From an uncultured Gammaproteobacteria bacterium (lineage in GTDB: Bacteria; Patescibacteriota; Microgenomatia; Daviesbacterales; UBA10151), in the NCBI GenBank assembly GCA_964360965.1, contig CAYHYM010000004.1, forward strand, positions 30,001 to 62,000: 32,000 nt of DNA. Reading direction: 5' to 3'. Below the pieces are notes generated by a model. That model saw only the letters and a list, made by a program, of their open reading frames with translations. It was not told where the DNA came from and made no database searches. Shown here piece after piece: positions 1 to 32,000 of the stretch; within the stretch, counting starts at the first letter, position 1; each line of letters opens with the position of its first letter. Made by a program: the position numbers and the translations under genes.

Positions 1-907
1 ACCTTCCATCAAAGCCAATCACCTGAACAATAGGTAGGTTATGGATTTGAGCTCTTGCAAAATCATCCATGTCATGGGCTGGGGTAAGTTTGATAATTCC
101 TGTTCCAAAAGTAGGATCAACAGTGTCATCCGCTATAATTTTCATCTCTTTGTCTGTTAAAGGATTTTTTACTTTTCTACCTGTATACCGGGAATTTTTC
201 TTATCTTTTGGGTTAATAGCCAGATAGTCATCAATCATGATTGGCTCTGGTCTGGTGGTAGCAATAACTAAATATTCTGGCTCGCCAGCTTTGCTGTTAA
301 TTAGTGGGTAGCGGACATAATATAGCGGATCTTTTCTTTCTTCATAAACTACTTCTAAATCAGAAAAGGAGGTGCCATTTGTAGTGCAGTAATTAACCAA
401 TCTTTGGGTTCTGTAAACCAATCCATCATCAAACAGTTTTTTAAAGGTTTTGTAGACAACTTTGACAATATCAGGATCAAGAGTAAATTTTTGTCTGGAC
501 CAATCAAGAGAAAACCCCAGTCTTTTGAGTTGCTGTTCCATATTTCCTCTATTCTCTGCCACAAAATCCCAAATCATCTGATAAAGGGTGGTTCTGTCGT
601 AATCAAATCTGGATTTTCCTTGATTCTCAAGATGTTTTTCAAAAACAAATTGTGTTTCAAAACCGGCATGGTCTGCTCCGGGCAGCCACAAAGTAGCTTC
701 ACCTTTCATCCTATGATATCGGATGAGAATATCTTCAATGGTATACATGGCATGGCCAAAATGTAGGGGGGCATTGGCATTGGGTGGAGGTAAGATGATG
801 GTAAAAGGTTTGCCATCAGGATTTATTTCAGGCTTAAAATAGCCTGCCTTTTCCCAAAATTTGTACCATTTTTGTTCAACCTTAGTTTGATTATAAACTT
901 TGTCCAT
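1..907 (-). CDS. valS: Valyl-tRNA synthetase, N-terminal ~302 codons (gene runs off the left edge)
   Basis: Own reverse-strand translation from the ATG at 907-905: MDKVYNQTKVEQKWYKFWEKAGYFKP...ILPPPNANAPLHFGHA (class I HIGH motif)...WLPGADHAGFETQ...ATTRPEP...KLTPAHD. This is collinear with ValS N-termini. It is missing from the ORF track because it is open at the edge. ORFs 355..564(-) and 404..766(+) are out-of-frame shadows. Confidence 0.85.
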   Translation of the reverse strand, partial: MDKVYNQTKVEQKWYKFWEKAGYFKPEINPDGKPFTIILPPPNANAPLHFGHAMYTIEDILIRYHRMKGEATLWLPGADHAGFETQFVFEKHLENQGKSRFDYDRTTLYQMIWDFVAENRGNMEQQLKRLGFSLDWSRQKFTLDPDIVKVVYKTFKKLFDDGLVYRTQRLVNYCTTNGTSFSDLEVVYEERKDPLYYVRYPLINSKAGEPEYLVIATTRPEPIMIDDYLAINPKDKKNSRYTGRKVKNPLTDKEMKIIADDTVDPTFGTGIIKLTPAHDMDDFARAQIHNLPIVQVIGFDGR

Positions 908-939
908 CAGCATAAGTATAGGGTGCTTGTAGTAGTTGG

Positions 940-1329
940 TCAACGATGACTATGCCGGGGTACTGGTTTAAAAAAGATTTTATTTCTTTCTTTTTGAGAA
1001 AAGGGAGTTCTCCAGGTGGCAAACTGTAACTGTTCATCAACATCTTCAAAGGCAACAGTCATAGTGTTATGAGTACGGTTTAGAAAGACTGTTCTAAGTC
1101 GGTAAACAGCGCCTGGTTGATAGGGAGTAGCTGGTTTTTTATTGGCATAAATATACTCATCTCTTCCAGGTATTTTAATAGTGACACTATTCAAGCCCAC
1201 TATAATACTATTACCTTTATCTTCATAAATAGTATGCACTACCCTCACATTAGGCTCTTCTGATTCTGGTTTATCCCAAAGTTCAGGATTTATTTGTCTT
1301 GCTACTTCACTAATACCTTCAATATTCAT
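940..1329 (-). CDS. Hypothetical protein (129 aa)
   Basis: Long ORF 32 bp upstream of valS on the same strand. No family recognised by eye. Confidence 0.5.
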   Translation of the reverse strand: MNIEGISEVARQINPELWDKPESEEPNVRVVHTIYEDKGNSIIVGLNSVTIKIPGRDEYIYANKKPATPYQPGAVYRLRTVFLNRTHNTMTVAFEDVDEQLQFATWRTPFSQKERNKIFFKPVPRHSHR

Positions 1330-1330
1330 T

Positions 1331-1359
1331 TTTTATAAAAAATAACCCCAGAAGGGTTA
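1331..1359 (-). terminator. Intrinsic-terminator-like hairpin plus U-tract downstream of tsaD
   Basis: Minus-strand RNA reads UAACCC-uucug-GGGUUA (1359-1343) followed by UUUUUUAUAAAA. The tract ends 1 nt before the ATG at 1329. Confidence 0.45.
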
Positions 1360-1370
1360 ATTTAAGTATG

Positions 1371-1399
1371 ATTATATGATTTAGGTTCATTATTGTCAA
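1371..1399 (-). promoter_or_regulatory. Consensus sigma70-type promoter TTGACA-17-TATAAT reading toward the 129-aa ORF and valS
   Basis: Minus strand: TTGACA at 1399-1394 (overlaps the tsaD stop codon), 17-nt spacer, TATAAT at 1376-1371. Confidence 0.55.
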
Positions 1400-2538
1400 G
1401 CGAGGGATAAATTGGGATCTGCCTGAAGTTTTAAAGGATTTGGGATGGGTTTTTGGAAAAATCCAGCTGCTGCAATCATGGCTCCGTTATCTGTACACAA
1501 GTCTGGTGGAGGAATATATAATTTAATATTTGAATTCAAACTGTCCACTGTAACCTGTAACCTGTCAACTAACTTTTTATTTGCAGCCACACCGCCGGCA
1601 ATCATGATATTTTTCACAGGATGAACTTTTAATGCCTGGATTACTTTTTCTACTAAAGATTCAACTATGGTATTTTCAATAGCAGCAGCCAGATCTTGCT
1701 TCACCTCCGAGGAGTCAAAGCCCACCTCGGAGGTGTGTACCAGGTTTGCTACTGCAGTTTTTAAGCCTGAATAAGAGAAATCAAAATCTTTTGATCCCTT
1801 CATAGGAATGGGAAGTTTAAATCTATTTGGATTACCTTTTTGAGCCAGTTTGGAAATTTCCGGTCCTCCTGGATAGGAAAGTCCTAATAATCTGGCACAT
1901 TTATCAAAGCACTCACCTGCCGCATCATCCCTGGTGCCACCTAAATAATCATACTTGCCATGACTGGTAAAAAGCACTAAATCCGTATGCCCACCTGAAA
2001 CCAGTAAGCCTAAACAAGGAAATACTGGTACTTCACCTCCGGGATGTTCTGTTTGAATCCAGTTGGCATAAAAGTGGCCAAGTAAATGGTTAACTGGTAT
2101 TAATGGTTTATTCCAAACTAAGGCTAGAGTTTTGGCTGTTTCTACTCCCACCAAAAGGGATCCAATCAGTCCTGGACCGTATGTGACAGCTATGGCATCA
2201 ATTTTCTTTATTCTGTCATCCCGACGAATGTCGGGATCCAATTCCGAACGTGACTTTGTTAATTGGATTCTCCTCGAGTCTGAGCGACCTCGGAGTCGAA
2301 GACCTGCATTCGCAGGAATGACATCGGGAAAGATTTGACTTAGTGCTTCCTCAATTACCGGAATAATGCTTTTGATCTGTTCCCTGGCAGCTTGTTCCGG
2401 AATAATTCCTCCATATTTGGCTTGTAAATTAGCTGATGATGCTACGACATTGGATAATATTTTTACTCCATCTTTATCCTTTATCAATATAGCAACTGCT
2501 GTCTCATCGCAACTAGTTTCAATACCGAGTATTATCAT
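1396..2538 (-). CDS. tsaD: tRNA N6-adenosine threonylcarbamoyltransferase TsaD (Kae1/Gcp family), carrying two in-frame GC-rich inserts
   Basis: MIILGIETSCDETAVA start, HLLGH metal-binding motif, VSGGHT and IAGGVAAN blocks are canonical TsaD. The segments VIPANAGLRLRGRSDSRRIQLTKSRSELDPDIRRDD and TSEVGFDSSEV are extra. Confidence 0.92.
   Translation of the reverse strand: MIILGIETSCDETAVAILIKDKDGVKILSNVVASSANLQAKYGGIIPEQAAREQIKSIIPVIEEALSQIFPDVIPANAGLRLRGRSDSRRIQLTKSRSELDPDIRRDDRIKKIDAIAVTYGPGLIGSLLVGVETAKTLALVWNKPLIPVNHLLGHFYANWIQTEHPGGEVPVFPCLGLLVSGGHTDLVLFTSHGKYDYLGGTRDDAAGECFDKCARLLGLSYPGGPEISKLAQKGNPNRFKLPIPMKGSKDFDFSYSGLKTAVANLVHTSEVGFDSSEVKQDLAAAIENTIVESLVEKVIQALKVHPVKNIMIAGGVAANKKLVDRLQVTVDSLNSNIKLYIPPPDLCTDNGAMIAAAGFFQKPIPNPLKLQADPNLSLA
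1702..1735. repeat. 34-nt GC-rich hairpin element (11-bp arms) inside tsaD, twin of 30849..30882
   Basis: CACCTCCGAGG-agtcaaagccca-CCTCGGAGGTG. Its reverse complement matches 30849-30882 at 33 of 34 positions. Confidence 0.85.
2212..2322. repeat. About 110-nt GC-rich multi-hairpin element inserted in frame in tsaD (boundaries approximate)
   Basis: Hairpins ATCCCGAC-gaat-GTCGGGAT (2218-2237), CGAC-ctcgga-GTCG (2285-2298) and CCTGC-attc-GCAGG (2303-2316). Clearly GC-rich compared with the flanking sequence. Encodes VIPANAGL...DPDIRRDD. Confidence 0.75.
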
Positions 2539-2566
2539 GCCGGTATTGTACTTTTTTATCCCAGAT

Positions 2567-2596
2567 TTGACAAATATCTTATAACCATGCTAGGAT
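2567..2596 (+). promoter_or_regulatory. Putative promoter for ORF 2607
   Basis: TTGACA (2567-2572), 18-nt spacer, TAGGAT (2591-2596). The ATG lies 10 nt downstream and there is no Shine-Dalgarno (SD) sequence. Confidence 0.4.
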
Positions 2597-2606
2597 TTGG
2601 CACAAT

Positions 2607-3299
2607 ATGACAAATATAGAGCTTCCTAAATATTATCCAGAAATTTCTTTAGCAGATGAGCTGGACAGACAAAGGCAAGAATCCACTGAAAGAGTAGCTG
2701 TCCCTTTAGGGATAGATAGAGCTACATTCCAAGTTAAACTTCCCTCAAAATGGCCTGAGAGGGGTAAAAATTATGATGAATATGCTCTAAAAGTTCCTTT
2801 AATCTCTTTGGATTTAACCCCTTTCGGTTTTAGCTGGTTACAGGTTACAGAAGCTGCTTTGTATTATGATCCGGAAAATCCTAATGAGGTAATTAAACCC
2901 TTTATTTGGGATGAGTTAAGGAAAACTGATAATGGCAAAGATCGGTTAAGGGTTTGGAGAGATCCCAGAAAGGGAATTGAGCCTTTTCCTCAAGTTCCTC
3001 ATGCTGTCTGGATTCAAGATGGGACCAGATATGCGCGGGGGCAATCACCCAGGGATGTCAGAAGAAATCTAAATGTTGTGGAAAGGGCAGGGGACCATTT
3101 TAAGGGTACTAGTTTGAACTTACTTCGCCCTGATATGTTTAAAAACATGTGGTGGTATTTTGTTGGTGGACAGCTTGGGTCCGGTGGCGTGCCCTATGGT
3201 TACTGGGATTCCGGGCCGGGGTTCGGTGCTAGCTGGGATGCCGATCCTTATGATGGCTTCCGCCCTCTTGTCTCTGGGAGTGAATATTCTGTAGCTTGA
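2607..3299 (+). CDS. Hypothetical protein (230 aa) with a Gly/Trp/Asp-rich C-terminus
   Basis: Long ORF divergent from tsaD. No family recognised. Confidence 0.55.
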   Translation: MTNIELPKYYPEISLADELDRQRQESTERVAVPLGIDRATFQVKLPSKWPERGKNYDEYALKVPLISLDLTPFGFSWLQVTEAALYYDPENPNEVIKPFIWDELRKTDNGKDRLRVWRDPRKGIEPFPQVPHAVWIQDGTRYARGQSPRDVRRNLNVVERAGDHFKGTSLNLLRPDMFKNMWWYFVGGQLGSGGVPYGYWDSGPGFGASWDADPYDGFRPLVSGSEYSVA

Positions 3300-3323
3300 T
3301 TCTTTTCGACGCAATTTTGTCGC

Positions 3324-3721
3324 TTAATCTATTTTAACAGAGTGCTCTTTTAGCCATTTGGAGATTTGTTCAACTGTTAAATTGCCATTGTCTACTCTAA
3401 CTGCAAACTCTACTTCTTCTTTATGTTGATTTATTAATTTATACTCATTTTTTTAAGGAATAAACCAGCTGAAGTTAAAGCGGCGCGTTTGTTGCCATCT
3501 ACAAAGGGATGATTTTTTAAAAGTGACTGTAGTAGGGCTGCAGCTTTGTCAAAAATGGAAATATATAAATATTCGCCTCCAAATGTAGCTTGTGGTCTAG
3601 CTACCGCTGATTCTACCAAACCCATGTCCCTGGTTCCTAAAGAACCGCCAAATCTTTTTACCATTTGATCGTGAATAAATAGAACCTGTTCTATTGTGAG
3701 AAAAATAATTTTTGTTTTCAC
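3324..3721 (-). pseudogene. doc: Doc (Fic-fold) toxin interrupted by a 1-nt frameshift in an A7 run
   Basis: ORF 3434..3721 carries the Fic/Doc motif HPFVDGNKRAA and stops at ...LFLKKMSIN*. The -1 frame continues as NEYKLINQHKEEVEFAVRVDNGNLTVEQISKWLKEHSVKID* down to 3324, a typical Doc C-terminus. The switch point is the T7 run on the + strand at 3448-3454. Confidence 0.75.
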
Positions 3722-3954
3722 CTATGGGAGAGTTCTTGTAAGACGTCTTTGTGATCTTCAATAAACTGATCCACCATTTTGGCGAATCTTACATCTACAC
3801 CAGGTATCTTGATTTTCTTTTGTGGAATTAAGGTAAGACCCTGATTTGTTTCTTTCCACTCAACCTTTGACCCATCCCGTATAGAAAGCTGGTGGGCATA
3901 GGCTTTAGGTACAGTAACTGCTAAAGAGTTACCATTTTTAAATACTTTTCTCAT
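3718..3954 (-). CDS. AbrB/MazE/SpoVT-type antitoxin paired with Doc
   Basis: KNGNSLAVTVPKAYAHQLSIRDGSKVEW is the SpoVT-AbrB swapped-hairpin signature. Overlaps doc by 4 bp. Confidence 0.75.
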   Translation of the reverse strand: MRKVFKNGNSLAVTVPKAYAHQLSIRDGSKVEWKETNQGLTLIPQKKIKIPGVDVRFAKMVDQFIEDHKDVLQELSHR

Positions 3955-3960
3955 GCCTTA

Positions 3961-3995
3961 ATGATACCATAAATGTACTGACAAGGTACTGACAA
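3961..3995 (-). promoter_or_regulatory. Extended -10 promoter plus tandem operator-like repeats for the antitoxin/doc operon
   Basis: Minus-strand TGGTATCAT (3969-3961) lies 6 nt from the ATG at 3954. GTACTGACAA occurs at 3975-3984 and 3986-3995, an 11-bp period. Confidence 0.4.
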
Positions 3996-4007
3996 ATTAA
4001 TGTGGGG

Positions 4008-4013
4008 TATAAT
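4008..4013 (+). promoter_or_regulatory. Candidate -10 box (TATAAT) for the nuclease gene
   Basis: TATAAT lies 8 nt upstream of the GTG start at 4022. No convincing -35 box. Confidence 0.3.
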
Positions 4014-4021
4014 ATTTCCCA

Positions 4022-4897
4022 GTGATTACTAAATCAAAACAGGAATATATTAAAAATGCTATTTATCTTTCCTATACTTCTTTAAATGATTTTTTGAAGT
4101 GTCCCGGGAGCTATTATTTAAAAAACATCTACAGAGATCCCAAAACCGGCTTTAGGATGCAGATTGCCTCACCTTATCTTTCTTTAGGTTCAACAGTCCA
4201 TGATGCTATAAAGTGGCATATAGAAATGGCAGGCCCGCTTCGACTCGCGTCGAGCGAGGCGAGACAGGTAACATATGAACAATTGGAGGGAAAATTTAGA
4301 AATCTATGGCTAAAATATACCGGTAAAAGAGGGGGTTTCTCCACCAAAGAAGATGAAGCAAGTTTTGGTAAGCGCGGCCTGTTAATGTTGGAGAATTTTT
4401 TTAGAAATGCCAAAAACTTGGAAGATAAACATCACAGTATAGAATTTCCTAAATACCCATTATTGGATAATGTAATTTTAATGGGGAATTTTGACTTTAT
4501 TGGGGAAAAAGAGGATCAGACCTTACATGTTGTGGATTTTAAAACCGGAGCAAATGATGAAAAAGATCCAATTCAGCTTTATATTTATGCCATTTTGGCA
4601 GAGGCTAATTTGGAAAAATCAGTTTCTTCAGCTTCATTTTGGTATTTGGACAGGGAAGATAAACCGCGTGATATAGTTTTAGATCCGCTGGAACCAAAAC
4701 TGGAATGGTTAAAAGAAAAAGCCACAGAGTTAAAAAAGGCAATTGGGGAGGGAATGTGGGTTTGTCCTTCGACTCGCTCCGCTCGCTCAGGATTATGTAG
4801 AGATTGTAGAGACTATCATGCCATTTTGGATGGAAAAGGTGAATTTCAATTTACTGATTATAGATACAAGAAAGATGTTTATTACCTTCCCAAATAG
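4022..4897 (+). CDS. PD-(D/E)XK nuclease, RecB/Cas4-like, with a Cys cluster
   Basis: GNFDFIG...HVVDFKTG (D...DxK) and QLYIYAIL (QxxxY) motifs. One N-terminal Cys (FLKCPG) plus C-terminal C-x10-C-x2-C. GTG start. Two GC-rich in-frame inserts. Confidence 0.7.
   Translation: MITKSKQEYIKNAIYLSYTSLNDFLKCPGSYYLKNIYRDPKTGFRMQIASPYLSLGSTVHDAIKWHIEMAGPLRLASSEARQVTYEQLEGKFRNLWLKYTGKRGGFSTKEDEASFGKRGLLMLENFFRNAKNLEDKHHSIEFPKYPLLDNVILMGNFDFIGEKEDQTLHVVDFKTGANDEKDPIQLYIYAILAEANLEKSVSSASFWYLDREDKPRDIVLDPLEPKLEWLKEKATELKKAIGEGMWVCPSTRSARSGLCRDCRDYHAILDGKGEFQFTDYRYKKDVYYLPK
4229..4267. repeat. GC-rich repeat fragment in frame in the nuclease gene
   Basis: ggcccgCTTCGACtcgcGTCGAGcgaggcgagacagg encodes GPLRLASSEARQ. 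Contains the CTTCGAC core shared with the other elements. Confidence 0.6.
4766..4792. repeat. GC-rich repeat fragment (CCTTCGAC...GCTCAGG type) in frame in the nuclease gene
   Basis: CCTTCGACtcgctccgctcGCTCAGGa encodes PSTRSARSG, between the first and second C-terminal cysteines. Confidence 0.65.
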
Positions 4898-4918
4898 TGG
4901 CTAGACTTCATGAGTAGT

Positions 4919-5350
4919 TTAACCTGTTTTTTTAGAATCTGGGATTATGACTGAAATAACAGGTTTTTGATCTAACAATTCTACCACAAAAAGCCCATGC
5001 AAAAGAGTGGCTGTTTTAAGCACTTGCTCAAGAGGGACTCCTGTTTCTTTGGCAATTTGTTCAGCAGGTGCGCTCCAATGATGATCTTTTAAAGAGCGGG
5101 TAAAAGCTCCCAAGGGCTGGTTTTTGTAAGCTGCCATTCTGGTAAGAAAAGCCAGAGGTTCTGCCAGTTCACTAAATGGCTTGGGGGCACAAGGTGTATC
5201 AGGTATGGGTACTTTAGTTAGATCAACAGGAACTGTTAATTGCTCAACAAGCATCATTTCTACTGTAGATCTATTTTCCAAGCTTGTCAAAAAAGCTGTT
5301 TGGTTAAGGTGAACTAGCCTCAAAAAACGTGAATTAATACCGCAAAACAC
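4919..5350 (-). CDS. Hypothetical protein; start uncertain (GTG at 5350, or the ATG pair about 31 codons in)
   Basis: ORF downstream of the hydrolase gene on the same strand. The C-terminal half looks helix-turn-helix-like (weak). Confidence 0.4.
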   Translation of the reverse strand: MFCGINSRFLRLVHLNQTAFLTSLENRSTVEMMLVEQLTVPVDLTKVPIPDTPCAPKPFSELAEPLAFLTRMAAYKNQPLGAFTRSLKDHHWSAPAEQIAKETGVPLEQVLKTATLLHGLFVVELLDQKPVISVIIPDSKKTG

Positions 5351-5387
5351 CTTAAATTCACGCTAAATTGACAAAAGTAAGTGAATT

Positions 5388-6221
5388 TCAGCTAAGTTGA
5401 TGGACCATGTCTTCTACCATTTCTCTAACTCTTGCTTGCTGAGGATAAGTTGAATCTTTATCTGAGACTGCTTTATCGCTTGTTAAAGCTACAAAGCTGT
5501 GTTCAATATATCTACGGTCTATAGATTGCAGATAACCTGCTTGATGGCAATAACTAAATCCATCTTGGGTAATATTACCATCTTTATGCCTAACAGTAAC
5601 CTCTTGACCACTTGCTGTAGCAGTTTTTCTAGTAGGGATCCATCTTAAAAACTTTTGGCCCAGATAATTATCTCTAACTAAAAAGCCTTTCCTAAACTCA
5701 TATAAAAATTGGCCTACATTTTGAGCTGTTGTTTCATTTAGTGTGCCTGATTCAAGATTTAAGATAGTAGTATCATGAAGATGCCAATTGGATAAAACAT
5801 CCTGTATTCTATTTCTACCTGCTACATCCGCTACCTTGGCAATTGCTACGTTATCAGAAAATTGAATAGAGTATCTTAGGAGATCTTCTAAAGTCTTTGT
5901 TGGCAGCATGTCCCTTCTAACAGCTTTGGACATAGCCCAGAGAGGAAGAAATTCTACTTTAAGTCTTCCAGTACCATGCATATTTTCCTGATACTCGTAA
6001 GGGGTAATATGATATCTTTGTTGTAAATCAAGCACCTCATCTTCTACTATTTTTAGAGCTACAGCCACTATAAAAAGTTTACCCAAAGAAGCAGCAGGTT
6101 GTTTCTCATGAGAATTGTATTCAGTAACTACTTGGTCAGTTTTTAAATTCTGTTGGAAGAAAGCAGTATGTAACTGACCATAAGTTTGTATACCACTTGC
6201 TTCTTTAATTGAGCCTGTCAT
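5388..6221 (-). CDS. Serine hydrolase with a class A beta-lactamase-like fold and no signal peptide
   Basis: SxxK (ASLGK), SDN (QFSDNVAIAKV) and a KTG-like HKDG motif occur in the expected order. Confidence 0.55.
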   Translation of the reverse strand: MTGSIKEASGIQTYGQLHTAFFQQNLKTDQVVTEYNSHEKQPAASLGKLFIVAVALKIVEDEVLDLQQRYHITPYEYQENMHGTGRLKVEFLPLWAMSKAVRRDMLPTKTLEDLLRYSIQFSDNVAIAKVADVAGRNRIQDVLSNWHLHDTTILNLESGTLNETTAQNVGQFLYEFRKGFLVRDNYLGQKFLRWIPTRKTATASGQEVTVRHKDGNITQDGFSYCHQAGYLQSIDRRYIEHSFVALTSDKAVSDKDSTYPQQARVREMVEDMVHQLS

Positions 6222-6286
6222 GGTTGGATTGTATCATAAAAGTTTAACTTCTGCTAAATTGTTATATTTGTGGAAGCCTACCTGTA

Positions 6287-6727
6287 TTATTCTCCGGCTA
6301 ATTTAAAGCCCGGCTTAGGGTACCAATCATCAAAAGAAAATATCAAATTTGTTTCAAACTTATTGGCAGTTGCAGCCACAATTGCGTCAAAAATAGTATT
6401 TTGCTTAGATTGAGACCTTGTTTCAAAAATAATCGCTGCCTTAGTTTGAATTTCTAAGTTTACGTACTCCACAGTAAAAGCTCCTGCCAGATATTGTTTA
6501 TTTATTAATTTTGCTTTATCAGGTAGGTTTTTAGCACGAGATAAGGCTGTAATTGTTTCCAGAATAGCAGTATTAGGATAAATTACTTGAAATCTTTTTA
6601 AGTTGAGCCACTGACTGATTCTCTTTGCTTTTTGGTGATTAGCATCTTGCTTATCTGCTAAAGCTATTAAGGAATCCGCATCTCCTATAATAATATTGTT
6701 CACTTTTGTCTTTTCTCTCCACCCCAA
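6287..6727 (-). CDS. PIN-domain toxin (VapC-like)
   Basis: N-terminal IIIGDADSLIAL and C-terminal IFDAIVAATANKFETNLIFSFDDWY are typical PIN acidic motifs. Overlaps the upstream RHH gene. Confidence 0.7.
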   Translation of the reverse strand: MGWREKTKVNNIIIGDADSLIALADKQDANHQKAKRISQWLNLKRFQVIYPNTAILETITALSRAKNLPDKAKLINKQYLAGAFTVEYVNLEIQTKAAIIFETRSQSKQNTIFDAIVAATANKFETNLIFSFDDWYPKPGFKLAGE

Positions 6728-6963
6728 GCGTAGTAGTCGTGATTTATAGATACATCCGTAGGAGAACCTTGTTGGCTGGGCATTTGTTCTGCCATCTTAG
6801 CCAGATCAAGTAAAGCCTGGGCATTGGATTTAGGGTGATTAATCTCCAAGCCCTTACTCAGGGCCTCTCTTATAATTTCAGCTTCAGCCTTATTCTTATC
6901 TTGAGCTATTAAGCTAATTCTTCTTCTGGTATCATCCGGGATGTGAACACTGATTCTTTGCAT
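6700..6963 (-). CDS. Ribbon-helix-helix (CopG-type) antitoxin
   Basis: MQRISVHIPDDTRRRISLIAQDKNKAEAEIIREALSKGL is an RHH signature. The start is placed at the ATG at 6963 because the -10 box lies inside the longer ORF-track call. Confidence 0.7.
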   Translation of the reverse strand: MQRISVHIPDDTRRRISLIAQDKNKAEAEIIREALSKGLEINHPKSNAQALLDLAKMAEQMPSQQGSPTDVSINHDYYAWGGEKRQK

Positions 6964-6972
6964 ATGTATTAC

Positions 6973-7001
6973 ATCATACATCATACAAACAGGTTTGTCA
7001 A
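6973..7001 (-). promoter_or_regulatory. Promoter TTGACA-17-TATGAT for the RHH/PIN operon
   Basis: Minus strand: TTGACA (7001-6996), 17-nt spacer, TATGAT (6978-6973). The ATG lies 9 nt downstream. Confidence 0.55.
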
Positions 7002-7201
7002 GTGCCCAACTTAACTTCAGCTAAAGTGTTGTGTTTATGAAATCCATTAGAGGGGATCGACTCAAATAGCTTAATCGACGATATCCGTATTGGATTAAAA
7101 GGCATGGCCATAAGTTTTTCCATTTCCACTTCTAATTTTTGATCTACTTTTAAATGGTTGTTGAGCTTGGAAATATTGAAATCTTCACTTTTGATAAAGA
7201 C
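6998..7201 (-). pseudogene. Relic 3' end of a thpR paralogue (67 in-frame codons, no start)
   Basis: Translates to ...FNISKLNNHLKVDQKLEVEMEKLMAMPFNPIRISSIKLFESIPSNGFHKHNTLAEVKLGT*, against the ThpR C-terminus HITIAKLNNHLKVDQKLEVEMEKLMAMPFNPIKISSIKLFESVPQEGFHKHNTLAEVKLV*. Positions 7092-7170 are identical to 12687-12765. Confidence 0.85.
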
Positions 7202-7223
7202 TTAAAAAAGTTAAGGTAAAAAT

Positions 7224-7307
7224 TACCAGGCTATTTTAGAGGGGAAAGGTGAGTTTCAGTTTACAGACCACCGCTACAAAAAAGATATTTATTTCTTGAA
7301 ACGTTAA
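7224..7307 (+). pseudogene. Relic 3' end of a PD-(D/E)XK nuclease paralogue
   Basis: YQAILEGKGEFQFTDHRYKKDIYFLKR*, against YHAILDGKGEFQFTDYRYKKDVYYLPK* at 4814-4897. Confidence 0.8.
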
Positions 7308-8845
7308 TAAATAGGCTCGAGGTCTTTTTCTACAACTTTTTCTATTAAAGTTTGTCCAGGGAAGATATAAATAAGTCTGATTTTGCCTGAACCGACCTTG
7401 TTCAGTTCGTCAATAATAGTTGTAACTTTACTTGACTTAATATCAGTAAAAGGTTTGGCGACGGAATGGTATCTGCTGATAAAACCTTCTAGTTCGGAAG
7501 CTGCCAGAATCACCACTACATTTTTATCCAGAAGTGTGGTCATTTCGCCTTTAAGCTTACCTTGTTCTCGTAATAGGTTTTCAATTACTTGATAAAATTG
7601 GTTAAAATCTTGGGTGTTTGATTTACAGTTAATAATAAACTGTTGGACCTTTTCTTGTGTCTCAGAATTTACTGCGATAGACCCCTCTAGGATGTGACCT
7701 TCAAAGGCTGAAGTACTACTGTTGTAGACAGAAGGTAACCCAAGGAGAATAGTATGTGCTACCTCAATTTGGTGTTCCGCAAGCTCTGCTAACACGCTTC
7801 TTACTGCTTGTTTTGGGTCAATATAGTCAATTCCAGGTTCTTGTTCTAGTAATTTGCCAACGCCTCCGTGCATAGCGGTGGAGCTAAAAGTGATTATTGG
7901 GGGTATTCTTCTCTCCCTAGGTAGTGCTTTCGCGCGAGCCATTAATTCAGGCATATGAGCTTTTAAACTTTGGCCATATAAATTAGTGTCAATTGAGCCT
8001 GATAGTTTTGGATCAGAGATCGGATAAATCTCAGGAAACGAGCGATCGCCAAAATAGTTCTTCCCCAAGGCTGTAATTAGAGAGTTCATCAGGGCTTCGG
8101 TGAAATGGGCAGTATCACGACCGCTATCTCCACCAACAACAATAATTGGTCTTCTAGCAATCACTCTTGTTTCTTCTGGTTTACTAATATCCGGAGTAAT
8201 GGTTTGTATTGGTAGTCTTTGAATACCCTTCAGGTAGCGTCTAATATCAAATCCAACGTAAAATCTAGGGTCTCCTGAAGAAGAAAATACTGTATCCTCA
8301 TAAGGATAATCTGCTCCAGTAATTAGGTCACGATCAAAAAAATGCCTTATGGGAATATCAGTTTGGGTAAATGGGTTAACGGTGCCATACTCAAGACCTA
8401 GCTTGGTCACATCAGCACGCTTTAGATCAGACTCACTAACATCTAAGTGCTGGGCCAATTTGGTAAAGTCTAGCTCTCGATCAGCTCTGGTATGAGTTAT
8501 AACTAGGGGATAACCAGGAGCTGTTAGGGCATTAGATCTCATAATTCGCCATAGTTCTACTCCTTGCTCTCCCTCGAAAATCGCAGCCGCAGCATTTTCT
8601 CTTACAGATCTGGGACGGCCTTGATTTTTACCAAAAAAATAATGAACTCCGTATTCAAAACGCAAAAGTGGCGGGACTGGAGTTTCTGTATATATCTCAT
8701 CTCTAATCTCTGCCGGGACATCAAAAATGGTCAGGCAAAGTGAATCAAAATGGCTGGCGATTTGAGCCAGTCTTTCCACCACAGGATCGCTTTCTTCAAG
8801 GCCAAGTTGCTTTGGGTTAAATCCAACCTGTAATAATTGTTCCAT
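7304..8845 (-). CDS. Fusion protein: N-terminal YbaK/ProX-like aminoacyl-tRNA deacylase fold plus C-terminal Asp/Glu-racemase-like fold lacking both catalytic Cys
   Basis: N-terminal half: PLVITHTRADRELDFTKLAQHLDV...LGLEYGTVNPF...FSSSGDPRFYVGF follows the YbaK block pattern. C-terminal half: IIVVGGDSGRDTA, IITFSSTAMHGG (in place of CNTAH) and VVILAASELEG (in place of GCTE) follow the Asp/Glu racemase blocks. Confidence 0.55.
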   Translation of the reverse strand: MEQLLQVGFNPKQLGLEESDPVVERLAQIASHFDSLCLTIFDVPAEIRDEIYTETPVPPLLRFEYGVHYFFGKNQGRPRSVRENAAAAIFEGEQGVELWRIMRSNALTAPGYPLVITHTRADRELDFTKLAQHLDVSESDLKRADVTKLGLEYGTVNPFTQTDIPIRHFFDRDLITGADYPYEDTVFSSSGDPRFYVGFDIRRYLKGIQRLPIQTITPDISKPEETRVIARRPIIVVGGDSGRDTAHFTEALMNSLITALGKNYFGDRSFPEIYPISDPKLSGSIDTNLYGQSLKAHMPELMARAKALPRERRIPPIITFSSTAMHGGVGKLLEQEPGIDYIDPKQAVRSVLAELAEHQIEVAHTILLGLPSVYNSSTSAFEGHILEGSIAVNSETQEKVQQFIINCKSNTQDFNQFYQVIENLLREQGKLKGEMTTLLDKNVVVILAASELEGFISRYHSVAKPFTDIKSSKVTTIIDELNKVGSGKIRLIYIFPGQTLIEKVVEKDLEPIY

Positions 8846-8874
8846 ATATCTATTATCTATGTGATAGAGCAGGT

Positions 8875-8903
8875 ATTATACACTATAAGGCTTATTATGT
8901 CAA
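8875..8903 (-). promoter_or_regulatory. Perfect consensus promoter TTGACA-17-TATAAT for the 513-aa gene
   Basis: Minus strand: TTGACA (8903-8898), 17-nt spacer, TATAAT (8880-8875). Leader of about 29 nt to the ATG at 8845. Confidence 0.6.
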
Positions 8904-8925
8904 AATGATTAAACTAAGGATTTTT

Positions 8926-8957
8926 GTGTTTTTAAAACACTTGTTGACATATTGTCA
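8926..8957. promoter_or_regulatory. Two adjacent palindromes (candidate operators) overlapping the glutaminase -35 box
   Basis: GTGTTTT-t-AAAACAC (8926-8940) and TGACA-tat-TGTCA (8945-8957). Confidence 0.4.
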
Positions 8958-8974
8958 TACAGATGTGTTATACT
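8944..8974 (+). promoter_or_regulatory. Promoter for the glutaminase operon, apparently leaderless
   Basis: TTGACA (8944-8949), 19-nt spacer containing TGt, then TATACT (8969-8974). The ATG at 8981 is 6 nt downstream. No SD. Confidence 0.5.
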
Positions 8975-8980
8975 TAAGTT

Positions 8981-10711
8981 ATGGCATTAAAAAGAACTAC
9001 CCTAAGGATAGATGAAGACTTAAAAAAAGATACTCAACAGCGAGCCTTAGAGGAGAATACCACTCAACAAGAAATTCTCAATAGAGCTTTAAAGAAATAT
9101 TTAAGAACTGAGGTTCAGAAAGAGCTTGCTAGGGAAACAGTGGCCGAGCCACAGGAAGTAACTACAAAAAAGGCTAGTTCGAGTAAACCAGCAGATGTAA
9201 TTGATTTGATATTTAGCTCACTGGATATCGAAGCCAGGGGTTTTATTAAAAAGGGAGATTTGATAGATGCCCTTAATTTTAGAGGAATTCTAGAGGATGA
9301 CATTAGGATTAAAAATGTCATGGAGGCTTTGAGTAAAACTAATAAAGACGATGATATCCCCCCCCAAACCTTCCGCAGGATTGTTGGGCCGTACATTACA
9401 TTAATTGAAAAAGCCCTGACTGGTAGTCTGGTTATCCCCGATTTTAAGAATTTCTGTAGTTTTATTACTAATCTTTATAATCGCACAATTCAAAACAAAG
9501 ATGGCGAGGTTTCAGATTACATACCTGAGCTAAAAGGAGTTGACCCAAATAACTATGCTATTTCCATTTGTACTATAGACGGACAGAGATTTAATTTGGG
9601 AGATTACAATACTCCCTATCTAGCCCAATCTACTGCCAAACCCATAAATTATTGTCTGGCCTTAGAAGAGCACGGCGAAGAAGTAGTTCATAAAAAGATT
9701 GGCAGAGAACCTTTAGGCAAAGGTTTAAATCAGTTGACTCTAAACAGTCAAGGATTGCCGCATAATCCTTTAAATGGTACAGGAGCAATTATGTCGGCCT
9801 CCTTGATTGGCCAAGAACTTTCCCTGGAAGACCGTTTTGAACAGGCTTTAAAGAAATGGAAGTCGCTTTCCGGAGGAATTAATCCTGGATTTTCAAAATC
9901 AGCTTACGATTCAGCTAAACATGTTGCGGATAAAGATCTGGCGCTAGCTTATTTTATGAGATTGAATCAGTTGTTTTCCAAAGGATCAAATTTAGAAGAA
10001 TATTTGGACTTTCTGTTTAAATGCTTATCTATTGAAACTACCACTGAAGCTCAAGCAATTATTGCTGCCACTTTGGCAAACGCCGGAGTTTGTCCGACCA
10101 ATGGGGAAGCCGTGTTAAAAATGGAGACTACAAAGAATTGTTTATCTTTGATGTATTCCTGCGGTATGGAAGATTACTCGTCTGAGTTTGCTTTTGCAAT
10201 AGGACTTCCTGCTAAAAGCGGTATTTCAGGATCGATTATGATAGTTGTGCCTAATGTGATGGGAATTGCGATTTATTCTCCTAGGGTTGATAGTAATGGC
10301 AATAGTGTTAAAGGATTAGATTTATGTAATAAATTAATCCAGAGATTTAATTTTCATAATTACGATAGCTTAACTAAAAAACTGGATAAAATTGATCCCA
10401 GGCTTTTGAAAAATGAAAATAAAATGAGGGGCGTGATGGCTGTTTGTACTGCTGCTTCTCAGGGAGATCTATATGAGATCCAAAGGTTAGAGGCCTCGGG
10501 GGTTGCTTTGGATGAAGGTGATTATGATGCCAGAACCGGCATACATCTGGCAGCCTCGGAAGGTCACGAAGAGGTAGTTCGCTATTTTATTGAAAGAAGA
10601 GTGGATATTAACCCTAAAGACCGTTGGGGTGGGACACCTTTAGCTGATGCCATGAGAGGTAACCACACTGCGGTAATTGAACTGTTGGAGAAAAATGGAG
10701 CCAGGCTATGA
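8981..10711 (+). CDS. glsA: Glutaminase with animal-GLS-like architecture (EF-hand-like helical domain + glutaminase + C-terminal ankyrin repeats), fused to an N-terminal RHH/VapB-like DNA-binding domain
   Basis: N-terminus KRTTLRIDEDLKKDTQQRALEENTTQQEILNRALKKYL (RHH). Core blocks VIPDFKNF, DYIPEL, CTIDGQR, QSTAKPINY (SxxK), HNPLNGTGAI, ATLANAGVCP, LSLMYSCGMEDYS, GLPAKSGISGS, VVPNVMG, NSVKG, FHNYD. C-terminus DYDARTGIHLAASEGHEEVVRYFI...DRWGGTPLADA (ANK). Confidence 0.85.
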   Translation: MALKRTTLRIDEDLKKDTQQRALEENTTQQEILNRALKKYLRTEVQKELARETVAEPQEVTTKKASSSKPADVIDLIFSSLDIEARGFIKKGDLIDALNFRGILEDDIRIKNVMEALSKTNKDDDIPPQTFRRIVGPYITLIEKALTGSLVIPDFKNFCSFITNLYNRTIQNKDGEVSDYIPELKGVDPNNYAISICTIDGQRFNLGDYNTPYLAQSTAKPINYCLALEEHGEEVVHKKIGREPLGKGLNQLTLNSQGLPHNPLNGTGAIMSASLIGQELSLEDRFEQALKKWKSLSGGINPGFSKSAYDSAKHVADKDLALAYFMRLNQLFSKGSNLEEYLDFLFKCLSIETTTEAQAIIAATLANAGVCPTNGEAVLKMETTKNCLSLMYSCGMEDYSSEFAFAIGLPAKSGISGSIMIVVPNVMGIAIYSPRVDSNGNSVKGLDLCNKLIQRFNFHNYDSLTKKLDKIDPRLLKNENKMRGVMAVCTAASQGDLYEIQRLEASGVALDEGDYDARTGIHLAASEGHEEVVRYFIERRVDINPKDRWGGTPLADAMRGNHTAVIELLEKNGARL

Positions 10712-11013
10712 AAAGTGATATTAAGACAACCGGAGTAATGGCGCTTGACTGGGCAGCGGCTCAGGGAGATTTGCACGAGATTCAAAGGTTAGTCGCATCC
10801 GGCGCAGATTTGAACGAAGGTGATTATGATGGGAGAACCGCAATACATCTGGCAGCCTCGGAAGGACAGGAAGAAATTGTCAGGTATTTAATTGCGAAAG
10901 GTGTAAATATTAATCCTAGGGATCGTTGGGGTGGGACACCTTTAGCTGATGCCATGAGAGGTAACCACACCAAAGTTATAGAGCTTTTGAAAAAACATAA
11001 TGCACAGAAATAA
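10708..11013 (+). CDS. Stand-alone ankyrin-repeat protein, a tandem duplicate of the glutaminase ANK tail
   Basis: DYDGRTAIHLAASEGQEEIVRYLI...DRWGGTPLADAMRGNHTKVIELL. ATGA overlap with the glutaminase gene. Identical DNA blocks at an offset of 302 bp. Confidence 0.8.
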   Translation: MKSDIKTTGVMALDWAAAQGDLHEIQRLVASGADLNEGDYDGRTAIHLAASEGQEEIVRYLIAKGVNINPRDRWGGTPLADAMRGNHTKVIELLKKHNAQK

Positions 11014-11024
11014 TCTAATTTCCT

Positions 11025-12125
11025 ATGAATGATAAACAAATTTCTCCTCCCAATAAAATAAAAGTTTATGTATTAAACACAGGTGGAACTCTGGGAATGG
11101 TGGGTAAACCGCTTCGTCCCGCTAAATCAGCTGCAGAGCTTTTAGAGGGAATTAATACTCCGCCTGAAGTGGAACTTATCATAGATGATTTTAAGTTTAG
11201 GCAGGATTCTACTAATATTTTGCATGCTGAAAGGCTAATGATGGCTAGGCAAATAGCCGAAAATTATAAAACCCATGATGCTTTTGTCATTATGCACGGG
11301 ACTGATTCTATGGCAGAAACAGCTGCAGCTTTTTGTATGTTCTTTAAATTATCTTTACAAAAGCCTTTAATTTTAGTTGGTGCTCAGATGTCTAAAGATG
11401 AGCCTGGTTCAGATGTACAACTGCAGTTATCAAATACTTTTAGAGTTGCCAGCGCCTTTCATAGATATAATATTGTGGGTGTTTATAATGTTTGTATCGG
11501 TGATATTTGGGATGGGTCAAGGCTTAGGAAAAGAGCAGAGTCAAATTTCATGGCTTTTTACACTCCAGGTCGTCATCCGGTGGCCAGAATTTGGCCTCAT
11601 ATTCACTTTGATGAAGGGTTAAGATATAAAGATCCTGTTTTGGCAGTTCAGGATTTAAAGATTGATGGTGTGCTAGAGCGTAAAGTAGCTACTTTTAAAG
11701 TATCAGCAGATACACCTCCATGGGTAGTAATGGATCAAGTTTTAAAAAATCGCCTCAAAGGGGTCATTTTAGAGTGTAAAGGTGCAGGAAATATTCCAAA
11801 TCGTGAATGGGAAGATTATGAAAACGGGACAACTTATTCATGGATTGATGTAATTGCGGCAGCAACTAAAGCTGGAATCCATGTGGGGATTATTTCACCT
11901 TTTGAAGATGGCAGAGTTATCCTAGGTCGTTATGAGCTGGGAGCAGAAGCACTTGAGGCAGGGGCAATTAGCTTAGAAAGTCTGACTCCAGATATGGCAG
12001 ATATTAAGTTTAGACAGGCTATTGCTATGTTTCCTACAGATAGAGAAAAAATTCAAGAATTTATTTCAACTAATATTATTGGAGAATTACTTACCGGAGC
12101 AGAAGATTCTGAGGAATTCATTTAG
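11025..12125 (+). CDS. ansA: Type I (cytosolic, AnsA/ASPG-like) L-asparaginase
   Basis: LNTGGTLGM (TGGTIG motif), IMHGTDSMAETA (HGTDTM motif), ILVGAQ, and the GAGN block in the C-terminal domain. Confidence 0.8.
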   Translation: MNDKQISPPNKIKVYVLNTGGTLGMVGKPLRPAKSAAELLEGINTPPEVELIIDDFKFRQDSTNILHAERLMMARQIAENYKTHDAFVIMHGTDSMAETAAAFCMFFKLSLQKPLILVGAQMSKDEPGSDVQLQLSNTFRVASAFHRYNIVGVYNVCIGDIWDGSRLRKRAESNFMAFYTPGRHPVARIWPHIHFDEGLRYKDPVLAVQDLKIDGVLERKVATFKVSADTPPWVVMDQVLKNRLKGVILECKGAGNIPNREWEDYENGTTYSWIDVIAAATKAGIHVGIISPFEDGRVILGRYELGAEALEAGAISLESLTPDMADIKFRQAIAMFPTDREKIQEFISTNIIGELLTGAEDSEEFI

Positions 12126-12135
12126 AGTAAGTTTT

Positions 12136-12180
12136 TTACCCAAGTTTAACTTCAGCCAGAATGTTATGTTTATGGAAGCC
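12136..12180 (-). pseudogene. Second relic of the thpR 3' end (last 14 codons plus stop)
   Basis: GFHKHNILAEVKLG*, against ThpR GFHKHNTLAEVKLV*. Confidence 0.7.
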
Positions 12181-12193
12181 ATTTTTGTAGAAA

Positions 12194-12313
12194 TCAAAGT
12201 AATTCTTTAAGTTCATCTATGGAAATTTCCACTGACTTTAAAATACTCATTAGAGTTTTTCTTTTGAGAGCTTTAATGACCTCCTTTGGCTTAACAACTG
12301 GAATTTTGGGCAT
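12194..12313 (-). pseudogene. hicA: HicA toxin remnant with an in-frame internal deletion (39 aa)
   Basis: MPKIPVVKPKEVIKALKRK|TLMSILKSVEISIDELKELL* keeps the HicA N- and C-termini but lacks the central GSH...H core. Its start abuts the hicB stop. Confidence 0.65.
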
Positions 12314-12577
12314 TTAAGAAAGAGTTTGCTGGATGGGTATATCAATTGTTGTCATAAAGCTGGGACCTTTTTCTTCAGGAACTATTTCATTATGTTTTTT
12401 TAAACTGGCAATATATACGCTGATAGCATCTTTAACCATCTCCACAGCTTCTTCCAAACTGTTACCTTCTGTGACACATCCTGGCAGAGCAGGTACAATC
12501 ACCACATACCCACCTTCTTCAGCTGGTTCAAAAATAGCAGTATATTTTAAGATTTTTTGAGAGATTTTCTTAGCCAT
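12314..12577 (-). CDS. hicB: HicB-family antitoxin
   Basis: YTAIFEPAEEGGYVVIVPALPGCVTEGNSLEEAVEMVKDAI is the HicB/UPF0150 signature. Confidence 0.8.
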   Translation of the reverse strand: MAKKISQKILKYTAIFEPAEEGGYVVIVPALPGCVTEGNSLEEAVEMVKDAISVYIASLKKHNEIVPEEKGPSFMTTIDIPIQQTLS

Positions 12578-12595
12578 GGAGTTATTATAGCATTT

Positions 12596-13162
12596 TCAAA
12601 CTAACTTTACTTCAGCTAAAGTATTATGTTTGTGGAAACCTTCTTGGGGAACTGATTCAAACAGTTTAATGGAGGAAATTTTAATGGGATTAAAAGGCAT
12701 GGCCATAAGTTTTTCCATTTCCACTTCTAATTTTTGATCTACTTTTAAATGGTTGTTGAGCTTGGCAATGGTGATATGAGGAATGAAACGACGTTCATCT
12801 GCTGTGAGCCTTAAAGTGGCCAAGCTATCTTTGATGCGCTCACGAATAAGTAAAATTTTATCTATATCCCCTTTGACTCCAATCCAAAGAACTTGAGGAT
12901 GGTGGAGGTTTGGAAATCCATCAATATAGGCAGGGGTAACTTCAAATGCAGGAATATTCGCTACAGCATTTCTGATAATTTCAACTAATTTATCCTTTAA
13001 TCCATCCGGTTGTTCTCCTAAAAAAGCTAAAGTCAGGTGAATTTTGTCTAAATCAGTAATTCTTACTTGAGTAATTAATGTATGCAATTTAGCTTGTATA
13101 GCTTGAAACTGCAATCTATTCTCTTTCGGAATTTCAAGTGCTATGAAAAACCTTATACCCAT
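12596..13162 (-). CDS. thpR: RNA 2',3'-cyclic phosphodiesterase (2H family, LigT/ThpR)
   Basis: Two HxTx motifs (HLTLAFLG and HITIAKL) at the expected spacing. Confidence 0.85.
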   Translation of the reverse strand: MGIRFFIALEIPKENRLQFQAIQAKLHTLITQVRITDLDKIHLTLAFLGEQPDGLKDKLVEIIRNAVANIPAFEVTPAYIDGFPNLHHPQVLWIGVKGDIDKILLIRERIKDSLATLRLTADERRFIPHITIAKLNNHLKVDQKLEVEMEKLMAMPFNPIKISSIKLFESVPQEGFHKHNTLAEVKLV

Positions 13163-13176
13163 AAATCATACTATAT

Positions 13177-13206
13177 TTGACAACGCTTTTAAAAAGTGCC
13201 TACACT
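13177..13206 (+). promoter_or_regulatory. Promoter for ORF 13215 (leaderless)
   Basis: TTGACA (13177-13182), 18-nt spacer, TACACT (13201-13206). The ATG is 8 nt downstream. Confidence 0.5.
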
Positions 13207-13214
13207 TAAATAGT

Positions 13215-13529
13215 ATGGCAATGGCGGTTGAAGCTCCCCCTCAGCCAAGAGCAAAAGCTGAAATAAGAGTTATTAAATCTGATCCTGAAGTTTTGGATGA
13301 GCAAGTACTCTATCAACAAGGAGCTTATAAAAGAGTCAGGCAATATCTACGAGGCTGGTATCCTAAATTGGGAGTTTTACATATGGGCTGGCAAGGTCAA
13401 GAAACCATTGTAGAAAGAGATGTTATTACAGCCAGTGTAAGATTTAGAGTAAGCCAGGGTATTGATAGGTATACCTTCACTGACTTGACAAATAGACCGG
13501 GATTTCTTATTGTTAAAGCAACAACTTAA
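13215..13529 (+). CDS. Hypothetical protein (104 aa)
   Basis: Start moved to the ATG at 13215 because the promoter lies inside the longer ORF-track call, which also overlaps the thpR start. Confidence 0.5.
   Translation: MAMAVEAPPQPRAKAEIRVIKSDPEVLDEQVLYQQGAYKRVRQYLRGWYPKLGVLHMGWQGQETIVERDVITASVRFRVSQGIDRYTFTDLTNRPGFLIVKATT
13485..13513 (+). promoter_or_regulatory. Putative promoter for the riboswitch transcript
   Basis: TTGACA (13485-13490), 17-nt spacer, TATTGT (13508-13513). About 20 nt upstream of riboswitch helix P1. Confidence 0.4.
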
Positions 13530-13532
13530 TAT

Positions 13533-13675
13533 TTAATCAAGAGTGATGGGGAGGGAATTGGCCCGTTGATCCATCCAGCAACTGATTCGAGTTTTCGAGA
13601 ATCCTTAAGCGACTAGCGAAGGACCTCTAGAAACCGACCGCGGTGCTACACCCAAGCCCGCAAGGGAGGATTAGG
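13533..13675 (+). promoter_or_regulatory. SAM-I (S-box)-like riboswitch aptamer with an enlarged P3
   Basis: UUAAUCAAGAG-UGAUGGGGAGGGAAUUGGCCCGUUGAUCCAUCCAGCAAC...GGUGCUACACCC-AAGCCCGCAAGGGAGG-AUUAGG reproduces the S-box core blocks AUCAAGAG, GAGGGA, UGGCCC, UGA, GCAAC, GGUGCUAxxxCC and GAUxAG. P1 pairs UAAUC with GAUUA. Confidence 0.7.
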
Positions 13676-13695
13676 TCTTTTAAAGGCAAAAATTG

Positions 13696-13720
13696 AACCT
13701 CTCTTGATGAGAGGTTTTTT
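13696..13720 (+). terminator. Intrinsic terminator (riboswitch expression platform)
   Basis: AACCUCUC-uugau-GAGAGGUU followed by UUUU. The 5' arm CCUCUC can alternatively pair with GGGAGG (13664-13669), acting as an antiterminator. Confidence 0.7.
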
Positions 13721-13739
13721 AATGAGAAGGAGGTGAAAT

Positions 13740-14099
13740 ATGGAAAGAAAAGAATTAATGCAGCAGTTAGTAGCTGAAGGAAGAACAAAACCTAGGGGTT
13801 TACTGACTATTATATTTGACGAAGAGAGTGAGTATGTCAGATTTGTGCGTGAGGCATATAATAGGTTTGGTGGTGAAGGATTAGAATTTACTAACGTTCC
13901 GATTATCCTTAGTGCCCGTGTTAGACCCGGCCTATTGGAGCAAACCTGGGAAGAATTTAACTATAGACCAGTTACTAAAGAGGATTTAGATAAAGTTAGG
14001 GAGGAATTAAAAAAATGGAAGCCATGGGATCCGGCAATACTAAAAGATGGACATGTTCCAGGTTTTGCAGAACCAAAGGAAATATATATTGATTGGTAA
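13740..14099 (+). CDS. Hypothetical protein (119 aa) under SAM-riboswitch control
   Basis: Strong SD (AGGAGGTG) 5 nt upstream of the ATG. No family recognised. Confidence 0.7.
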   Translation: MERKELMQQLVAEGRTKPRGLLTIIFDEESEYVRFVREAYNRFGGEGLEFTNVPIILSARVRPGLLEQTWEEFNYRPVTKEDLDKVREELKKWKPWDPAILKDGHVPGFAEPKEIYIDW

Positions 14100-14260
14100 A
14101 TGCTTTTTAAGTTCCTTCATGCCAAGCAAGACTGAAAAGCCAATATAGGCTGCCTTAAGACGCATTTTTGGCATATCTTATAGTATACCAGGTAGCTGTT
14201 TATAAATCAAATAATGTTTATTTAACAGAAGTTTTTGTGATACTATTATTTTAAGCATTT

Positions 14261-15406
14261 ATGGAAGGAAAAGAGTCTGCCCCTATCAAAGTTAGGGCTG
14301 CTAATACTGTTGCCAGTTTCCTACTTTTTGCTATGTCTGCAACAGGTTGTAACCTAAACTTTCCAGGAAGCTCATCAGAAGATTCTCAGGAGTTACTAAA
14401 TAGATCTACCCCTGTTGATCCGGAATTAGGCAAAAGATATAGGCAAATAATTGAGGAATCTGTAGGACAAGACTGTGAATTACCAGAAGTAGGATTTAGG
14501 TCAATCAGAAGACCGACAGTATTTCTACCACGCTTTAGAACAGAAGGATATATGATTCCACCTCTTTCTGATGGAGAAACAGCCAATATAATAATCCCCA
14601 CCTTAAGTAAACGTGACCCGATAGTGGCTCAAAGTGCCAAAGAAGCAGGAGTCACCAGAGAAGAATATAAAAAAGCAATGGAAAATGTCACAATAATTCA
14701 TGAAGGTATCCACCTTTGTTCACCTTTTGAAACATCAGATCAAAAACATCCAAATCCGGTAATAGTTGATTATACAAAGCCTGATGTGCAACGGGATCGT
14801 AGAGGAGTATATAAATTAAATTATCAAGTCCGCAGATTAGAAATTGCACCCTTTTCAGGTTTGGGTTTAATGATTGAGGAAAGTAAAATATACTCTGATG
14901 GGACAGTTGAAATTCATAAGCTATATCAGGAAGAGGGAGATACAGAGGAGCTTATTACCCACTCTATCACTCCTCAAAGAGTATTAAAAAAATATGGAGC
15001 TGATTCTTTAGAATATAAAGCCTCTCAAGAGTCAGGGTATCCAACAGGAAGGACGGTTCTGACAAATATTTTTGCAACAAAAGAGGTAGGATTTGATGAT
15101 ATTATCGGGGCAAAACAGAAAAATGATGCTAAAGCTATCTTTGAGATGGTAAAACAGGGGGTTGAGGAGATAGGCAAAAGAGCCGGGATTGAAAGAAAAG
15201 TTACTGATGAGAACCACTCTAATTTTGTGCTATATAACTTTTTCAGTCAGCTTTCTACTGAAAGAGCAGCTAAAAATGAAATTAACCCGAACCTGCTTAT
15301 TGATTATTTAAGTAACTATTTCTTTGGTAAAAACTTTAATAAAACAACTGCTAAAGAGAGAGAACAGATGATATCTGTTTACAATCAAGTTTTCATCAAA
15401 CGATAA
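14261..15406 (+). CDS. Putative lipoprotein with an HExxH zinc-metalloprotease motif
   Basis: N-terminal hydrophobic segment ending in SATGC (lipobox-like). IIHEGIHLC is an HExxH motif. Confidence 0.5.
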   Translation: MEGKESAPIKVRAANTVASFLLFAMSATGCNLNFPGSSSEDSQELLNRSTPVDPELGKRYRQIIEESVGQDCELPEVGFRSIRRPTVFLPRFRTEGYMIPPLSDGETANIIIPTLSKRDPIVAQSAKEAGVTREEYKKAMENVTIIHEGIHLCSPFETSDQKHPNPVIVDYTKPDVQRDRRGVYKLNYQVRRLEIAPFSGLGLMIEESKIYSDGTVEIHKLYQEEGDTEELITHSITPQRVLKKYGADSLEYKASQESGYPTGRTVLTNIFATKEVGFDDIIGAKQKNDAKAIFEMVKQGVEEIGKRAGIERKVTDENHSNFVLYNFFSQLSTERAAKNEINPNLLIDYLSNYFFGKNFNKTTAKEREQMISVYNQVFIKR

Positions 15407-15420
15407 GTTAACAGAAGTGA

Positions 15421-17118
15421 TTACTGTGTTCCCACCAGATACACAGCTTGCCAGGGTTTGTAGTTAGATTTCCAGGTTTCTTTGATCATCACCTCCCCTC
15501 CTTTGGTGACAGTTCTGGTAAATGACACATCAGCCCCCCAGGCTGCAAAATCTATCTGTTTGACCTCACCTTTGGGCAGCTCGGGGTCATCCTGTCGCAA
15601 CTCCGGTGGAGGCGGAGTCTGGTTGGTAATAATTGGTTTTGTTAAAGTGGCCACCCTGTTATCAGAGGTGCCATATAAATCAACATATAAACTGTTACCC
15701 ACTGTATATGCTTGGATTAAAATATGGGATGGGGTGTCATTTTTAAACTTAAAATCAACAGAGGGAGAAAAAACTGTGGCATCCAGTCCGGCAGGGAAAC
15801 CCTGCTCATAATAACCCACTCTGTAGGCATGAGCTACTCTTTGGACCACTGGTAGTCCCGCATTTAAGACTGCTCTAAATAAAGTAGTTGAATCCTGACA
15901 AACTCCTCCTCCATCATCTAAAACAGTCCTGCCGGATTTAATCACATAGGCCTGTTTATAACCTGACTGCGCCGAAATATCCCCAACTTTGTCGTTAAAA
16001 GAGAATGTTTCTCCTGGGGGGACTAAAATACCGTTGATGCGTGAGGCAGCCAGTCCAATATTATAGATTCTGTTGGGGATTGAACCTGTAAAATGAGAAA
16101 TACCGCGACCAATTAGCTCTTTGATCCCCAAATCATTGACCTGTTGGGTTTGGATTTTAGGCTGGGTAATGGTAACTGGCAAGGTGATGGTTTTTGGTCT
16201 TTGGTTGTCCAAAGCCAGTATGATAAGTTGAGTTGTTTTTTCCATATCAACTCTTTTACCTGCCTGGGCAGGTTTGAAAGCTGTTACCCGTGCTATTAAT
16301 GGATCAAAATTAAACAGCGCCTCAATCACCGGTTGGTCAATTTTGGAAGCTACTGCAGTTGTTAAATATTTGGATAGCTTATTTTTATCTATTAACTGAT
16401 TATTTTGTGTAAAATTCAAAAGAGGGATTAAAATTTTAGCATCAATCAACCAGCTATTGCCATCAAAGGTAAGTTTGATTGGTTCTTTGATAGCATCCTC
16501 CAGATATTTTTTGGCCAGTTCTGCCTCTTTATTGGTAATGTCTGGTTCAATTTGCCTGGTGGGAAGTGTGGCAGGCGAGTTCCCAAATAAAAGGTAATCC
16601 TCAAGGTAAATTAACAGTTGGTCTTTATCCAAAGCAAGACCTGTTCTGCCTGCTGTTATTTTAATTAGGGCAGATGGGGTTGACTGCTCTATTGTAAGAG
16701 TGGCATCTTGGGGAGGTTGATATATGGTTTGAGCTAAGGCGTTAACTTGTTCGTTAAGATCAATATCAATTTTGGGTTTAATGGTTCTTGGGGAAACTGT
16801 CAGTTTTATTTGATCGAATATTTTTTCTGCCCAGGTACCTGTATGGCCGATTAAAAAAGCCTCGTCTATGGCCTGAGAACTATTAATTTTGGCAGAGGCG
16901 GTTGACAGGTCAATGGTAAGGATCCTTTGCCGCAGTCTTTGGTGGAATTTTGCCTCAATCAGTCTTTGAGATTGAGTTTTGGTCAGGAAAAAAAGATGAC
17001 TATCCCCGACAAAAATTCCGGGAAAAAATTTATCGTAAAAAATAAACTGACAGCTGGTGAGAATAAGTATGATCAGGATAAAAAATAACACCAGCGGTCT
17101 TTTTGCCATTGAGCGCAT
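15421..17118 (-). CDS. VanW-family protein with an N-terminal TM anchor and a C-terminal G5-like domain
   Basis: GETFSFNDKVG...GGGVCQDSTTLFRAVLNAGLPVV...AHAYRVGYY (VanW). The C-terminal PKGEVKQIDFAAWGADVSFTRTV is G5-like. Confidence 0.7.
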   Translation of the reverse strand: MRSMAKRPLVLFFILIILILTSCQFIFYDKFFPGIFVGDSHLFFLTKTQSQRLIEAKFHQRLRQRILTIDLSTASAKINSSQAIDEAFLIGHTGTWAEKIFDQIKLTVSPRTIKPKIDIDLNEQVNALAQTIYQPPQDATLTIEQSTPSALIKITAGRTGLALDKDQLLIYLEDYLLFGNSPATLPTRQIEPDITNKEAELAKKYLEDAIKEPIKLTFDGNSWLIDAKILIPLLNFTQNNQLIDKNKLSKYLTTAVASKIDQPVIEALFNFDPLIARVTAFKPAQAGKRVDMEKTTQLIILALDNQRPKTITLPVTITQPKIQTQQVNDLGIKELIGRGISHFTGSIPNRIYNIGLAASRINGILVPPGETFSFNDKVGDISAQSGYKQAYVIKSGRTVLDDGGGVCQDSTTLFRAVLNAGLPVVQRVAHAYRVGYYEQGFPAGLDATVFSPSVDFKFKNDTPSHILIQAYTVGNSLYVDLYGTSDNRVATLTKPIITNQTPPPPELRQDDPELPKGEVKQIDFAAWGADVSFTRTVTKGGEVMIKETWKSNYKPWQAVYLVGTQ

Positions 17119-17164
17119 TTTACGTTAGTTCCAAGCTTTGGGCAAGTTATGAGATATAATTGAA

Positions 17165-17274
17165 AGGTAGACCTGTGAAGAGCCCTTCGACAAGGCTTCG
17201 ACGGTGAGTCTTTCGACCCTGAGCTCAAGACCGAAGGGCTCAGCCGAACCGCTCAGGGTAAACTCTGTCGAACC
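17165..17274. repeat. Intergenic GC-rich composite repeat with a long hairpin
   Basis: GAGCCCTTCG (17180-17189) pairs with CGAAGGGCTC (17232-17241). Contains CCTTCGAC, GCTTCGAC, GCTCAGGGT and CTGTCGAACC motifs shared with the in-gene elements. Confidence 0.75.
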
Positions 17275-18573
17275 ATGAAAAAAATTATTATTTTGGTTTT
17301 AGTTTTGGCCATTATTTTGGGAGTTTTAATATGGCGTTTTGGGCTGAGTAACAATTTAAAAAAAGTAGAGCCTGTTAATTTGACTTATTGGGGACTGTGG
17401 GAAGAAGAAAATTTGTTAAAACCTTTGATTTTAGAGTATCAAAAACAAAATCCCAATGTGACAATAAGTTATGTTCGGCAATCATCAATCAATTATAGAA
17501 CCAGGGTTCAGGCTCAAATCAAAGAGGGGGTGGGGCCTGATATTTTTAGAATTCACAACTCCTGGCTGGGCATGTTTTTAAAAGAGGACAGTTTGGCTCC
17601 TGCTTCTGATGTGTTTACTCTAGCTGATTATAAAAATACCTTTTATCCTGTGGCAGCTGATTCTTTTATAACAGCTGATGCCATTTATGCAGCGCCCATG
17701 GAAGTTGATGGACTGGCCCTATTTTATAATGAAGACATGTTAAACGGGATCAACGGAAAACCACCTGAGAATTGGCAAGAATTTATAGAGATAGCCTTCA
17801 AAATGACTGTCCGGGATGCATCAGGAATAAAGACAGCAGGCGCCAGTTTAGGAACAGCCTCAAATGTTGATCACTTCTCGGATATAATAGGGTTGCTACT
17901 TTTACAACAACCTGGTGTGGATTTAACAAATGTGGCAACCCTTCAAGTTGCGGAGGTTTTAAGATTTTATACAGGCTTTGTGACAGATCCAGGGAAAAAA
18001 ACTTGGGATGTCAATTTGCCTTCCTCAACTCAGATGTTTATAGAAGGACGCTTAGGTTTTTATTTTGCACCTTCTTGGAGAGCACATGAGATAAGAGTGG
18101 CCAACCCCAATTTGAAATTTAAGGTGGCACCAGTTCCACAGCTGGCAGGCAGGACAGTTGCTTGGGCTTCTCTTTGGGGTGAGGCTGTATCCAAAACCAG
18201 TAAGAATAGGGAGGAAGCCTGGAAATTTGTCAAATATTTAACATCTGCTGAAGCTCAAAAACTTTTCTATACCGAGGTCTCAAAAGTAAGGTTTTTTGGG
18301 GAGCCTTATTCAAGGGTGGATTTGGCAGGGGAGATCTCGGAGGATCCTGTTGCAGGGGCTTTTGTGTCCCAGGGCCCGTATTATAAATTCTGGTATTTAT
18401 CATCCAACACCTATGACAACGGAATAAATGATGAGATGATTAAATACTGGGAGGATGGCATAAATGCCACCCTGGCTGGAACAGATCCACAGGTGGCCTT
18501 ACAAACTGTGGAGAAAGGTGTAAAACAGGTGCTGGATAAATATACCAAAGCTGCTACTCCAAACACAAAATAA
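17275..18573 (+). CDS. Extracellular solute-binding protein (ABC transporter family 1, sugar type) with no adjacent permease
   Basis: N-terminal TM/signal anchor followed by typical SBP_bac_1 blocks (LTYWGLWEE..., PDIFRIHNSW, YAAPMEVDGLALFYN). Confidence 0.7.
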   Translation: MKKIIILVLVLAIILGVLIWRFGLSNNLKKVEPVNLTYWGLWEEENLLKPLILEYQKQNPNVTISYVRQSSINYRTRVQAQIKEGVGPDIFRIHNSWLGMFLKEDSLAPASDVFTLADYKNTFYPVAADSFITADAIYAAPMEVDGLALFYNEDMLNGINGKPPENWQEFIEIAFKMTVRDASGIKTAGASLGTASNVDHFSDIIGLLLLQQPGVDLTNVATLQVAEVLRFYTGFVTDPGKKTWDVNLPSSTQMFIEGRLGFYFAPSWRAHEIRVANPNLKFKVAPVPQLAGRTVAWASLWGEAVSKTSKNREEAWKFVKYLTSAEAQKLFYTEVSKVRFFGEPYSRVDLAGEISEDPVAGAFVSQGPYYKFWYLSSNTYDNGINDEMIKYWEDGINATLAGTDPQVALQTVEKGVKQVLDKYTKAATPNTK

Positions 18574-18597
18574 TTTTTGTGTTAAAATACGCTTACT

Positions 18598-18906
18598 ATG
18601 CAAAAGAAGATTTTAAATTATAAGCAAAGCTTGAAATTCTCGCAGAGCTTAAATTATAGAATCATCATTGAACCGGAAAAAATGGGCAAAAAAATTGTCT
18701 ATAATGCAGCTTGTCCTACACTGGGGGTATATGATTATGGTAACTCCATTGATGAGGTTTTAGAAAGCATTAAAGATGGTATTGAACTGGCAATTGAAGT
18801 GTTAAGAGATGAGGGTCAAGAGGTACCAGTTGATGATACAGAAAAGGGTGTAGTGGTGGCTACTCAAGTAGAGGCTCCTGATAATGCTAAGATAATGACT
18901 GCATGA
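18598..18906 (+). CDS. hicB: HicB-family antitoxin
   Basis: YRIIIEPEK...YNAACPTLGVYDYGNSIDEVLESIKDGIELAIE. 4-bp overlap with hicA. Confidence 0.7.
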   Translation: MQKKILNYKQSLKFSQSLNYRIIIEPEKMGKKIVYNAACPTLGVYDYGNSIDEVLESIKDGIELAIEVLRDEGQEVPVDDTEKGVVVATQVEAPDNAKIMTA

Positions 18907-19127
18907 GCAAATTACCTCGCAATGTTAAACCACAGATATTAATTAAATTTCTAGTTAAGCTTGATTTCAAAGAAGGTAAGGGTAGGGGTAGTCATATCAG
19001 ATTGACTCACCCCGATGATAGGTGGACTCAAGTGGCAGTGCATCCAGGTCCAGTACCACCGGGAACTTTAAGAAAAATAATCAAACAAGCAGAAATTACA
19101 GAGGATCAATTGAAAGATTTAAAATGA
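18903..19127 (+). CDS. hicA: HicA mRNA-interferase toxin
   Basis: [57 protein letters not shown] is the full-length HicA pattern. Confidence 0.8.
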
Positions 19128-19504
19128 AAAATAATAAATTAACAGTGTTAATAAATAAACCTGTTAGCGAAGTTTTCTCTTTTACCACAAATCCAAAAAA
19201 TACTCCTAAATGGATAGATTCCATTGTCAGCGAAGAAACAAATGAATGGCCAGTTAAAGTAGGAAGTATTTATAAAAACCAAAATATAAATGATGATTGG
19301 TCAGAATATGTAGTCACAGAGTTTAAAGAAAATGAGATGTTCGTTTTTTCTAAAAAAGATGGAAACTATCATGTTAGATATATTTTTAAACCAATTGCAG
19401 ATGGGACAGAACTAGAATATTATGAATGGGTGGATAAGGGAGATTTGGAAGAACCATTTACTCAAAATATTTTGCAAAAACTAAAAGAGGTAATAGAAAA
19501 ATGA
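19124..19504 (+). CDS. SRPBCC (START/polyketide-cyclase-like) domain protein
   Basis: [33 protein letters not shown] is typical of the family. Start taken at the ATG in ATGA overlap with the hicA stop, not at 19022. Confidence 0.6.
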
Positions 19505-20016
19505 AAGTAATTTTGTATATGGGGATTAGCCCAAATGGATATATTGCTAAAGAAGATGGGGATTCTGAGTGGACTTCAGAGGAAGATTTGCAAGGTTTTT
19601 ATAAGCACAGTAAACAAGCAGGCAATATTATCATGGGTAGGCATACCTATGAAGCCGCTTCAAAGTATGGGTATTTTCCATTTCCGGATGCTGTCAATGT
19701 AGTGGTTACCCATCAACCCCTAGAAAATAAATGGGGGAATCAAGTAATGGTTACTGATAAATCTCCAAGAGAAGTTTTACAGATGTTGGAGGAGAAAGGT
19801 TTTAATGAAGCTTTTTTAGCTGGAGGAGGGAAATTAAATAGCTCTTTTATGAAGGAAGGCTTAATTGATGAAATATATTTTGATGTAGAACCAATTCTTT
19901 TTGGAAAAGGAATTCCAGTTTTTGCGCCAACAGATTTTGAATGTGATCTAGAGTTATTAGAGATAAATAAATTAAATAAAAATACAGTTCAGTTACATTA
20001 CAAGGTTATAAAATGA
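19501..20016 (+). CDS. Dihydrofolate-reductase-like protein (RibD C-terminal domain family)
   Basis: ISPNGYIA...IIMGRHTYE...[37 protein letters not shown]. Confidence 0.65.
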
Positions 20017-20585
20017 AAAGAGTGCTCATCATTCATGGATGGGGTGGCAGGCCTGATGGAAATGATTGGTTACCATGGGCTAAAAAAGAATTAGAAGCTA
20101 AGGGATATGAAGTAATTTTGCCATCAATGCCAGATCCTGTTTATCCGAAAATTGAAACTTGGATCCCATTTCTGGCAAATTTAGTAGGTGATGTGCAGGA
20201 CACAGATATTTTTATTGGTCATAGTATAGGTTGCCAGACAATTTTAAGATACTTAGAAACTTTAAATAATGAACAAAAAGTAGATAAAGTTATTATGATA
20301 GCTCCCTGGGGAGTAAGTTTATCTGAGAAAGCTTATGAGGATGAAGAGGATAAAGAAACTGCTAAACCTTGGCTTCAAACTTCCATCAACTGGGACAAAA
20401 TAAAAACAAAAGCTAGAGGGTTTATAGCAATCTTCTCTGATGATGATCCTCTTGTGCCACTAGAAGAAAACAGCAAGCTTTTTAGAGAAAAACTAGAGGC
20501 AAAAATTATTGTGGAACACAATCAAGGTCATTTTAGCGGAGATGATGGGATACAGAGTTTGCCAGTTCTACTTAAGCTTTTCTAA
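20013..20585 (+). CDS. Alpha/beta serine hydrolase (YdeN/RBBP9-like)
   Basis: VLIIHGWGG...FIGHSIGCQTILRY (GxSxG nucleophile elbow)...DDDPLVP...GHF. Confidence 0.65.
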   Translation: MKRVLIIHGWGGRPDGNDWLPWAKKELEAKGYEVILPSMPDPVYPKIETWIPFLANLVGDVQDTDIFIGHSIGCQTILRYLETLNNEQKVDKVIMIAPWGVSLSEKAYEDEEDKETAKPWLQTSINWDKIKTKARGFIAIFSDDDPLVPLEENSKLFREKLEAKIIVEHNQGHFSGDDGIQSLPVLLKLF

Positions 20586-20619
20586 TAAAACTTGACTTTT
20601 TGTTGTATAATTCTTTCTT

Positions 20620-21183
20620 ATGTCTGAAAGGCCAGAGGTAGTTTTATCAACAAAAATTGAAGGTTTAAAATTTGCCTGCTGGAGGCAGTTACCGCTTGAT
20701 GCTCAGACCAGATTTTATCCTGGGATCAAACTTTTTCCCAATCCCTCGGATGCTTTATATAAAGTAGCCGGCGCTTTTGCAATTTTAAAAACACTTACTC
20801 CACCCCTGAGCGGAACAGTTGTGGCGCATGTTGGGTTTGATATTACAGAGGAATCATTTGTTATTACCAATTCTCCCCAGGGATGCTCAAGAAATTATTT
20901 AGAAGGTTATCCTGATGATTTAAAAACAGCAGTTTTAACAGAGTTAAGAAATGGTTTTAGAGAGGAATTGTTGGGAGCTGTTTTAAAAATAGCCTCTGTT
21001 TTTAAAAATACGGGTATCAGACAAGTTAAGGGTATATCTGCTCACAATGATGAAAGAGTTGATATAAATGGCGGAGTAATGCCTTATCATCAAGCCCTCA
21101 GGTCAATGGATGAGCTTTATCGAAAGTGTGGATTTGATCAAGATATTTATGGTGATTTTGTCTTGTCCTTAATCAGTCCTTGA
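20620..21183 (+). CDS. Hypothetical protein (187 aa)
   Basis: Long ORF with TATAAT (20606-20611) 8 nt upstream of the ATG. No family recognised. Confidence 0.5.
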   Translation: MSERPEVVLSTKIEGLKFACWRQLPLDAQTRFYPGIKLFPNPSDALYKVAGAFAILKTLTPPLSGTVVAHVGFDITEESFVITNSPQGCSRNYLEGYPDDLKTAVLTELRNGFREELLGAVLKIASVFKNTGIRQVKGISAHNDERVDINGGVMPYHQALRSMDELYRKCGFDQDIYGDFVLSLISP

Positions 21184-21209
21184 CAAGTAGTGCTAGTTTC
21201 TGGTATATA
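21180..21209 (+). promoter_or_regulatory. groES operon promoter
   Basis: TTGACA (21180-21185), 18-nt spacer ending in TGg, then TATATA (21204-21209). Confidence 0.5.
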
Positions 21210-21235
21210 TATGAACCAGTTTCCTGCCTTCTTGA

Positions 21236-21586
21236 TTGCATATGCCAAAAGTAAAAAAAGCAAAAACTGCAAAATTAAAAATTAACCCTTCGACTTCGCT
21301 CAGGGTGAAGCCCTTAATGGGTTATGTGTTAGTGCAACCTGGTGAGGCTGAAACTACTACTTCCTCAGGTATTATCCTTCCAGAATCAGCTCAAGAAAAA
21401 CCGGCTCAAGGAATGGTTGTAGCTTGTGGTGAGGATATGGTTTTGGAGGGTGGCAAAGTTATAAAGTGTCCGGTAAAAGTAGGAGATAAAGTAGTTTATA
21501 AAAAATGGGGCGGGGATGAGATAAAAATAGATGGGGTAGAATATAAATTAGTCAAATTCGATGATCTAATGGCAATATTGGAGTAA
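21236..21586 (+). CDS. groES: Co-chaperonin GroES; start uncertain (TTG 21236, ATG 21242, or GTG 21305 giving a canonical 94-aa protein)
   Basis: VKPLMGYVLVQPGEAETTTSSGIILPESAQEKPAQGMVVACG matches the GroES N-terminal and mobile-loop pattern. The upstream 23 codons are Lys-rich and include a GC-rich repeat. Confidence 0.88.
   Translation: MHMPKVKKAKTAKLKINPSTSLRVKPLMGYVLVQPGEAETTTSSGIILPESAQEKPAQGMVVACGEDMVLEGGKVIKCPVKVGDKVVYKKWGGDEIKIDGVEYKLVKFDDLMAILE
21286..21313. repeat. GC-rich repeat fragment (CCTTCGAC...GCTCAGGGT type) at the groES 5' end
   Basis: CCCTTCGACTTCGCTCAGGGTGAAGCCC encodes PSTSLRVKP if translated. Confidence 0.65.
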
Positions 21587-21590
21587 AAAT

Positions 21591-21965
21591 ATGAGGGAAA
21601 AACTGATAGGAGATATAAATAGATTAGCTAATTTGGGATCAGTTATAACCAGAGGCTTAGATAGAGGAGTTAGTAGGCTCATAAAAGGTCTACCAATCAA
21701 GAGAGAAAATTCGACTGTAGAATCATTTGATAGTATTAGTGATTATAGTTTGAGTTTTTTAAGATGGGGAGGGCAAATGGCAAGAGATGACGTTTTCCTA
21801 AGAGCATTGGGTGGTGTTACGCTAATTGGAATTGGTATGGTAACTGATAGGATGATTACAGGCGTTGGAATTTACATAACATTAAAAAATGCTAAAGCAT
21901 TTCACGATTTAAGTAGAGACATAAAAAGAATAGGAAATGCAGAATCAGCAAGAGGAATCGTCTAA
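21591..21965 (+). CDS. Hypothetical small protein (124 aa, hydrophobic centre) between groES and groEL
   Basis: ORF fills the groES-groEL gap (4 nt after the groES stop, 13 nt before the groEL ATG). The hydrophobic stretch LGGVTLIGIGMV...GVGIYITL suggests a membrane hairpin. Confidence 0.55.
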   Translation: MREKLIGDINRLANLGSVITRGLDRGVSRLIKGLPIKRENSTVESFDSISDYSLSFLRWGGQMARDDVFLRALGGVTLIGIGMVTDRMITGVGIYITLKNAKAFHDLSRDIKRIGNAESARGIV

Positions 21966-21978
21966 AAGGAATTAATAT

Positions 21979-23622
21979 ATGGCAAAGATGTTGAAATTTA
22001 ACCAAGAAGCTCGTGAGAAATTATTAAAGGGTATTAATATCCTGACAGAGGCTGTGGCTACCACTTTGGGGCCTAAGGGCAGAAATGTGGCTTTGGATAA
22101 GAAGTGGGGAGCACCAGCTGTTGTTCATGATGGAGTAACTGTGGCCAAAGAGATAGATTTGGAAGACCCGTTTGAAAACATGGGGGCACAACTTATTAAA
22201 GAAGCAGCCTCAAAGACCAATGATGTGGCAGGAGACGGAACAACAACAGCCACCATTTTGGCCCAAGCAATGGTTTCAGAGGGCTTAAAAAATATTCAGG
22301 CCGGAGCCAATCCCATGATTTTAAAACATGGCATGGAAAAGGCTGTGACAGCTTTGGTTGAAGAGCTCAAAAAGATGAGCAAAAAAGTAACTACTCAGGA
22401 AGAAATTGCTCAAGTGGCCACCATTGCCGCGGCAGATGTACAGATTGGCAATCTAATTGCCGAAGCCTTGCAAAAAGTGGGAAAAGACGGGGTGGTTACA
22501 GTTGAGGAAGGTAAAACTATGGAGATGGCTGTTGATTATAAAAAAGGGATGGAGTTTGATAAAGGTTTTGTTTCACCTTATTTTATAACTGATACGGATA
22601 AAATGGAGGCAAGTAATGATGGGGAACCATATATTCTAATTACTGATAAGAAAATTTCTTCTGCCGCTGATCTTGTTCCATTTTTAGAAAAATTCGTACA
22701 GTACTCTAAAGATTTAGTAATAATTGCAGACGAAGTTGAAGGAGAAGCGCTGGCTTTATTAGTAGTAAATAAACTTCGCGGTACCTTCAATATTTTTGCA
22801 GTTAAGGCTCCAGGCTTTGGTGATCGCAGGAAAGAGATGTTGGAAGATATAGCAATTTTGACAGGTGGTACTGTTATTTCTGAAGACACAGGGAAAAAAT
22901 TTGAATCAGTTGAAAAAGAGGATTTAGGAAGAGCTGGAAGGGTAACATCAGATAAAGACAACACTTTAATTGTTGATGGTAAGGGCGTCAAAGCCAGGAT
23001 TGAAGGAAGAATTGCTCAAATAAGAAGGGAGCTGGAAACTTCAGATTCAGAATTTGACAAGGAAAAGCTACAAGAAAGATTGGCCAAATTAACAGGTGGA
23101 GTGGCTGTAGTTAATGTTGGAGCTGCCACAGAAATAGAACTGAAAGAGAAAAAAGAAAGGGTAATTGATGCAGTGGCAGCCACCAAAGCAGCAATTGAGG
23201 AAGGAATTGTTCCTGGTGGAGAGGTAGCTTTAATTAGAGCAGCTAAAGTTTTGGACAGTGTGATTGCTGATGGGGACTCTTCGACAGGTTCAGGGCAAGA
23301 GGAAAAAGTTGGTGTAGAGATTGTCAAAAAAGCCCTGGAACAACCATTTAGGCAGTTGGTTAAAAATGCGGGAATGGATGAGGGTGTTGCCTTAGCAAAA
23401 GTTTTGGATTCGCAAGGCAATATGGGTATTGATGCTTTAGATGGTAACCTGAAAGATTTAGTTAAGGCAGGAATTATTGACCCGGTCAAAGTGACCAGAT
23501 CAGCTCTTCAGAATGCAGTATCCGTAGCTATTATGGTAATGACGACCCACGTTCTAATTTCTGACAAGCCTGAACCCCCAGCACCTCCCCCAATGCCCCC
23601 GGGCGGAAGGCCTGAGTACTAA
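21979..23622 (+). CDS. groEL: Chaperonin GroEL
   Basis: [48 protein letters not shown], and [20 protein letters not shown]. Pro-rich C-terminal tail in place of GGM repeats. Confidence 0.97.
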
Positions 23623-23672
23623 AGCGCCTTTACTTCTGAATTACGATATAAAATTAAGTTAAAATAAATCAT

Positions 23673-23972
23673 ATGAGTGTTTACTTTGATTTTCCTACTG
23701 GTTGGTGGGTAATTATTCTTTTTATTTACGGATTATATCTTTACCTTTTCTTGCAAAGAAAAAGTTATCAGAGAAAAGGAGAGATTAGAAATCAGCTAAT
23801 ATTTGCTACAATAATACTGATTATTTCTTTTACCATAGAGGTTATAGCTGTAAATCTTAATGTCTGGACATACTTTCCAGGAAATTGGCCAATTATTTTA
23901 TGGGTGGGATATTTTGGTTCAGGACTTTTGGGTTATCAGCTAGTTAAAAAGATTGAGGAACTGTTATCATAA
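23673..23972 (+). CDS. Small membrane protein (99 aa, about 3 TM segments)
   Basis: Hydrophobic ORF. No family recognised. Confidence 0.5.
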   Translation: MSVYFDFPTGWWVIILFIYGLYLYLFLQRKSYQRKGEIRNQLIFATIILIISFTIEVIAVNLNVWTYFPGNWPIILWVGYFGSGLLGYQLVKKIEELLS

Positions 23973-24029
23973 AAATACGACGACCGTCGCAAAAATGTTT
24001 GAGTCAATATTTATGTTAAACTTTATTTG

Positions 24030-24620
24030 ATGGTTAAGTTTCACTACAGGGAATCACCTTCTCCCGGGCAAAGACAAGCTTTTGCCCCATATTTATCTGA
24101 GGATGAGGAGCTAATTTTGGCAACCGGTTTTTCCAGAGCATACATCCGTTCCAAGTTTATCATATACCTGATGTTTCCGGGACTGTTATTTCTAGGGATG
24201 GGATTAGGAGTGGGTTGGCTTCTGGGACTGACTAAGGTCTGGGCTGCTATTTTGGCAGTAGGACTGATGATTTTATCAGCCATCTTAAAAACAATGCACA
24301 TTTTTCATGCCAATAGGTATTTATTAACAACAAAACGGGCCATGATCAAACACGGACTTTTCTCAGTTAAACTGACAGCCGCCGTTTATGATAAGATTAC
24401 CCACCTGGAAGTTGATCAGTCTTTTATAGACAGATTATTTTTCCATCATGGGCATATTATTGTCAATACAGCAGGCTTAAATAAAGGCGACATTAAGCTG
24501 GAGTATGTGGACTATCCAATGGAGCTTAAAAACTTACTGGAAAGGCTGATTAACAGGGAAAGAGAACAATATGGGTTACGAGGTGGGGTAACTACCACTA
24601 TAGAGGGAGAGATAATCTAG
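24030..24620 (+). CDS. Membrane protein with a bacterial PH (YdbS/YdbT-like, DUF304) domain
   Basis: Two TM helices, then RYLLTTKRAMIKHGLFSVKLTAAVYDKITHLEVDQSFIDRLF..GHIIVNTAG. ATG at 24030 preferred over TTG at 24027. Confidence 0.6.
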   Translation: MVKFHYRESPSPGQRQAFAPYLSEDEELILATGFSRAYIRSKFIIYLMFPGLLFLGMGLGVGWLLGLTKVWAAILAVGLMILSAILKTMHIFHANRYLLTTKRAMIKHGLFSVKLTAAVYDKITHLEVDQSFIDRLFFHHGHIIVNTAGLNKGDIKLEYVDYPMELKNLLERLINREREQYGLRGGVTTTIEGEII

Positions 24621-25339
24621 TCAAAATCGGGGATTAAAGTCTTTTTTAAATCAGTCTTCTTGGGTTTGCTTCCACCCACTGGTTTAAAGTCCTCTTCTCT
24701 GGGGAAATTAGGAATTTGGGGTAAGATGGTCTGAGGATCAATATATTCTCCATTGAAAGTAACCTCCAGATGGGTATGAGGACCGGAAGTGGCGCCTGTT
24801 AATCCCACCTCGCCTATGATATTTGACGGACTAACCTGCTGTCCTCCTTTGACAAATACTCTTCCCATATGGCCATAAGTTGATTTAAAACCAGATGAGT
24901 GGGAGATCACTACATGATTTCCCAATCCCCAAAAAGAAAAATTAACTTCCTCAACTACACCTGAGGTGATGGGATAAATTGGCATGCCCAATCCTGCCGC
25001 AATGTCCACTGCCTTATGAAAGCTGGAAAATCGAGTAGATAGATATCCCGGGTGAGGAAGATTGATTGGTTGAGGCAGATTCTCAGCTGTAATTTGTTGC
25101 TGTTGTTCATCTGCTGAAACTATCACCTTCTTGACAGGAGGAAAGGTAAAAGCTGGCTGATATCCCATCAGAGTTAGGATCAATGTTACTACCAGTGTTA
25201 TTTTTTTAAGCCGCTGAAAATCCTTCTCCCGCAGTTGGCGTAAAAGGATAAGCCTTGGCTTGATGTTGGCAAAAACAAAGTTTAGGGCGTCCCGTTCTTG
25301 GCTTTTGTTAGGCAGCAGGCTTTTGTCTTTTCTTTTCAA
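24617..25339 (-). CDS. M23 (LytM-type) peptidoglycan endopeptidase
   Basis: HKAVDIAA...GNHVVISHSSGFKSTYGHM...GLTGATSGPHTHLEV (HxxxD and HxH motifs). Confidence 0.85.
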   Translation of the reverse strand: MKRKDKSLLPNKSQERDALNFVFANIKPRLILLRQLREKDFQRLKKITLVVTLILTLMGYQPAFTFPPVKKVIVSADEQQQQITAENLPQPINLPHPGYLSTRFSSFHKAVDIAAGLGMPIYPITSGVVEEVNFSFWGLGNHVVISHSSGFKSTYGHMGRVFVKGGQQVSPSNIIGEVGLTGATSGPHTHLEVTFNGEYIDPQTILPQIPNFPREEDFKPVGGSKPKKTDLKKTLIPDFD

Positions 25340-25442
25340 AGAAATCTAAGCCTATATGCTTAGAATAGCTTATTATTCTAGCACAAGGTATAATAAAAGT
25401 CAACCCTAAATGCATAAATAATCTTATGAAAAAATTGAAAAA

Positions 25443-26246
25443 ATGAAAAAAGCAATATTCATAAGCTTTATTTTTATAAGTCTGGCAATTATTTTTGTTC
25501 AGGTTGCCACAGTTACTCTTGGCTCAATTTTGGATTTTAAGCAAAAAGCAGGACTTAAAATCTTATCACAGCCAAATTCCGCGCAAGTTTTTATTGATAA
25601 TGTTGAGGAGGGAAAAACGCCTTTTGAGAACGGGAATCTTTCTCCCAAAGAATACCTGGTGAAAATTAAAGGAGAGGACTCTTTTTGGCAGGGCAGGGTT
25701 AAATTAACCGCAGGAACGCTAACTTATGTCAACCGCGAGCTATCAAAAGATAACATCCTATCCTCCGGTGAGATATTAACTTTAACAAAGGGTGAGGGTG
25801 TGGTGGTAATTTCTACTCCTTCAGGGGCGGATGTTGAGATAGATGGGAAATTGACAGGCCAAACCCCGCTCTCTATTGATGTTTTAGATGGAGAACACAT
25901 GTTTAATATCTCTCACCCGGGTTATTTAAGCAGGAGTTTTAAGGCATATCTTCCGCAAAATTACAGCCTGACACTTAATGTAGATTTGGCTCTTTCAGAG
26001 ACAGATTTAACCAGTATTGTTATTCCGTCAGTTAAAGAGACTGAAGAGGTGGTGGTTAAAAAAACCCCCACCGGTTTCCTGCGAGTGAGGGATCAACCTT
26101 CAATTTCGGGAAAAGAAATAGCCAGAGTCCTGCCGGGGGATACGCTGATACTTTTGGGAGAAGATAGTCAGTGGGATAGAATAAGGCTTAAAAGTGGAGA
26201 GGAAGGATATGTTTCCAAAATTTATGTGGAGAAAAAAGCTCAGTAA
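25443..26246 (+). CDS. PEGA-domain protein with a C-terminal SH3b domain
   Basis: Two PEGA-like repeats (SQPNSAQVFIDNVEEGKTP and STPSGADVEIDGKLTGQTP). The C-terminal LRVRDQPSISGKEIARVLPGD...GYVSKIYV is SH3b-like. Confidence 0.65.
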   Translation: MKKAIFISFIFISLAIIFVQVATVTLGSILDFKQKAGLKILSQPNSAQVFIDNVEEGKTPFENGNLSPKEYLVKIKGEDSFWQGRVKLTAGTLTYVNRELSKDNILSSGEILTLTKGEGVVVISTPSGADVEIDGKLTGQTPLSIDVLDGEHMFNISHPGYLSRSFKAYLPQNYSLTLNVDLALSETDLTSIVIPSVKETEEVVVKKTPTGFLRVRDQPSISGKEIARVLPGDTLILLGEDSQWDRIRLKSGEEGYVSKIYVEKKAQ

Positions 26247-26260
26247 TGTCATTCTGTTTG

Positions 26261-27193
26261 TTATACCCCCAAGTAATAGATAATTCCCACCACCATTGAA
26301 ATCCATAAAATTACGGTAATAAGCAGAGGTTTGTCAGTGATCAAAACCCGCTCAGGAGATTCCCCTTCTTTTTTCTCATAGATGATATATAGATATCTCA
26401 TTACTCCATAAATCACCACCGGTACTGTAGCCATTAAATATTTGGCTTCGGTAATAGGAATATTAAGTTCGTCAAAAAGACTGGTGATTGGTCCTTTTAC
26501 CAAAATCGGCGGTTGCAGAAAAGCAAAAAATGCGTATGTTAGCCAGGTTGAATTGGCAAACATAGAGGTTAATATGTCAAGCAGATTTTCCGGATAATAA
26601 AGAAGCGTTTCACGGTGTTTGGGGGCATGTTGTTGCATCAGGGTTCTTTCTGATCTTCTTTTCCCTATGGCCAAAAAAAGAGCGAAAGAAATAATTGACA
26701 GTAAAAACCAGACGTTAAGATGGGCATCAGTTACCCAAATTCCGGCAAATACCCTTAAAACAAATCCTGCGGCAATTACCATCACATCAAGCAGGATAAT
26801 CTGTTTAAGATACGCGGAATAAAAAAGCTGCAGGATCAGATAAAGTAGTGAGGCTATGAAAAAAAGGGGGGATAAATTATAAGATAAGGGTAAAAGGATA
26901 ACTATTAATATCAGGGATATAAAAACCGCAACTTGAGGAGGGATTATGCCTTGTGCAATTGGTCTTCTTTTTTTAAATGGATGGTTCCTATCTCTTTCAA
27001 TATCAAAGACATCATTTAAAAGATAGCTGGCTGATGAAAGTCCGCAAAATATTAAAAAAGCAAAAATGGCCTTATTTTGATAAATAGGGTCAAATAAAGA
27101 TCCTGAAAATATTAAACCTGCAAAAATAGCAAAGTTTTTTACCCATTGTCTGGGTCTTGTCGCTCGGATAAGTCCCCAAAAAAATTCAACCAC
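26261..27193 (-). CDS. UbiA-family prenyl-phosphate phosphoribosyltransferase (decaprenyl-phosphate 5-phosphoribosyltransferase-like)
   Basis: RPRQWVKNFAIFAGLIFSG and YLLNDVFDIERDRNHPFKKRRPIAQG (NDxxDxxxD), with multiple TM segments. Confidence 0.7.
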   Translation of the reverse strand: MVEFFWGLIRATRPRQWVKNFAIFAGLIFSGSLFDPIYQNKAIFAFLIFCGLSSASYLLNDVFDIERDRNHPFKKRRPIAQGIIPPQVAVFISLILIVILLPLSYNLSPLFFIASLLYLILQLFYSAYLKQIILLDVMVIAAGFVLRVFAGIWVTDAHLNVWFLLSIISFALFLAIGKRRSERTLMQQHAPKHRETLLYYPENLLDILTSMFANSTWLTYAFFAFLQPPILVKGPITSLFDELNIPITEAKYLMATVPVVIYGVMRYLYIIYEKKEGESPERVLITDKPLLITVILWISMVVGIIYYLGV

Positions 27194-28182
27194 AAAATCC
27201 CTCCCAATATAATTGTTGCCACCAAAACAGCGGCAAATAATTTACCTTTGCTGTCTAAAGTTAAAGCAATTGCTCCCAGAATAGCACTTCCCAATATATA
27301 AAACAAGGTAATCTGCCTATGGGATAGCCCTAAATCAAGTAAACGATGATGCAAATGGTTTCGATCTCCCCAAACAGGAGATTTACCGGATAAAATTCTC
27401 CGGAAAAAAGTATAGACAAAATCAGTAGCAGGGACAAGCAGGGTTAGTAAGGCTGTTGCCAACTTTGCCCCGGATAAAATAGACAGAGTGGCAATTAAAA
27501 ATCCAAAAATAGTGGAACCGGAAAAACCGGGGAAAATTTTGGCAGGGTACCAATTCATTATTAAAAACCCCAAAGCGCTGCCTGCTGTTGCAAACGCCAA
27601 TTTGGTGACTGTCAGTTGGTTGGGGTCACCATCAAGATATAGTTTGAAAGATAAAAGTCCTAAGACCAGCGCGGTAATTACTACAATCCCGGGCATTTGG
27701 CCATCTACCCCTTTTGACCAGTTAATCATATTCATCACCCACACAATCCAAAGAAGAGTTAGAAGATTTCCAACTGTCTGGTCAAGGGGAATGATGCCGC
27801 CTAAGGGATTGGTTATAAAGTTAATAGTGGTGCCGGTGCCAACAATGATGATGGCTGCTATAAACTGGGTAAGCAGTCTGATATAGGGAGAAAAATTTTG
27901 ATATTTATCATCCAAAAGTCCAGTTATGAGCAGTATCAAAATTCCCAGCACAAGCCCAATAATTTGTTTTTCCAGAGGAATAAATAAAATAATGGTAATG
28001 ACAATGCCAATAAAACAGGCCAGCCCCCCGGCGCGAGGCACTATTCTTTTCAAAACTCTTCCCGGATGAGGTCGTTTGCGGGGATCATCCAAAAGTGTAA
28101 ACCGGCGGGCAATTTTAATGGTGGGGAAAATGGAAATTAAGGTAATGACAAAAGCAATTGTAAGAATTATTAAAAGGATCAT
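27139..28182 (-). CDS. Polyprenyl-phosphate sugar-1-phosphate transferase (MraY/WecA, GT4 family)
   Basis: IPRAGGLA, LLDDKY, NMINWSKGVDGQ and HLHHRL blocks in a polytopic membrane protein. Confidence 0.8.
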   Translation of the reverse strand: MILLIILTIAFVITLISIFPTIKIARRFTLLDDPRKRPHPGRVLKRIVPRAGGLACFIGIVITIILFIPLEKQIIGLVLGILILLITGLLDDKYQNFSPYIRLLTQFIAAIIIVGTGTTINFITNPLGGIIPLDQTVGNLLTLLWIVWVMNMINWSKGVDGQMPGIVVITALVLGLLSFKLYLDGDPNQLTVTKLAFATAGSALGFLIMNWYPAKIFPGFSGSTIFGFLIATLSILSGAKLATALLTLLVPATDFVYTFFRRILSGKSPVWGDRNHLHHRLLDLGLSHRQITLFYILGSAILGAIALTLDSKGKLFAAVLVATIILGGILWLNFFGDLSERQDPDNG

Positions 28183-28183
28183 T

Positions 28184-28525
28184 TTAGATAAAGATGGTAA
28201 TAATTTTTAAGCCGGTTATAAAAAGGACTATATCAACCACTGCTGTGGAGATGATAAGGATGCGTTTGATAAGAAACTGAGACGGGTGAAGCTGAAGGTA
28301 TAGCAGGATATTACATAAGCTAATAAGGGCAATATTGGCTGGTAAGATTAAAAATTGCAGTTTTTGAGTAAGTTGAGCCTCTCCCCATGAAAGAGAGTAA
28401 AAAAGAGGCAGTTTTGCCGGTAAAAACGCATAAAAAATCAGCAAGATTAAACAAAGAAGTAGCGAGCAAGCGATAGAAAATAGAATAGGCAATGTTAGGT
28501 ATTTATCTTTACGAGCTAAATTCAT
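28184..28525 (-). CDS. Small polytopic membrane protein (113 aa)
   Basis: Hydrophobic ORF translationally coupled between the GT2 and GT4 genes. Confidence 0.5.
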   Translation of the reverse strand: MNLARKDKYLTLPILFSIACSLLLCLILLIFYAFLPAKLPLFYSLSWGEAQLTQKLQFLILPANIALISLCNILLYLQLHPSQFLIKRILIISTAVVDIVLFITGLKIITIFI

Positions 28526-30306
28526 TAGGTAGCCCTTACTCTTACTTTGGTGGTGACGCGAAATTTTAAATACTTCCCAAACATCATTGATGTTTGGGCA
28601 TCAAGGGCTGGGAGGGTGGAGATGGTGACAATGATAATAGGTATCAAAACCCACTGAATATAGGACCATAGTTTTTGTAAGATAGACCAAGACTCCGGCC
28701 TTTTGGGAACCGTTTTTTCGTGGACATAGATGGTGGCAAATATTCCCAAAAAGGCGATAGTTAATATCCAGGAGGAGATAAACGGCAGGTTATAAGAAAC
28801 TACAGATTGAGCATAGTCAGGATTAATCAATGGAATAAGCAGTCCGGCAAAAGTGACAAATAAAGCCAAGATTCCCCAGCGCAAATAACCCCAAACGACA
28901 AAAAGCAGTTTATCTGTTTTATCCCAAAAATCCAAATCTTTATTTTTAAAATACTGTTTAACAATAAAAGGAATGTGTTCTACCCCATAAGCCCAGCGTT
29001 TTTGTTGTAAATATTGATTTTGTAGAGTCTTAAATAAAGTGACATCCAAAACCGCATCGGCGGAGATGGGTAAAAAGTGGGGGATCACTTTGTAGTCTCC
29101 TTTAAAATGAAAGTAAGCCTTCCAATAAAATCCGGAATCATCATTAACTTTATCGGGAATCCACAGGCCCACATTCAGCAGAGATTTTAGATTAATAGAC
29201 AAAGAGGCAAAATTCATATATTTATCAGAGCCCACCATCTCTGATAACTGCCAAAATGAAGTACCTGCTGCCATCAGTCTCATGGGGGTAGGTACCTGCC
29301 AATAGTTGTTATGATATAAAAACATTCCGGTGTAGCTTCTTTTATCACGAATGTTGGCCGGGGTGGACAGATACTTGTGCAGCGCTCCGGCTAAAAATTG
29401 AGGATGAATCACAAAATCAGCATCTAAAGTGGTAACAATTACCTGTTCCTCTTTGATGCCTAATTTTTTAAACTGCTCCACGGCATTATTAATCATGTAA
29501 TTTCTATTAGTTCCCGGGCCTGGTATTTCTCCAGGTAAACCAAAGGGGTGGATGGTGGTAAAGACTCCACCGATCTTTTGGCTTAAGTTATTCAAGTAAG
29601 TTTGAGTTTTTTTAATTTTTTCCGGATCATTTTGATACTCTCTTTCCTCAAAACCTACTGCTAAAAATATTTTATCTTTGGGATAATTAGCAGAAACAAC
29701 GGCATCAAAGACTGGCAGCACCACCTCTAAAGGTTCTTTATAAGTGGGTACGGCAATTAAATGATAGTAATTTTGCCAATTGTCAGAAAAATCTTTATCT
29801 AATTTTTGTAGCCAGTTTTGTTTTTTGGCTTCTTCCATCTTTCTATAACCGATGATGATCAAAACTGCTATTTTTAAAGAGCTAATCAGCCAATAAATAT
29901 CGGCCAAAAGTATCAGATATGCCACTGCAAAAGGTAGAGTAAATGATAACCAGATGGGAGAGGTGAGGGCAATCCAGGTTAGAGCTCCCGGGAATATCTC
30001 TAAAAACCTCTCTACTGTTGTTTCATGTTTTCTGACAAAGTCTTTTTCTAACTTTTCTGAAAAAACAAAACTTTCTCGCAGCAAATGATGAACGATCATC
30101 CCTATACCGGAACCGGTCATGAAGATAGATAACAGAGTGCGGCTGGGGTCACTGATGATGATTTCTCCCAAAAAGAGGATTGTCAGTCCGGTTAGTACTA
30201 ATATTAAACCTAGGACACTGCGGTGTAAGTGCCGTCCTCTTAAGATTACCTCTGATAGGTAAAAGGAAAGTACGCCACCAAGAATAAAAAAGAGAACGAT
30301 TCTCAT
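28525..30306 (-). CDS. Membrane-embedded family 2 glycosyltransferase (processive synthase-like)
   Basis: TTLDADF (DxD) and QQKRWAYG (QxxRW) motifs flanked by N- and C-terminal TM bundles. Confidence 0.75.
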   Translation of the reverse strand: MRIVLFFILGGVLSFYLSEVILRGRHLHRSVLGLILVLTGLTILFLGEIIISDPSRTLLSIFMTGSGIGMIVHHLLRESFVFSEKLEKDFVRKHETTVERFLEIFPGALTWIALTSPIWLSFTLPFAVAYLILLADIYWLISSLKIAVLIIIGYRKMEEAKKQNWLQKLDKDFSDNWQNYYHLIAVPTYKEPLEVVLPVFDAVVSANYPKDKIFLAVGFEEREYQNDPEKIKKTQTYLNNLSQKIGGVFTTIHPFGLPGEIPGPGTNRNYMINNAVEQFKKLGIKEEQVIVTTLDADFVIHPQFLAGALHKYLSTPANIRDKRSYTGMFLYHNNYWQVPTPMRLMAAGTSFWQLSEMVGSDKYMNFASLSINLKSLLNVGLWIPDKVNDDSGFYWKAYFHFKGDYKVIPHFLPISADAVLDVTLFKTLQNQYLQQKRWAYGVEHIPFIVKQYFKNKDLDFWDKTDKLLFVVWGYLRWGILALFVTFAGLLIPLINPDYAQSVVSYNLPFISSWILTIAFLGIFATIYVHEKTVPKRPESWSILQKLWSYIQWVLIPIIIVTISTLPALDAQTSMMFGKYLKFRVTTKVRVRAT

Positions 30307-31208
30307 GCCTTAATTATGCCAATTTTGCTGACGTTTTGCCACATCTGATCCACAATTTGATCAATTGGTTGATTTTTTATCCGGGCAATTTCTTTAACCA
30401 CTTCTAAAACATAGGCAGGTTCGTTTCTCTGTCCCCGTTTTGATTGTGGCGGTAAAAAAGGAGAATCAGTTTCGATGGTAATTTTTTCCAAAGGTAGGAT
30501 CCTGGCGGCTTCTTGTAGATATTCATTTTGGGGATAGGTGATATTGCCGGCAAAGGAAACCAGGAAATTAGTTTGCAGTATGCGGTTGGTAGTTGGTAGT
30601 AAGCCACTATAACAGTGGTAAATACCAAAGTAGTCTTTTGTCATCTTCAAGACTTCATCCCAGGCCGAAGGAGACGAAGTCTCCGCAGGTGGTGAGCCAC
30701 TCGGCACTGAGCTCACGGCCGAAGTGCCTGTCGAACCGCTACTTTTTGATCTGTCATCCCGGCAGTGAACAATTAAAGGAAGGTTAAGTTTTTTTGCTAA
30801 ATCAATTTGAGCTTGGAAAAGCTGCCTTTGTAGGTTTTTAACAATAAACACCTCCGAGGTGGGCTTTGACTCCCCGGAGGTGGAGAAAGCATAATCCAGG
30901 CCGCACTCTCCAACAGCTACTACTTTATCTACATTATCTAAATATATTTTTTCTAAACTTTTTATATCTTTTTGGATAGATATGTCTAGGTTATCTTTAT
31001 ACTTAACTGCCTCATGAGGATGAATGCCAATCGAAGAATAAAATTTTAATTTGTTAGAATTTAACTCTGCTGCGATTTTGGAAGTTTCAACATCTACACC
31101 AATATTAATGATAATGCCTACATCAGCATCTAAGGAATGTCTAATCACTTCGTCAAAGTCTTGTTTAAAACTATCCCAATATAAATGTGCATGAGTATCA
31201 ATTAACAT
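30303..31208 (-). CDS. tatD: TatD-family metal-dependent hydrolase/DNase with two in-frame GC-rich inserts
   Basis: MLIDTHAHL, GECGLDY, IVHCRD, IYHCYSG and ETDSPFL blocks. The extra segments are SSGSTGTSAVSSVPSGSPPAETSSPS and TSGESKPTSEV. Confidence 0.88.
   Translation of the reverse strand: MLIDTHAHLYWDSFKQDFDEVIRHSLDADVGIIINIGVDVETSKIAAELNSNKLKFYSSIGIHPHEAVKYKDNLDISIQKDIKSLEKIYLDNVDKVVAVGECGLDYAFSTSGESKPTSEVFIVKNLQRQLFQAQIDLAKKLNLPLIVHCRDDRSKSSGSTGTSAVSSVPSGSPPAETSSPSAWDEVLKMTKDYFGIYHCYSGLLPTTNRILQTNFLVSFAGNITYPQNEYLQEAARILPLEKITIETDSPFLPPQSKRGQRNEPAYVLEVVKEIARIKNQPIDQIVDQMWQNVSKIGIIKA
30663..30740. repeat. 78-nt GC-rich composite element in frame in tatD
   Basis: GGAGAC-gaa-GTCTCC (30670-30684), GTGAGC...GCTCAC (30692-30716), direct GGCCGAAG at 30663 and 30717, and CTGTCGAACCGCT shared with 17264-17273. 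Confidence 0.75.
30849..30883. repeat. 34-nt GC-rich hairpin element inside tatD, twin of 1702..1735
   Basis: CACCTCCGAGGTGGGCTTTGACTCCCCGGAGGTG matches the reverse complement of the tsaD copy at 33 of 34 positions. Confidence 0.85.
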
Positions 31209-31894
31209 TATTTTTTAAATACTACCCACCAATAGTAACGGTCATATATTTTATCTCCAAAACGAGTTGGTCTATGAACTAAATCAGAGTACTGAACTTT
31301 AAAAAAAGGAAACTCTGTAGTTATCTCTTCTAAATTAAAAGTTCTCTCTTGGTGACCCATCTCAGGTATCACATAGGTATTTGGTTCGGGTCCAGGATGT
31401 TCTTGCAATAATTTTTGAGCCTCTTTATCATTGGTTCTGTCTAAAGTATAAATTACAAATAACCCGTCTTTTTTTAAAACTCTAGCAAGTTGTTCTTTGT
31501 AAGATTCTAATTGTTCTCTTGTTAAGAGGTGTGAGGTGACGAAATCTAATACATAATCCATTGACTCATCTGCAAAAGGCCATCGGTCGGCAATATCTAG
31601 AACTTGATAACGAGCAACTAAACCCAGACCTTCAGCTCTACTTTGGGCTTGTTGGATTGCCACTTTAGAAAAATCCACTCCTATTGCATCAAAACCTTTT
31701 TGGGATAACCAATTGCTGTTACGTCCCATACCGCATCCTACTTCCAGTAAATTGCCTCTTAAAGGGATCTGCCTTTCCTCTAAGTATCTAACAAAAGTGA
31801 TTGCTGAAATTGATGGTTCTTCAGAAGATAAGGCTCTAAAATGTGGGCTGCCTTGTGTATATTCAGTGTTCCAATACTCAGCGCTATTTTTCAT
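31208..31894 (-). CDS. Class I SAM-dependent methyltransferase
   Basis: LLEVGCGMGRNS (motif I) and GVDFS (motif II). Overlaps metG by ATGA and tatD by TAATG. Confidence 0.75.
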   Translation of the reverse strand: MKNSAEYWNTEYTQGSPHFRALSSEEPSISAITFVRYLEERQIPLRGNLLEVGCGMGRNSNWLSQKGFDAIGVDFSKVAIQQAQSRAEGLGLVARYQVLDIADRWPFADESMDYVLDFVTSHLLTREQLESYKEQLARVLKKDGLFVIYTLDRTNDKEAQKLLQEHPGPEPNTYVIPEMGHQERTFNLEEITTEFPFFKVQYSDLVHRPTRFGDKIYDRYYWWVVFKK

Positions 31895-32000
31895 ATCCTG
31901 GGAAAAAGTGGTGGAGCAGATTTAATACTACCTGAAAATTGCTTCAAAATCTTCTCACTAGTTTCTGGTAAAAATGGTTGGAGGTTGTAAGCAATATCTC
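31891..32000 (-). CDS. metG: Methionyl-tRNA synthetase, C-terminal 35 codons (gene runs off the right edge)
   Basis: Own translation: DIAYNLQPFLPETSEKILKQFSGSIKSAPPLFPRI*, which resembles the MetG anticodon-domain end (PF(L/M)PET..KI...LFPRI). metG-tatD synteny is common. Confidence 0.55.
   Translation of the reverse strand, partial: DIAYNLQPFLPETSEKILKQFSGSIKSAPPLFPRI

Follow-up and report, generated by a model that had tools for sequence, protein, structure and literature searches.

A GC-rich hairpin of 36 nt has been copied in frame into surface loops of tsaD, tatD and ten or more further housekeeping genes, and it is a miniature counterpart, apparently not described before, of the Rickettsia palindromic elements (RPEs). 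Two of its copies lie in the window, i.e., the whole 32,000-nt stretch of DNA analysed here. With a probability of roughly two in three, we believe that the 34-mer repeated in the window forms the hairpin core of a selfish palindromic repeat of Microgenomates, 36 nt long, non-autonomous and similar to REPs and RPEs.

Copy A (positions 1700–1735, plus strand) reads TT, at 1700–1701, and then CACCTCCGAGG-AGTCAAAGCCCA-CCTCGGAGGTG; it is antisense to tsaD (1396–2538, minus strand; TIGR03723, E 2e-112), a gene with three hypervariable insertion sites. Copy B (30849–30884, minus strand) reads TC, at 30883–30884 of the minus strand, and then CACCTCCGGGG-AGTCAAAGCCCA-CCTCGGAGGTG; it is sense to the gene of a tatD/ychF-family hydrolase (30303–31208, minus strand; TIGR00010), which has two insertion sites. 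The initial annotation had described the two 34-mers (1702–1735, plus strand, and 30849–30882, minus strand) as reverse complements apart from one base. Indeed, 33 of 34 bases agree, no comparable pair occurred in 100 dinucleotide-preserving shuffles of the window, and a repeat finder lengthens the match to 45 nt at 91%. The hairpin arms of about 11 bp were likewise borne out by folding of each copy: the stem of copy A is a perfect 11 bp, and in copy B one A>G change leaves a single G.U (G.T) pair in the tatD sense strand. As RNA, the window hairpins fold with -20.5 to -23.8 kcal/mol (z between -3.2 and -4.7); as DNA, the perfect copy folds with -12.1 kcal/mol. Both hosts are on the minus strand, the copies are in opposite orientations and the frames are open, as had been claimed, giving the peptides HTSEVGFDSSEVK in TsaD and STSGESKPTSEVF in TatD. 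Of the proposed in-frame element of 34 nt, the in-frame state stands and the length does not: an insert of 34 nt is incompatible with the frame, and the unit that recurs has 36 nt (12 codons), made up of the 34 nt and a conserved 5' T-Y whose bases are either the element's or the target's.

Surviving copies lengthen loops by exactly 12 codons. Of 74 copies, 52 have T at position -2, 65 have C or T at position -1, and none has C at position +1; no target-site duplication was found, with flanking dinucleotides matching in 12 of 73 cases against 10.5 expected. Compensatory changes maintain the 11-bp stem, whose end coincides exactly with the boundary of the element. In the seven outer base pairs, which the search left free, 35 double changes keep pairing and five do not, and of 525 stem cells 496 are paired, whereas 2000 shuffles gave 446 ± 4 on average and 459 at most. 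These counts, like those of frame given below, overstate the number of events, because copies at orthologous sites are not independent. Pairing at flank positions is at chance level only. Each arm is a 13-nt palindrome, CACCTC-S-GAGGTG, so that the arm pair can be read as an inverted and equally as a direct repeat. These arms recur in sister elements with different loops, of 12–30 nt; the hairpins fall mostly into length classes of 34, 37, 40, 43, 49 and 52 nt, each of them 1 mod 3. The same 11-bp arms were also observed in intergenic palindromes of unrelated phyla (Calditrichia, Anaerolineales).

The initial annotation had called for a search for further copies and for a tabulation of their coding status and frame. 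Many copies exist: among the matches listed from two arm- and loop-based scans, the same 34-mer occurs in about 73 distinct sequence contexts, and the wider family comprises more than 190 arm-pair copies. The loop-anchored scan returned 92 metagenome stretches, which together with the earlier loci make 75 contexts, including two native MiaB sequences (L182, L204); the two-arm scan returned at least 118 loci, chiefly low-GC Microgenomates MAGs. The carriers are Microgenomates (candidate phyla radiation) from groundwater, namely Daviesbacteria, Curtissbacteria, Levybacteria and others, and no copies were found in viral contigs. Hosts confirmed by NCBIfam are GAPDH, YchF, AspRS, MiaA, the CCA-adding enzyme, TopA, PurL, TrpRS, LeuRS and UvrA. 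The element does not avoid genes and is found in them as often as coding density predicts: ORFs of 80 aa or more contain 63 of 74 copies (85%) and, for comparison, 89.8% of 34-nt windows drawn at random from the same loci. Among these 63 copies, 41 are sense and 22 antisense, and 51 use the TSE frame; the commonest encoded peptide is STSEESKPTSEV. The GC content is 65% in the element and 41% in the loci.

Mapping onto structure, another step suggested at the outset, places both window peptides in loops of the AlphaFold models. The copy B peptide, STSGESKPTSEV (residues S109-V120), forms the loop between strand 96-105 and helix 118-141 of TatD (pLDDT 67-75), and the copy A peptide, (H)TSEVGFDSSEV(K) (residues T269-V279), that between helices 257-268 and 277-305 of TsaD. 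The claim that both segments are insertions fares differently in the two genes. Canonical TatD proteins (PDB 1j6o, 2gzx) lack the segment, being 11 residues shorter at this site, and P0127 and P0130, orthologues from within the clade, are shorter by about 10. Two other orthologues, P0125 and P0124, carry the element there, the latter with a compensating C, and it is 37/39 identical among TatD orthologues of 67–68% overall identity. TsaD shows no simple net insertion: the corresponding loop of E. coli and Salmonella is only three residues shorter, and in-clade orthologues range from seven residues shorter to much longer. The copy A site is a hypervariable loop already holding sequence in other taxa. 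Three further TsaD genes (L120, L083, L169) have an element identical to copy A with identical junctions, in one orthologue the element is 100% identical over 40 nt despite only 73% overall identity of the gene, and five TsaD proteins nearer to that of the window than P0020 is are without the 34-nt element. The two closest TsaD genes hold elements of the 34-nt and 49-nt classes with exactly the same junctions, CA/CACC..GGTG/AA, and at site 3 of P0084 the same 34-mer lies in reversed orientation.

Orthologous filled and empty sites differ by 36 nt (L115 versus L173; in PurL, L152 versus L005) and, at TsaD site 2, by 42 nt, the latter for a 40-nt hairpin. In the window, site 2 (after ANWI) holds a solo arm at 2034–2046, with no strand assigned, which reads CATCCCGGAGGTG in the gene sense, encodes HPGGE and has two mismatches to CACCTCSGAGGTG. 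Here, P0005 and P0084 have full hairpins (HLRGE..HLGGE), P0002 a perfect solo arm, and P0036 is empty; the window's solo arm looks like what is left of a full hairpin. Turnover is seen as such solo arms, as decayed copies, reading HTFEVKKSSYTSKVK, and as loop swaps at identical junctions. Between near-identical strains, no clean filled/empty polymorphism of the element was seen. A recombination tract of about 350 nt swaps the element allele between strains more than 99.5% identical; transposition as the source of this sole polymorphism was rejected in favour of import of the tract. The near-identity of the window copies had been taken as a sign of recent activity, and this is unsafe, because identical copies sit within orthologues whose flanks are about 27–33% diverged. 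On such comparisons, copies remain identical, or are re-made, over long divergence, and resident copies are far better conserved than adjacent synonymous sites. Such conservation goes beyond what purely selfish decay predicts, so that the model has to be extended by gene conversion, re-insertion or some host function.

If the element is a selfish repeat, a trans-acting enzyme would recognise the folded hairpin in single-stranded or cruciform DNA and make copies, inserted adjoining T-Y. Candidates might be an HUH/Y1 transposase (RAYT-like or IS200/IS605-like) or a structure-specific nuclease with copy-repair; neither a transposase nor another candidate mobilising enzyme was found within the window. 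Selection would retain only in-frame copies in tolerant surface loops and would favour the hydrophilic TSE-frame peptide. Recombination between the direct-repeat arms would leave solo arms, gene conversion among family members, with the arms as homology, would swap loops and keep copies uniform, AT-biased decay would erode copies, and homologous recombination between lineages would carry whole loop alleles.

The comparison with RPEs made by the initial annotation holds for dispersal, in-frame position in essential genes and either orientation; the element is no member of RPE-1. RPE-1-type elements are described as about 150 bp long, with a conserved peptide, and restricted to Rickettsia (Ogata et al. 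2000, summarised in PMC10969869). On that description, both are palindromes set in frame into housekeeping genes that are unrelated to one another, in a small genome rich in AT; both are translated into additional peptides at fold-compatible positions, and both come in several families per genome. Our element, however, has only 12 codons and belongs to Microgenomates. It also differs from RPE-1, as far as described there, in occurring in both orientations and several frames and in having arms common to sister elements with other loops. REPs of the GTAG/CGTC kind are GC-rich hairpins of 20–40 bp with stems of 5–13 bp and loops of 2–20 nt; intragenic ones are known from Opitutus terrae and R. 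conorii, and the short RPE-4 and RPE-6 have been assigned to this type (Di Nocera et al. 2013, PMC3733652). Our element resembles them as a single GC-rich hairpin without target-site duplication and in its intragenic copies in replication and repair genes (uvrA for REPs; UvrA and TopA here), but about 85% of its copies are intragenic, whereas REPs are mostly extragenic, downstream of genes (PMC3733652). Moreover, it has no unpaired GTAG or CGTC tag, its conserved unpaired bases being T-Y, and it does not as a rule occur as head-to-head dimers; a search of the window found no RAYT. Membership in RPE-1, the GTAG/CGTC REPs and MITEs failed on size, the missing tag and the missing target-site duplication.

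The GC clusters of yeast mitochondria (var1) are likewise short GC-rich palindromes invading an AT-rich genome, with a protein gene polymorphic for in-frame insertions, loops that vary, merging and nesting, and a role as recombination hot spots; they are mitochondrial, however, and have terminal AG/TAG repeats taken as target duplications (PMC8811140), and our element has no such duplication. Unlike the "byp" elements of Magnusiomyces, which disrupt the reading frame and which ribosomes bypass (PMC8811140), it leaves the frame open. This, together with the biased choice of frame, argues for its translation. MITEs, usually 50–500 bp in size, are also small, non-autonomous and dispersed, with inverted-repeat ends, but our element is far smaller, has no target-site duplication and consists entirely of one hairpin instead of terminal inverted repeats around a core; we know of no parent insertion sequence. 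The small dispersed repeats of cyanobacteria, reportedly described by Elhai et al. in 2008 as imperfect palindromes of about 21–27 nt, are similarly very short, dispersed, nesting, and both coding and non-coding, in another phylum and with another sequence; to our knowledge, neither a strong in-frame 12-codon organisation nor shared palindromic arms have been described for them.

It is also conceivable, though unlikely, that the 13-nt palindromic arm is a DNA-level signal under molecular drive, bound or cut by a dimeric protein: a site for a homing-type endonuclease, a signal for uptake or recombination, or a nucleoid or gyrase site as proposed for REPs. Biased gene conversion or uptake would then continually re-establish perfect copies and carry them into orthologous loops of other lineages, which fits the exactly palindromic arms common to all loop classes, the elements of different classes at identical junctions, the identical copies across deep divergence, the loop alleles moved between lineages by homologous recombination, and the arms found in Calditrichia and Anaerolineales. 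Such a signal would not need the loop, yet the whole 34-mer is copied, and solo arms are far rarer than arm pairs with a conserved loop (two pairs and one degenerate solo arm in the window). Furthermore, no candidate protein was found, and viral contigs yielded no copies.

Distinctly unlikely, in our view, is a host-beneficial mRNA element, that is, a hairpin selected for its action in the transcript through translational pauses between structural units or mRNA protection. Of the two arms, one (GGAGGTG) makes a perfect Shine-Dalgarno sequence, and the other, CACCTCC, presumably matches the canonical anti-Shine-Dalgarno at the 16S rRNA 3' end. The compensated forms CACCTGGGAGG/CCTCCCAGGTG and CACCCCCGAGG/CCTCGGGGGTG nevertheless lose both motifs and spread. 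The stem covariation agrees with this explanation, as do a hairpin essentially alike in both orientations and stable at -20 to -24 kcal/mol and the presence in TatD of both a G.U intermediate and its compensated form; however, mismatches lack strand asymmetry (nine G.U versus seven A.C in the sense strand). Conservation at the nucleotide level, loop included, at orthologous sites with flanks only 67–73% identical also speaks for it. Against it are the patchy presence among orthologues, as in the five nearer TsaD proteins without the element, the solo arms and decayed copies, the 15% of copies that are non-coding, and hosts without a common function.

That there is no element, only native loop sequence alike by chance or convergence or an assembly artefact, is barely credible: the 20-mer matches in L182 and L204 are native MiaB (EVGFDSSF) of canonical length, so that chance identity to the loop core does occur, and the TsaD loop is present in other taxa, but this explanation is rejected by the distribution of copies (about 73 unrelated flanks around an identical 34-mer, in many independent assemblies from different continents, in well-identified genes that keep their reading frames, with no match in the shuffled windows) and by filled and empty sites that differ by exactly 36 or 42 nt.

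Both host genes contain further GC-rich composite inserts. The second insert of tatD (approximately 30666–30749, minus strand; SKSSGSTGTSAVSSVPSGSPPAETSSPS) holds a GGAGAC-TTCG-GTCTCC hairpin and corresponds to model residues 154-171, with pLDDT below 50; orthologues have absent, short (10 residues shorter) and long forms, a pattern that reflects nested insertion. At variable site 1 of tsaD (approximately 2209–2343, minus strand), the insert is of the VIPANAG..DPDIRRDD type with a nested 33-mer, exceeds its counterpart in P0005 or P0036 by roughly 34 codons, and has a 21-nt core common to L112 and L068; model residues 77-105 have a pLDDT below 50. The nested 33-mer (2269–2301, minus strand; CTTCGACTCCGAGGTCGCTCAGACTCGAGGAGA, encoding LRLRGRSDSRR) is a GC-rich hairpin of a different repeat family, and an exact 33/33 copy of it lies in a Nudix hydrolase gene of another locus (L125, 11901-11933).

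The two window copies of the hairpin are single and dispersed, lying 29 kb apart in inverted orientation. As the initial annotation had claimed, the 34-mer at 1702–1735 matches the reverse strand of 30849–30882 with one mismatch; 0 such pairs arose in 100 shuffles, and a repeat finder lengthened the match to 45 nt at 91%. Both host genes are on the minus strand: the ORF at 1396–2538 encodes TsaD (TIGR03723, 2e-112) and the ORF at 30303–31208 a TatD/YchF-family hydrolase (TIGR00010, 6e-63). The reading frames do stay open through both copies, giving HTSEVGFDSSEVK and STSGESKPTSEVF. The element has a stem of 11 bp, a loop of 12 nt and a GC content of 65%, as compared to 38% for the window. RNA energies of the 11-bp hairpin in each copy range from −20.5 to −23.8 kcal/mol, and the DNA folding energy of the perfect copy is −12.1 kcal/mol.

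The claim that both segments are insertions stands for TatD, which has shorter homologues; in TsaD, where the loop is variable in all taxa and the orthologues vary in length, the element is no simple net insertion. The TatD homologues 1j6o and 2gzx from the PDB are 11 residues shorter exactly at the element, and the in-clade orthologues P0127 and P0130 are shorter there by about 10 residues (P numbers denote TsaD or TatD orthologue proteins, L numbers fetched genome or metagenome loci). In TsaD, the element sits in a helix-helix loop that varies everywhere, being just 3 residues shorter in E. coli and Salmonella, 7 residues shorter in some in-clade orthologues and much longer in others. Both peptides form loops in AlphaFold models built on orthologue alignments: T269–V279 lies between helices 257–268 and 277–305 of TsaD (pLDDT 81.6), and S109–V120 between strand 96–105 and helix 118–141 of TatD (pLDDT 83.9; locally 67–75). 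In-frame copies survive in loops.

The element has been copied to many sites. Scanning one genome per species with the arm-pair pattern CACCTCCGAGG N3-30 CCTCGGAGGTG returned at least 118 loci, and a loop-anchored metagenome scan with GAGGAGTCARAGCCCACCTC returned 92 stretches. The loop-anchored stretches and the loci listed from the arm-pair scan together place the 34-mer in 75 distinct flanking contexts, so the family proves to be dispersed far beyond tsaD and tatD. Besides TsaD and TatD, NCBIfam models confirmed as hosts GAPDH, YchF, AspRS, MiaA (two copies), the CCA-adding enzyme, TopA, PurL, TrpRS, LeuRS and UvrA. Two of the 75 contexts (L182 and L204, JAEEGL01 contigs) are native MiaB sequence and not insertions. 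In both, the 20-mer coding for the MiaB-like motif LMREVGFDSSFMFKYSERPGT is the same as the loop core and inner stem of the element. The match may be due to chance, or it may hint at where the loop sequence came from.

Among the arm-pair matches listed, most come from low-GC Microgenomates MAGs, with Daviesbacteria, Curtissbacteria, Beckwithbacteria, Roizmanbacteria, Gottesmanbacteria, Woesebacteria and Levyibacteriota represented. The window itself belongs to a Microgenomates genome from Hainich groundwater (H51, 0.1 µm), and the nearest relatives of its TsaD and TatD are Daviesbacteria-like. Matches in Rubrobacter, Streptomyces and other GC-rich organisms were taken as unrelated and removed by a GC filter. 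The listed matches fall into loop classes of 12, 14, 15, 18, 21, 27 and 30 nt, with a total hairpin length that is 1 mod 3 in most. Some low-GC MAGs among them are labelled Gammaproteobacteria, at least one having Microgenomates-type TsaD and TatD. L085 (CAZJNI010000001.1) and other low-GC "binchicken" MAGs (L009, L013, L030, L032, L041, L043 and more) bear the title "uncultured Gammaproteobacteria/Pseudomonadales"; a 131,543-nt contig, apparently that of L085, encodes TsaD (P0009) and TatD (P0132) proteins 77% and 64% identical to those of the window. Such titles look wrong.

Hairpins of 31–33 nt with the same arms, from Calditrichia, Anaerolineales and others, are mostly intergenic and were left out of the family count. 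In these unrelated phyla, the same 11-bp arms enclose short AT-rich loops (8–11 nt), making mostly intergenic perfect palindromes in multiple copies: in Calditrichia MFD00709 (L022, L029, L034, L074, L088), in Anaerolineales HSG24/25 (L039, L040, L045, L076, L084) and at further loci (L025, L067, L093, L105, L111). Possible explanations are chance, a shared enzyme, or convergence, as the arms look like SD and anti-SD sequences.

With all 74 copies oriented by their loop, 52 have T at flank position −2 and 65 have C or T at position −1; C is absent from position +1, and the 3′ side is unconserved. Given this T/Y preference, we take the repeated unit to be T-Y plus 34 nt, that is, 36 nt or 12 codons, most commonly translated as STSEESKPTSEV. 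Flank matches of 1–4 nt, as a target-site duplication would leave, were all at chance level; 12 of the 73 copies have equal flanking dinucleotides where 10.5 ± 2.5 would be expected. Genes are not avoided: 63 of the 74 distinct copies (85%) fall within ORFs of 80 aa or more, as compared to 89.8% of random windows from the same loci. Within ORFs, 41 copies are sense and 22 antisense, the TSE frame is read in 51 of 63, and antisense frame 0, the sole frame with a stop codon, is used by none; these counts overstate the number of insertions, because orthologous copies are not independent events.

The stem is under constraint. The search left the seven outer pairs free; there, 35 double changes preserve pairing and 5 break it. 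Of 525 cells, 496 are paired, against 446 ± 4 in shuffles, and pairing ends exactly at the element boundaries. The hairpin is preserved at the least, if not required. Each arm is a 13-nt palindrome in its own right, CACCTC-S-GAGGTG, so that the two arms repeat each other both directly and in inverted form. With regard to DNA uptake sequences (DUS/USS), short motifs that mostly stand alone and are enriched across a genome through uptake bias, the 13-nt arm CACCTCSGAGGTG occurs 5 times in the window (0.15 expected), 4 of the 5 belonging to the two hairpins. GGAGGTG, in one arm, is SD-like, and CACCTCC, in the other, anti-SD-like. A function of the hairpin at the mRNA level is nevertheless weakened as an explanation, since sense-strand mismatches (9 G.U against 7 A.C) give no signal for RNA- over DNA-level constraint, and compensated variants whose SD/anti-SD sequence is destroyed still spread. 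With no signal in this count, the compensatory series in TatD, where P0124 has a compensated G-C in place of the G.U of the window, is only anecdotal.

Insertion sites, three hypervariable ones in tsaD and two in tatD, host these elements in various states. Site 2 of TsaD is empty in P0036, contains full hairpins in P0005 (40 nt, net +42 nt) and P0084 (49 nt), and has solo arms in the window (2034–2046) and P0002. At site 3, which holds the window copy, the 34-nt class is also present in L120 and L083, and other orthologues have a 37-nt class; in P0002, the closest relative, the junctions are identical and the element is of a 49-nt class. P0084, which comes from the same sample, has the same 34-mer there, two codons away and in the opposite orientation. 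This 34-nt element is lacking from five TsaD orthologues that are closer than P0020. Such a patchy distribution speaks for turnover and against simple vertical conservation. Filled and empty sites differing by exactly 36 nt were observed between L115 and L173 and, in PurL, between L152 and L005. A search for clean pairs of this kind, with joined flanks used in BLAST against all fetched loci, gave only pairs of at most 77% identity, and the boundaries are therefore placed only to about 2 nt. Decayed copies show GC>AT changes: HTFEVKKSSYTSKVK.

The near-identity of the two window copies had been read as recent activity, which was not established: copies are uniform in the long term, over orthologues 67–73% identical. 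The TsaD genes of the window and L120 are 73% identical overall and 40/40 in the element; the window TatD is 67–68% identical to P0125 and P0124, with 37/39 in the element. It is this long-term uniformity that needs explaining. YchF strains of more than 99.5% identity over 1.8 kb (L160 compared with L219 and L220) differ by a recombination tract of about 350 nt, about 20% divergent and centred on the element site, in which a different GC-rich insert, of 105 nt, replaces the element. The polymorphism of the element in YchF is thus a recombination tract; recombination moves loop alleles, and the different loop classes have the same arms. The same strains also differ, within another GC-rich repeat, by a clean in-frame indel of 24 nt that turns PFGFAQG into PFGLSSTPLTAGAQG; this indel is direct evidence of recent small-insert turnover.

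Overall, the initial observation is confirmed. We conclude that the element is a REP/RPE-like palindromic repeat, in frame and in a phylum new for such repeats, whose 12-codon unit has palindromic arms around exchangeable loops. The resemblance to Rickettsia palindromic elements drawn by the initial annotation is correct as to a palindromic repeat in frame within unrelated protein-coding genes (63/74 copies in ORFs) and fails as to length: RPE-1 measures about 100–150 bp and encodes a conserved peptide of 30–50 aa (PMC10969869), a published size that sets it apart from our 36-nt, 12-codon unit. The source genomes of the copies are all Microgenomates or other non-Rickettsia MAGs. As for REPs (GTAG/CGTC), defined as imperfect palindromes of 20–40 bp with a stem of 5–13 bp and a loop of 2–20 nt (PMC3733652), the 11-bp stem and 12-nt loop are within range, and inside genes the element works as intragenic REPs do. 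However, REPs carry at one end GTAG or CGTC as an unpaired tag and are mostly extragenic, downstream of genes (PMC3733652), while the flanks here contain T-Y instead of any conserved tetranucleotide tag, and the share of copies inside ORFs is near that of random positions. REPs are associated with the gene for a RAYT (Y1 transposase), which they flank; Pfam scans of 30 ORFs of the window found no transposase, integrase or HUH protein. ORFs beside non-coding copies are ordinary short-gap neighbours.

MITEs have terminal duplications, and the element, with target-site duplication absent, differs from them. The GC clusters of yeast mitochondrial var1 are likewise in-frame GC-rich inserts, but they have terminal duplications (PMC8811140), which the element does not. 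The byp elements break the reading frame and are skipped by the ribosome (PMC8811140), whereas here the frame stays open in both window copies and in 85% of all copies. A phage vector was rejected on 0 matches to the arm pattern in IMG/VR viral contigs. An intrinsic terminator (copies lie inside genes, with just 35–53% T at positions +1 to +3), a CRISPR repeat (window copies form no array) and a known RNA or tRNA origin (no match to Rfam 15 covariance models at the gathering threshold, and none with ARAGORN, across the whole window) can be discarded. No description of such elements in CPR/Patescibacteria was found in the full-text literature searched.

As to the mechanism, we suppose that a candidate enzyme recognising the folded hairpin, RAYT or IS200/IS605-like, or else a nuclease combined with copy-repair, mobilises the REP/RPE-like element. 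Selection would then filter copies for frame and peptide type, arm-to-arm deletion may leave solo arms, and gene conversion among copies could yield both loop swaps and uniform copies. It is tempting to go further and imagine, with the odds well against it, a self-renewing cassette system rather than merely decaying selfish DNA, in which the palindromic arms are putative recognition sites, the loops exchangeable cargo, and the copies continually rewritten. The 13-nt arms would be recognised by a candidate enzyme or by biased gene conversion, which might keep orthologous-loop copies perfect despite about 30% diverged flanking codons between lineages. If true, this would amount to a molecular drive systematically remodelling surface loops of essential CPR proteins, and a phylum-crossing mechanism would be suggested by the intergenic palindromes of Calditrichia and Anaerolineales, which have the same arms.

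Proteins of CPR/Patescibacteria are known for unexplained lineage-specific insertions. Families of GC-rich hairpins (24–50 nt) provide a concrete DNA-level source for some of them; they enter, in frame, the loops of essential enzymes, among them TsaD, TatD, aminoacyl-tRNA synthetases, GAPDH, TopA and UvrA. The Rickettsia type of selfish DNA inside genes is thereby extended to a second reduced-genome lineage, with 12 codons as the smallest unit size yet, and offers a tractable case of how REP-like hairpins move without an obvious RAYT. In practical terms, these repeats can produce chimeric metagenome assemblies and spurious protein alignments, and are usable as recombination and strain-tracking markers for groundwater Microgenomates.

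Other repeats were found in the same region. Site 1 of tsaD has an insert (about 2209–2343) of the "VIPANAG..DPRLRGDD" type, in which a different 33-nt GC-rich hairpin (2269–2301, peptide LRLRGRSDSRR) is nested. We rejected it as a degenerate copy of the 36-nt element, since its arms differ and an exact 33/33 copy of its own exists in a Nudix hydrolase gene (L125, 11901–11933), among more GC-rich repeats; the exact copy elsewhere makes it a second in-frame mobile family. The second insert of tatD (30666–30749), also nested, exceeds that of most orthologues by about 20 residues; absent, short and long forms occur among the orthologues. The insert has a hairpin GGAGAC-TTCG-GTCTCC and an AlphaFold pLDDT below 50, and no copies of it were found among the fetched loci. 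A PD-(D/E)XK nuclease gene (4022–4897) has GC-rich islands at 4228–4268 and 4764–4793; the latter (CCTTCGACTCGCTCCGCTCGCTCAGG, peptide "SLRLASLAQG"-like) has copies 92–97% identical in seven other loci, including site 1 of the L120 and L083 TsaD genes. The GGTTACAGGTTACAG/"LQVTVDS" motif (1533–1562 and 2836–2865; also in the TsaD orthologues P0005 and P0036) is present in TsaD genes at site 1, at site 3 and close to the C-terminus, as well as in the neighbouring ORF, and is possibly another small repeat family. An intergenic GC-rich repeat, CGACCCTGAGCTCAAGACCGAAGGGC..., lies at 17214–17265, upstream of a solute-binding protein gene at 17275; L135 contains two exact copies of the first 26 nt of the repeat, and L175 contains one.

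Finally, a 39-nt gene-end motif encoding GFHK(H/Y)NxLAEVKL and then a stop codon is present in four direct copies, 74–85% identical (6240–6278, 7007–7045, 12142–12180, 12602–12640). One copy is the true C-terminus of a LigT-like gene (12596–13162), and another lies in a 175-nt partial duplicate (7008–7182 compared with 12603–12777). Between the copies are toxin-antitoxin modules (PIN, MazE/Fic) and glutaminase/ankyrin and asparaginase genes. Such a pattern looks like serial island integration duplicating an attachment site. A 290-nt tandem duplication (10407–10696 and 10709–10998, 76% identity) covers the end of the glutaminase-ankyrin gene and the next small ankyrin-repeat ORF.

Follow-up and report, generated by a model that had tools for sequence, protein, structure and literature searches.

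Probable serial displacement of gene 3' ends between a nuclease gene and thpR in Candidatus Daviesbacteria

The interval between two convergent, conserved genes, encoding a Cas4-like PD-(D/E)XK nuclease and the RNA 2',3'-cyclic phosphodiesterase ThpR, probably serves Candidatus Daviesbacteria as a landing pad in the chromosome, growing by repeated 3'-end displacement by related foreign DNA. We examined a 32-kb stretch of DNA (hereafter the window) from an uncultured groundwater bacterium of this group, and compared it with twenty-odd related Daviesbacteria loci. Pfam or NCBIfam matches bear out the gene calls (Table 1), namely PDDEXK_1/Cas4-like nuclease, LigT/ThpR, Beta-lactamase2, RHH and PIN, HicB, glutaminase with Ank, Ank, and asparaginase. 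The repeated gene ends described in the initial annotation proved real, with coordinates exact or a few bases off, the orientations given there, and similarities well above chance. The nuclease 3' end indeed occurs twice (intact at 4808-4897 and as the relic nuc'). For the thpR 3' end, the three copies already noted were recovered, but the total rises to four by the additional relic R3. When related sequence totalling 806 kb was searched by regular expression for the 13-aa motif of the thpR end, only thpR ends and these relics came up.

Table 1. Features of the nuclease–thpR interval and its surroundings (window coordinates)
Feature	Position	Strand	Evidence
Doc (Fic/DOC) toxin and MazE/AbrB antitoxin cassette	3434..3954	-	Pfam Fic 9e-21, MazE_antitoxin 3.5e-12
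Intact Cas4-like PD-(D/E)XK nuclease gene (left anchor, core gene)	4022..4897	+	PDDEXK_1 6e-20; Cas4-like matches
Hypothetical 143-aa gene	4919..5350	-	no family match
Beta-lactamase-fold (class A-like) gene	5388..6221	-	Beta-lactamase2 1.6e-18
R3, displaced thpR 3' end, codons ~173-188 and stop	6234..6284	-	tblastn E 2e-3; blastn 83% over 36 nt, E 3e-5
RHH antitoxin (6700-6963, or to 6984 with alternative start) and PIN toxin (6287-6727) cassette	6287..6984	-	Pfam PIN 4e-8, RHH_1 3.8e-4
R1, long thpR relic, codons ~134-188 and stop	6998..7182	-	matches thpR 12602-12777
PIN toxin gene remnant, last 15 codons and stop	7172..7219	+	PIN C-termini of L009, L016
nuc', nuclease 3'-end relic, codons ~262-291 and stop	7218..7307	+	E 1e-9
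513-aa YbaK-like/Asp-Glu-racemase-fold fusion (cargo B)	7304..8845	-	tRNA_edit 3e-3 (weak YbaK/tRNA_edit match)
Glutaminase with EF-hand_14 and ankyrin domains (8981-10711) and separate ankyrin gene (10708-11013) (cargo B)	8981..11013	+	Pfam
Type I asparaginase/GatD-like gene, convergent on R2 (cargo B)	11025..12125	+	Asparaginase 4e-33; asnASE_I 4e-42
R2, displaced thpR 3' end, codons ~173-188 and stop, distal to the hicBA cassette	12136..12186	-	E 1e-3
hicB antitoxin (12314-12577) and hicA' (12194-12313)	12194..12577	-	HicB_lk_antitox 5e-11
Intact thpR (right anchor, core gene)	12596..13162	-	TIGR02258 3.5e-35; LigT_PEase

All relics are in frame and each has its own stop. R3, encoding QVGFHKYNNLAEVKLL, is the oldest displaced thpR 3' end and sits between the PIN and the beta-lactamase-like gene. 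Together with the spacer and the start of the latter gene it is collinear with the thpR end of L018 (L018 1748-1890 corresponds to window 6278-6136, 80% over 143 nt), and it contains a predicted promoter of the beta-lactamase-like gene (TTAGCA-18-TACAAT with TG, 6257-6228). As homologues of this gene directly follow intact thpR in L018 and L019, it is probably the ancestral downstream neighbour of thpR and not inserted cargo. The "cargo A" of the initial annotation was therefore rejected as a single block, with only the RHH-PIN cassette inserted. This cassette lies between R1 and R3, its PIN stop 2 nt from R3, and has a predicted promoter of its own (TTGACA-17-TATGAT, 7001-6973) overlapping the R1 stop codon. 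R1 (7007-7182, ORF end 6998) is 84.7% identical to thpR 12602-12777 over 176 nt and 89% identical over 57 aa (tblastn E 4e-30). Its divergence is mosaic with a sharp boundary: a 79-nt exact block (7092-7170, equal to thpR 12687-12765; direct repeats 5,595 nt apart; probability of such a run ≤ 2e-4) is followed by ~90 nt with 24 differences (~73% identity). Codons 161-187 comprise 9 identical, 14 synonymous, and 4 non-synonymous ones, and differences in the 3' part (7007-7091) are distributed 4/2/18 over the codon positions (third position 18/24, p 3.6e-5), suggesting that this part is a diverged functional-type allele. R2, encoding GFHKHNILAEVKLG, differs from intact thpR by 7 synonymous codons and 1 non-synonymous codon; it may be native in a donor, on the weak evidence of 51 nt at 80% to L021. 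Pooled over six short relics, 35 of 56 differences fall on third positions (p 7.5e-6). Since relics and intact genes differ mainly there, the relics derive from the ends of working orthologues in other lineages and are no decayed duplicates.

The 35-nt "filler" between R1 and nuc' is occupied by a PIN toxin gene remnant encoding NIEIFTFDKDLKKLR. Its best matches were the C-termini of the AbrB-PIN toxins whose genes follow that of the nuclease in L009 (E 0.012; 82% over 33 nt) and L016, and within 887 kb its motif occurs at three places only, i.e., the window, L009, and L016. This remnant is the left end of an imported fragment. At ~7170/7172, thpR codon ~134 is joined to the PIN gene 16 codons before its stop, and this central, gene-internal junction arose either illegitimately or where a fragment had been closed into a circle. 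The initial annotation had offered stacking of two haplotypes by unequal recombination. Two alternative interval haplotypes are indeed present, but unequal homologous recombination alone is insufficient to make such a junction. The adjoining relic nuc' encodes KNYQAILEGKGEFQFTDHRYKKDIYFLKR, overlaps the stop of the 513-aa gene, and is 70% identical over 30 aa to the intact nuclease end, with 12 synonymous and 7 non-synonymous codon differences distributed 6/3/17 over the codon positions (third position 17/26, p 8e-4). It is nearer to the nuclease end of L009 (84% over 77 nt) than to that of the window (76%), and its PIN-stop/K262 junction is identical in L016. Haplotype stacking was rejected as the origin of nuc'. 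PIN remnant and nuc' fit the nuc-AbrB-PIN(-relic) order seen in L009 and L016; judged from these similarities, nuc' is probably a second-hand relic that cargo B brought along out of a donor with the order nuc-AbrB-PIN-nuc'.

Within cargo B, the 513-aa protein belongs to a rare family (among 5.8 billion proteins, 6 homologues apart from the protein itself). It was rejected as a candidate recombinase, as its AlphaFold model (pLDDT 65) suggests an enzyme fold whose C-terminal half resembles Asp/Glu racemases (3ojc TM 0.73, E 9e-6). The separate ankyrin gene duplicates the glutaminase C-terminus (tandem repeat 10407-10696/10709-10998, 76%), and the closest homologues stand at 84% and 78% (Curtissbacteria). 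The hicB/hicA' cassette directly follows intact thpR, with a predicted extended -10 element (TGCTATAAT) 6 nt before the hicB ATG. The hicA remnant recognised earlier is a remnant by in-frame internal deletion, having lost the toxin core while keeping 18 N-terminal and 21 C-terminal residues (39 aa vs. 77 aa in L101). The gap between tsaD and the nuclease gene is variable as well; upstream of the latter it holds a neighbouring TA cassette, Doc/MazE, which is present in L013 (83/78% aa) and L008, and missing from other relatives.

Comparison with relatives bore out the claim that the gap between the two anchors is a variable cargo site. Its size ranges from −8 nt (an 8-nt overlap, L008) over ~10 nt (L025) up to 7.7 kb (L011), with different content each time. 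Nuclease orthologues (54-72% aa) adjoin tsaD in 10 Daviesbacteria MAGs. Among 854 thpR homologues the closest was 82% identical, and no donor genome or pre-insertion strain was found. Six TA cassettes in five genomes directly follow thpR, each succeeded by a ~45-nt thpR relic, and the starts of all six relics lie in codons 170-176, spanning 18 nt (chance ~3e-5, a rough figure for joins uniform over the last 200 nt). Outside the window, five TA cassettes abutting thpR or the nuclease gene have distal relics (L010, two in L011, L016). The prediction that thpR homologues with multi-residue tails carry a cassette and a relic held in two of three tested (L101, L104). Gene-end relics also occur at other genes, including an aaRS 3' end in L028, with no cargo at all, and in L015 and L008; the phenomenon is general. 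The nuclease relics of L011 and L016 share a 26-nt insertion and flank different TA cassettes, which argues for cassette turnover within a persisting slot.

The reading we favour is that incoming DNA from a related lineage, possibly taken up by transformation, would comprise the 3' part of a conserved gene and whatever follows downstream. It would recombine homologously inside the resident gene, while long homology would be absent where its far end is joined; homology-facilitated illegitimate recombination, or integration of a circularised fragment through a single crossover, would account for this join. The gene so hit would remain intact, now ending in foreign 3' sequence, and its own old end would be pushed downstream as a relic with the old neighbours still attached. 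The uniform GC content (0.33-0.46) is also in favour of this reading. The earlier proposal of successive insertions regenerating gene ends is supported: the thpR end was regenerated, and the older one moved downstream. At least four such events appear to be recorded in the window. In E1, the RHH-PIN cassette would have displaced the ancestral thpR end (R3), which probably still drives the beta-lactamase-like neighbour. In E2, placed in the donor lineage, an AbrB-PIN cassette would have displaced the nuclease end (nuc'), and in E3, the hicBA cassette the thpR end now seen as R2; the order of E2 to E4 is tentative, that of E3 in particular. E4, probably the youngest, would have added a 5.6-kb donor fragment to the resident haplotype, reaching from inside the PIN gene over nuc', YbaK/racemase, glutaminase, ankyrin, asparaginase, R2, and hicA'-hicB to thpR codon ~160, and leaving R1 and the 79-nt exact direct repeats. 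Displacement arrays elsewhere have been explained by homology-facilitated illegitimate recombination (PMC5361080). The 79-nt duplication is unlike the usual outcome of the single-strand form of this process; to explain it, one needs either a crossover of a circular intermediate within a tract identical by chance, or gene conversion at a later time.

The clustered relic starts speak against random illegitimate joins, and the boundary must have another cause, be it a site, retention under selection for the promoter that the relic contains, trimming that leaves a homology arm of useful length, or descent of the slot from a common ancestor. If it were a site, the last ~45 nt of thpR, and the corresponding nuclease block, would be an attachment site at which a recombinase encoded elsewhere inserts small circular TA cassettes that include such a site, comparable to integron cassettes or to cis-mobilisable elements accumulating at gene 3' ends. 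Besides the clustering beside six different cassettes, such a mechanism would suit the cassettes' compactness (mostly with 0-15 nt between toxin stop and relic), their supply of a new tail and stop codon, with tail length foretelling the cassette as above, and the direct repeats flanking unit B. Yet, as had been noted initially, neither integrase nor transposase was found among all window ORFs of at least 110 aa or the smaller ORFs scanned within the interval, and the other intervals examined likewise yielded no recombinase. Furthermore, the two copies flanking a cassette have no conserved identical core, their third positions varying freely, and the site has no conserved hairpin. The boundaries are spread over the 18 nt instead of one phosphodiester bond, and the L010 cassette is inverted. 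Many site specificities would be needed to explain similar relics that occur at a number of unrelated genes, also at 5' ends and in one case with no cargo, and the cassettes bring their own promoters, unlike those of integrons. We thus consider site-specific insertion possible but doubtful, and the integrative-element reading offered initially, in its integrase-type form, lacks support.

As an assembly artefact, two strains, or a chromosome and a 5.6-kb circle, might have been joined via the 79-nt repeat, and the stacked arrangement would then not exist in one molecule. This repeat exceeds common assembler k-mers, and Logan and some ENA contigs break exactly at it (L005 begins at 7092; L007 and L006 end at 7170 and 7146, respectively). 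Coverage is only ~4x, and continuity through the ankyrin gene (about 10999-11007) depends on the window contig and a 9-nt overlap between contigs. Nevertheless, two separate replicate assemblies carry RHH-R1-PIN'-nuc'-513aa (L003, 11.3 kb; L004), and two carry asparaginase-R2-hicB-full thpR (L001, L002), all four contigs matching the window at 99.8-100% identity, with equal coverage (4.0-4.6x). Exact-protein look-ups (thpR, hicB, 513-aa, beta-lactamase-like) gave no contig with a swapped pairing. The thpR-internal/PIN-internal junction offers no k-mer-length identity to mislead an assembler and was recovered in a Logan contig built at k=31 (L005), and a circle would hold the same illegitimate junction and relics. 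As independent assemblies span every junction, with 100% identity there as in a Logan contig, a chimera is unlikely, with a small residual probability, and the worry voiced in the initial annotation is largely answered. In-situ tandem duplication of the segment from nuclease 3' end over cargo to thpR 3' end, followed by divergence and cargo replacement in one copy with no foreign DNA, would yield the topology nuc - X - thpR'/nuc' - Y - thpR and suit the uniform GC content (0.33-0.46), but it is already disfavoured and very improbable, given third-position bias, saturated synonymous change, and intact frames and stops where even decay over codon positions is expected, a PIN fragment lacking a counterpart beside the resident nuclease gene, a nuc' nearer to another species' gene than to the resident one, and two cargos devoid of mutual homology.

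Once formed by 3'-end displacement, units of cassette and relic would pass between species and be replaced there through ordinary homologous recombination in their flanks. On this reading, the locus would document the way in which a genome poor in integrases acquires toxin-antitoxin and metabolic genes.

The 3' end of thpR is iterated within the interval between the convergent nuclease gene and thpR, as the initial annotation had stated, but not in three copies only: a fourth copy, relic R3 (QVGFHKYNNLAEVKLL-stop), had been overlooked between the PIN gene and the beta-lactamase-like gene. Compared to intact thpR, relic R1 shows identities of 84.7% on the nucleotide level and 89% on the amino acid level (E 4e-30), and R2 is significant at the protein level (E 1e-3). 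The latter also applies to nuc', the proposed relic of the nuclease 3' end, which proved to be real (E 1e-9). R1, R2, and nuc' include the stop codon and keep the orientation of their parent gene, with all three thpR relics lying 3' of thpR and nuc' lying 3' of the nuclease gene. Displaced 3' fragments in the same orientation likewise occur downstream of the intact copy in five comparison loci (L010, L011, L016, L101, and L104), and the 13-residue motif at the end of ThpR was found nowhere else in 806 kb of related sequence.

Coordinates of the relics, junctions, and accompanying features in the window and in comparison loci
Feature	Sequence	Position	Strand	Counterpart
Intact Cas4-like nuclease gene	window	4022-4897	+	
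Segment aligned to L018, overlapping R3	window	6278-6136		L018 1748-1890
-10 box site, beta-lactamase-like gene	window	6222-6257		
R3	window	6234-6284	-	
R1	window	7007-7182	-	
Exact tract in R1	window	7092-7170	-	thpR 12687-12765
Illegitimate junction	window	7170/7172		
PIN' filler	window	7172-7219	+	
nuc'	window	7218-7307	+	
513-aa gene	window	7304-8845	-	
Glutaminase gene	window	8981-10711	+	
Tandem copy in stand-alone ankyrin gene	window	10709-10998		glutaminase C-terminus 10407-10696
R2	window	12136-12186	-	
hicA'	window	12194-12313	-	
-10 box site, hicB	window	12578-12600		
Intact thpR	window	12596-13162	-	
-10 box site, hicB	L101	10556-10577		
Palindrome in tsaD	window	1702-1735	-	
Palindrome in tatD	window	30849-30882	+	
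Palindrome in tsaD	L010	8263-8296		
Shortened thpR (same coordinates in L013)	L014	10829-10945		
Nuclease relic	L011	~11594-11620 (26-nt insertion)		
Nuclease relic	L016	~11668-11693 (26-nt insertion)		
Aminoacyl-tRNA synthetase 3' end	L028	7237-7302		7341-7406
Nuclease 5' end and upstream region	L008	4733-4850		6377-6494
tsaD-nuclease intergenic region	L010	9058-9120, 9942-9998		11234-11353
hyp230-homologue 3' end	L015	7903-8016		8272-8385
513-aa homologue	L098	2759-4351		
513-aa homologue	L099	2767-4344		
513-aa homologue	L100	1287-2864		

The window is part of a 64.8-kb contig that belongs to an uncultured Candidatus Daviesbacteria (CPR, Microgenomates) and was obtained from the 0.1-µm fraction of Hainich groundwater well H51; the housekeeping surroundings of the interval comprise tsaD, GroES/EL, and genes encoding VanW-like, solute-binding, MraY-like, and TatD proteins. 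Contigs of the same locus from other assemblies span the critical parts, i.e., the order RHH-R1-PIN'-nuc'-513 aa (L003, 11.3 kb, replicate 1; L004, replicate 2) and the order asparaginase-R2-hicB-thpR (L001 and L002); Logan contig L005 crosses the illegitimate junction. Spanning contigs were 99.8-100% identical, with a coverage of 4.0-4.6x throughout, and broken contigs end at the 79-nt repeat shared by R1 and thpR, as short k-mers would give. The link across 10999-11007 is based on the window contig and a 9-nt overlap. Junction contigs were retrieved via the 513-aa and beta-lactamase-like proteins, and look-ups by these two as well as by ThpR and HicB revealed no contig with an alternative pairing. 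Exact-protein look-ups with the RHH and 291-aa nuclease ORFs gave no match; public gene calls start at other codons.

The codon pattern of the relics carries information on their origin. In R1, a tract of 79 nt equals thpR without any difference, and identity beyond it is about 73%. The remaining 27 codons towards the stop comprise 9 identical, 14 synonymous, and 4 non-synonymous codons, with 18 of the 24 differences in third positions (p 3.6e-5). An exact run of 79 nt has a chance of 5e-10 at 72% identity and of 2e-4 at 85%; as it is thus very improbable at background divergence, it marks thpR codon ~160 as a recombination breakpoint. A comparable bias was observed for nuc' (12 synonymous and 7 non-synonymous codons; codon-position bias p 8e-4) and for six short thpR relics pooled, in which third positions hold 35/56 differences (p 7.5e-6). 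Judged by these patterns, the relics are functional alleles of foreign origin and not decayed duplicates, since in-place loss of function would not preserve third-position bias, frames, and stops.

The central junction of the interval points to a composite donor fragment. A filler between R1 and nuc' (PIN') reads NIEIFTFDKDLKKLR-stop, and its best matches are the PIN toxin C-termini of AbrB-PIN cassettes located 3' of the nuclease gene in L009 (EIFTFDQKLAKLN-stop; tblastn E 0.012; 82% over 33 nt) and L016 (LFTFDKKLSNLK-stop). Among 887 kb searched, this C-terminal motif is confined to the window, L009, and L016. In L016, the PIN stop overlaps a nuclease relic beginning at K262, and the window has the identical junction; furthermore, nuc' shares 84% over 77 nt with the L009 nuclease end, against 76% with the nuclease gene of the window itself. 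Both observations indicate that nuc' is a second-hand relic. The donor would have had the order nuc-AbrB-PIN-nuc'-(513 aa, glutaminase, Ank, asparaginase)-R2-hicA-hicB-thpR, and the left end of the imported fragment lies inside the donor's PIN gene. Here, thpR codon ~134 is joined to the PIN gene 16 codons before its stop, a gene-internal junction that is the sole illegitimate join of the stacking event. No donor or pre-insertion strain was found: the closest thpR is 82% identical, and its contig (L108) contains a different hicB cassette at a DNA identity of only ~83-86%. In viral contigs, a degenerate DNA pattern of the thpR terminal block had 0 matches.

The initial annotation had proposed that the gap between nuclease gene and thpR accepts cargo, and the arrangement indeed varies in length and content across relatives. 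The comparison set comprised 10 loci from GTDB species representatives, 11 Daviesbacteria-like loci from JGI metagenomes, and 8 loci obtained via exact-protein look-ups. The two genes overlap by 8 nt in L008 and are ~10 nt apart in L025; intervals measure 0.4-0.8 kb in L015, L107, L009, and L101, 1.5-3.7 kb in L019, L105, L010, L017, L026, and L023, and 7.7 kb in L011, the longest. L012 is without thpR, and in L013 and L014 a thpR cut to ~37 N-terminal codons directly adjoins the nuclease gene end, which argues that thpR is dispensable in some lineages. In L018 and L019, a beta-lactamase-like gene lies directly 3' of thpR, and the alignment of L018 to the window (80%) extends from codon G175 through the stop and a 12-nt spacer into this gene. 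This collinearity identifies R3 as the ancestral thpR end with its ancestral neighbour still attached. What had been described as one cargo block (hypothetical, beta-lactamase-like, RHH-PIN) therefore resolves into an old neighbour and an inserted RHH-PIN cassette. R3 also holds the promoter-like site of the beta-lactamase-like gene (TTAGCA-18-TACAAT with TG), and L018 has the same. The neighbour in L020 was considered as asparaginase-like and rejected, as it had no tblastn match to the window asparaginase.

Toxin-antitoxin (TA) cassettes recurrently occupy this position. The arrangement of a cassette abutting the thpR stop, with a short thpR relic on its far side, was found twice in the window (hicB-hicA' with R2; RHH-PIN with R3) and in L010 (inverted RHH-PIN), L011 (RHH-RelE-like), L101-103 (HicBA and a 70-aa gene), and L104-106 (MazE-PIN). 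These cassettes are mutually unrelated or distant. Pairs of small neighbouring genes from known antitoxin and toxin families (RHH+PIN, HicB+HicA', and Doc+MazE in the window; HicBA, MazE/AbrB-PIN, and RHH-RelE-like in relatives) characterize the cassettes as predicted type II TA systems. One of them is decaying, as hicA' (39 codons) has lost its catalytic core by an in-frame internal deletion that kept both termini; hicB is intact. The cassettes' own promoter-like sites reach into the proximal thpR copy, overlapping its tail and stop. Regarding promoters, we also observed a -10 box (TATAAT or TACAAT, with TG) exactly 6 nt before the ATG of hicB, the beta-lactamase-like gene, and hicB of L101, which suggests leaderless transcripts with promoters within the preceding coding sequence. 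The prediction that thpR homologues with a multi-residue tail after ...AEVKL carry cassettes was true in 2/3 tested.

L011 and L016 show the cassette and relic pattern at the 3' end of the nuclease gene as well. The nuclease relics of these two species have a common 26-nt insertion (CRAAGYTTGCGRGCTAATCGCTCTTA) and are preceded by different TA cassettes, indicating that relic 'slots' persist and cassettes turn over. Gene-end relics were further identified at the nuclease 5' end (L008), at the 3' end of a hyp230 homologue (L015), and at an aminoacyl-tRNA synthetase gene (L028), which argues for a general recombinational process and not for one dedicated site. In L028, the last ~22 codons are repeated 27 nt past the stop as a different allele and with no cargo, i.e., as a 3'-end displacement without a passenger gene. 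Separately, the L008 duplicate includes the region upstream of the nuclease gene and surrounds a 487-aa insert, in L010 the nuclease-thpR interval contains a second copy of the tsaD-nuclease intergenic region, and the L015 3' end is present as a duplicate.

Serial 3'-end displacement is the best-supported mechanism: homologous recombination in a conserved gene with DNA of related lineages would be combined with an illegitimate far-end join. For the youngest proposed event (E4), the addition of a 5.6-kb fragment reaching from PIN' to thpR codon ~160, the 79-nt duplication would fit a circularised fragment with a single crossover in the identical tract, and later gene conversion would fit as well. 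Uptake may have occurred by transformation, as general knowledge of CPR biology suggests. The hicBA insertion may have preceded or followed the stacking. C-terminal displacement arrays are known from Rhs, CdiA-CT/CdiI orphans, and Vibrio cholerae T6SS effector-immunity arrays (Kirchberger et al. 2017, PMC5361080; Jackson et al. 2009 cited therein), for which homology-facilitated illegitimate recombination was proposed (PMC5361080). As in these toxin arrays, a conserved 5' gene body provides the homology anchor, a new 3' end is acquired horizontally with linked genes, the previous 3' end is shifted downstream together with its partner genes in unchanged orientation, and successive events are recorded without an integrase. 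In contrast, the ends displaced here are conserved C-termini of housekeeping genes and not diversifying toxin tips, selection for a new protein end is not evident, the linked cargo consists of TA cassettes and metabolic genes instead of cognate immunity genes, and the host is a CPR bacterium.

Homology-facilitated illegitimate recombination in natural transformation was reportedly described by de Vries and Wackernagel in 2002, Prudhomme et al. in 2002, and Meier and Wackernagel in 2003, works that PMC5361080 and PMC3240628 give among their references. It shares with our locus the integration of foreign DNA beside a conserved gene by a homologous anchor and an illegitimate join, and the window contains both, the illegitimate junction (thpR ~134 / PIN -16) and the homologous crossover boundary (thpR ~160). 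However, recipient DNA lying between anchor and join is classically lost, whereas E4 duplicated 79 nt; the textbook single-strand form thus suits E4 less well. Moreover, clustered boundaries of short relics are not a known feature of it.

Insertion with long target duplication is known for restriction-modification units (Nobusato et al. 2000; Furuta et al. 2010, PMC2853133), which lie between direct repeats of >30 bp that are single-copy in the empty genome and have no mobility genes (PMC2853133). In H. influenzae, 46-bp repeats overlap gene 3' ends, and such insertions are found mostly in naturally competent species (PMC2853133). Similarly, our locus has addiction-type units without mobility genes between direct repeats: the TA cassettes are flanked by 39-51-nt repeats that are single copy in L008, L018, L019, L020, L021, L025, and others. 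Unlike the near-identical target copies of restriction-modification systems, the two repeats flanking a TA cassette have 3-14 differences in 39 nt, mostly synonymous, and are thus different alleles, not target copies; an exact 79-nt tract exists only in R1.

Integrative and cis-mobilisable elements accrete at 3' ends of tRNA or protein genes, the attP of a site-specific integrase carrying the gene end. This reading, named as one option in the initial annotation, accounts for the regenerated target gene end, the displaced ends as direct repeats, and the tandem stacking. Against it stands the lack of any integrase, resolvase, or transposase in a Pfam scan of the interval ORFs and all window ORFs of at least 110 aa, in agreement with the earlier view. 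Furthermore, 5' ends and several unrelated genes are affected, and one junction lies inside two genes. With respect to an identical core and a fixed crossover point, the picture is mixed: unit B (the second cargo with hicB/hicA') has exact 79-nt repeats, short repeat pairs share only 7-20-nt runs and differ at third positions, and relic starts scatter over codons 170-176. The window contains no competence gene, and the cargo has no composition anomaly, its GC being uniform and host-like. Integration hot-spots between core genes without identifiable mobile elements were reportedly described by Oliveira, Touchon and Rocha in 2017; they resemble our locus as highly variable accessory intervals between conserved core genes, with homologous recombination in the flanks as the presumed supply, but here physical relics reveal additive and replacement events and their order. 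Integron cassettes (no IntI, no conserved hairpin in 26 site copies, promoter-like sites within cassettes) and transposons or IS elements (no transposase, cassette ends without inverted or conserved termini) were dismissed. In sum, the earlier observation is confirmed and extended, and its interpretation is supported in part.

Serial displacement leaves one regularity to be accounted for: the starts of all six short thpR relics fall within codons 170-176 (in four at about codon 173), a clustering for which the chance is ~3e-5 (a rough estimate with illegitimate joins uniform over the last 200 nt). One candidate is trimming of young, long, R1-like relics to a selected part, perhaps the promoter of co-oriented downstream genes, which fits 3/6. 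Further candidates are a minimal conserved block retained as a homology arm that lets cassette and relic move by recombination, shared descent of the slot, and a hidden site-specific activity. Onset of nucleotide conservation was rejected as weakly supported, with a dip at codons 171-174, yet equal conservation at the upstream codons 164-170. Within the 45-nt thpR block, no hairpin or attC-like structure was common to 26 folded copies, and a terminator scan was negative. A more far-reaching idea, which we regard as rather unlikely, is that the TA cassettes are recombinase-free 'homing' units, each with a ~45-nt far-side copy of a housekeeping gene's conserved 3' block (thpR or nuclease). In this model, the relic would act as a short second arm or attachment site in addition to the long homology arm provided by the gene body, so that the unit could insert at the respective gene of any related species irrespective of the downstream sequence, and cassette-level selection would trim the relic to exactly the conserved block. 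If true, this would explain why the relics have a common start at codons 170-176, why the PIN-stop/K262 junction is identical in the window and L016, and why relic lineages outlive cassettes (L011 vs. L016). The common boundary is a concrete lead to either a hidden site-specific activity or short-arm recombination.

Regarding the second cargo, the gene identities of the initial annotation stand. It forms a coherent enzyme set of glutaminase, type I asparaginase, and a YbaK-like/Asp-Glu-racemase-fold protein, without a mobility protein. The latter, the 513-aa protein, has a weak tRNA_edit match and an Asp/Glu racemase fold in its C-terminal half (TM 0.65-0.73); given this fold and no PDB sequence match, it was rejected as a hidden recombinase. 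Its family is very rare, with 6 other homologues in 5.8 billion proteins. In L098-L100, a homologue belongs to a conserved cluster with 2-3 asparaginase-family genes, a ~550-aa CbiA/ParA-like gene, a ~725-aa unknown gene, and an amidase gene, adjoining a large serine recombinase, or an integrase fragment and a TIR protein; this may be a mobile amide-hydrolase or tRNA-linked module. The glutaminase has an EF-hand_14, Glutaminase, and ankyrin architecture as in animal GLS, its closest named homologue being from Candidatus Curtissbacteria (78%). As CPR, DPANN, Planctomycetota, and Myxococcota widely share this architecture, an exotic transfer of a 'eukaryote-type' enzyme was discarded. The stand-alone ankyrin gene is a tandem duplicate of the glutaminase's ankyrin C-terminus (76% nt, 70% aa). 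A role of the cargo as defence system was likewise discarded, PADLOC giving just generic ankyrin and Cas4-like matches. Elsewhere in the window, a 34-nt GC-rich perfect palindrome (CACCTCCGAGG-N12-CCTCGGAGGTG) lies in frame inside two unrelated genes, and in L010, another Daviesbacteria from the same well, it is likewise inserted in tsaD. None of these palindromes is expected by chance, and they look like a miniature palindromic insertion tolerated by coding sequence.

Two rules for annotation follow: where the last codons of a gene recur as a short in-frame copy 3' of it, imported DNA is indicated, and an unusual C-terminal tail is predictive of a cassette. In CPR bacteria, genomes are tiny and recognisable mobile elements few, and their acquisition of accessory genes is poorly documented. 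The locus offers a readable stratigraphy of at least four acquisitions without any integrase, displaying donor-allele signatures, one homologous breakpoint, and one illegitimate junction, and the pattern recurs in other Daviesbacteria and at other genes. Known phenomena, i.e., displacement and hot-spots, are thus encountered in a CPR bacterium, at conserved housekeeping genes, and with mainly TA cassettes as cargo, which broadens the scope of 3'-end displacement beyond diversifying toxin loci to include genes of this conserved type and TA or metabolic cargo.

Follow-up and report, generated by a model that had tools for sequence, protein, structure and literature searches.

Kidney-type glutaminases (GLS/KGA and GLS2) and the prokaryotic "glutaminase A" enzymes share the domain order EF-hand_14-Glutaminase-ANK and a Ser-x-x-Lys motif with a protein encoded in the window, by which we mean the whole 32,000 nucleotide stretch of DNA analysed here; unlike them, the window glutaminase bears an extra ribbon-helix-helix (RHH)-like segment, and its second ankyrin (ANK) module is made by a separate, translationally coupled gene. 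The asparaginase of the same operon has both Pfam domains and the TGGT/HGTD/Lys motifs of the cytosolic type-I enzyme AnsA of E. coli, but it is divergent and is co-operonic with the glutaminase and the ankyrin protein. PutA carries a ribbon-helix-helix at its N-terminus and regulates its own expression, and the window glutaminase is similar to PutA-type RHH-enzyme fusions in carrying a short N-terminal RHH-like segment on a catabolic amino-acid enzyme and in adjoining a divergent promoter region whose repeats are symmetric; it differs in that the enzyme is unrelated, the RHH assignment is sub-threshold and DNA binding is predicted. A divergently transcribed gene encodes a fusion protein whose two parts resemble YbaK/ProXp trans-editing factors (INS superfamily) and Asp/Glu racemases (P. 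horikoshii AspR, E. coli YgeA/EcL-DER and McyF), respectively.

Layout of the block and its surroundings

Open reading frame calling confirmed the four genes of the block, with junctions and a divergent spacer exactly as the initial annotation had described them, including the ATGA overlap, the 11 bp gap and the 135 bp divergent region. The block and the gene remnants around it are as follows (the four genes are ORF calls):

6240-6278: short copy of a LigT 3'-end
7008-7182, minus strand: LigT-like 3'-end relic (57 codons), left block boundary
7218-7298, plus strand: PDDEXK_1 nuclease 3'-end relic (27 codons)
7304-8845, minus strand: fusion gene (513 aa)
8846-8980: divergent spacer between the fusion and glutaminase genes (135 bp)
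8981-10711, plus strand: glutaminase gene (576 aa)
10708-11013, plus strand: free-standing ANK gene (101 aa)
11025-12125, plus strand: asparaginase gene (366 aa)
12142-12183, minus strand: short relic of the extreme LigT 3'-end, right block boundary

The glutaminase and ANK genes overlap in an ATGA, the junction reading GCTATGAAA, and 11 nt separate the ANK gene from the asparaginase gene. The relic at 7008-7182 is 89% identical in amino acid and 85% in nucleotide sequence to the LigT-like gene at 12603-12777, and the PDDEXK_1 relic is 74% identical to the window's own gene and 81% to that of locus L015, so the claim that relic gene ends flank the block was borne out. No anomaly in base composition was found in the window. 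Toxin-antitoxin genes flank the block (RHH-PIN, HicB and Fic/Doc modules are nearby), and repeated gene ends and toxin-antitoxin cassettes give the region a mosaic structure.

A conserved glutaminase-ankyrin-asparaginase operon

The glutaminase, whose catalytic motif is intact, the split ANK protein and the type-I asparaginase are encoded by a tightly packed, conserved three-gene unit. The trio is present at 72-78% nucleotide identity in L014 and L015, where asparaginase orthologues are found, the free ANK gene is kept and the fusion gene is absent. The parts of the glutaminase are:

8981-9115, plus strand (aa 1-45): probable RHH at the N-terminus
9203-9439, plus strand (aa 75-153): EF-hand_14 (Pfam E 4.8e-12, 46.5 bits, cut-off 23.7)
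9503-10363, plus strand (aa 175-461): Glutaminase catalytic domain (Pfam E 7e-89)
10451-10702, plus strand (aa 491-574): ANK (Pfam Ank_2, 40.5 bits, cut-off 27.3; Ank_4, 43.1 bits, cut-off 22.7)

The catalytic domain matches PF04960 over its full length (1-286/286) with 298.1 bits against a 27-bit cut-off, its Ser-x-x-Lys catalytic motif is S-T-A-K, and it scores 236.0 bits with the NCBIfam model TIGR03814 "glutaminase A", under the 255.4 cut-off; judged by these matches it is a divergent member of the GLS type. The EF-hand_14-Glutaminase-ANK architecture has 1204 prokaryotic matches (among them CPR, DPANN, Planctomycetota and myxobacteria), and it was rejected as an animal-like oddity because it is so widespread in prokaryotes. 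The review PMC13142944, citing Pasquali 2017, reports that ankyrin repeats were gained early in glutaminase evolution.

The ~45 aa RHH-like segment is confined to the five closest loci. Its best match is the VapB_antitoxin model (E 0.0015, 18.8 bits, cut-off 23.4), followed by RHH_1 (E 0.0067, 16.8 bits, cut-off 20.5); an hhalign alignment to the neighbouring RHH antitoxin is in-register (E 0.002, prob 13%), and MazE6 in the PDB matches at E 0.55. These sub-threshold scores are consistent with an RHH at the glutaminase N-terminus.

The 101 aa protein (Pfam Ank_4, E 4e-23) is 70% identical in amino acid and 76% in nucleotide sequence to the glutaminase tail; where longer glutaminase homologues carry two ANK modules in tandem, it aligns with the second. 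On this alignment it is the split-off second ankyrin module of the glutaminase and a paralogue of its tail; the same identity and the second-module equivalence led us to reject it as an accessory of the asparaginase. The operon had been described as one of ankyrin-associated amidohydrolases, which holds for the glutaminase but not for the asparaginase, since the free ANK derives from the former; animal ASPG-type enzymes have a C-terminal ANK of their own, and here it is a separate gene upstream of the asparaginase.

The 366 aa protein matches the Pfam Asparaginase N (E 3.9e-33, 115 bits) and C (E 1.9e-13, 50.8 bits) domains above their cut-offs, scores 144.4 bits with the subfamily model TIGR00519, under its 260.5 cut-off, and has intact TGGT, HGTDS and Lys catalytic motifs when aligned to AnsA. 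Profile searches thus made the Glutaminase, EF-hand_14, ANK and asparaginase calls firm.

Three elements could be placed in and around the divergent spacer:

8875-8903, minus strand: fusion promoter of sigma-70-type consensus (TTGACA, 17 nt spacer, TATAAT; 12/12 matches)
8896-8957, no strand: candidate shared operator with inverted and palindromic repeats
8944-8980, plus strand: glutaminase promoter (TTGACA ... TGnTATACT, an extended -10), read from the sequence

L023 and L024 share the -10 element of the fusion gene, and the glutaminase -10 is TATAAT in relatives. The glutaminase ATG lies only 6 nt (TAAGTT) past the -10, so its mRNA is probably leaderless. A perfect inverted repeat, TATGTCAA / TTGACATA at 8896-8903 / 8944-8951, coincides with the two back-to-back -35 boxes, and a palindrome, TGACA-N3-TGTCA, lies at 8945-8957. 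This symmetric promoter/operator region is conserved across the window, L023, L024 and L015, and its arrangement suggests an operator function for 8896-8957. The RHH-like N-terminus of the glutaminase would bind the TGTCA/TGACA elements, which are symmetric and overlap both -35 boxes; by analogy with PutA-like RHH-enzyme autoregulators, it might so co-regulate both transcription units.

The YbaK-like and racemase-like fusion protein

The fusion core family is rare, with seven matches in 5.8e9 proteins and ~14 full-length clusters at 50% identity. The domain order is YbaK/ProX-like (tRNA_edit fold) at the N-terminus and Asp/Glu-racemase-like at the C-terminus:

8171-8668, minus strand (~aa 60-225): YbaK/ProX-like domain
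7307-8158, minus strand (~aa 230-513): Asp/Glu-racemase-like domain

These two calls of the initial annotation failed on the window protein with Pfam and stood on the predicted fold and on the Pfam scores of distant relatives; a confident AlphaFold model (built on a 108-sequence alignment; pLDDT 88.4, pTM 0.86) and transitive homology support both domain identities. With tRNA_edit (PF04073) the window fusion scores 18.1 bits, below the 25.5 cut-off that relatives P0146, P0147, P0149 and P0151 pass, and Foldseek matches the predicted domain to YbaK folds (1dbx, 1wdv, 2dxa and 2z0k) with prob 1.00, TM on target of 0.66-0.75 and rmsd of 2.9-5.1 A. Motif alignment finds "MRS" (R103), H118-x-R120, G154-T-V-N-P-F and SSGD, in register with the K-S/T, GxxxP and SGG-like motifs of YbaK/ProXp. 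Those factors are free-standing, whereas the fusion adds the racemase-like domain and a ~60 aa N-terminal extension, is always paired with asparaginase and, in the window, has Arg103 at the position of the catalytic Lys, which we take to be K46 in H. influenzae YbaK. The other aligned relatives have Lys there ("MKS" or "LKS"), and K103 is conserved at 90% or more in A2 and A4.

No match to Pfam Asp_Glu_race (PF01177) was found on the window fusion; its distant relatives P0146 (33.1) and P0156 (38.5) exceed the 31-bit cut-off. The C-terminal part has the two-lobed fold of Asp/Glu racemases (2zsk, 3ojc, 5ell, 5xnk and 1jfl are matched by Foldseek at E 2e-7 to 1e-4 and a TM on target of 0.64-0.75, the first three at 0.69-0.75), with GG(x)S and (S/C)xT-A-H-like motifs in register, and is unlike them in its helical insertions (aa 384-440), in its attached YbaK domain and at the catalytic positions, which align with Ser322 and Ser450. 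Racemisation requires two bases, Cys/Cys or the Thr/Cys of YgeA; the broad fusion family has Cys/Thr, and in the core family the first position is Ser in most members and the second Ser or Thr. With Ser/Ser, racemase activity of the window fusion is unlikely, and binding of Asp or Glu is plausible from the fold. The earlier proposal that the module senses or processes Asp/Glu is accordingly narrowed: processing by racemisation loses ground and binding keeps it.

These positions bear directly on a role in supplying D-aspartate or D-glutamate with proofreading, in which asparaginase would make L-Asp, the racemase domain D-Asp, and the YbaK domain would hydrolyse D-Asp-tRNA(Asp). AspRS can charge D-Asp, the obligate asparaginase neighbour would provide substrate, the best structural matches, with Asp or Glu bound, are true aspartate racemases, and the Cys/Thr pair of the broad family mirrors the Thr/Cys of active E. 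coli YgeA. In the window clade, however, the catalytic positions are Ser/Ser and lack Cys, and in the window fusion Arg replaces the YbaK Lys; neither a D-Asp ligase nor any other consumer of D-Asp was found near the block; and we know of no YbaK-family D-aminoacyl-tRNA deacylase, all of which make this role very unlikely.

Gene neighbourhoods and a possible role

In each of the 12 non-redundant loci examined, which come from Patescibacteria and other phyla, an asparaginase-family gene adjoins the fusion gene, often overlapping it or lying 5-25 nt away, and the fusion and type-I asparaginase families are the only two that recur across these loci. Among the forms of the partner elsewhere are an N domain alone (138-175 aa), a tandem duplication (805-815 aa) and a fusion to STAND (743 aa). 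The partners retain TGGT/HGTDT/Lys, and three loci add a third partner, an ACT (amino-acid-binding) protein. The fusion gene is divergent to an RHH-glutaminase gene in three lineages (the window, L023 and L024), with fusion alleles in the latter two 55% and 37% identical to that of the window and glutaminases 71-84% identical; window-L024 DNA homology ends at 8877, within the spacer. A rough neighbour-joining tree without support values splits the glutaminase-linked fusions between two clades, and in each of these the sisters are asparaginase-linked. It is the fusion-asparaginase pair, and not the four genes as an obligate unit, that forms the conserved functional link. The initial annotation had proposed a four-gene module, to be given up should the genes never co-occur elsewhere and show unrelated expression; the fusion/asparaginase and fusion/RHH-glutaminase pairings do recur, in all 12 loci and in L023 and L024, respectively, but L014 and L015 have the trio and lack the fusion.

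Those two loci are also what would favour a chance juxtaposition, with the fusion an unrelated cassette landed in a recombination hot spot by an ordinary glutaminase-asparaginase operon, and so would the mosaic of repeated gene ends and toxin-antitoxin cassettes and the fact that comparison with L015 shows the fusion gene as an indel. Yet the spacer is conserved with both promoters, and three divergent fusion alleles hold the same divergent position beside RHH-GLS; two more alleles so placed argue that the window arrangement is not chance. As the fusion family is otherwise always beside an asparaginase gene, and the genome has few of these, a random landing next to one is improbable, and we consider chance quite unlikely.

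In L014 gatCAB occupies the slot divergent to the trio; it is a single case of another Asp/Glu-tRNA-handling enzyme there, and we count it in favour of the tRNA link of the reading preferred below. Archaeal GatDE and bacterial GatCAB pair an ammonia-making subunit, asparaginase-like or an amidase, with one that handles Asp/Glu-tRNA, a combination that the window module may resemble. A novel GatDE-analogous, tRNA-dependent amidotransferase, in which ammonia would come from the asparaginase-like subunit and the fusion would keep Asp/Glu-tRNA in place to be amidated, would suit this shared slot, the ability of YbaK folds to bind the aminoacyl-CCA end and of racemase folds to bind Asp/Glu, and the second-best scores of GatD models with asparaginase-family partners. 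It is nevertheless extremely unlikely: amidation needs carboxyl activation, but the minimal two-gene modules have no ATP-binding or kinase domain; no GatB/GatE homologue was found in the window block; and GatD scores are all far under cut-off (119 bits for the GatD equivalog on the window asparaginase against cut-offs of 310-324), type-I asparaginase outscoring GatD.

Several fusion loci have defence-type or mobile genes around them, and the toxin-antitoxin genes flanking the window block suit a conflict role no less than a metabolic one. In L025 an HTH-AAA_35 protein gene and an AAA_16 (STAND-type) ATPase-asparaginase fusion gene lie directly upstream of the asparaginase-fusion pair; PycTM, NADAR and ThiF+E2 genes surround L028, L005 has TIR and integrase genes, and L004 has a serine recombinase gene. 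A conflict or starvation module could use asparaginase (and glutaminase) to deplete Asn/Gln, or deamidate or deacylate Asn/Gln-tRNA, and so arrest growth under phage attack or stress, with the fusion as sensor, regulator or second effector and the VapB-like RHH and the ANK as antitoxin- or inhibitor-like parts. These loci, the VapB match, the position of the window block amid RHH-PIN, HicB and Fic/Doc genes and between repeated gene-end relics, and the hypervariable fusion slot next to a conserved operon all speak for it. Against it, L016 and L031 are situated among housekeeping translation genes, and the ACT-domain partners and widespread GLS-type glutaminases suggest ordinary amino-acid metabolism. 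Neither the fusion nor the asparaginases, the STAND-asparaginase included, matched a model in PADLOC-DB v2, where the sole match was that of the ANK repeats to PDC-M72A; no family members were found in viral contigs, and we know of no amino-acid-depleting defence systems. A conflict role is unlikely, though less so than the other alternatives, and is still a serious competitor.

We tentatively favour an RHH-autoregulated amide-nitrogen operon (Gln/Asn to Glu/Asp and NH3) in a Curtissbacteria-like groundwater bacterium of the candidate phyla, with an accessory fusion whose conserved partner in bacteria is type-I asparaginase, a reading to which we give a little less than an even chance. Glutaminase and asparaginase would release ammonia and yield Glu and Asp, which the racemase-like domain, with Ser/Ser for the catalytic pair, is proposed to bind instead of racemising. 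The YbaK-like domain would bind an aminoacyl-adenosine end, most plausibly that of Asp-, Asn-, Glu- or Gln-tRNA. Points against this reading are that the window fusion, with Arg103 and Ser/Ser, may have lost catalysis in both domains, that L014 and L015 have the trio alone, and that the RHH assignment is sub-threshold. Where the fusion docks to the trio operon, the operon's asparaginase would replace the dedicated partner seen elsewhere. The initial annotation did not recognise the four-gene combination as a described system, and neither it nor the fusion-asparaginase pairing was found in the literature searched or in PADLOC. The fusion-asparaginase gene pairing thus appears to be undescribed, and through deacylation or sensing the fusion may link the Asn/Asp (Gln/Glu) pool with that of aminoacyl-tRNA.

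The glutaminase operon and its predicted control region

The four open reading frames (ORFs) of the block lie exactly where the initial annotation had placed them, one divergent from the other three. The ORF calls are:

7304-8845, minus strand, YbaK/racemase-like fusion protein, 513 aa
8981-10711, plus strand, glutaminase, 576 aa
10708-11013, plus strand, free-standing ankyrin protein, 101 aa
11025-12125, plus strand, asparaginase, 366 aa

The spacings agree as well: an ATGA is shared by the glutaminase stop and the ankyrin start, 11 nt separate the ankyrin and asparaginase genes, and the divergent spacer is 135 bp. Pfam supports the EF-hand, glutaminase, ankyrin and asparaginase calls made for the three plus strand genes; in the 576-aa protein it finds EF-hand_14, a Glutaminase domain matched over its full length (298 bits) and ankyrin repeats, the 101-aa protein is ankyrin throughout, and the 366-aa protein has the Asparaginase N and C domains. 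NCBIfam assigns the enzymes to glutaminase A and type-I asparaginase, both under the equivalog/subfamily cut-offs, so they are divergent members; their catalytic motifs (S-T-A-K in the glutaminase; TGGT, HGTDS and Lys in the asparaginase) are intact in the sequence. Among named relatives, the closest to the glutaminase belongs to a Candidatus Curtissbacteria genome. Hainich groundwater metagenomes (0.1-µm filter) are the source of the contig, and outside the block the window resembles an ordinary candidate-phyla chromosome: it encodes TsaD, GroEL, VanW and a solute-binding protein, along with numerous toxin-antitoxin genes.

Prokaryotic proteins with the order EF-hand_14-Glutaminase-ankyrin are common, with 1204 hits from CPR, Aenigmarchaeota, Planctomycetota, Nannocystis and Margulisbacteria, among others. 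The free ankyrin protein is 70% identical to residues 476-575 of the glutaminase, the corresponding DNAs stand in tandem and are 76% identical, and in prokaryotic glutaminases of greater length (636-666 aa) there are two ankyrin modules in tandem, each matching the free protein. This paralogy and the two-module proteins indicate that the free gene is, by sequence comparison, the second ankyrin module of the glutaminase, split or duplicated. The association of ankyrin with asparaginase in the initial annotation is thus mistaken, and the same paralogy rules out a "split ASPG" in which the ankyrin protein is a detached part of the asparaginase.

Residues 1-45 of the glutaminase show mutually consistent, sub-threshold matches to ribbon-helix-helix (RHH) families (VapB_antitoxin, E 0.0015; RHH_1, E 0.0067). 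This N-terminus also matches the neighbouring RHH antitoxin in register (hhalign, E 0.002) and MazE6 in the PDB (E 0.55), both likewise sub-threshold. Two predicted control features of the divergent spacer are:

8903-8875, minus strand, fusion promoter, perfect TTGACA-17-TATAAT
8969-8983, glutaminase start region, ATG 6 nt (TAAGTT) after the predicted -10

The glutaminase promoter in the spacer is of a conserved TTGACA...TGnTATAAT type. No Shine-Dalgarno sequence precedes the glutaminase ATG, and the same -10 to ATG spacing is found at three comparison loci (L015, L023 and L024); so short an interval suggests that this first gene of the operon is translated from a leaderless mRNA. Together the two -35 boxes make up a perfect inverted repeat of 8 nt, TATGTCAA/TTGACATA, whose arms are 40 nt apart, and an additional TGACA-N3-TGTCA palindrome covers the glutaminase -35. 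The symmetry is conserved in L023 and L024 and partly in L015. Both promoters could be repressed by an RHH dimer-of-dimers that the N-terminus of the glutaminase would form. An Rfam search of 6800-12700 found no riboswitch or other RNA family.

The fusion protein and its asparaginase partner

The reading of the 513-aa protein as a YbaK-like domain joined to an Asp/Glu-racemase-like domain is not borne out by Pfam on the window protein alone, where tRNA_edit scores 18.1 bits (under the cut-off) and no racemase domain is matched, but it stands at the level of fold and of relatives. Members of the family are very rare, with 7 hits in 5.8 billion proteins. When 1.8 billion representatives were searched by profile, about 14 full-length "core" clusters emerged, and with them a broader set of 430-500-aa proteins, some of which exceed both the tRNA_edit and the Asp_Glu_race cut-offs, and which JGI automatically names [quoted passage not shown]. 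Alignment A1 was the query for the metagenome scan, an 18-sequence alignment (A2) being too divergent. A first AlphaFold model built from 7 sequences had a poor N-terminal domain (pLDDT 65) and was replaced by one from a 108-sequence alignment, which is confident (pLDDT 88.4, pTM 0.86). In Foldseek its YbaK half matches the YbaK/ProX structures 1dbx, 1wdv and 2dxa (TM on target 0.66-0.75) and its racemase half the aspartate racemases 2zsk, 3ojc, 5ell/YgeA and 5xnk/McyF (0.64-0.75), which bears out the two-domain reading. A sequence-profile search of the PDB with the fusion family gave no meaningful match.

The active sites differ from those of the relatives. In the alignment the racemase catalytic positions are Cys/Thr in the broad family, and Thr83/Cys197 in YgeA, but Ser322/Ser450, with no cysteine, in the core family of the window. 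The YbaK domain retains the GxVxPF loop and other motifs, and a lysine of the aligned relatives is replaced in the window protein by Arg103. These alterations make deacylation by the window fusion uncertain and racemisation unlikely, and with it a processing of Asp or Glu by that route; binding of either by the racemase-like domain is still plausible. Production of D-Asp with built-in proofreading, a less likely explanation of the module, would fit the Cys/Thr family and is a poor fit to the Ser/Ser clade of the window.

Our context survey took in every reachable locus encoding a fusion-family member. In an all-against-all comparison of ORFs within 6 kb of the fusion at 12 non-redundant loci, only two families are present at all 12, the fusion itself and an asparaginase-family protein, and the co-occurrence sought for the fusion thus exists with the asparaginase.

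Asparaginase-family partners and ACT-like proteins at the comparison loci
L004, L005, L028: full-length type-I-like partner, 1-3 copies, 358-505 aa
L008/L016/L019, L017, L021, L031: N-domain-only partner, 138-175 aa
L007 (1402-3819), L022 (8608-11055): tandem double partner with degenerate first half, 805-815 aa
L025: partner joined to a STAND-type AAA_16 ATPase, 743 aa
L007 581-1237: ACT-like protein gene
L022 6149-6805: ACT-like protein gene
L031 1334-2005: ACT-like protein gene

Spacing between fusion and partner is often operon-like (ATGA overlap in L025, 5 nt in L007, 25 nt in L008), and the partners retain TGGT/HGTDT/Lys. A GatDE-like amidotransferase is a less likely reading of the pair and was downgraded, as it has no ATP-binding component and type-I asparaginase models outscore GatD. 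In three otherwise different loci a protein of about 220 aa with a C-terminal ACT-like domain (Pfam ACT_9/ACT_7, slightly under cut-off) adjoins the fusion and is a possible third component of the module. We note that in the tandem proteins the first half lacks the catalytic Thr, Thr-Asp and Lys (it has SLGGVG, GGMDS and Asn) and the second keeps them, so that they look like pseudoenzyme-enzyme fusions.

The surveyed loci are from Patescibacteria and, for the broad family, one Thermoanaerobaculia genome and other metagenome contigs; MAGs annotated as Proteobacteria or as of Actinobacteria type (Conexibacter, Acidimicrobiales) also encode related fusions. The Thermoanaerobaculia locus (L025 2698-8004) encodes an HTH-AAA_35 protein, a full asparaginase joined to an AAA_16 ATPase of the STAND type, and then an asparaginase-fusion pair; this unusual NTPase-asparaginase architecture suggests a signal-activated asparaginase effector. 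At L028 (10406-16935) the genes after the asparaginase-fusion pair encode PycTM (a Pycsar-type effector domain), NADAR, a Mur-ligase-like protein, and ThiF with a prokaryotic E2, a neighbourhood that resembles a defence island.

Recurrence and boundaries of the block

Two further core-family fusions each lie divergent to an RHH-glutaminase. At L023 the fusion (P0002) is 55% identical to that of the window and the adjacent glutaminase 71% (41 aa available); at L024 the values are 37% (P0007) and 84%. Window and L024 DNAs are 78% identical over the glutaminase and its promoter, and homology ends at 8877, within the spacer. These two loci and the fusion-asparaginase pairing contradict pure chance juxtaposition, which is less likely. 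The trio of RHH-glutaminase, ankyrin and asparaginase genes is also found at loci that lack the fusion. In the Curtissbacteria genome GCA_016195765.1 (L014) a gatC-gatA-gatB operon (L014 4822-7960) stands divergent to it, in the slot of the fusion, and in L015, relative to which the fusion gene is an indel, it is preceded by a beta-lactamase-like and an MraZ-like gene. The trio is therefore a conserved unit and the divergent position a variable slot, taken on three or more occasions by distinct alleles of one rare fusion family. In a rough neighbour-joining tree, made without support values, the glutaminase-linked fusions fall into two clades, each with asparaginase-linked sisters, which suggests that a fusion docked to the trio may do without its dedicated asparaginase.

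GC content is uniform across the region (0.36-0.42), ruling out a compositional island. The relic gene ends reported on either side of the block are present:

7008-7182, LigT 3'-end copy, 176 nt, 85% identical to 12603-12777
12142-12183, shorter LigT 3'-end copy
6240-6278, shorter LigT 3'-end copy
7218-7298, PDDEXK_1 3'-end relic, 27 codons, just downstream of the fusion gene

The 3' end of a LigT-like (2H phosphoesterase) gene thus occurs in four direct copies, only that at 12603-12777 within an intact gene, and the copies divide three cassettes: RHH-PIN, the four-gene block and HicB. The pattern resembles repeated insertion at a single hot spot, with the target gene end regenerated each time. 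An intact PDDEXK_1 gene lies at 4022-4897, 2.3 kb from the relic, and the PDDEXK_1 gene of L015 is found some 1.2 kb upstream of that for the glutaminase; relic and L015 arrangement together imply a rearrangement that inserted 4735-7217. Toxin-antitoxin genes are dense in this region (3434-3721, 6287-6984 and 12314-12577). Among them are a Fic/Doc toxin accompanied by a MazE-like antitoxin (annotated in L001), a VapBC-like RHH-PIN pair whose genes overlap, and a HicB-like antitoxin beside which no HicA is visible. A 45-nt inverted repeat (91% identity) joins 1695-1739, in the TsaD gene, with 30845-30889, in an ORF near the other window end.

Possible functions and significance

The best supported reading, which we hold tentatively, is an RHH-autoregulated operon hydrolysing Gln and Asn amides with the fusion as accessory. 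Its gene content and associations are observed; each biochemical step is inferred. The racemase-like lobe would bind the Asp and Glu products and the YbaK-like lobe aminoacyl-adenosine or a tRNA end, so that the two lobes would connect the hydrolysis of amides with the aminoacyl-tRNA pool.

The main rival, a starvation or defence-type module, is unlikely. It draws on the STAND-asparaginase fusion and HTH-AAA_35 protein of L025, the PycTM, NADAR and ThiF-E2 genes near the L028 pair, the TIR, integrase and recombinase genes around L004/L005, and the toxin-antitoxin flanks and hypervariable slot of the window; against it, PADLOC matches no defence system, the fusion is absent from IMG/VR viral contigs, and L016 and L031 have housekeeping contexts. 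Among PLSDB plasmids the only match to the fusion family is an ordinary racemase.

It is similarly doubtful that fusion and obligate asparaginase form an unrecognised two-component system on tRNA-esterified amino acids, serving tRNA quality control or growth arrest. Such a system might, for example, deamidate or deacylate Asn/Gln- or Asp/Glu-tRNA, either as quality control for the indirect aminoacylation pathway or as a growth-arrest (defence) effector depleting amino acids or aminoacyl-tRNA; in Curtissbacteria-like genomes the RHH-controlled glutaminase-asparaginase operon would have taken it up.

All components belong to known families, and each enzyme family here is already known. Literature searches gave no paper describing the asparaginase and YbaK-racemase pair or the RHH-glutaminase, and nothing relevant tying asparaginase or YbaK to defence or conflict systems; PADLOC has no model for the pair or the RHH-glutaminase. 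That a type-I asparaginase is strictly paired with a protein of tRNA-editing and Asp/Glu-racemase folds, in Patescibacteria and in records annotated as Thermoanaerobaculia, appears to be unreported. The RHH-glutaminase, whose RHH matches are sub-threshold, would likewise be a novel fusion of enzyme and repressor. Action of the fusion on tRNA would make it a new branch of the YbaK/ProXp editing superfamily, and a starvation-effector role for the module would amount to a novel kind of defence logic. The pairing points to undescribed biochemistry where amide-nitrogen metabolism meets aminoacyl-tRNA handling, a junction of special weight for ultra-small bacteria, which are expected to scavenge amino acids and rely on GatCAB.
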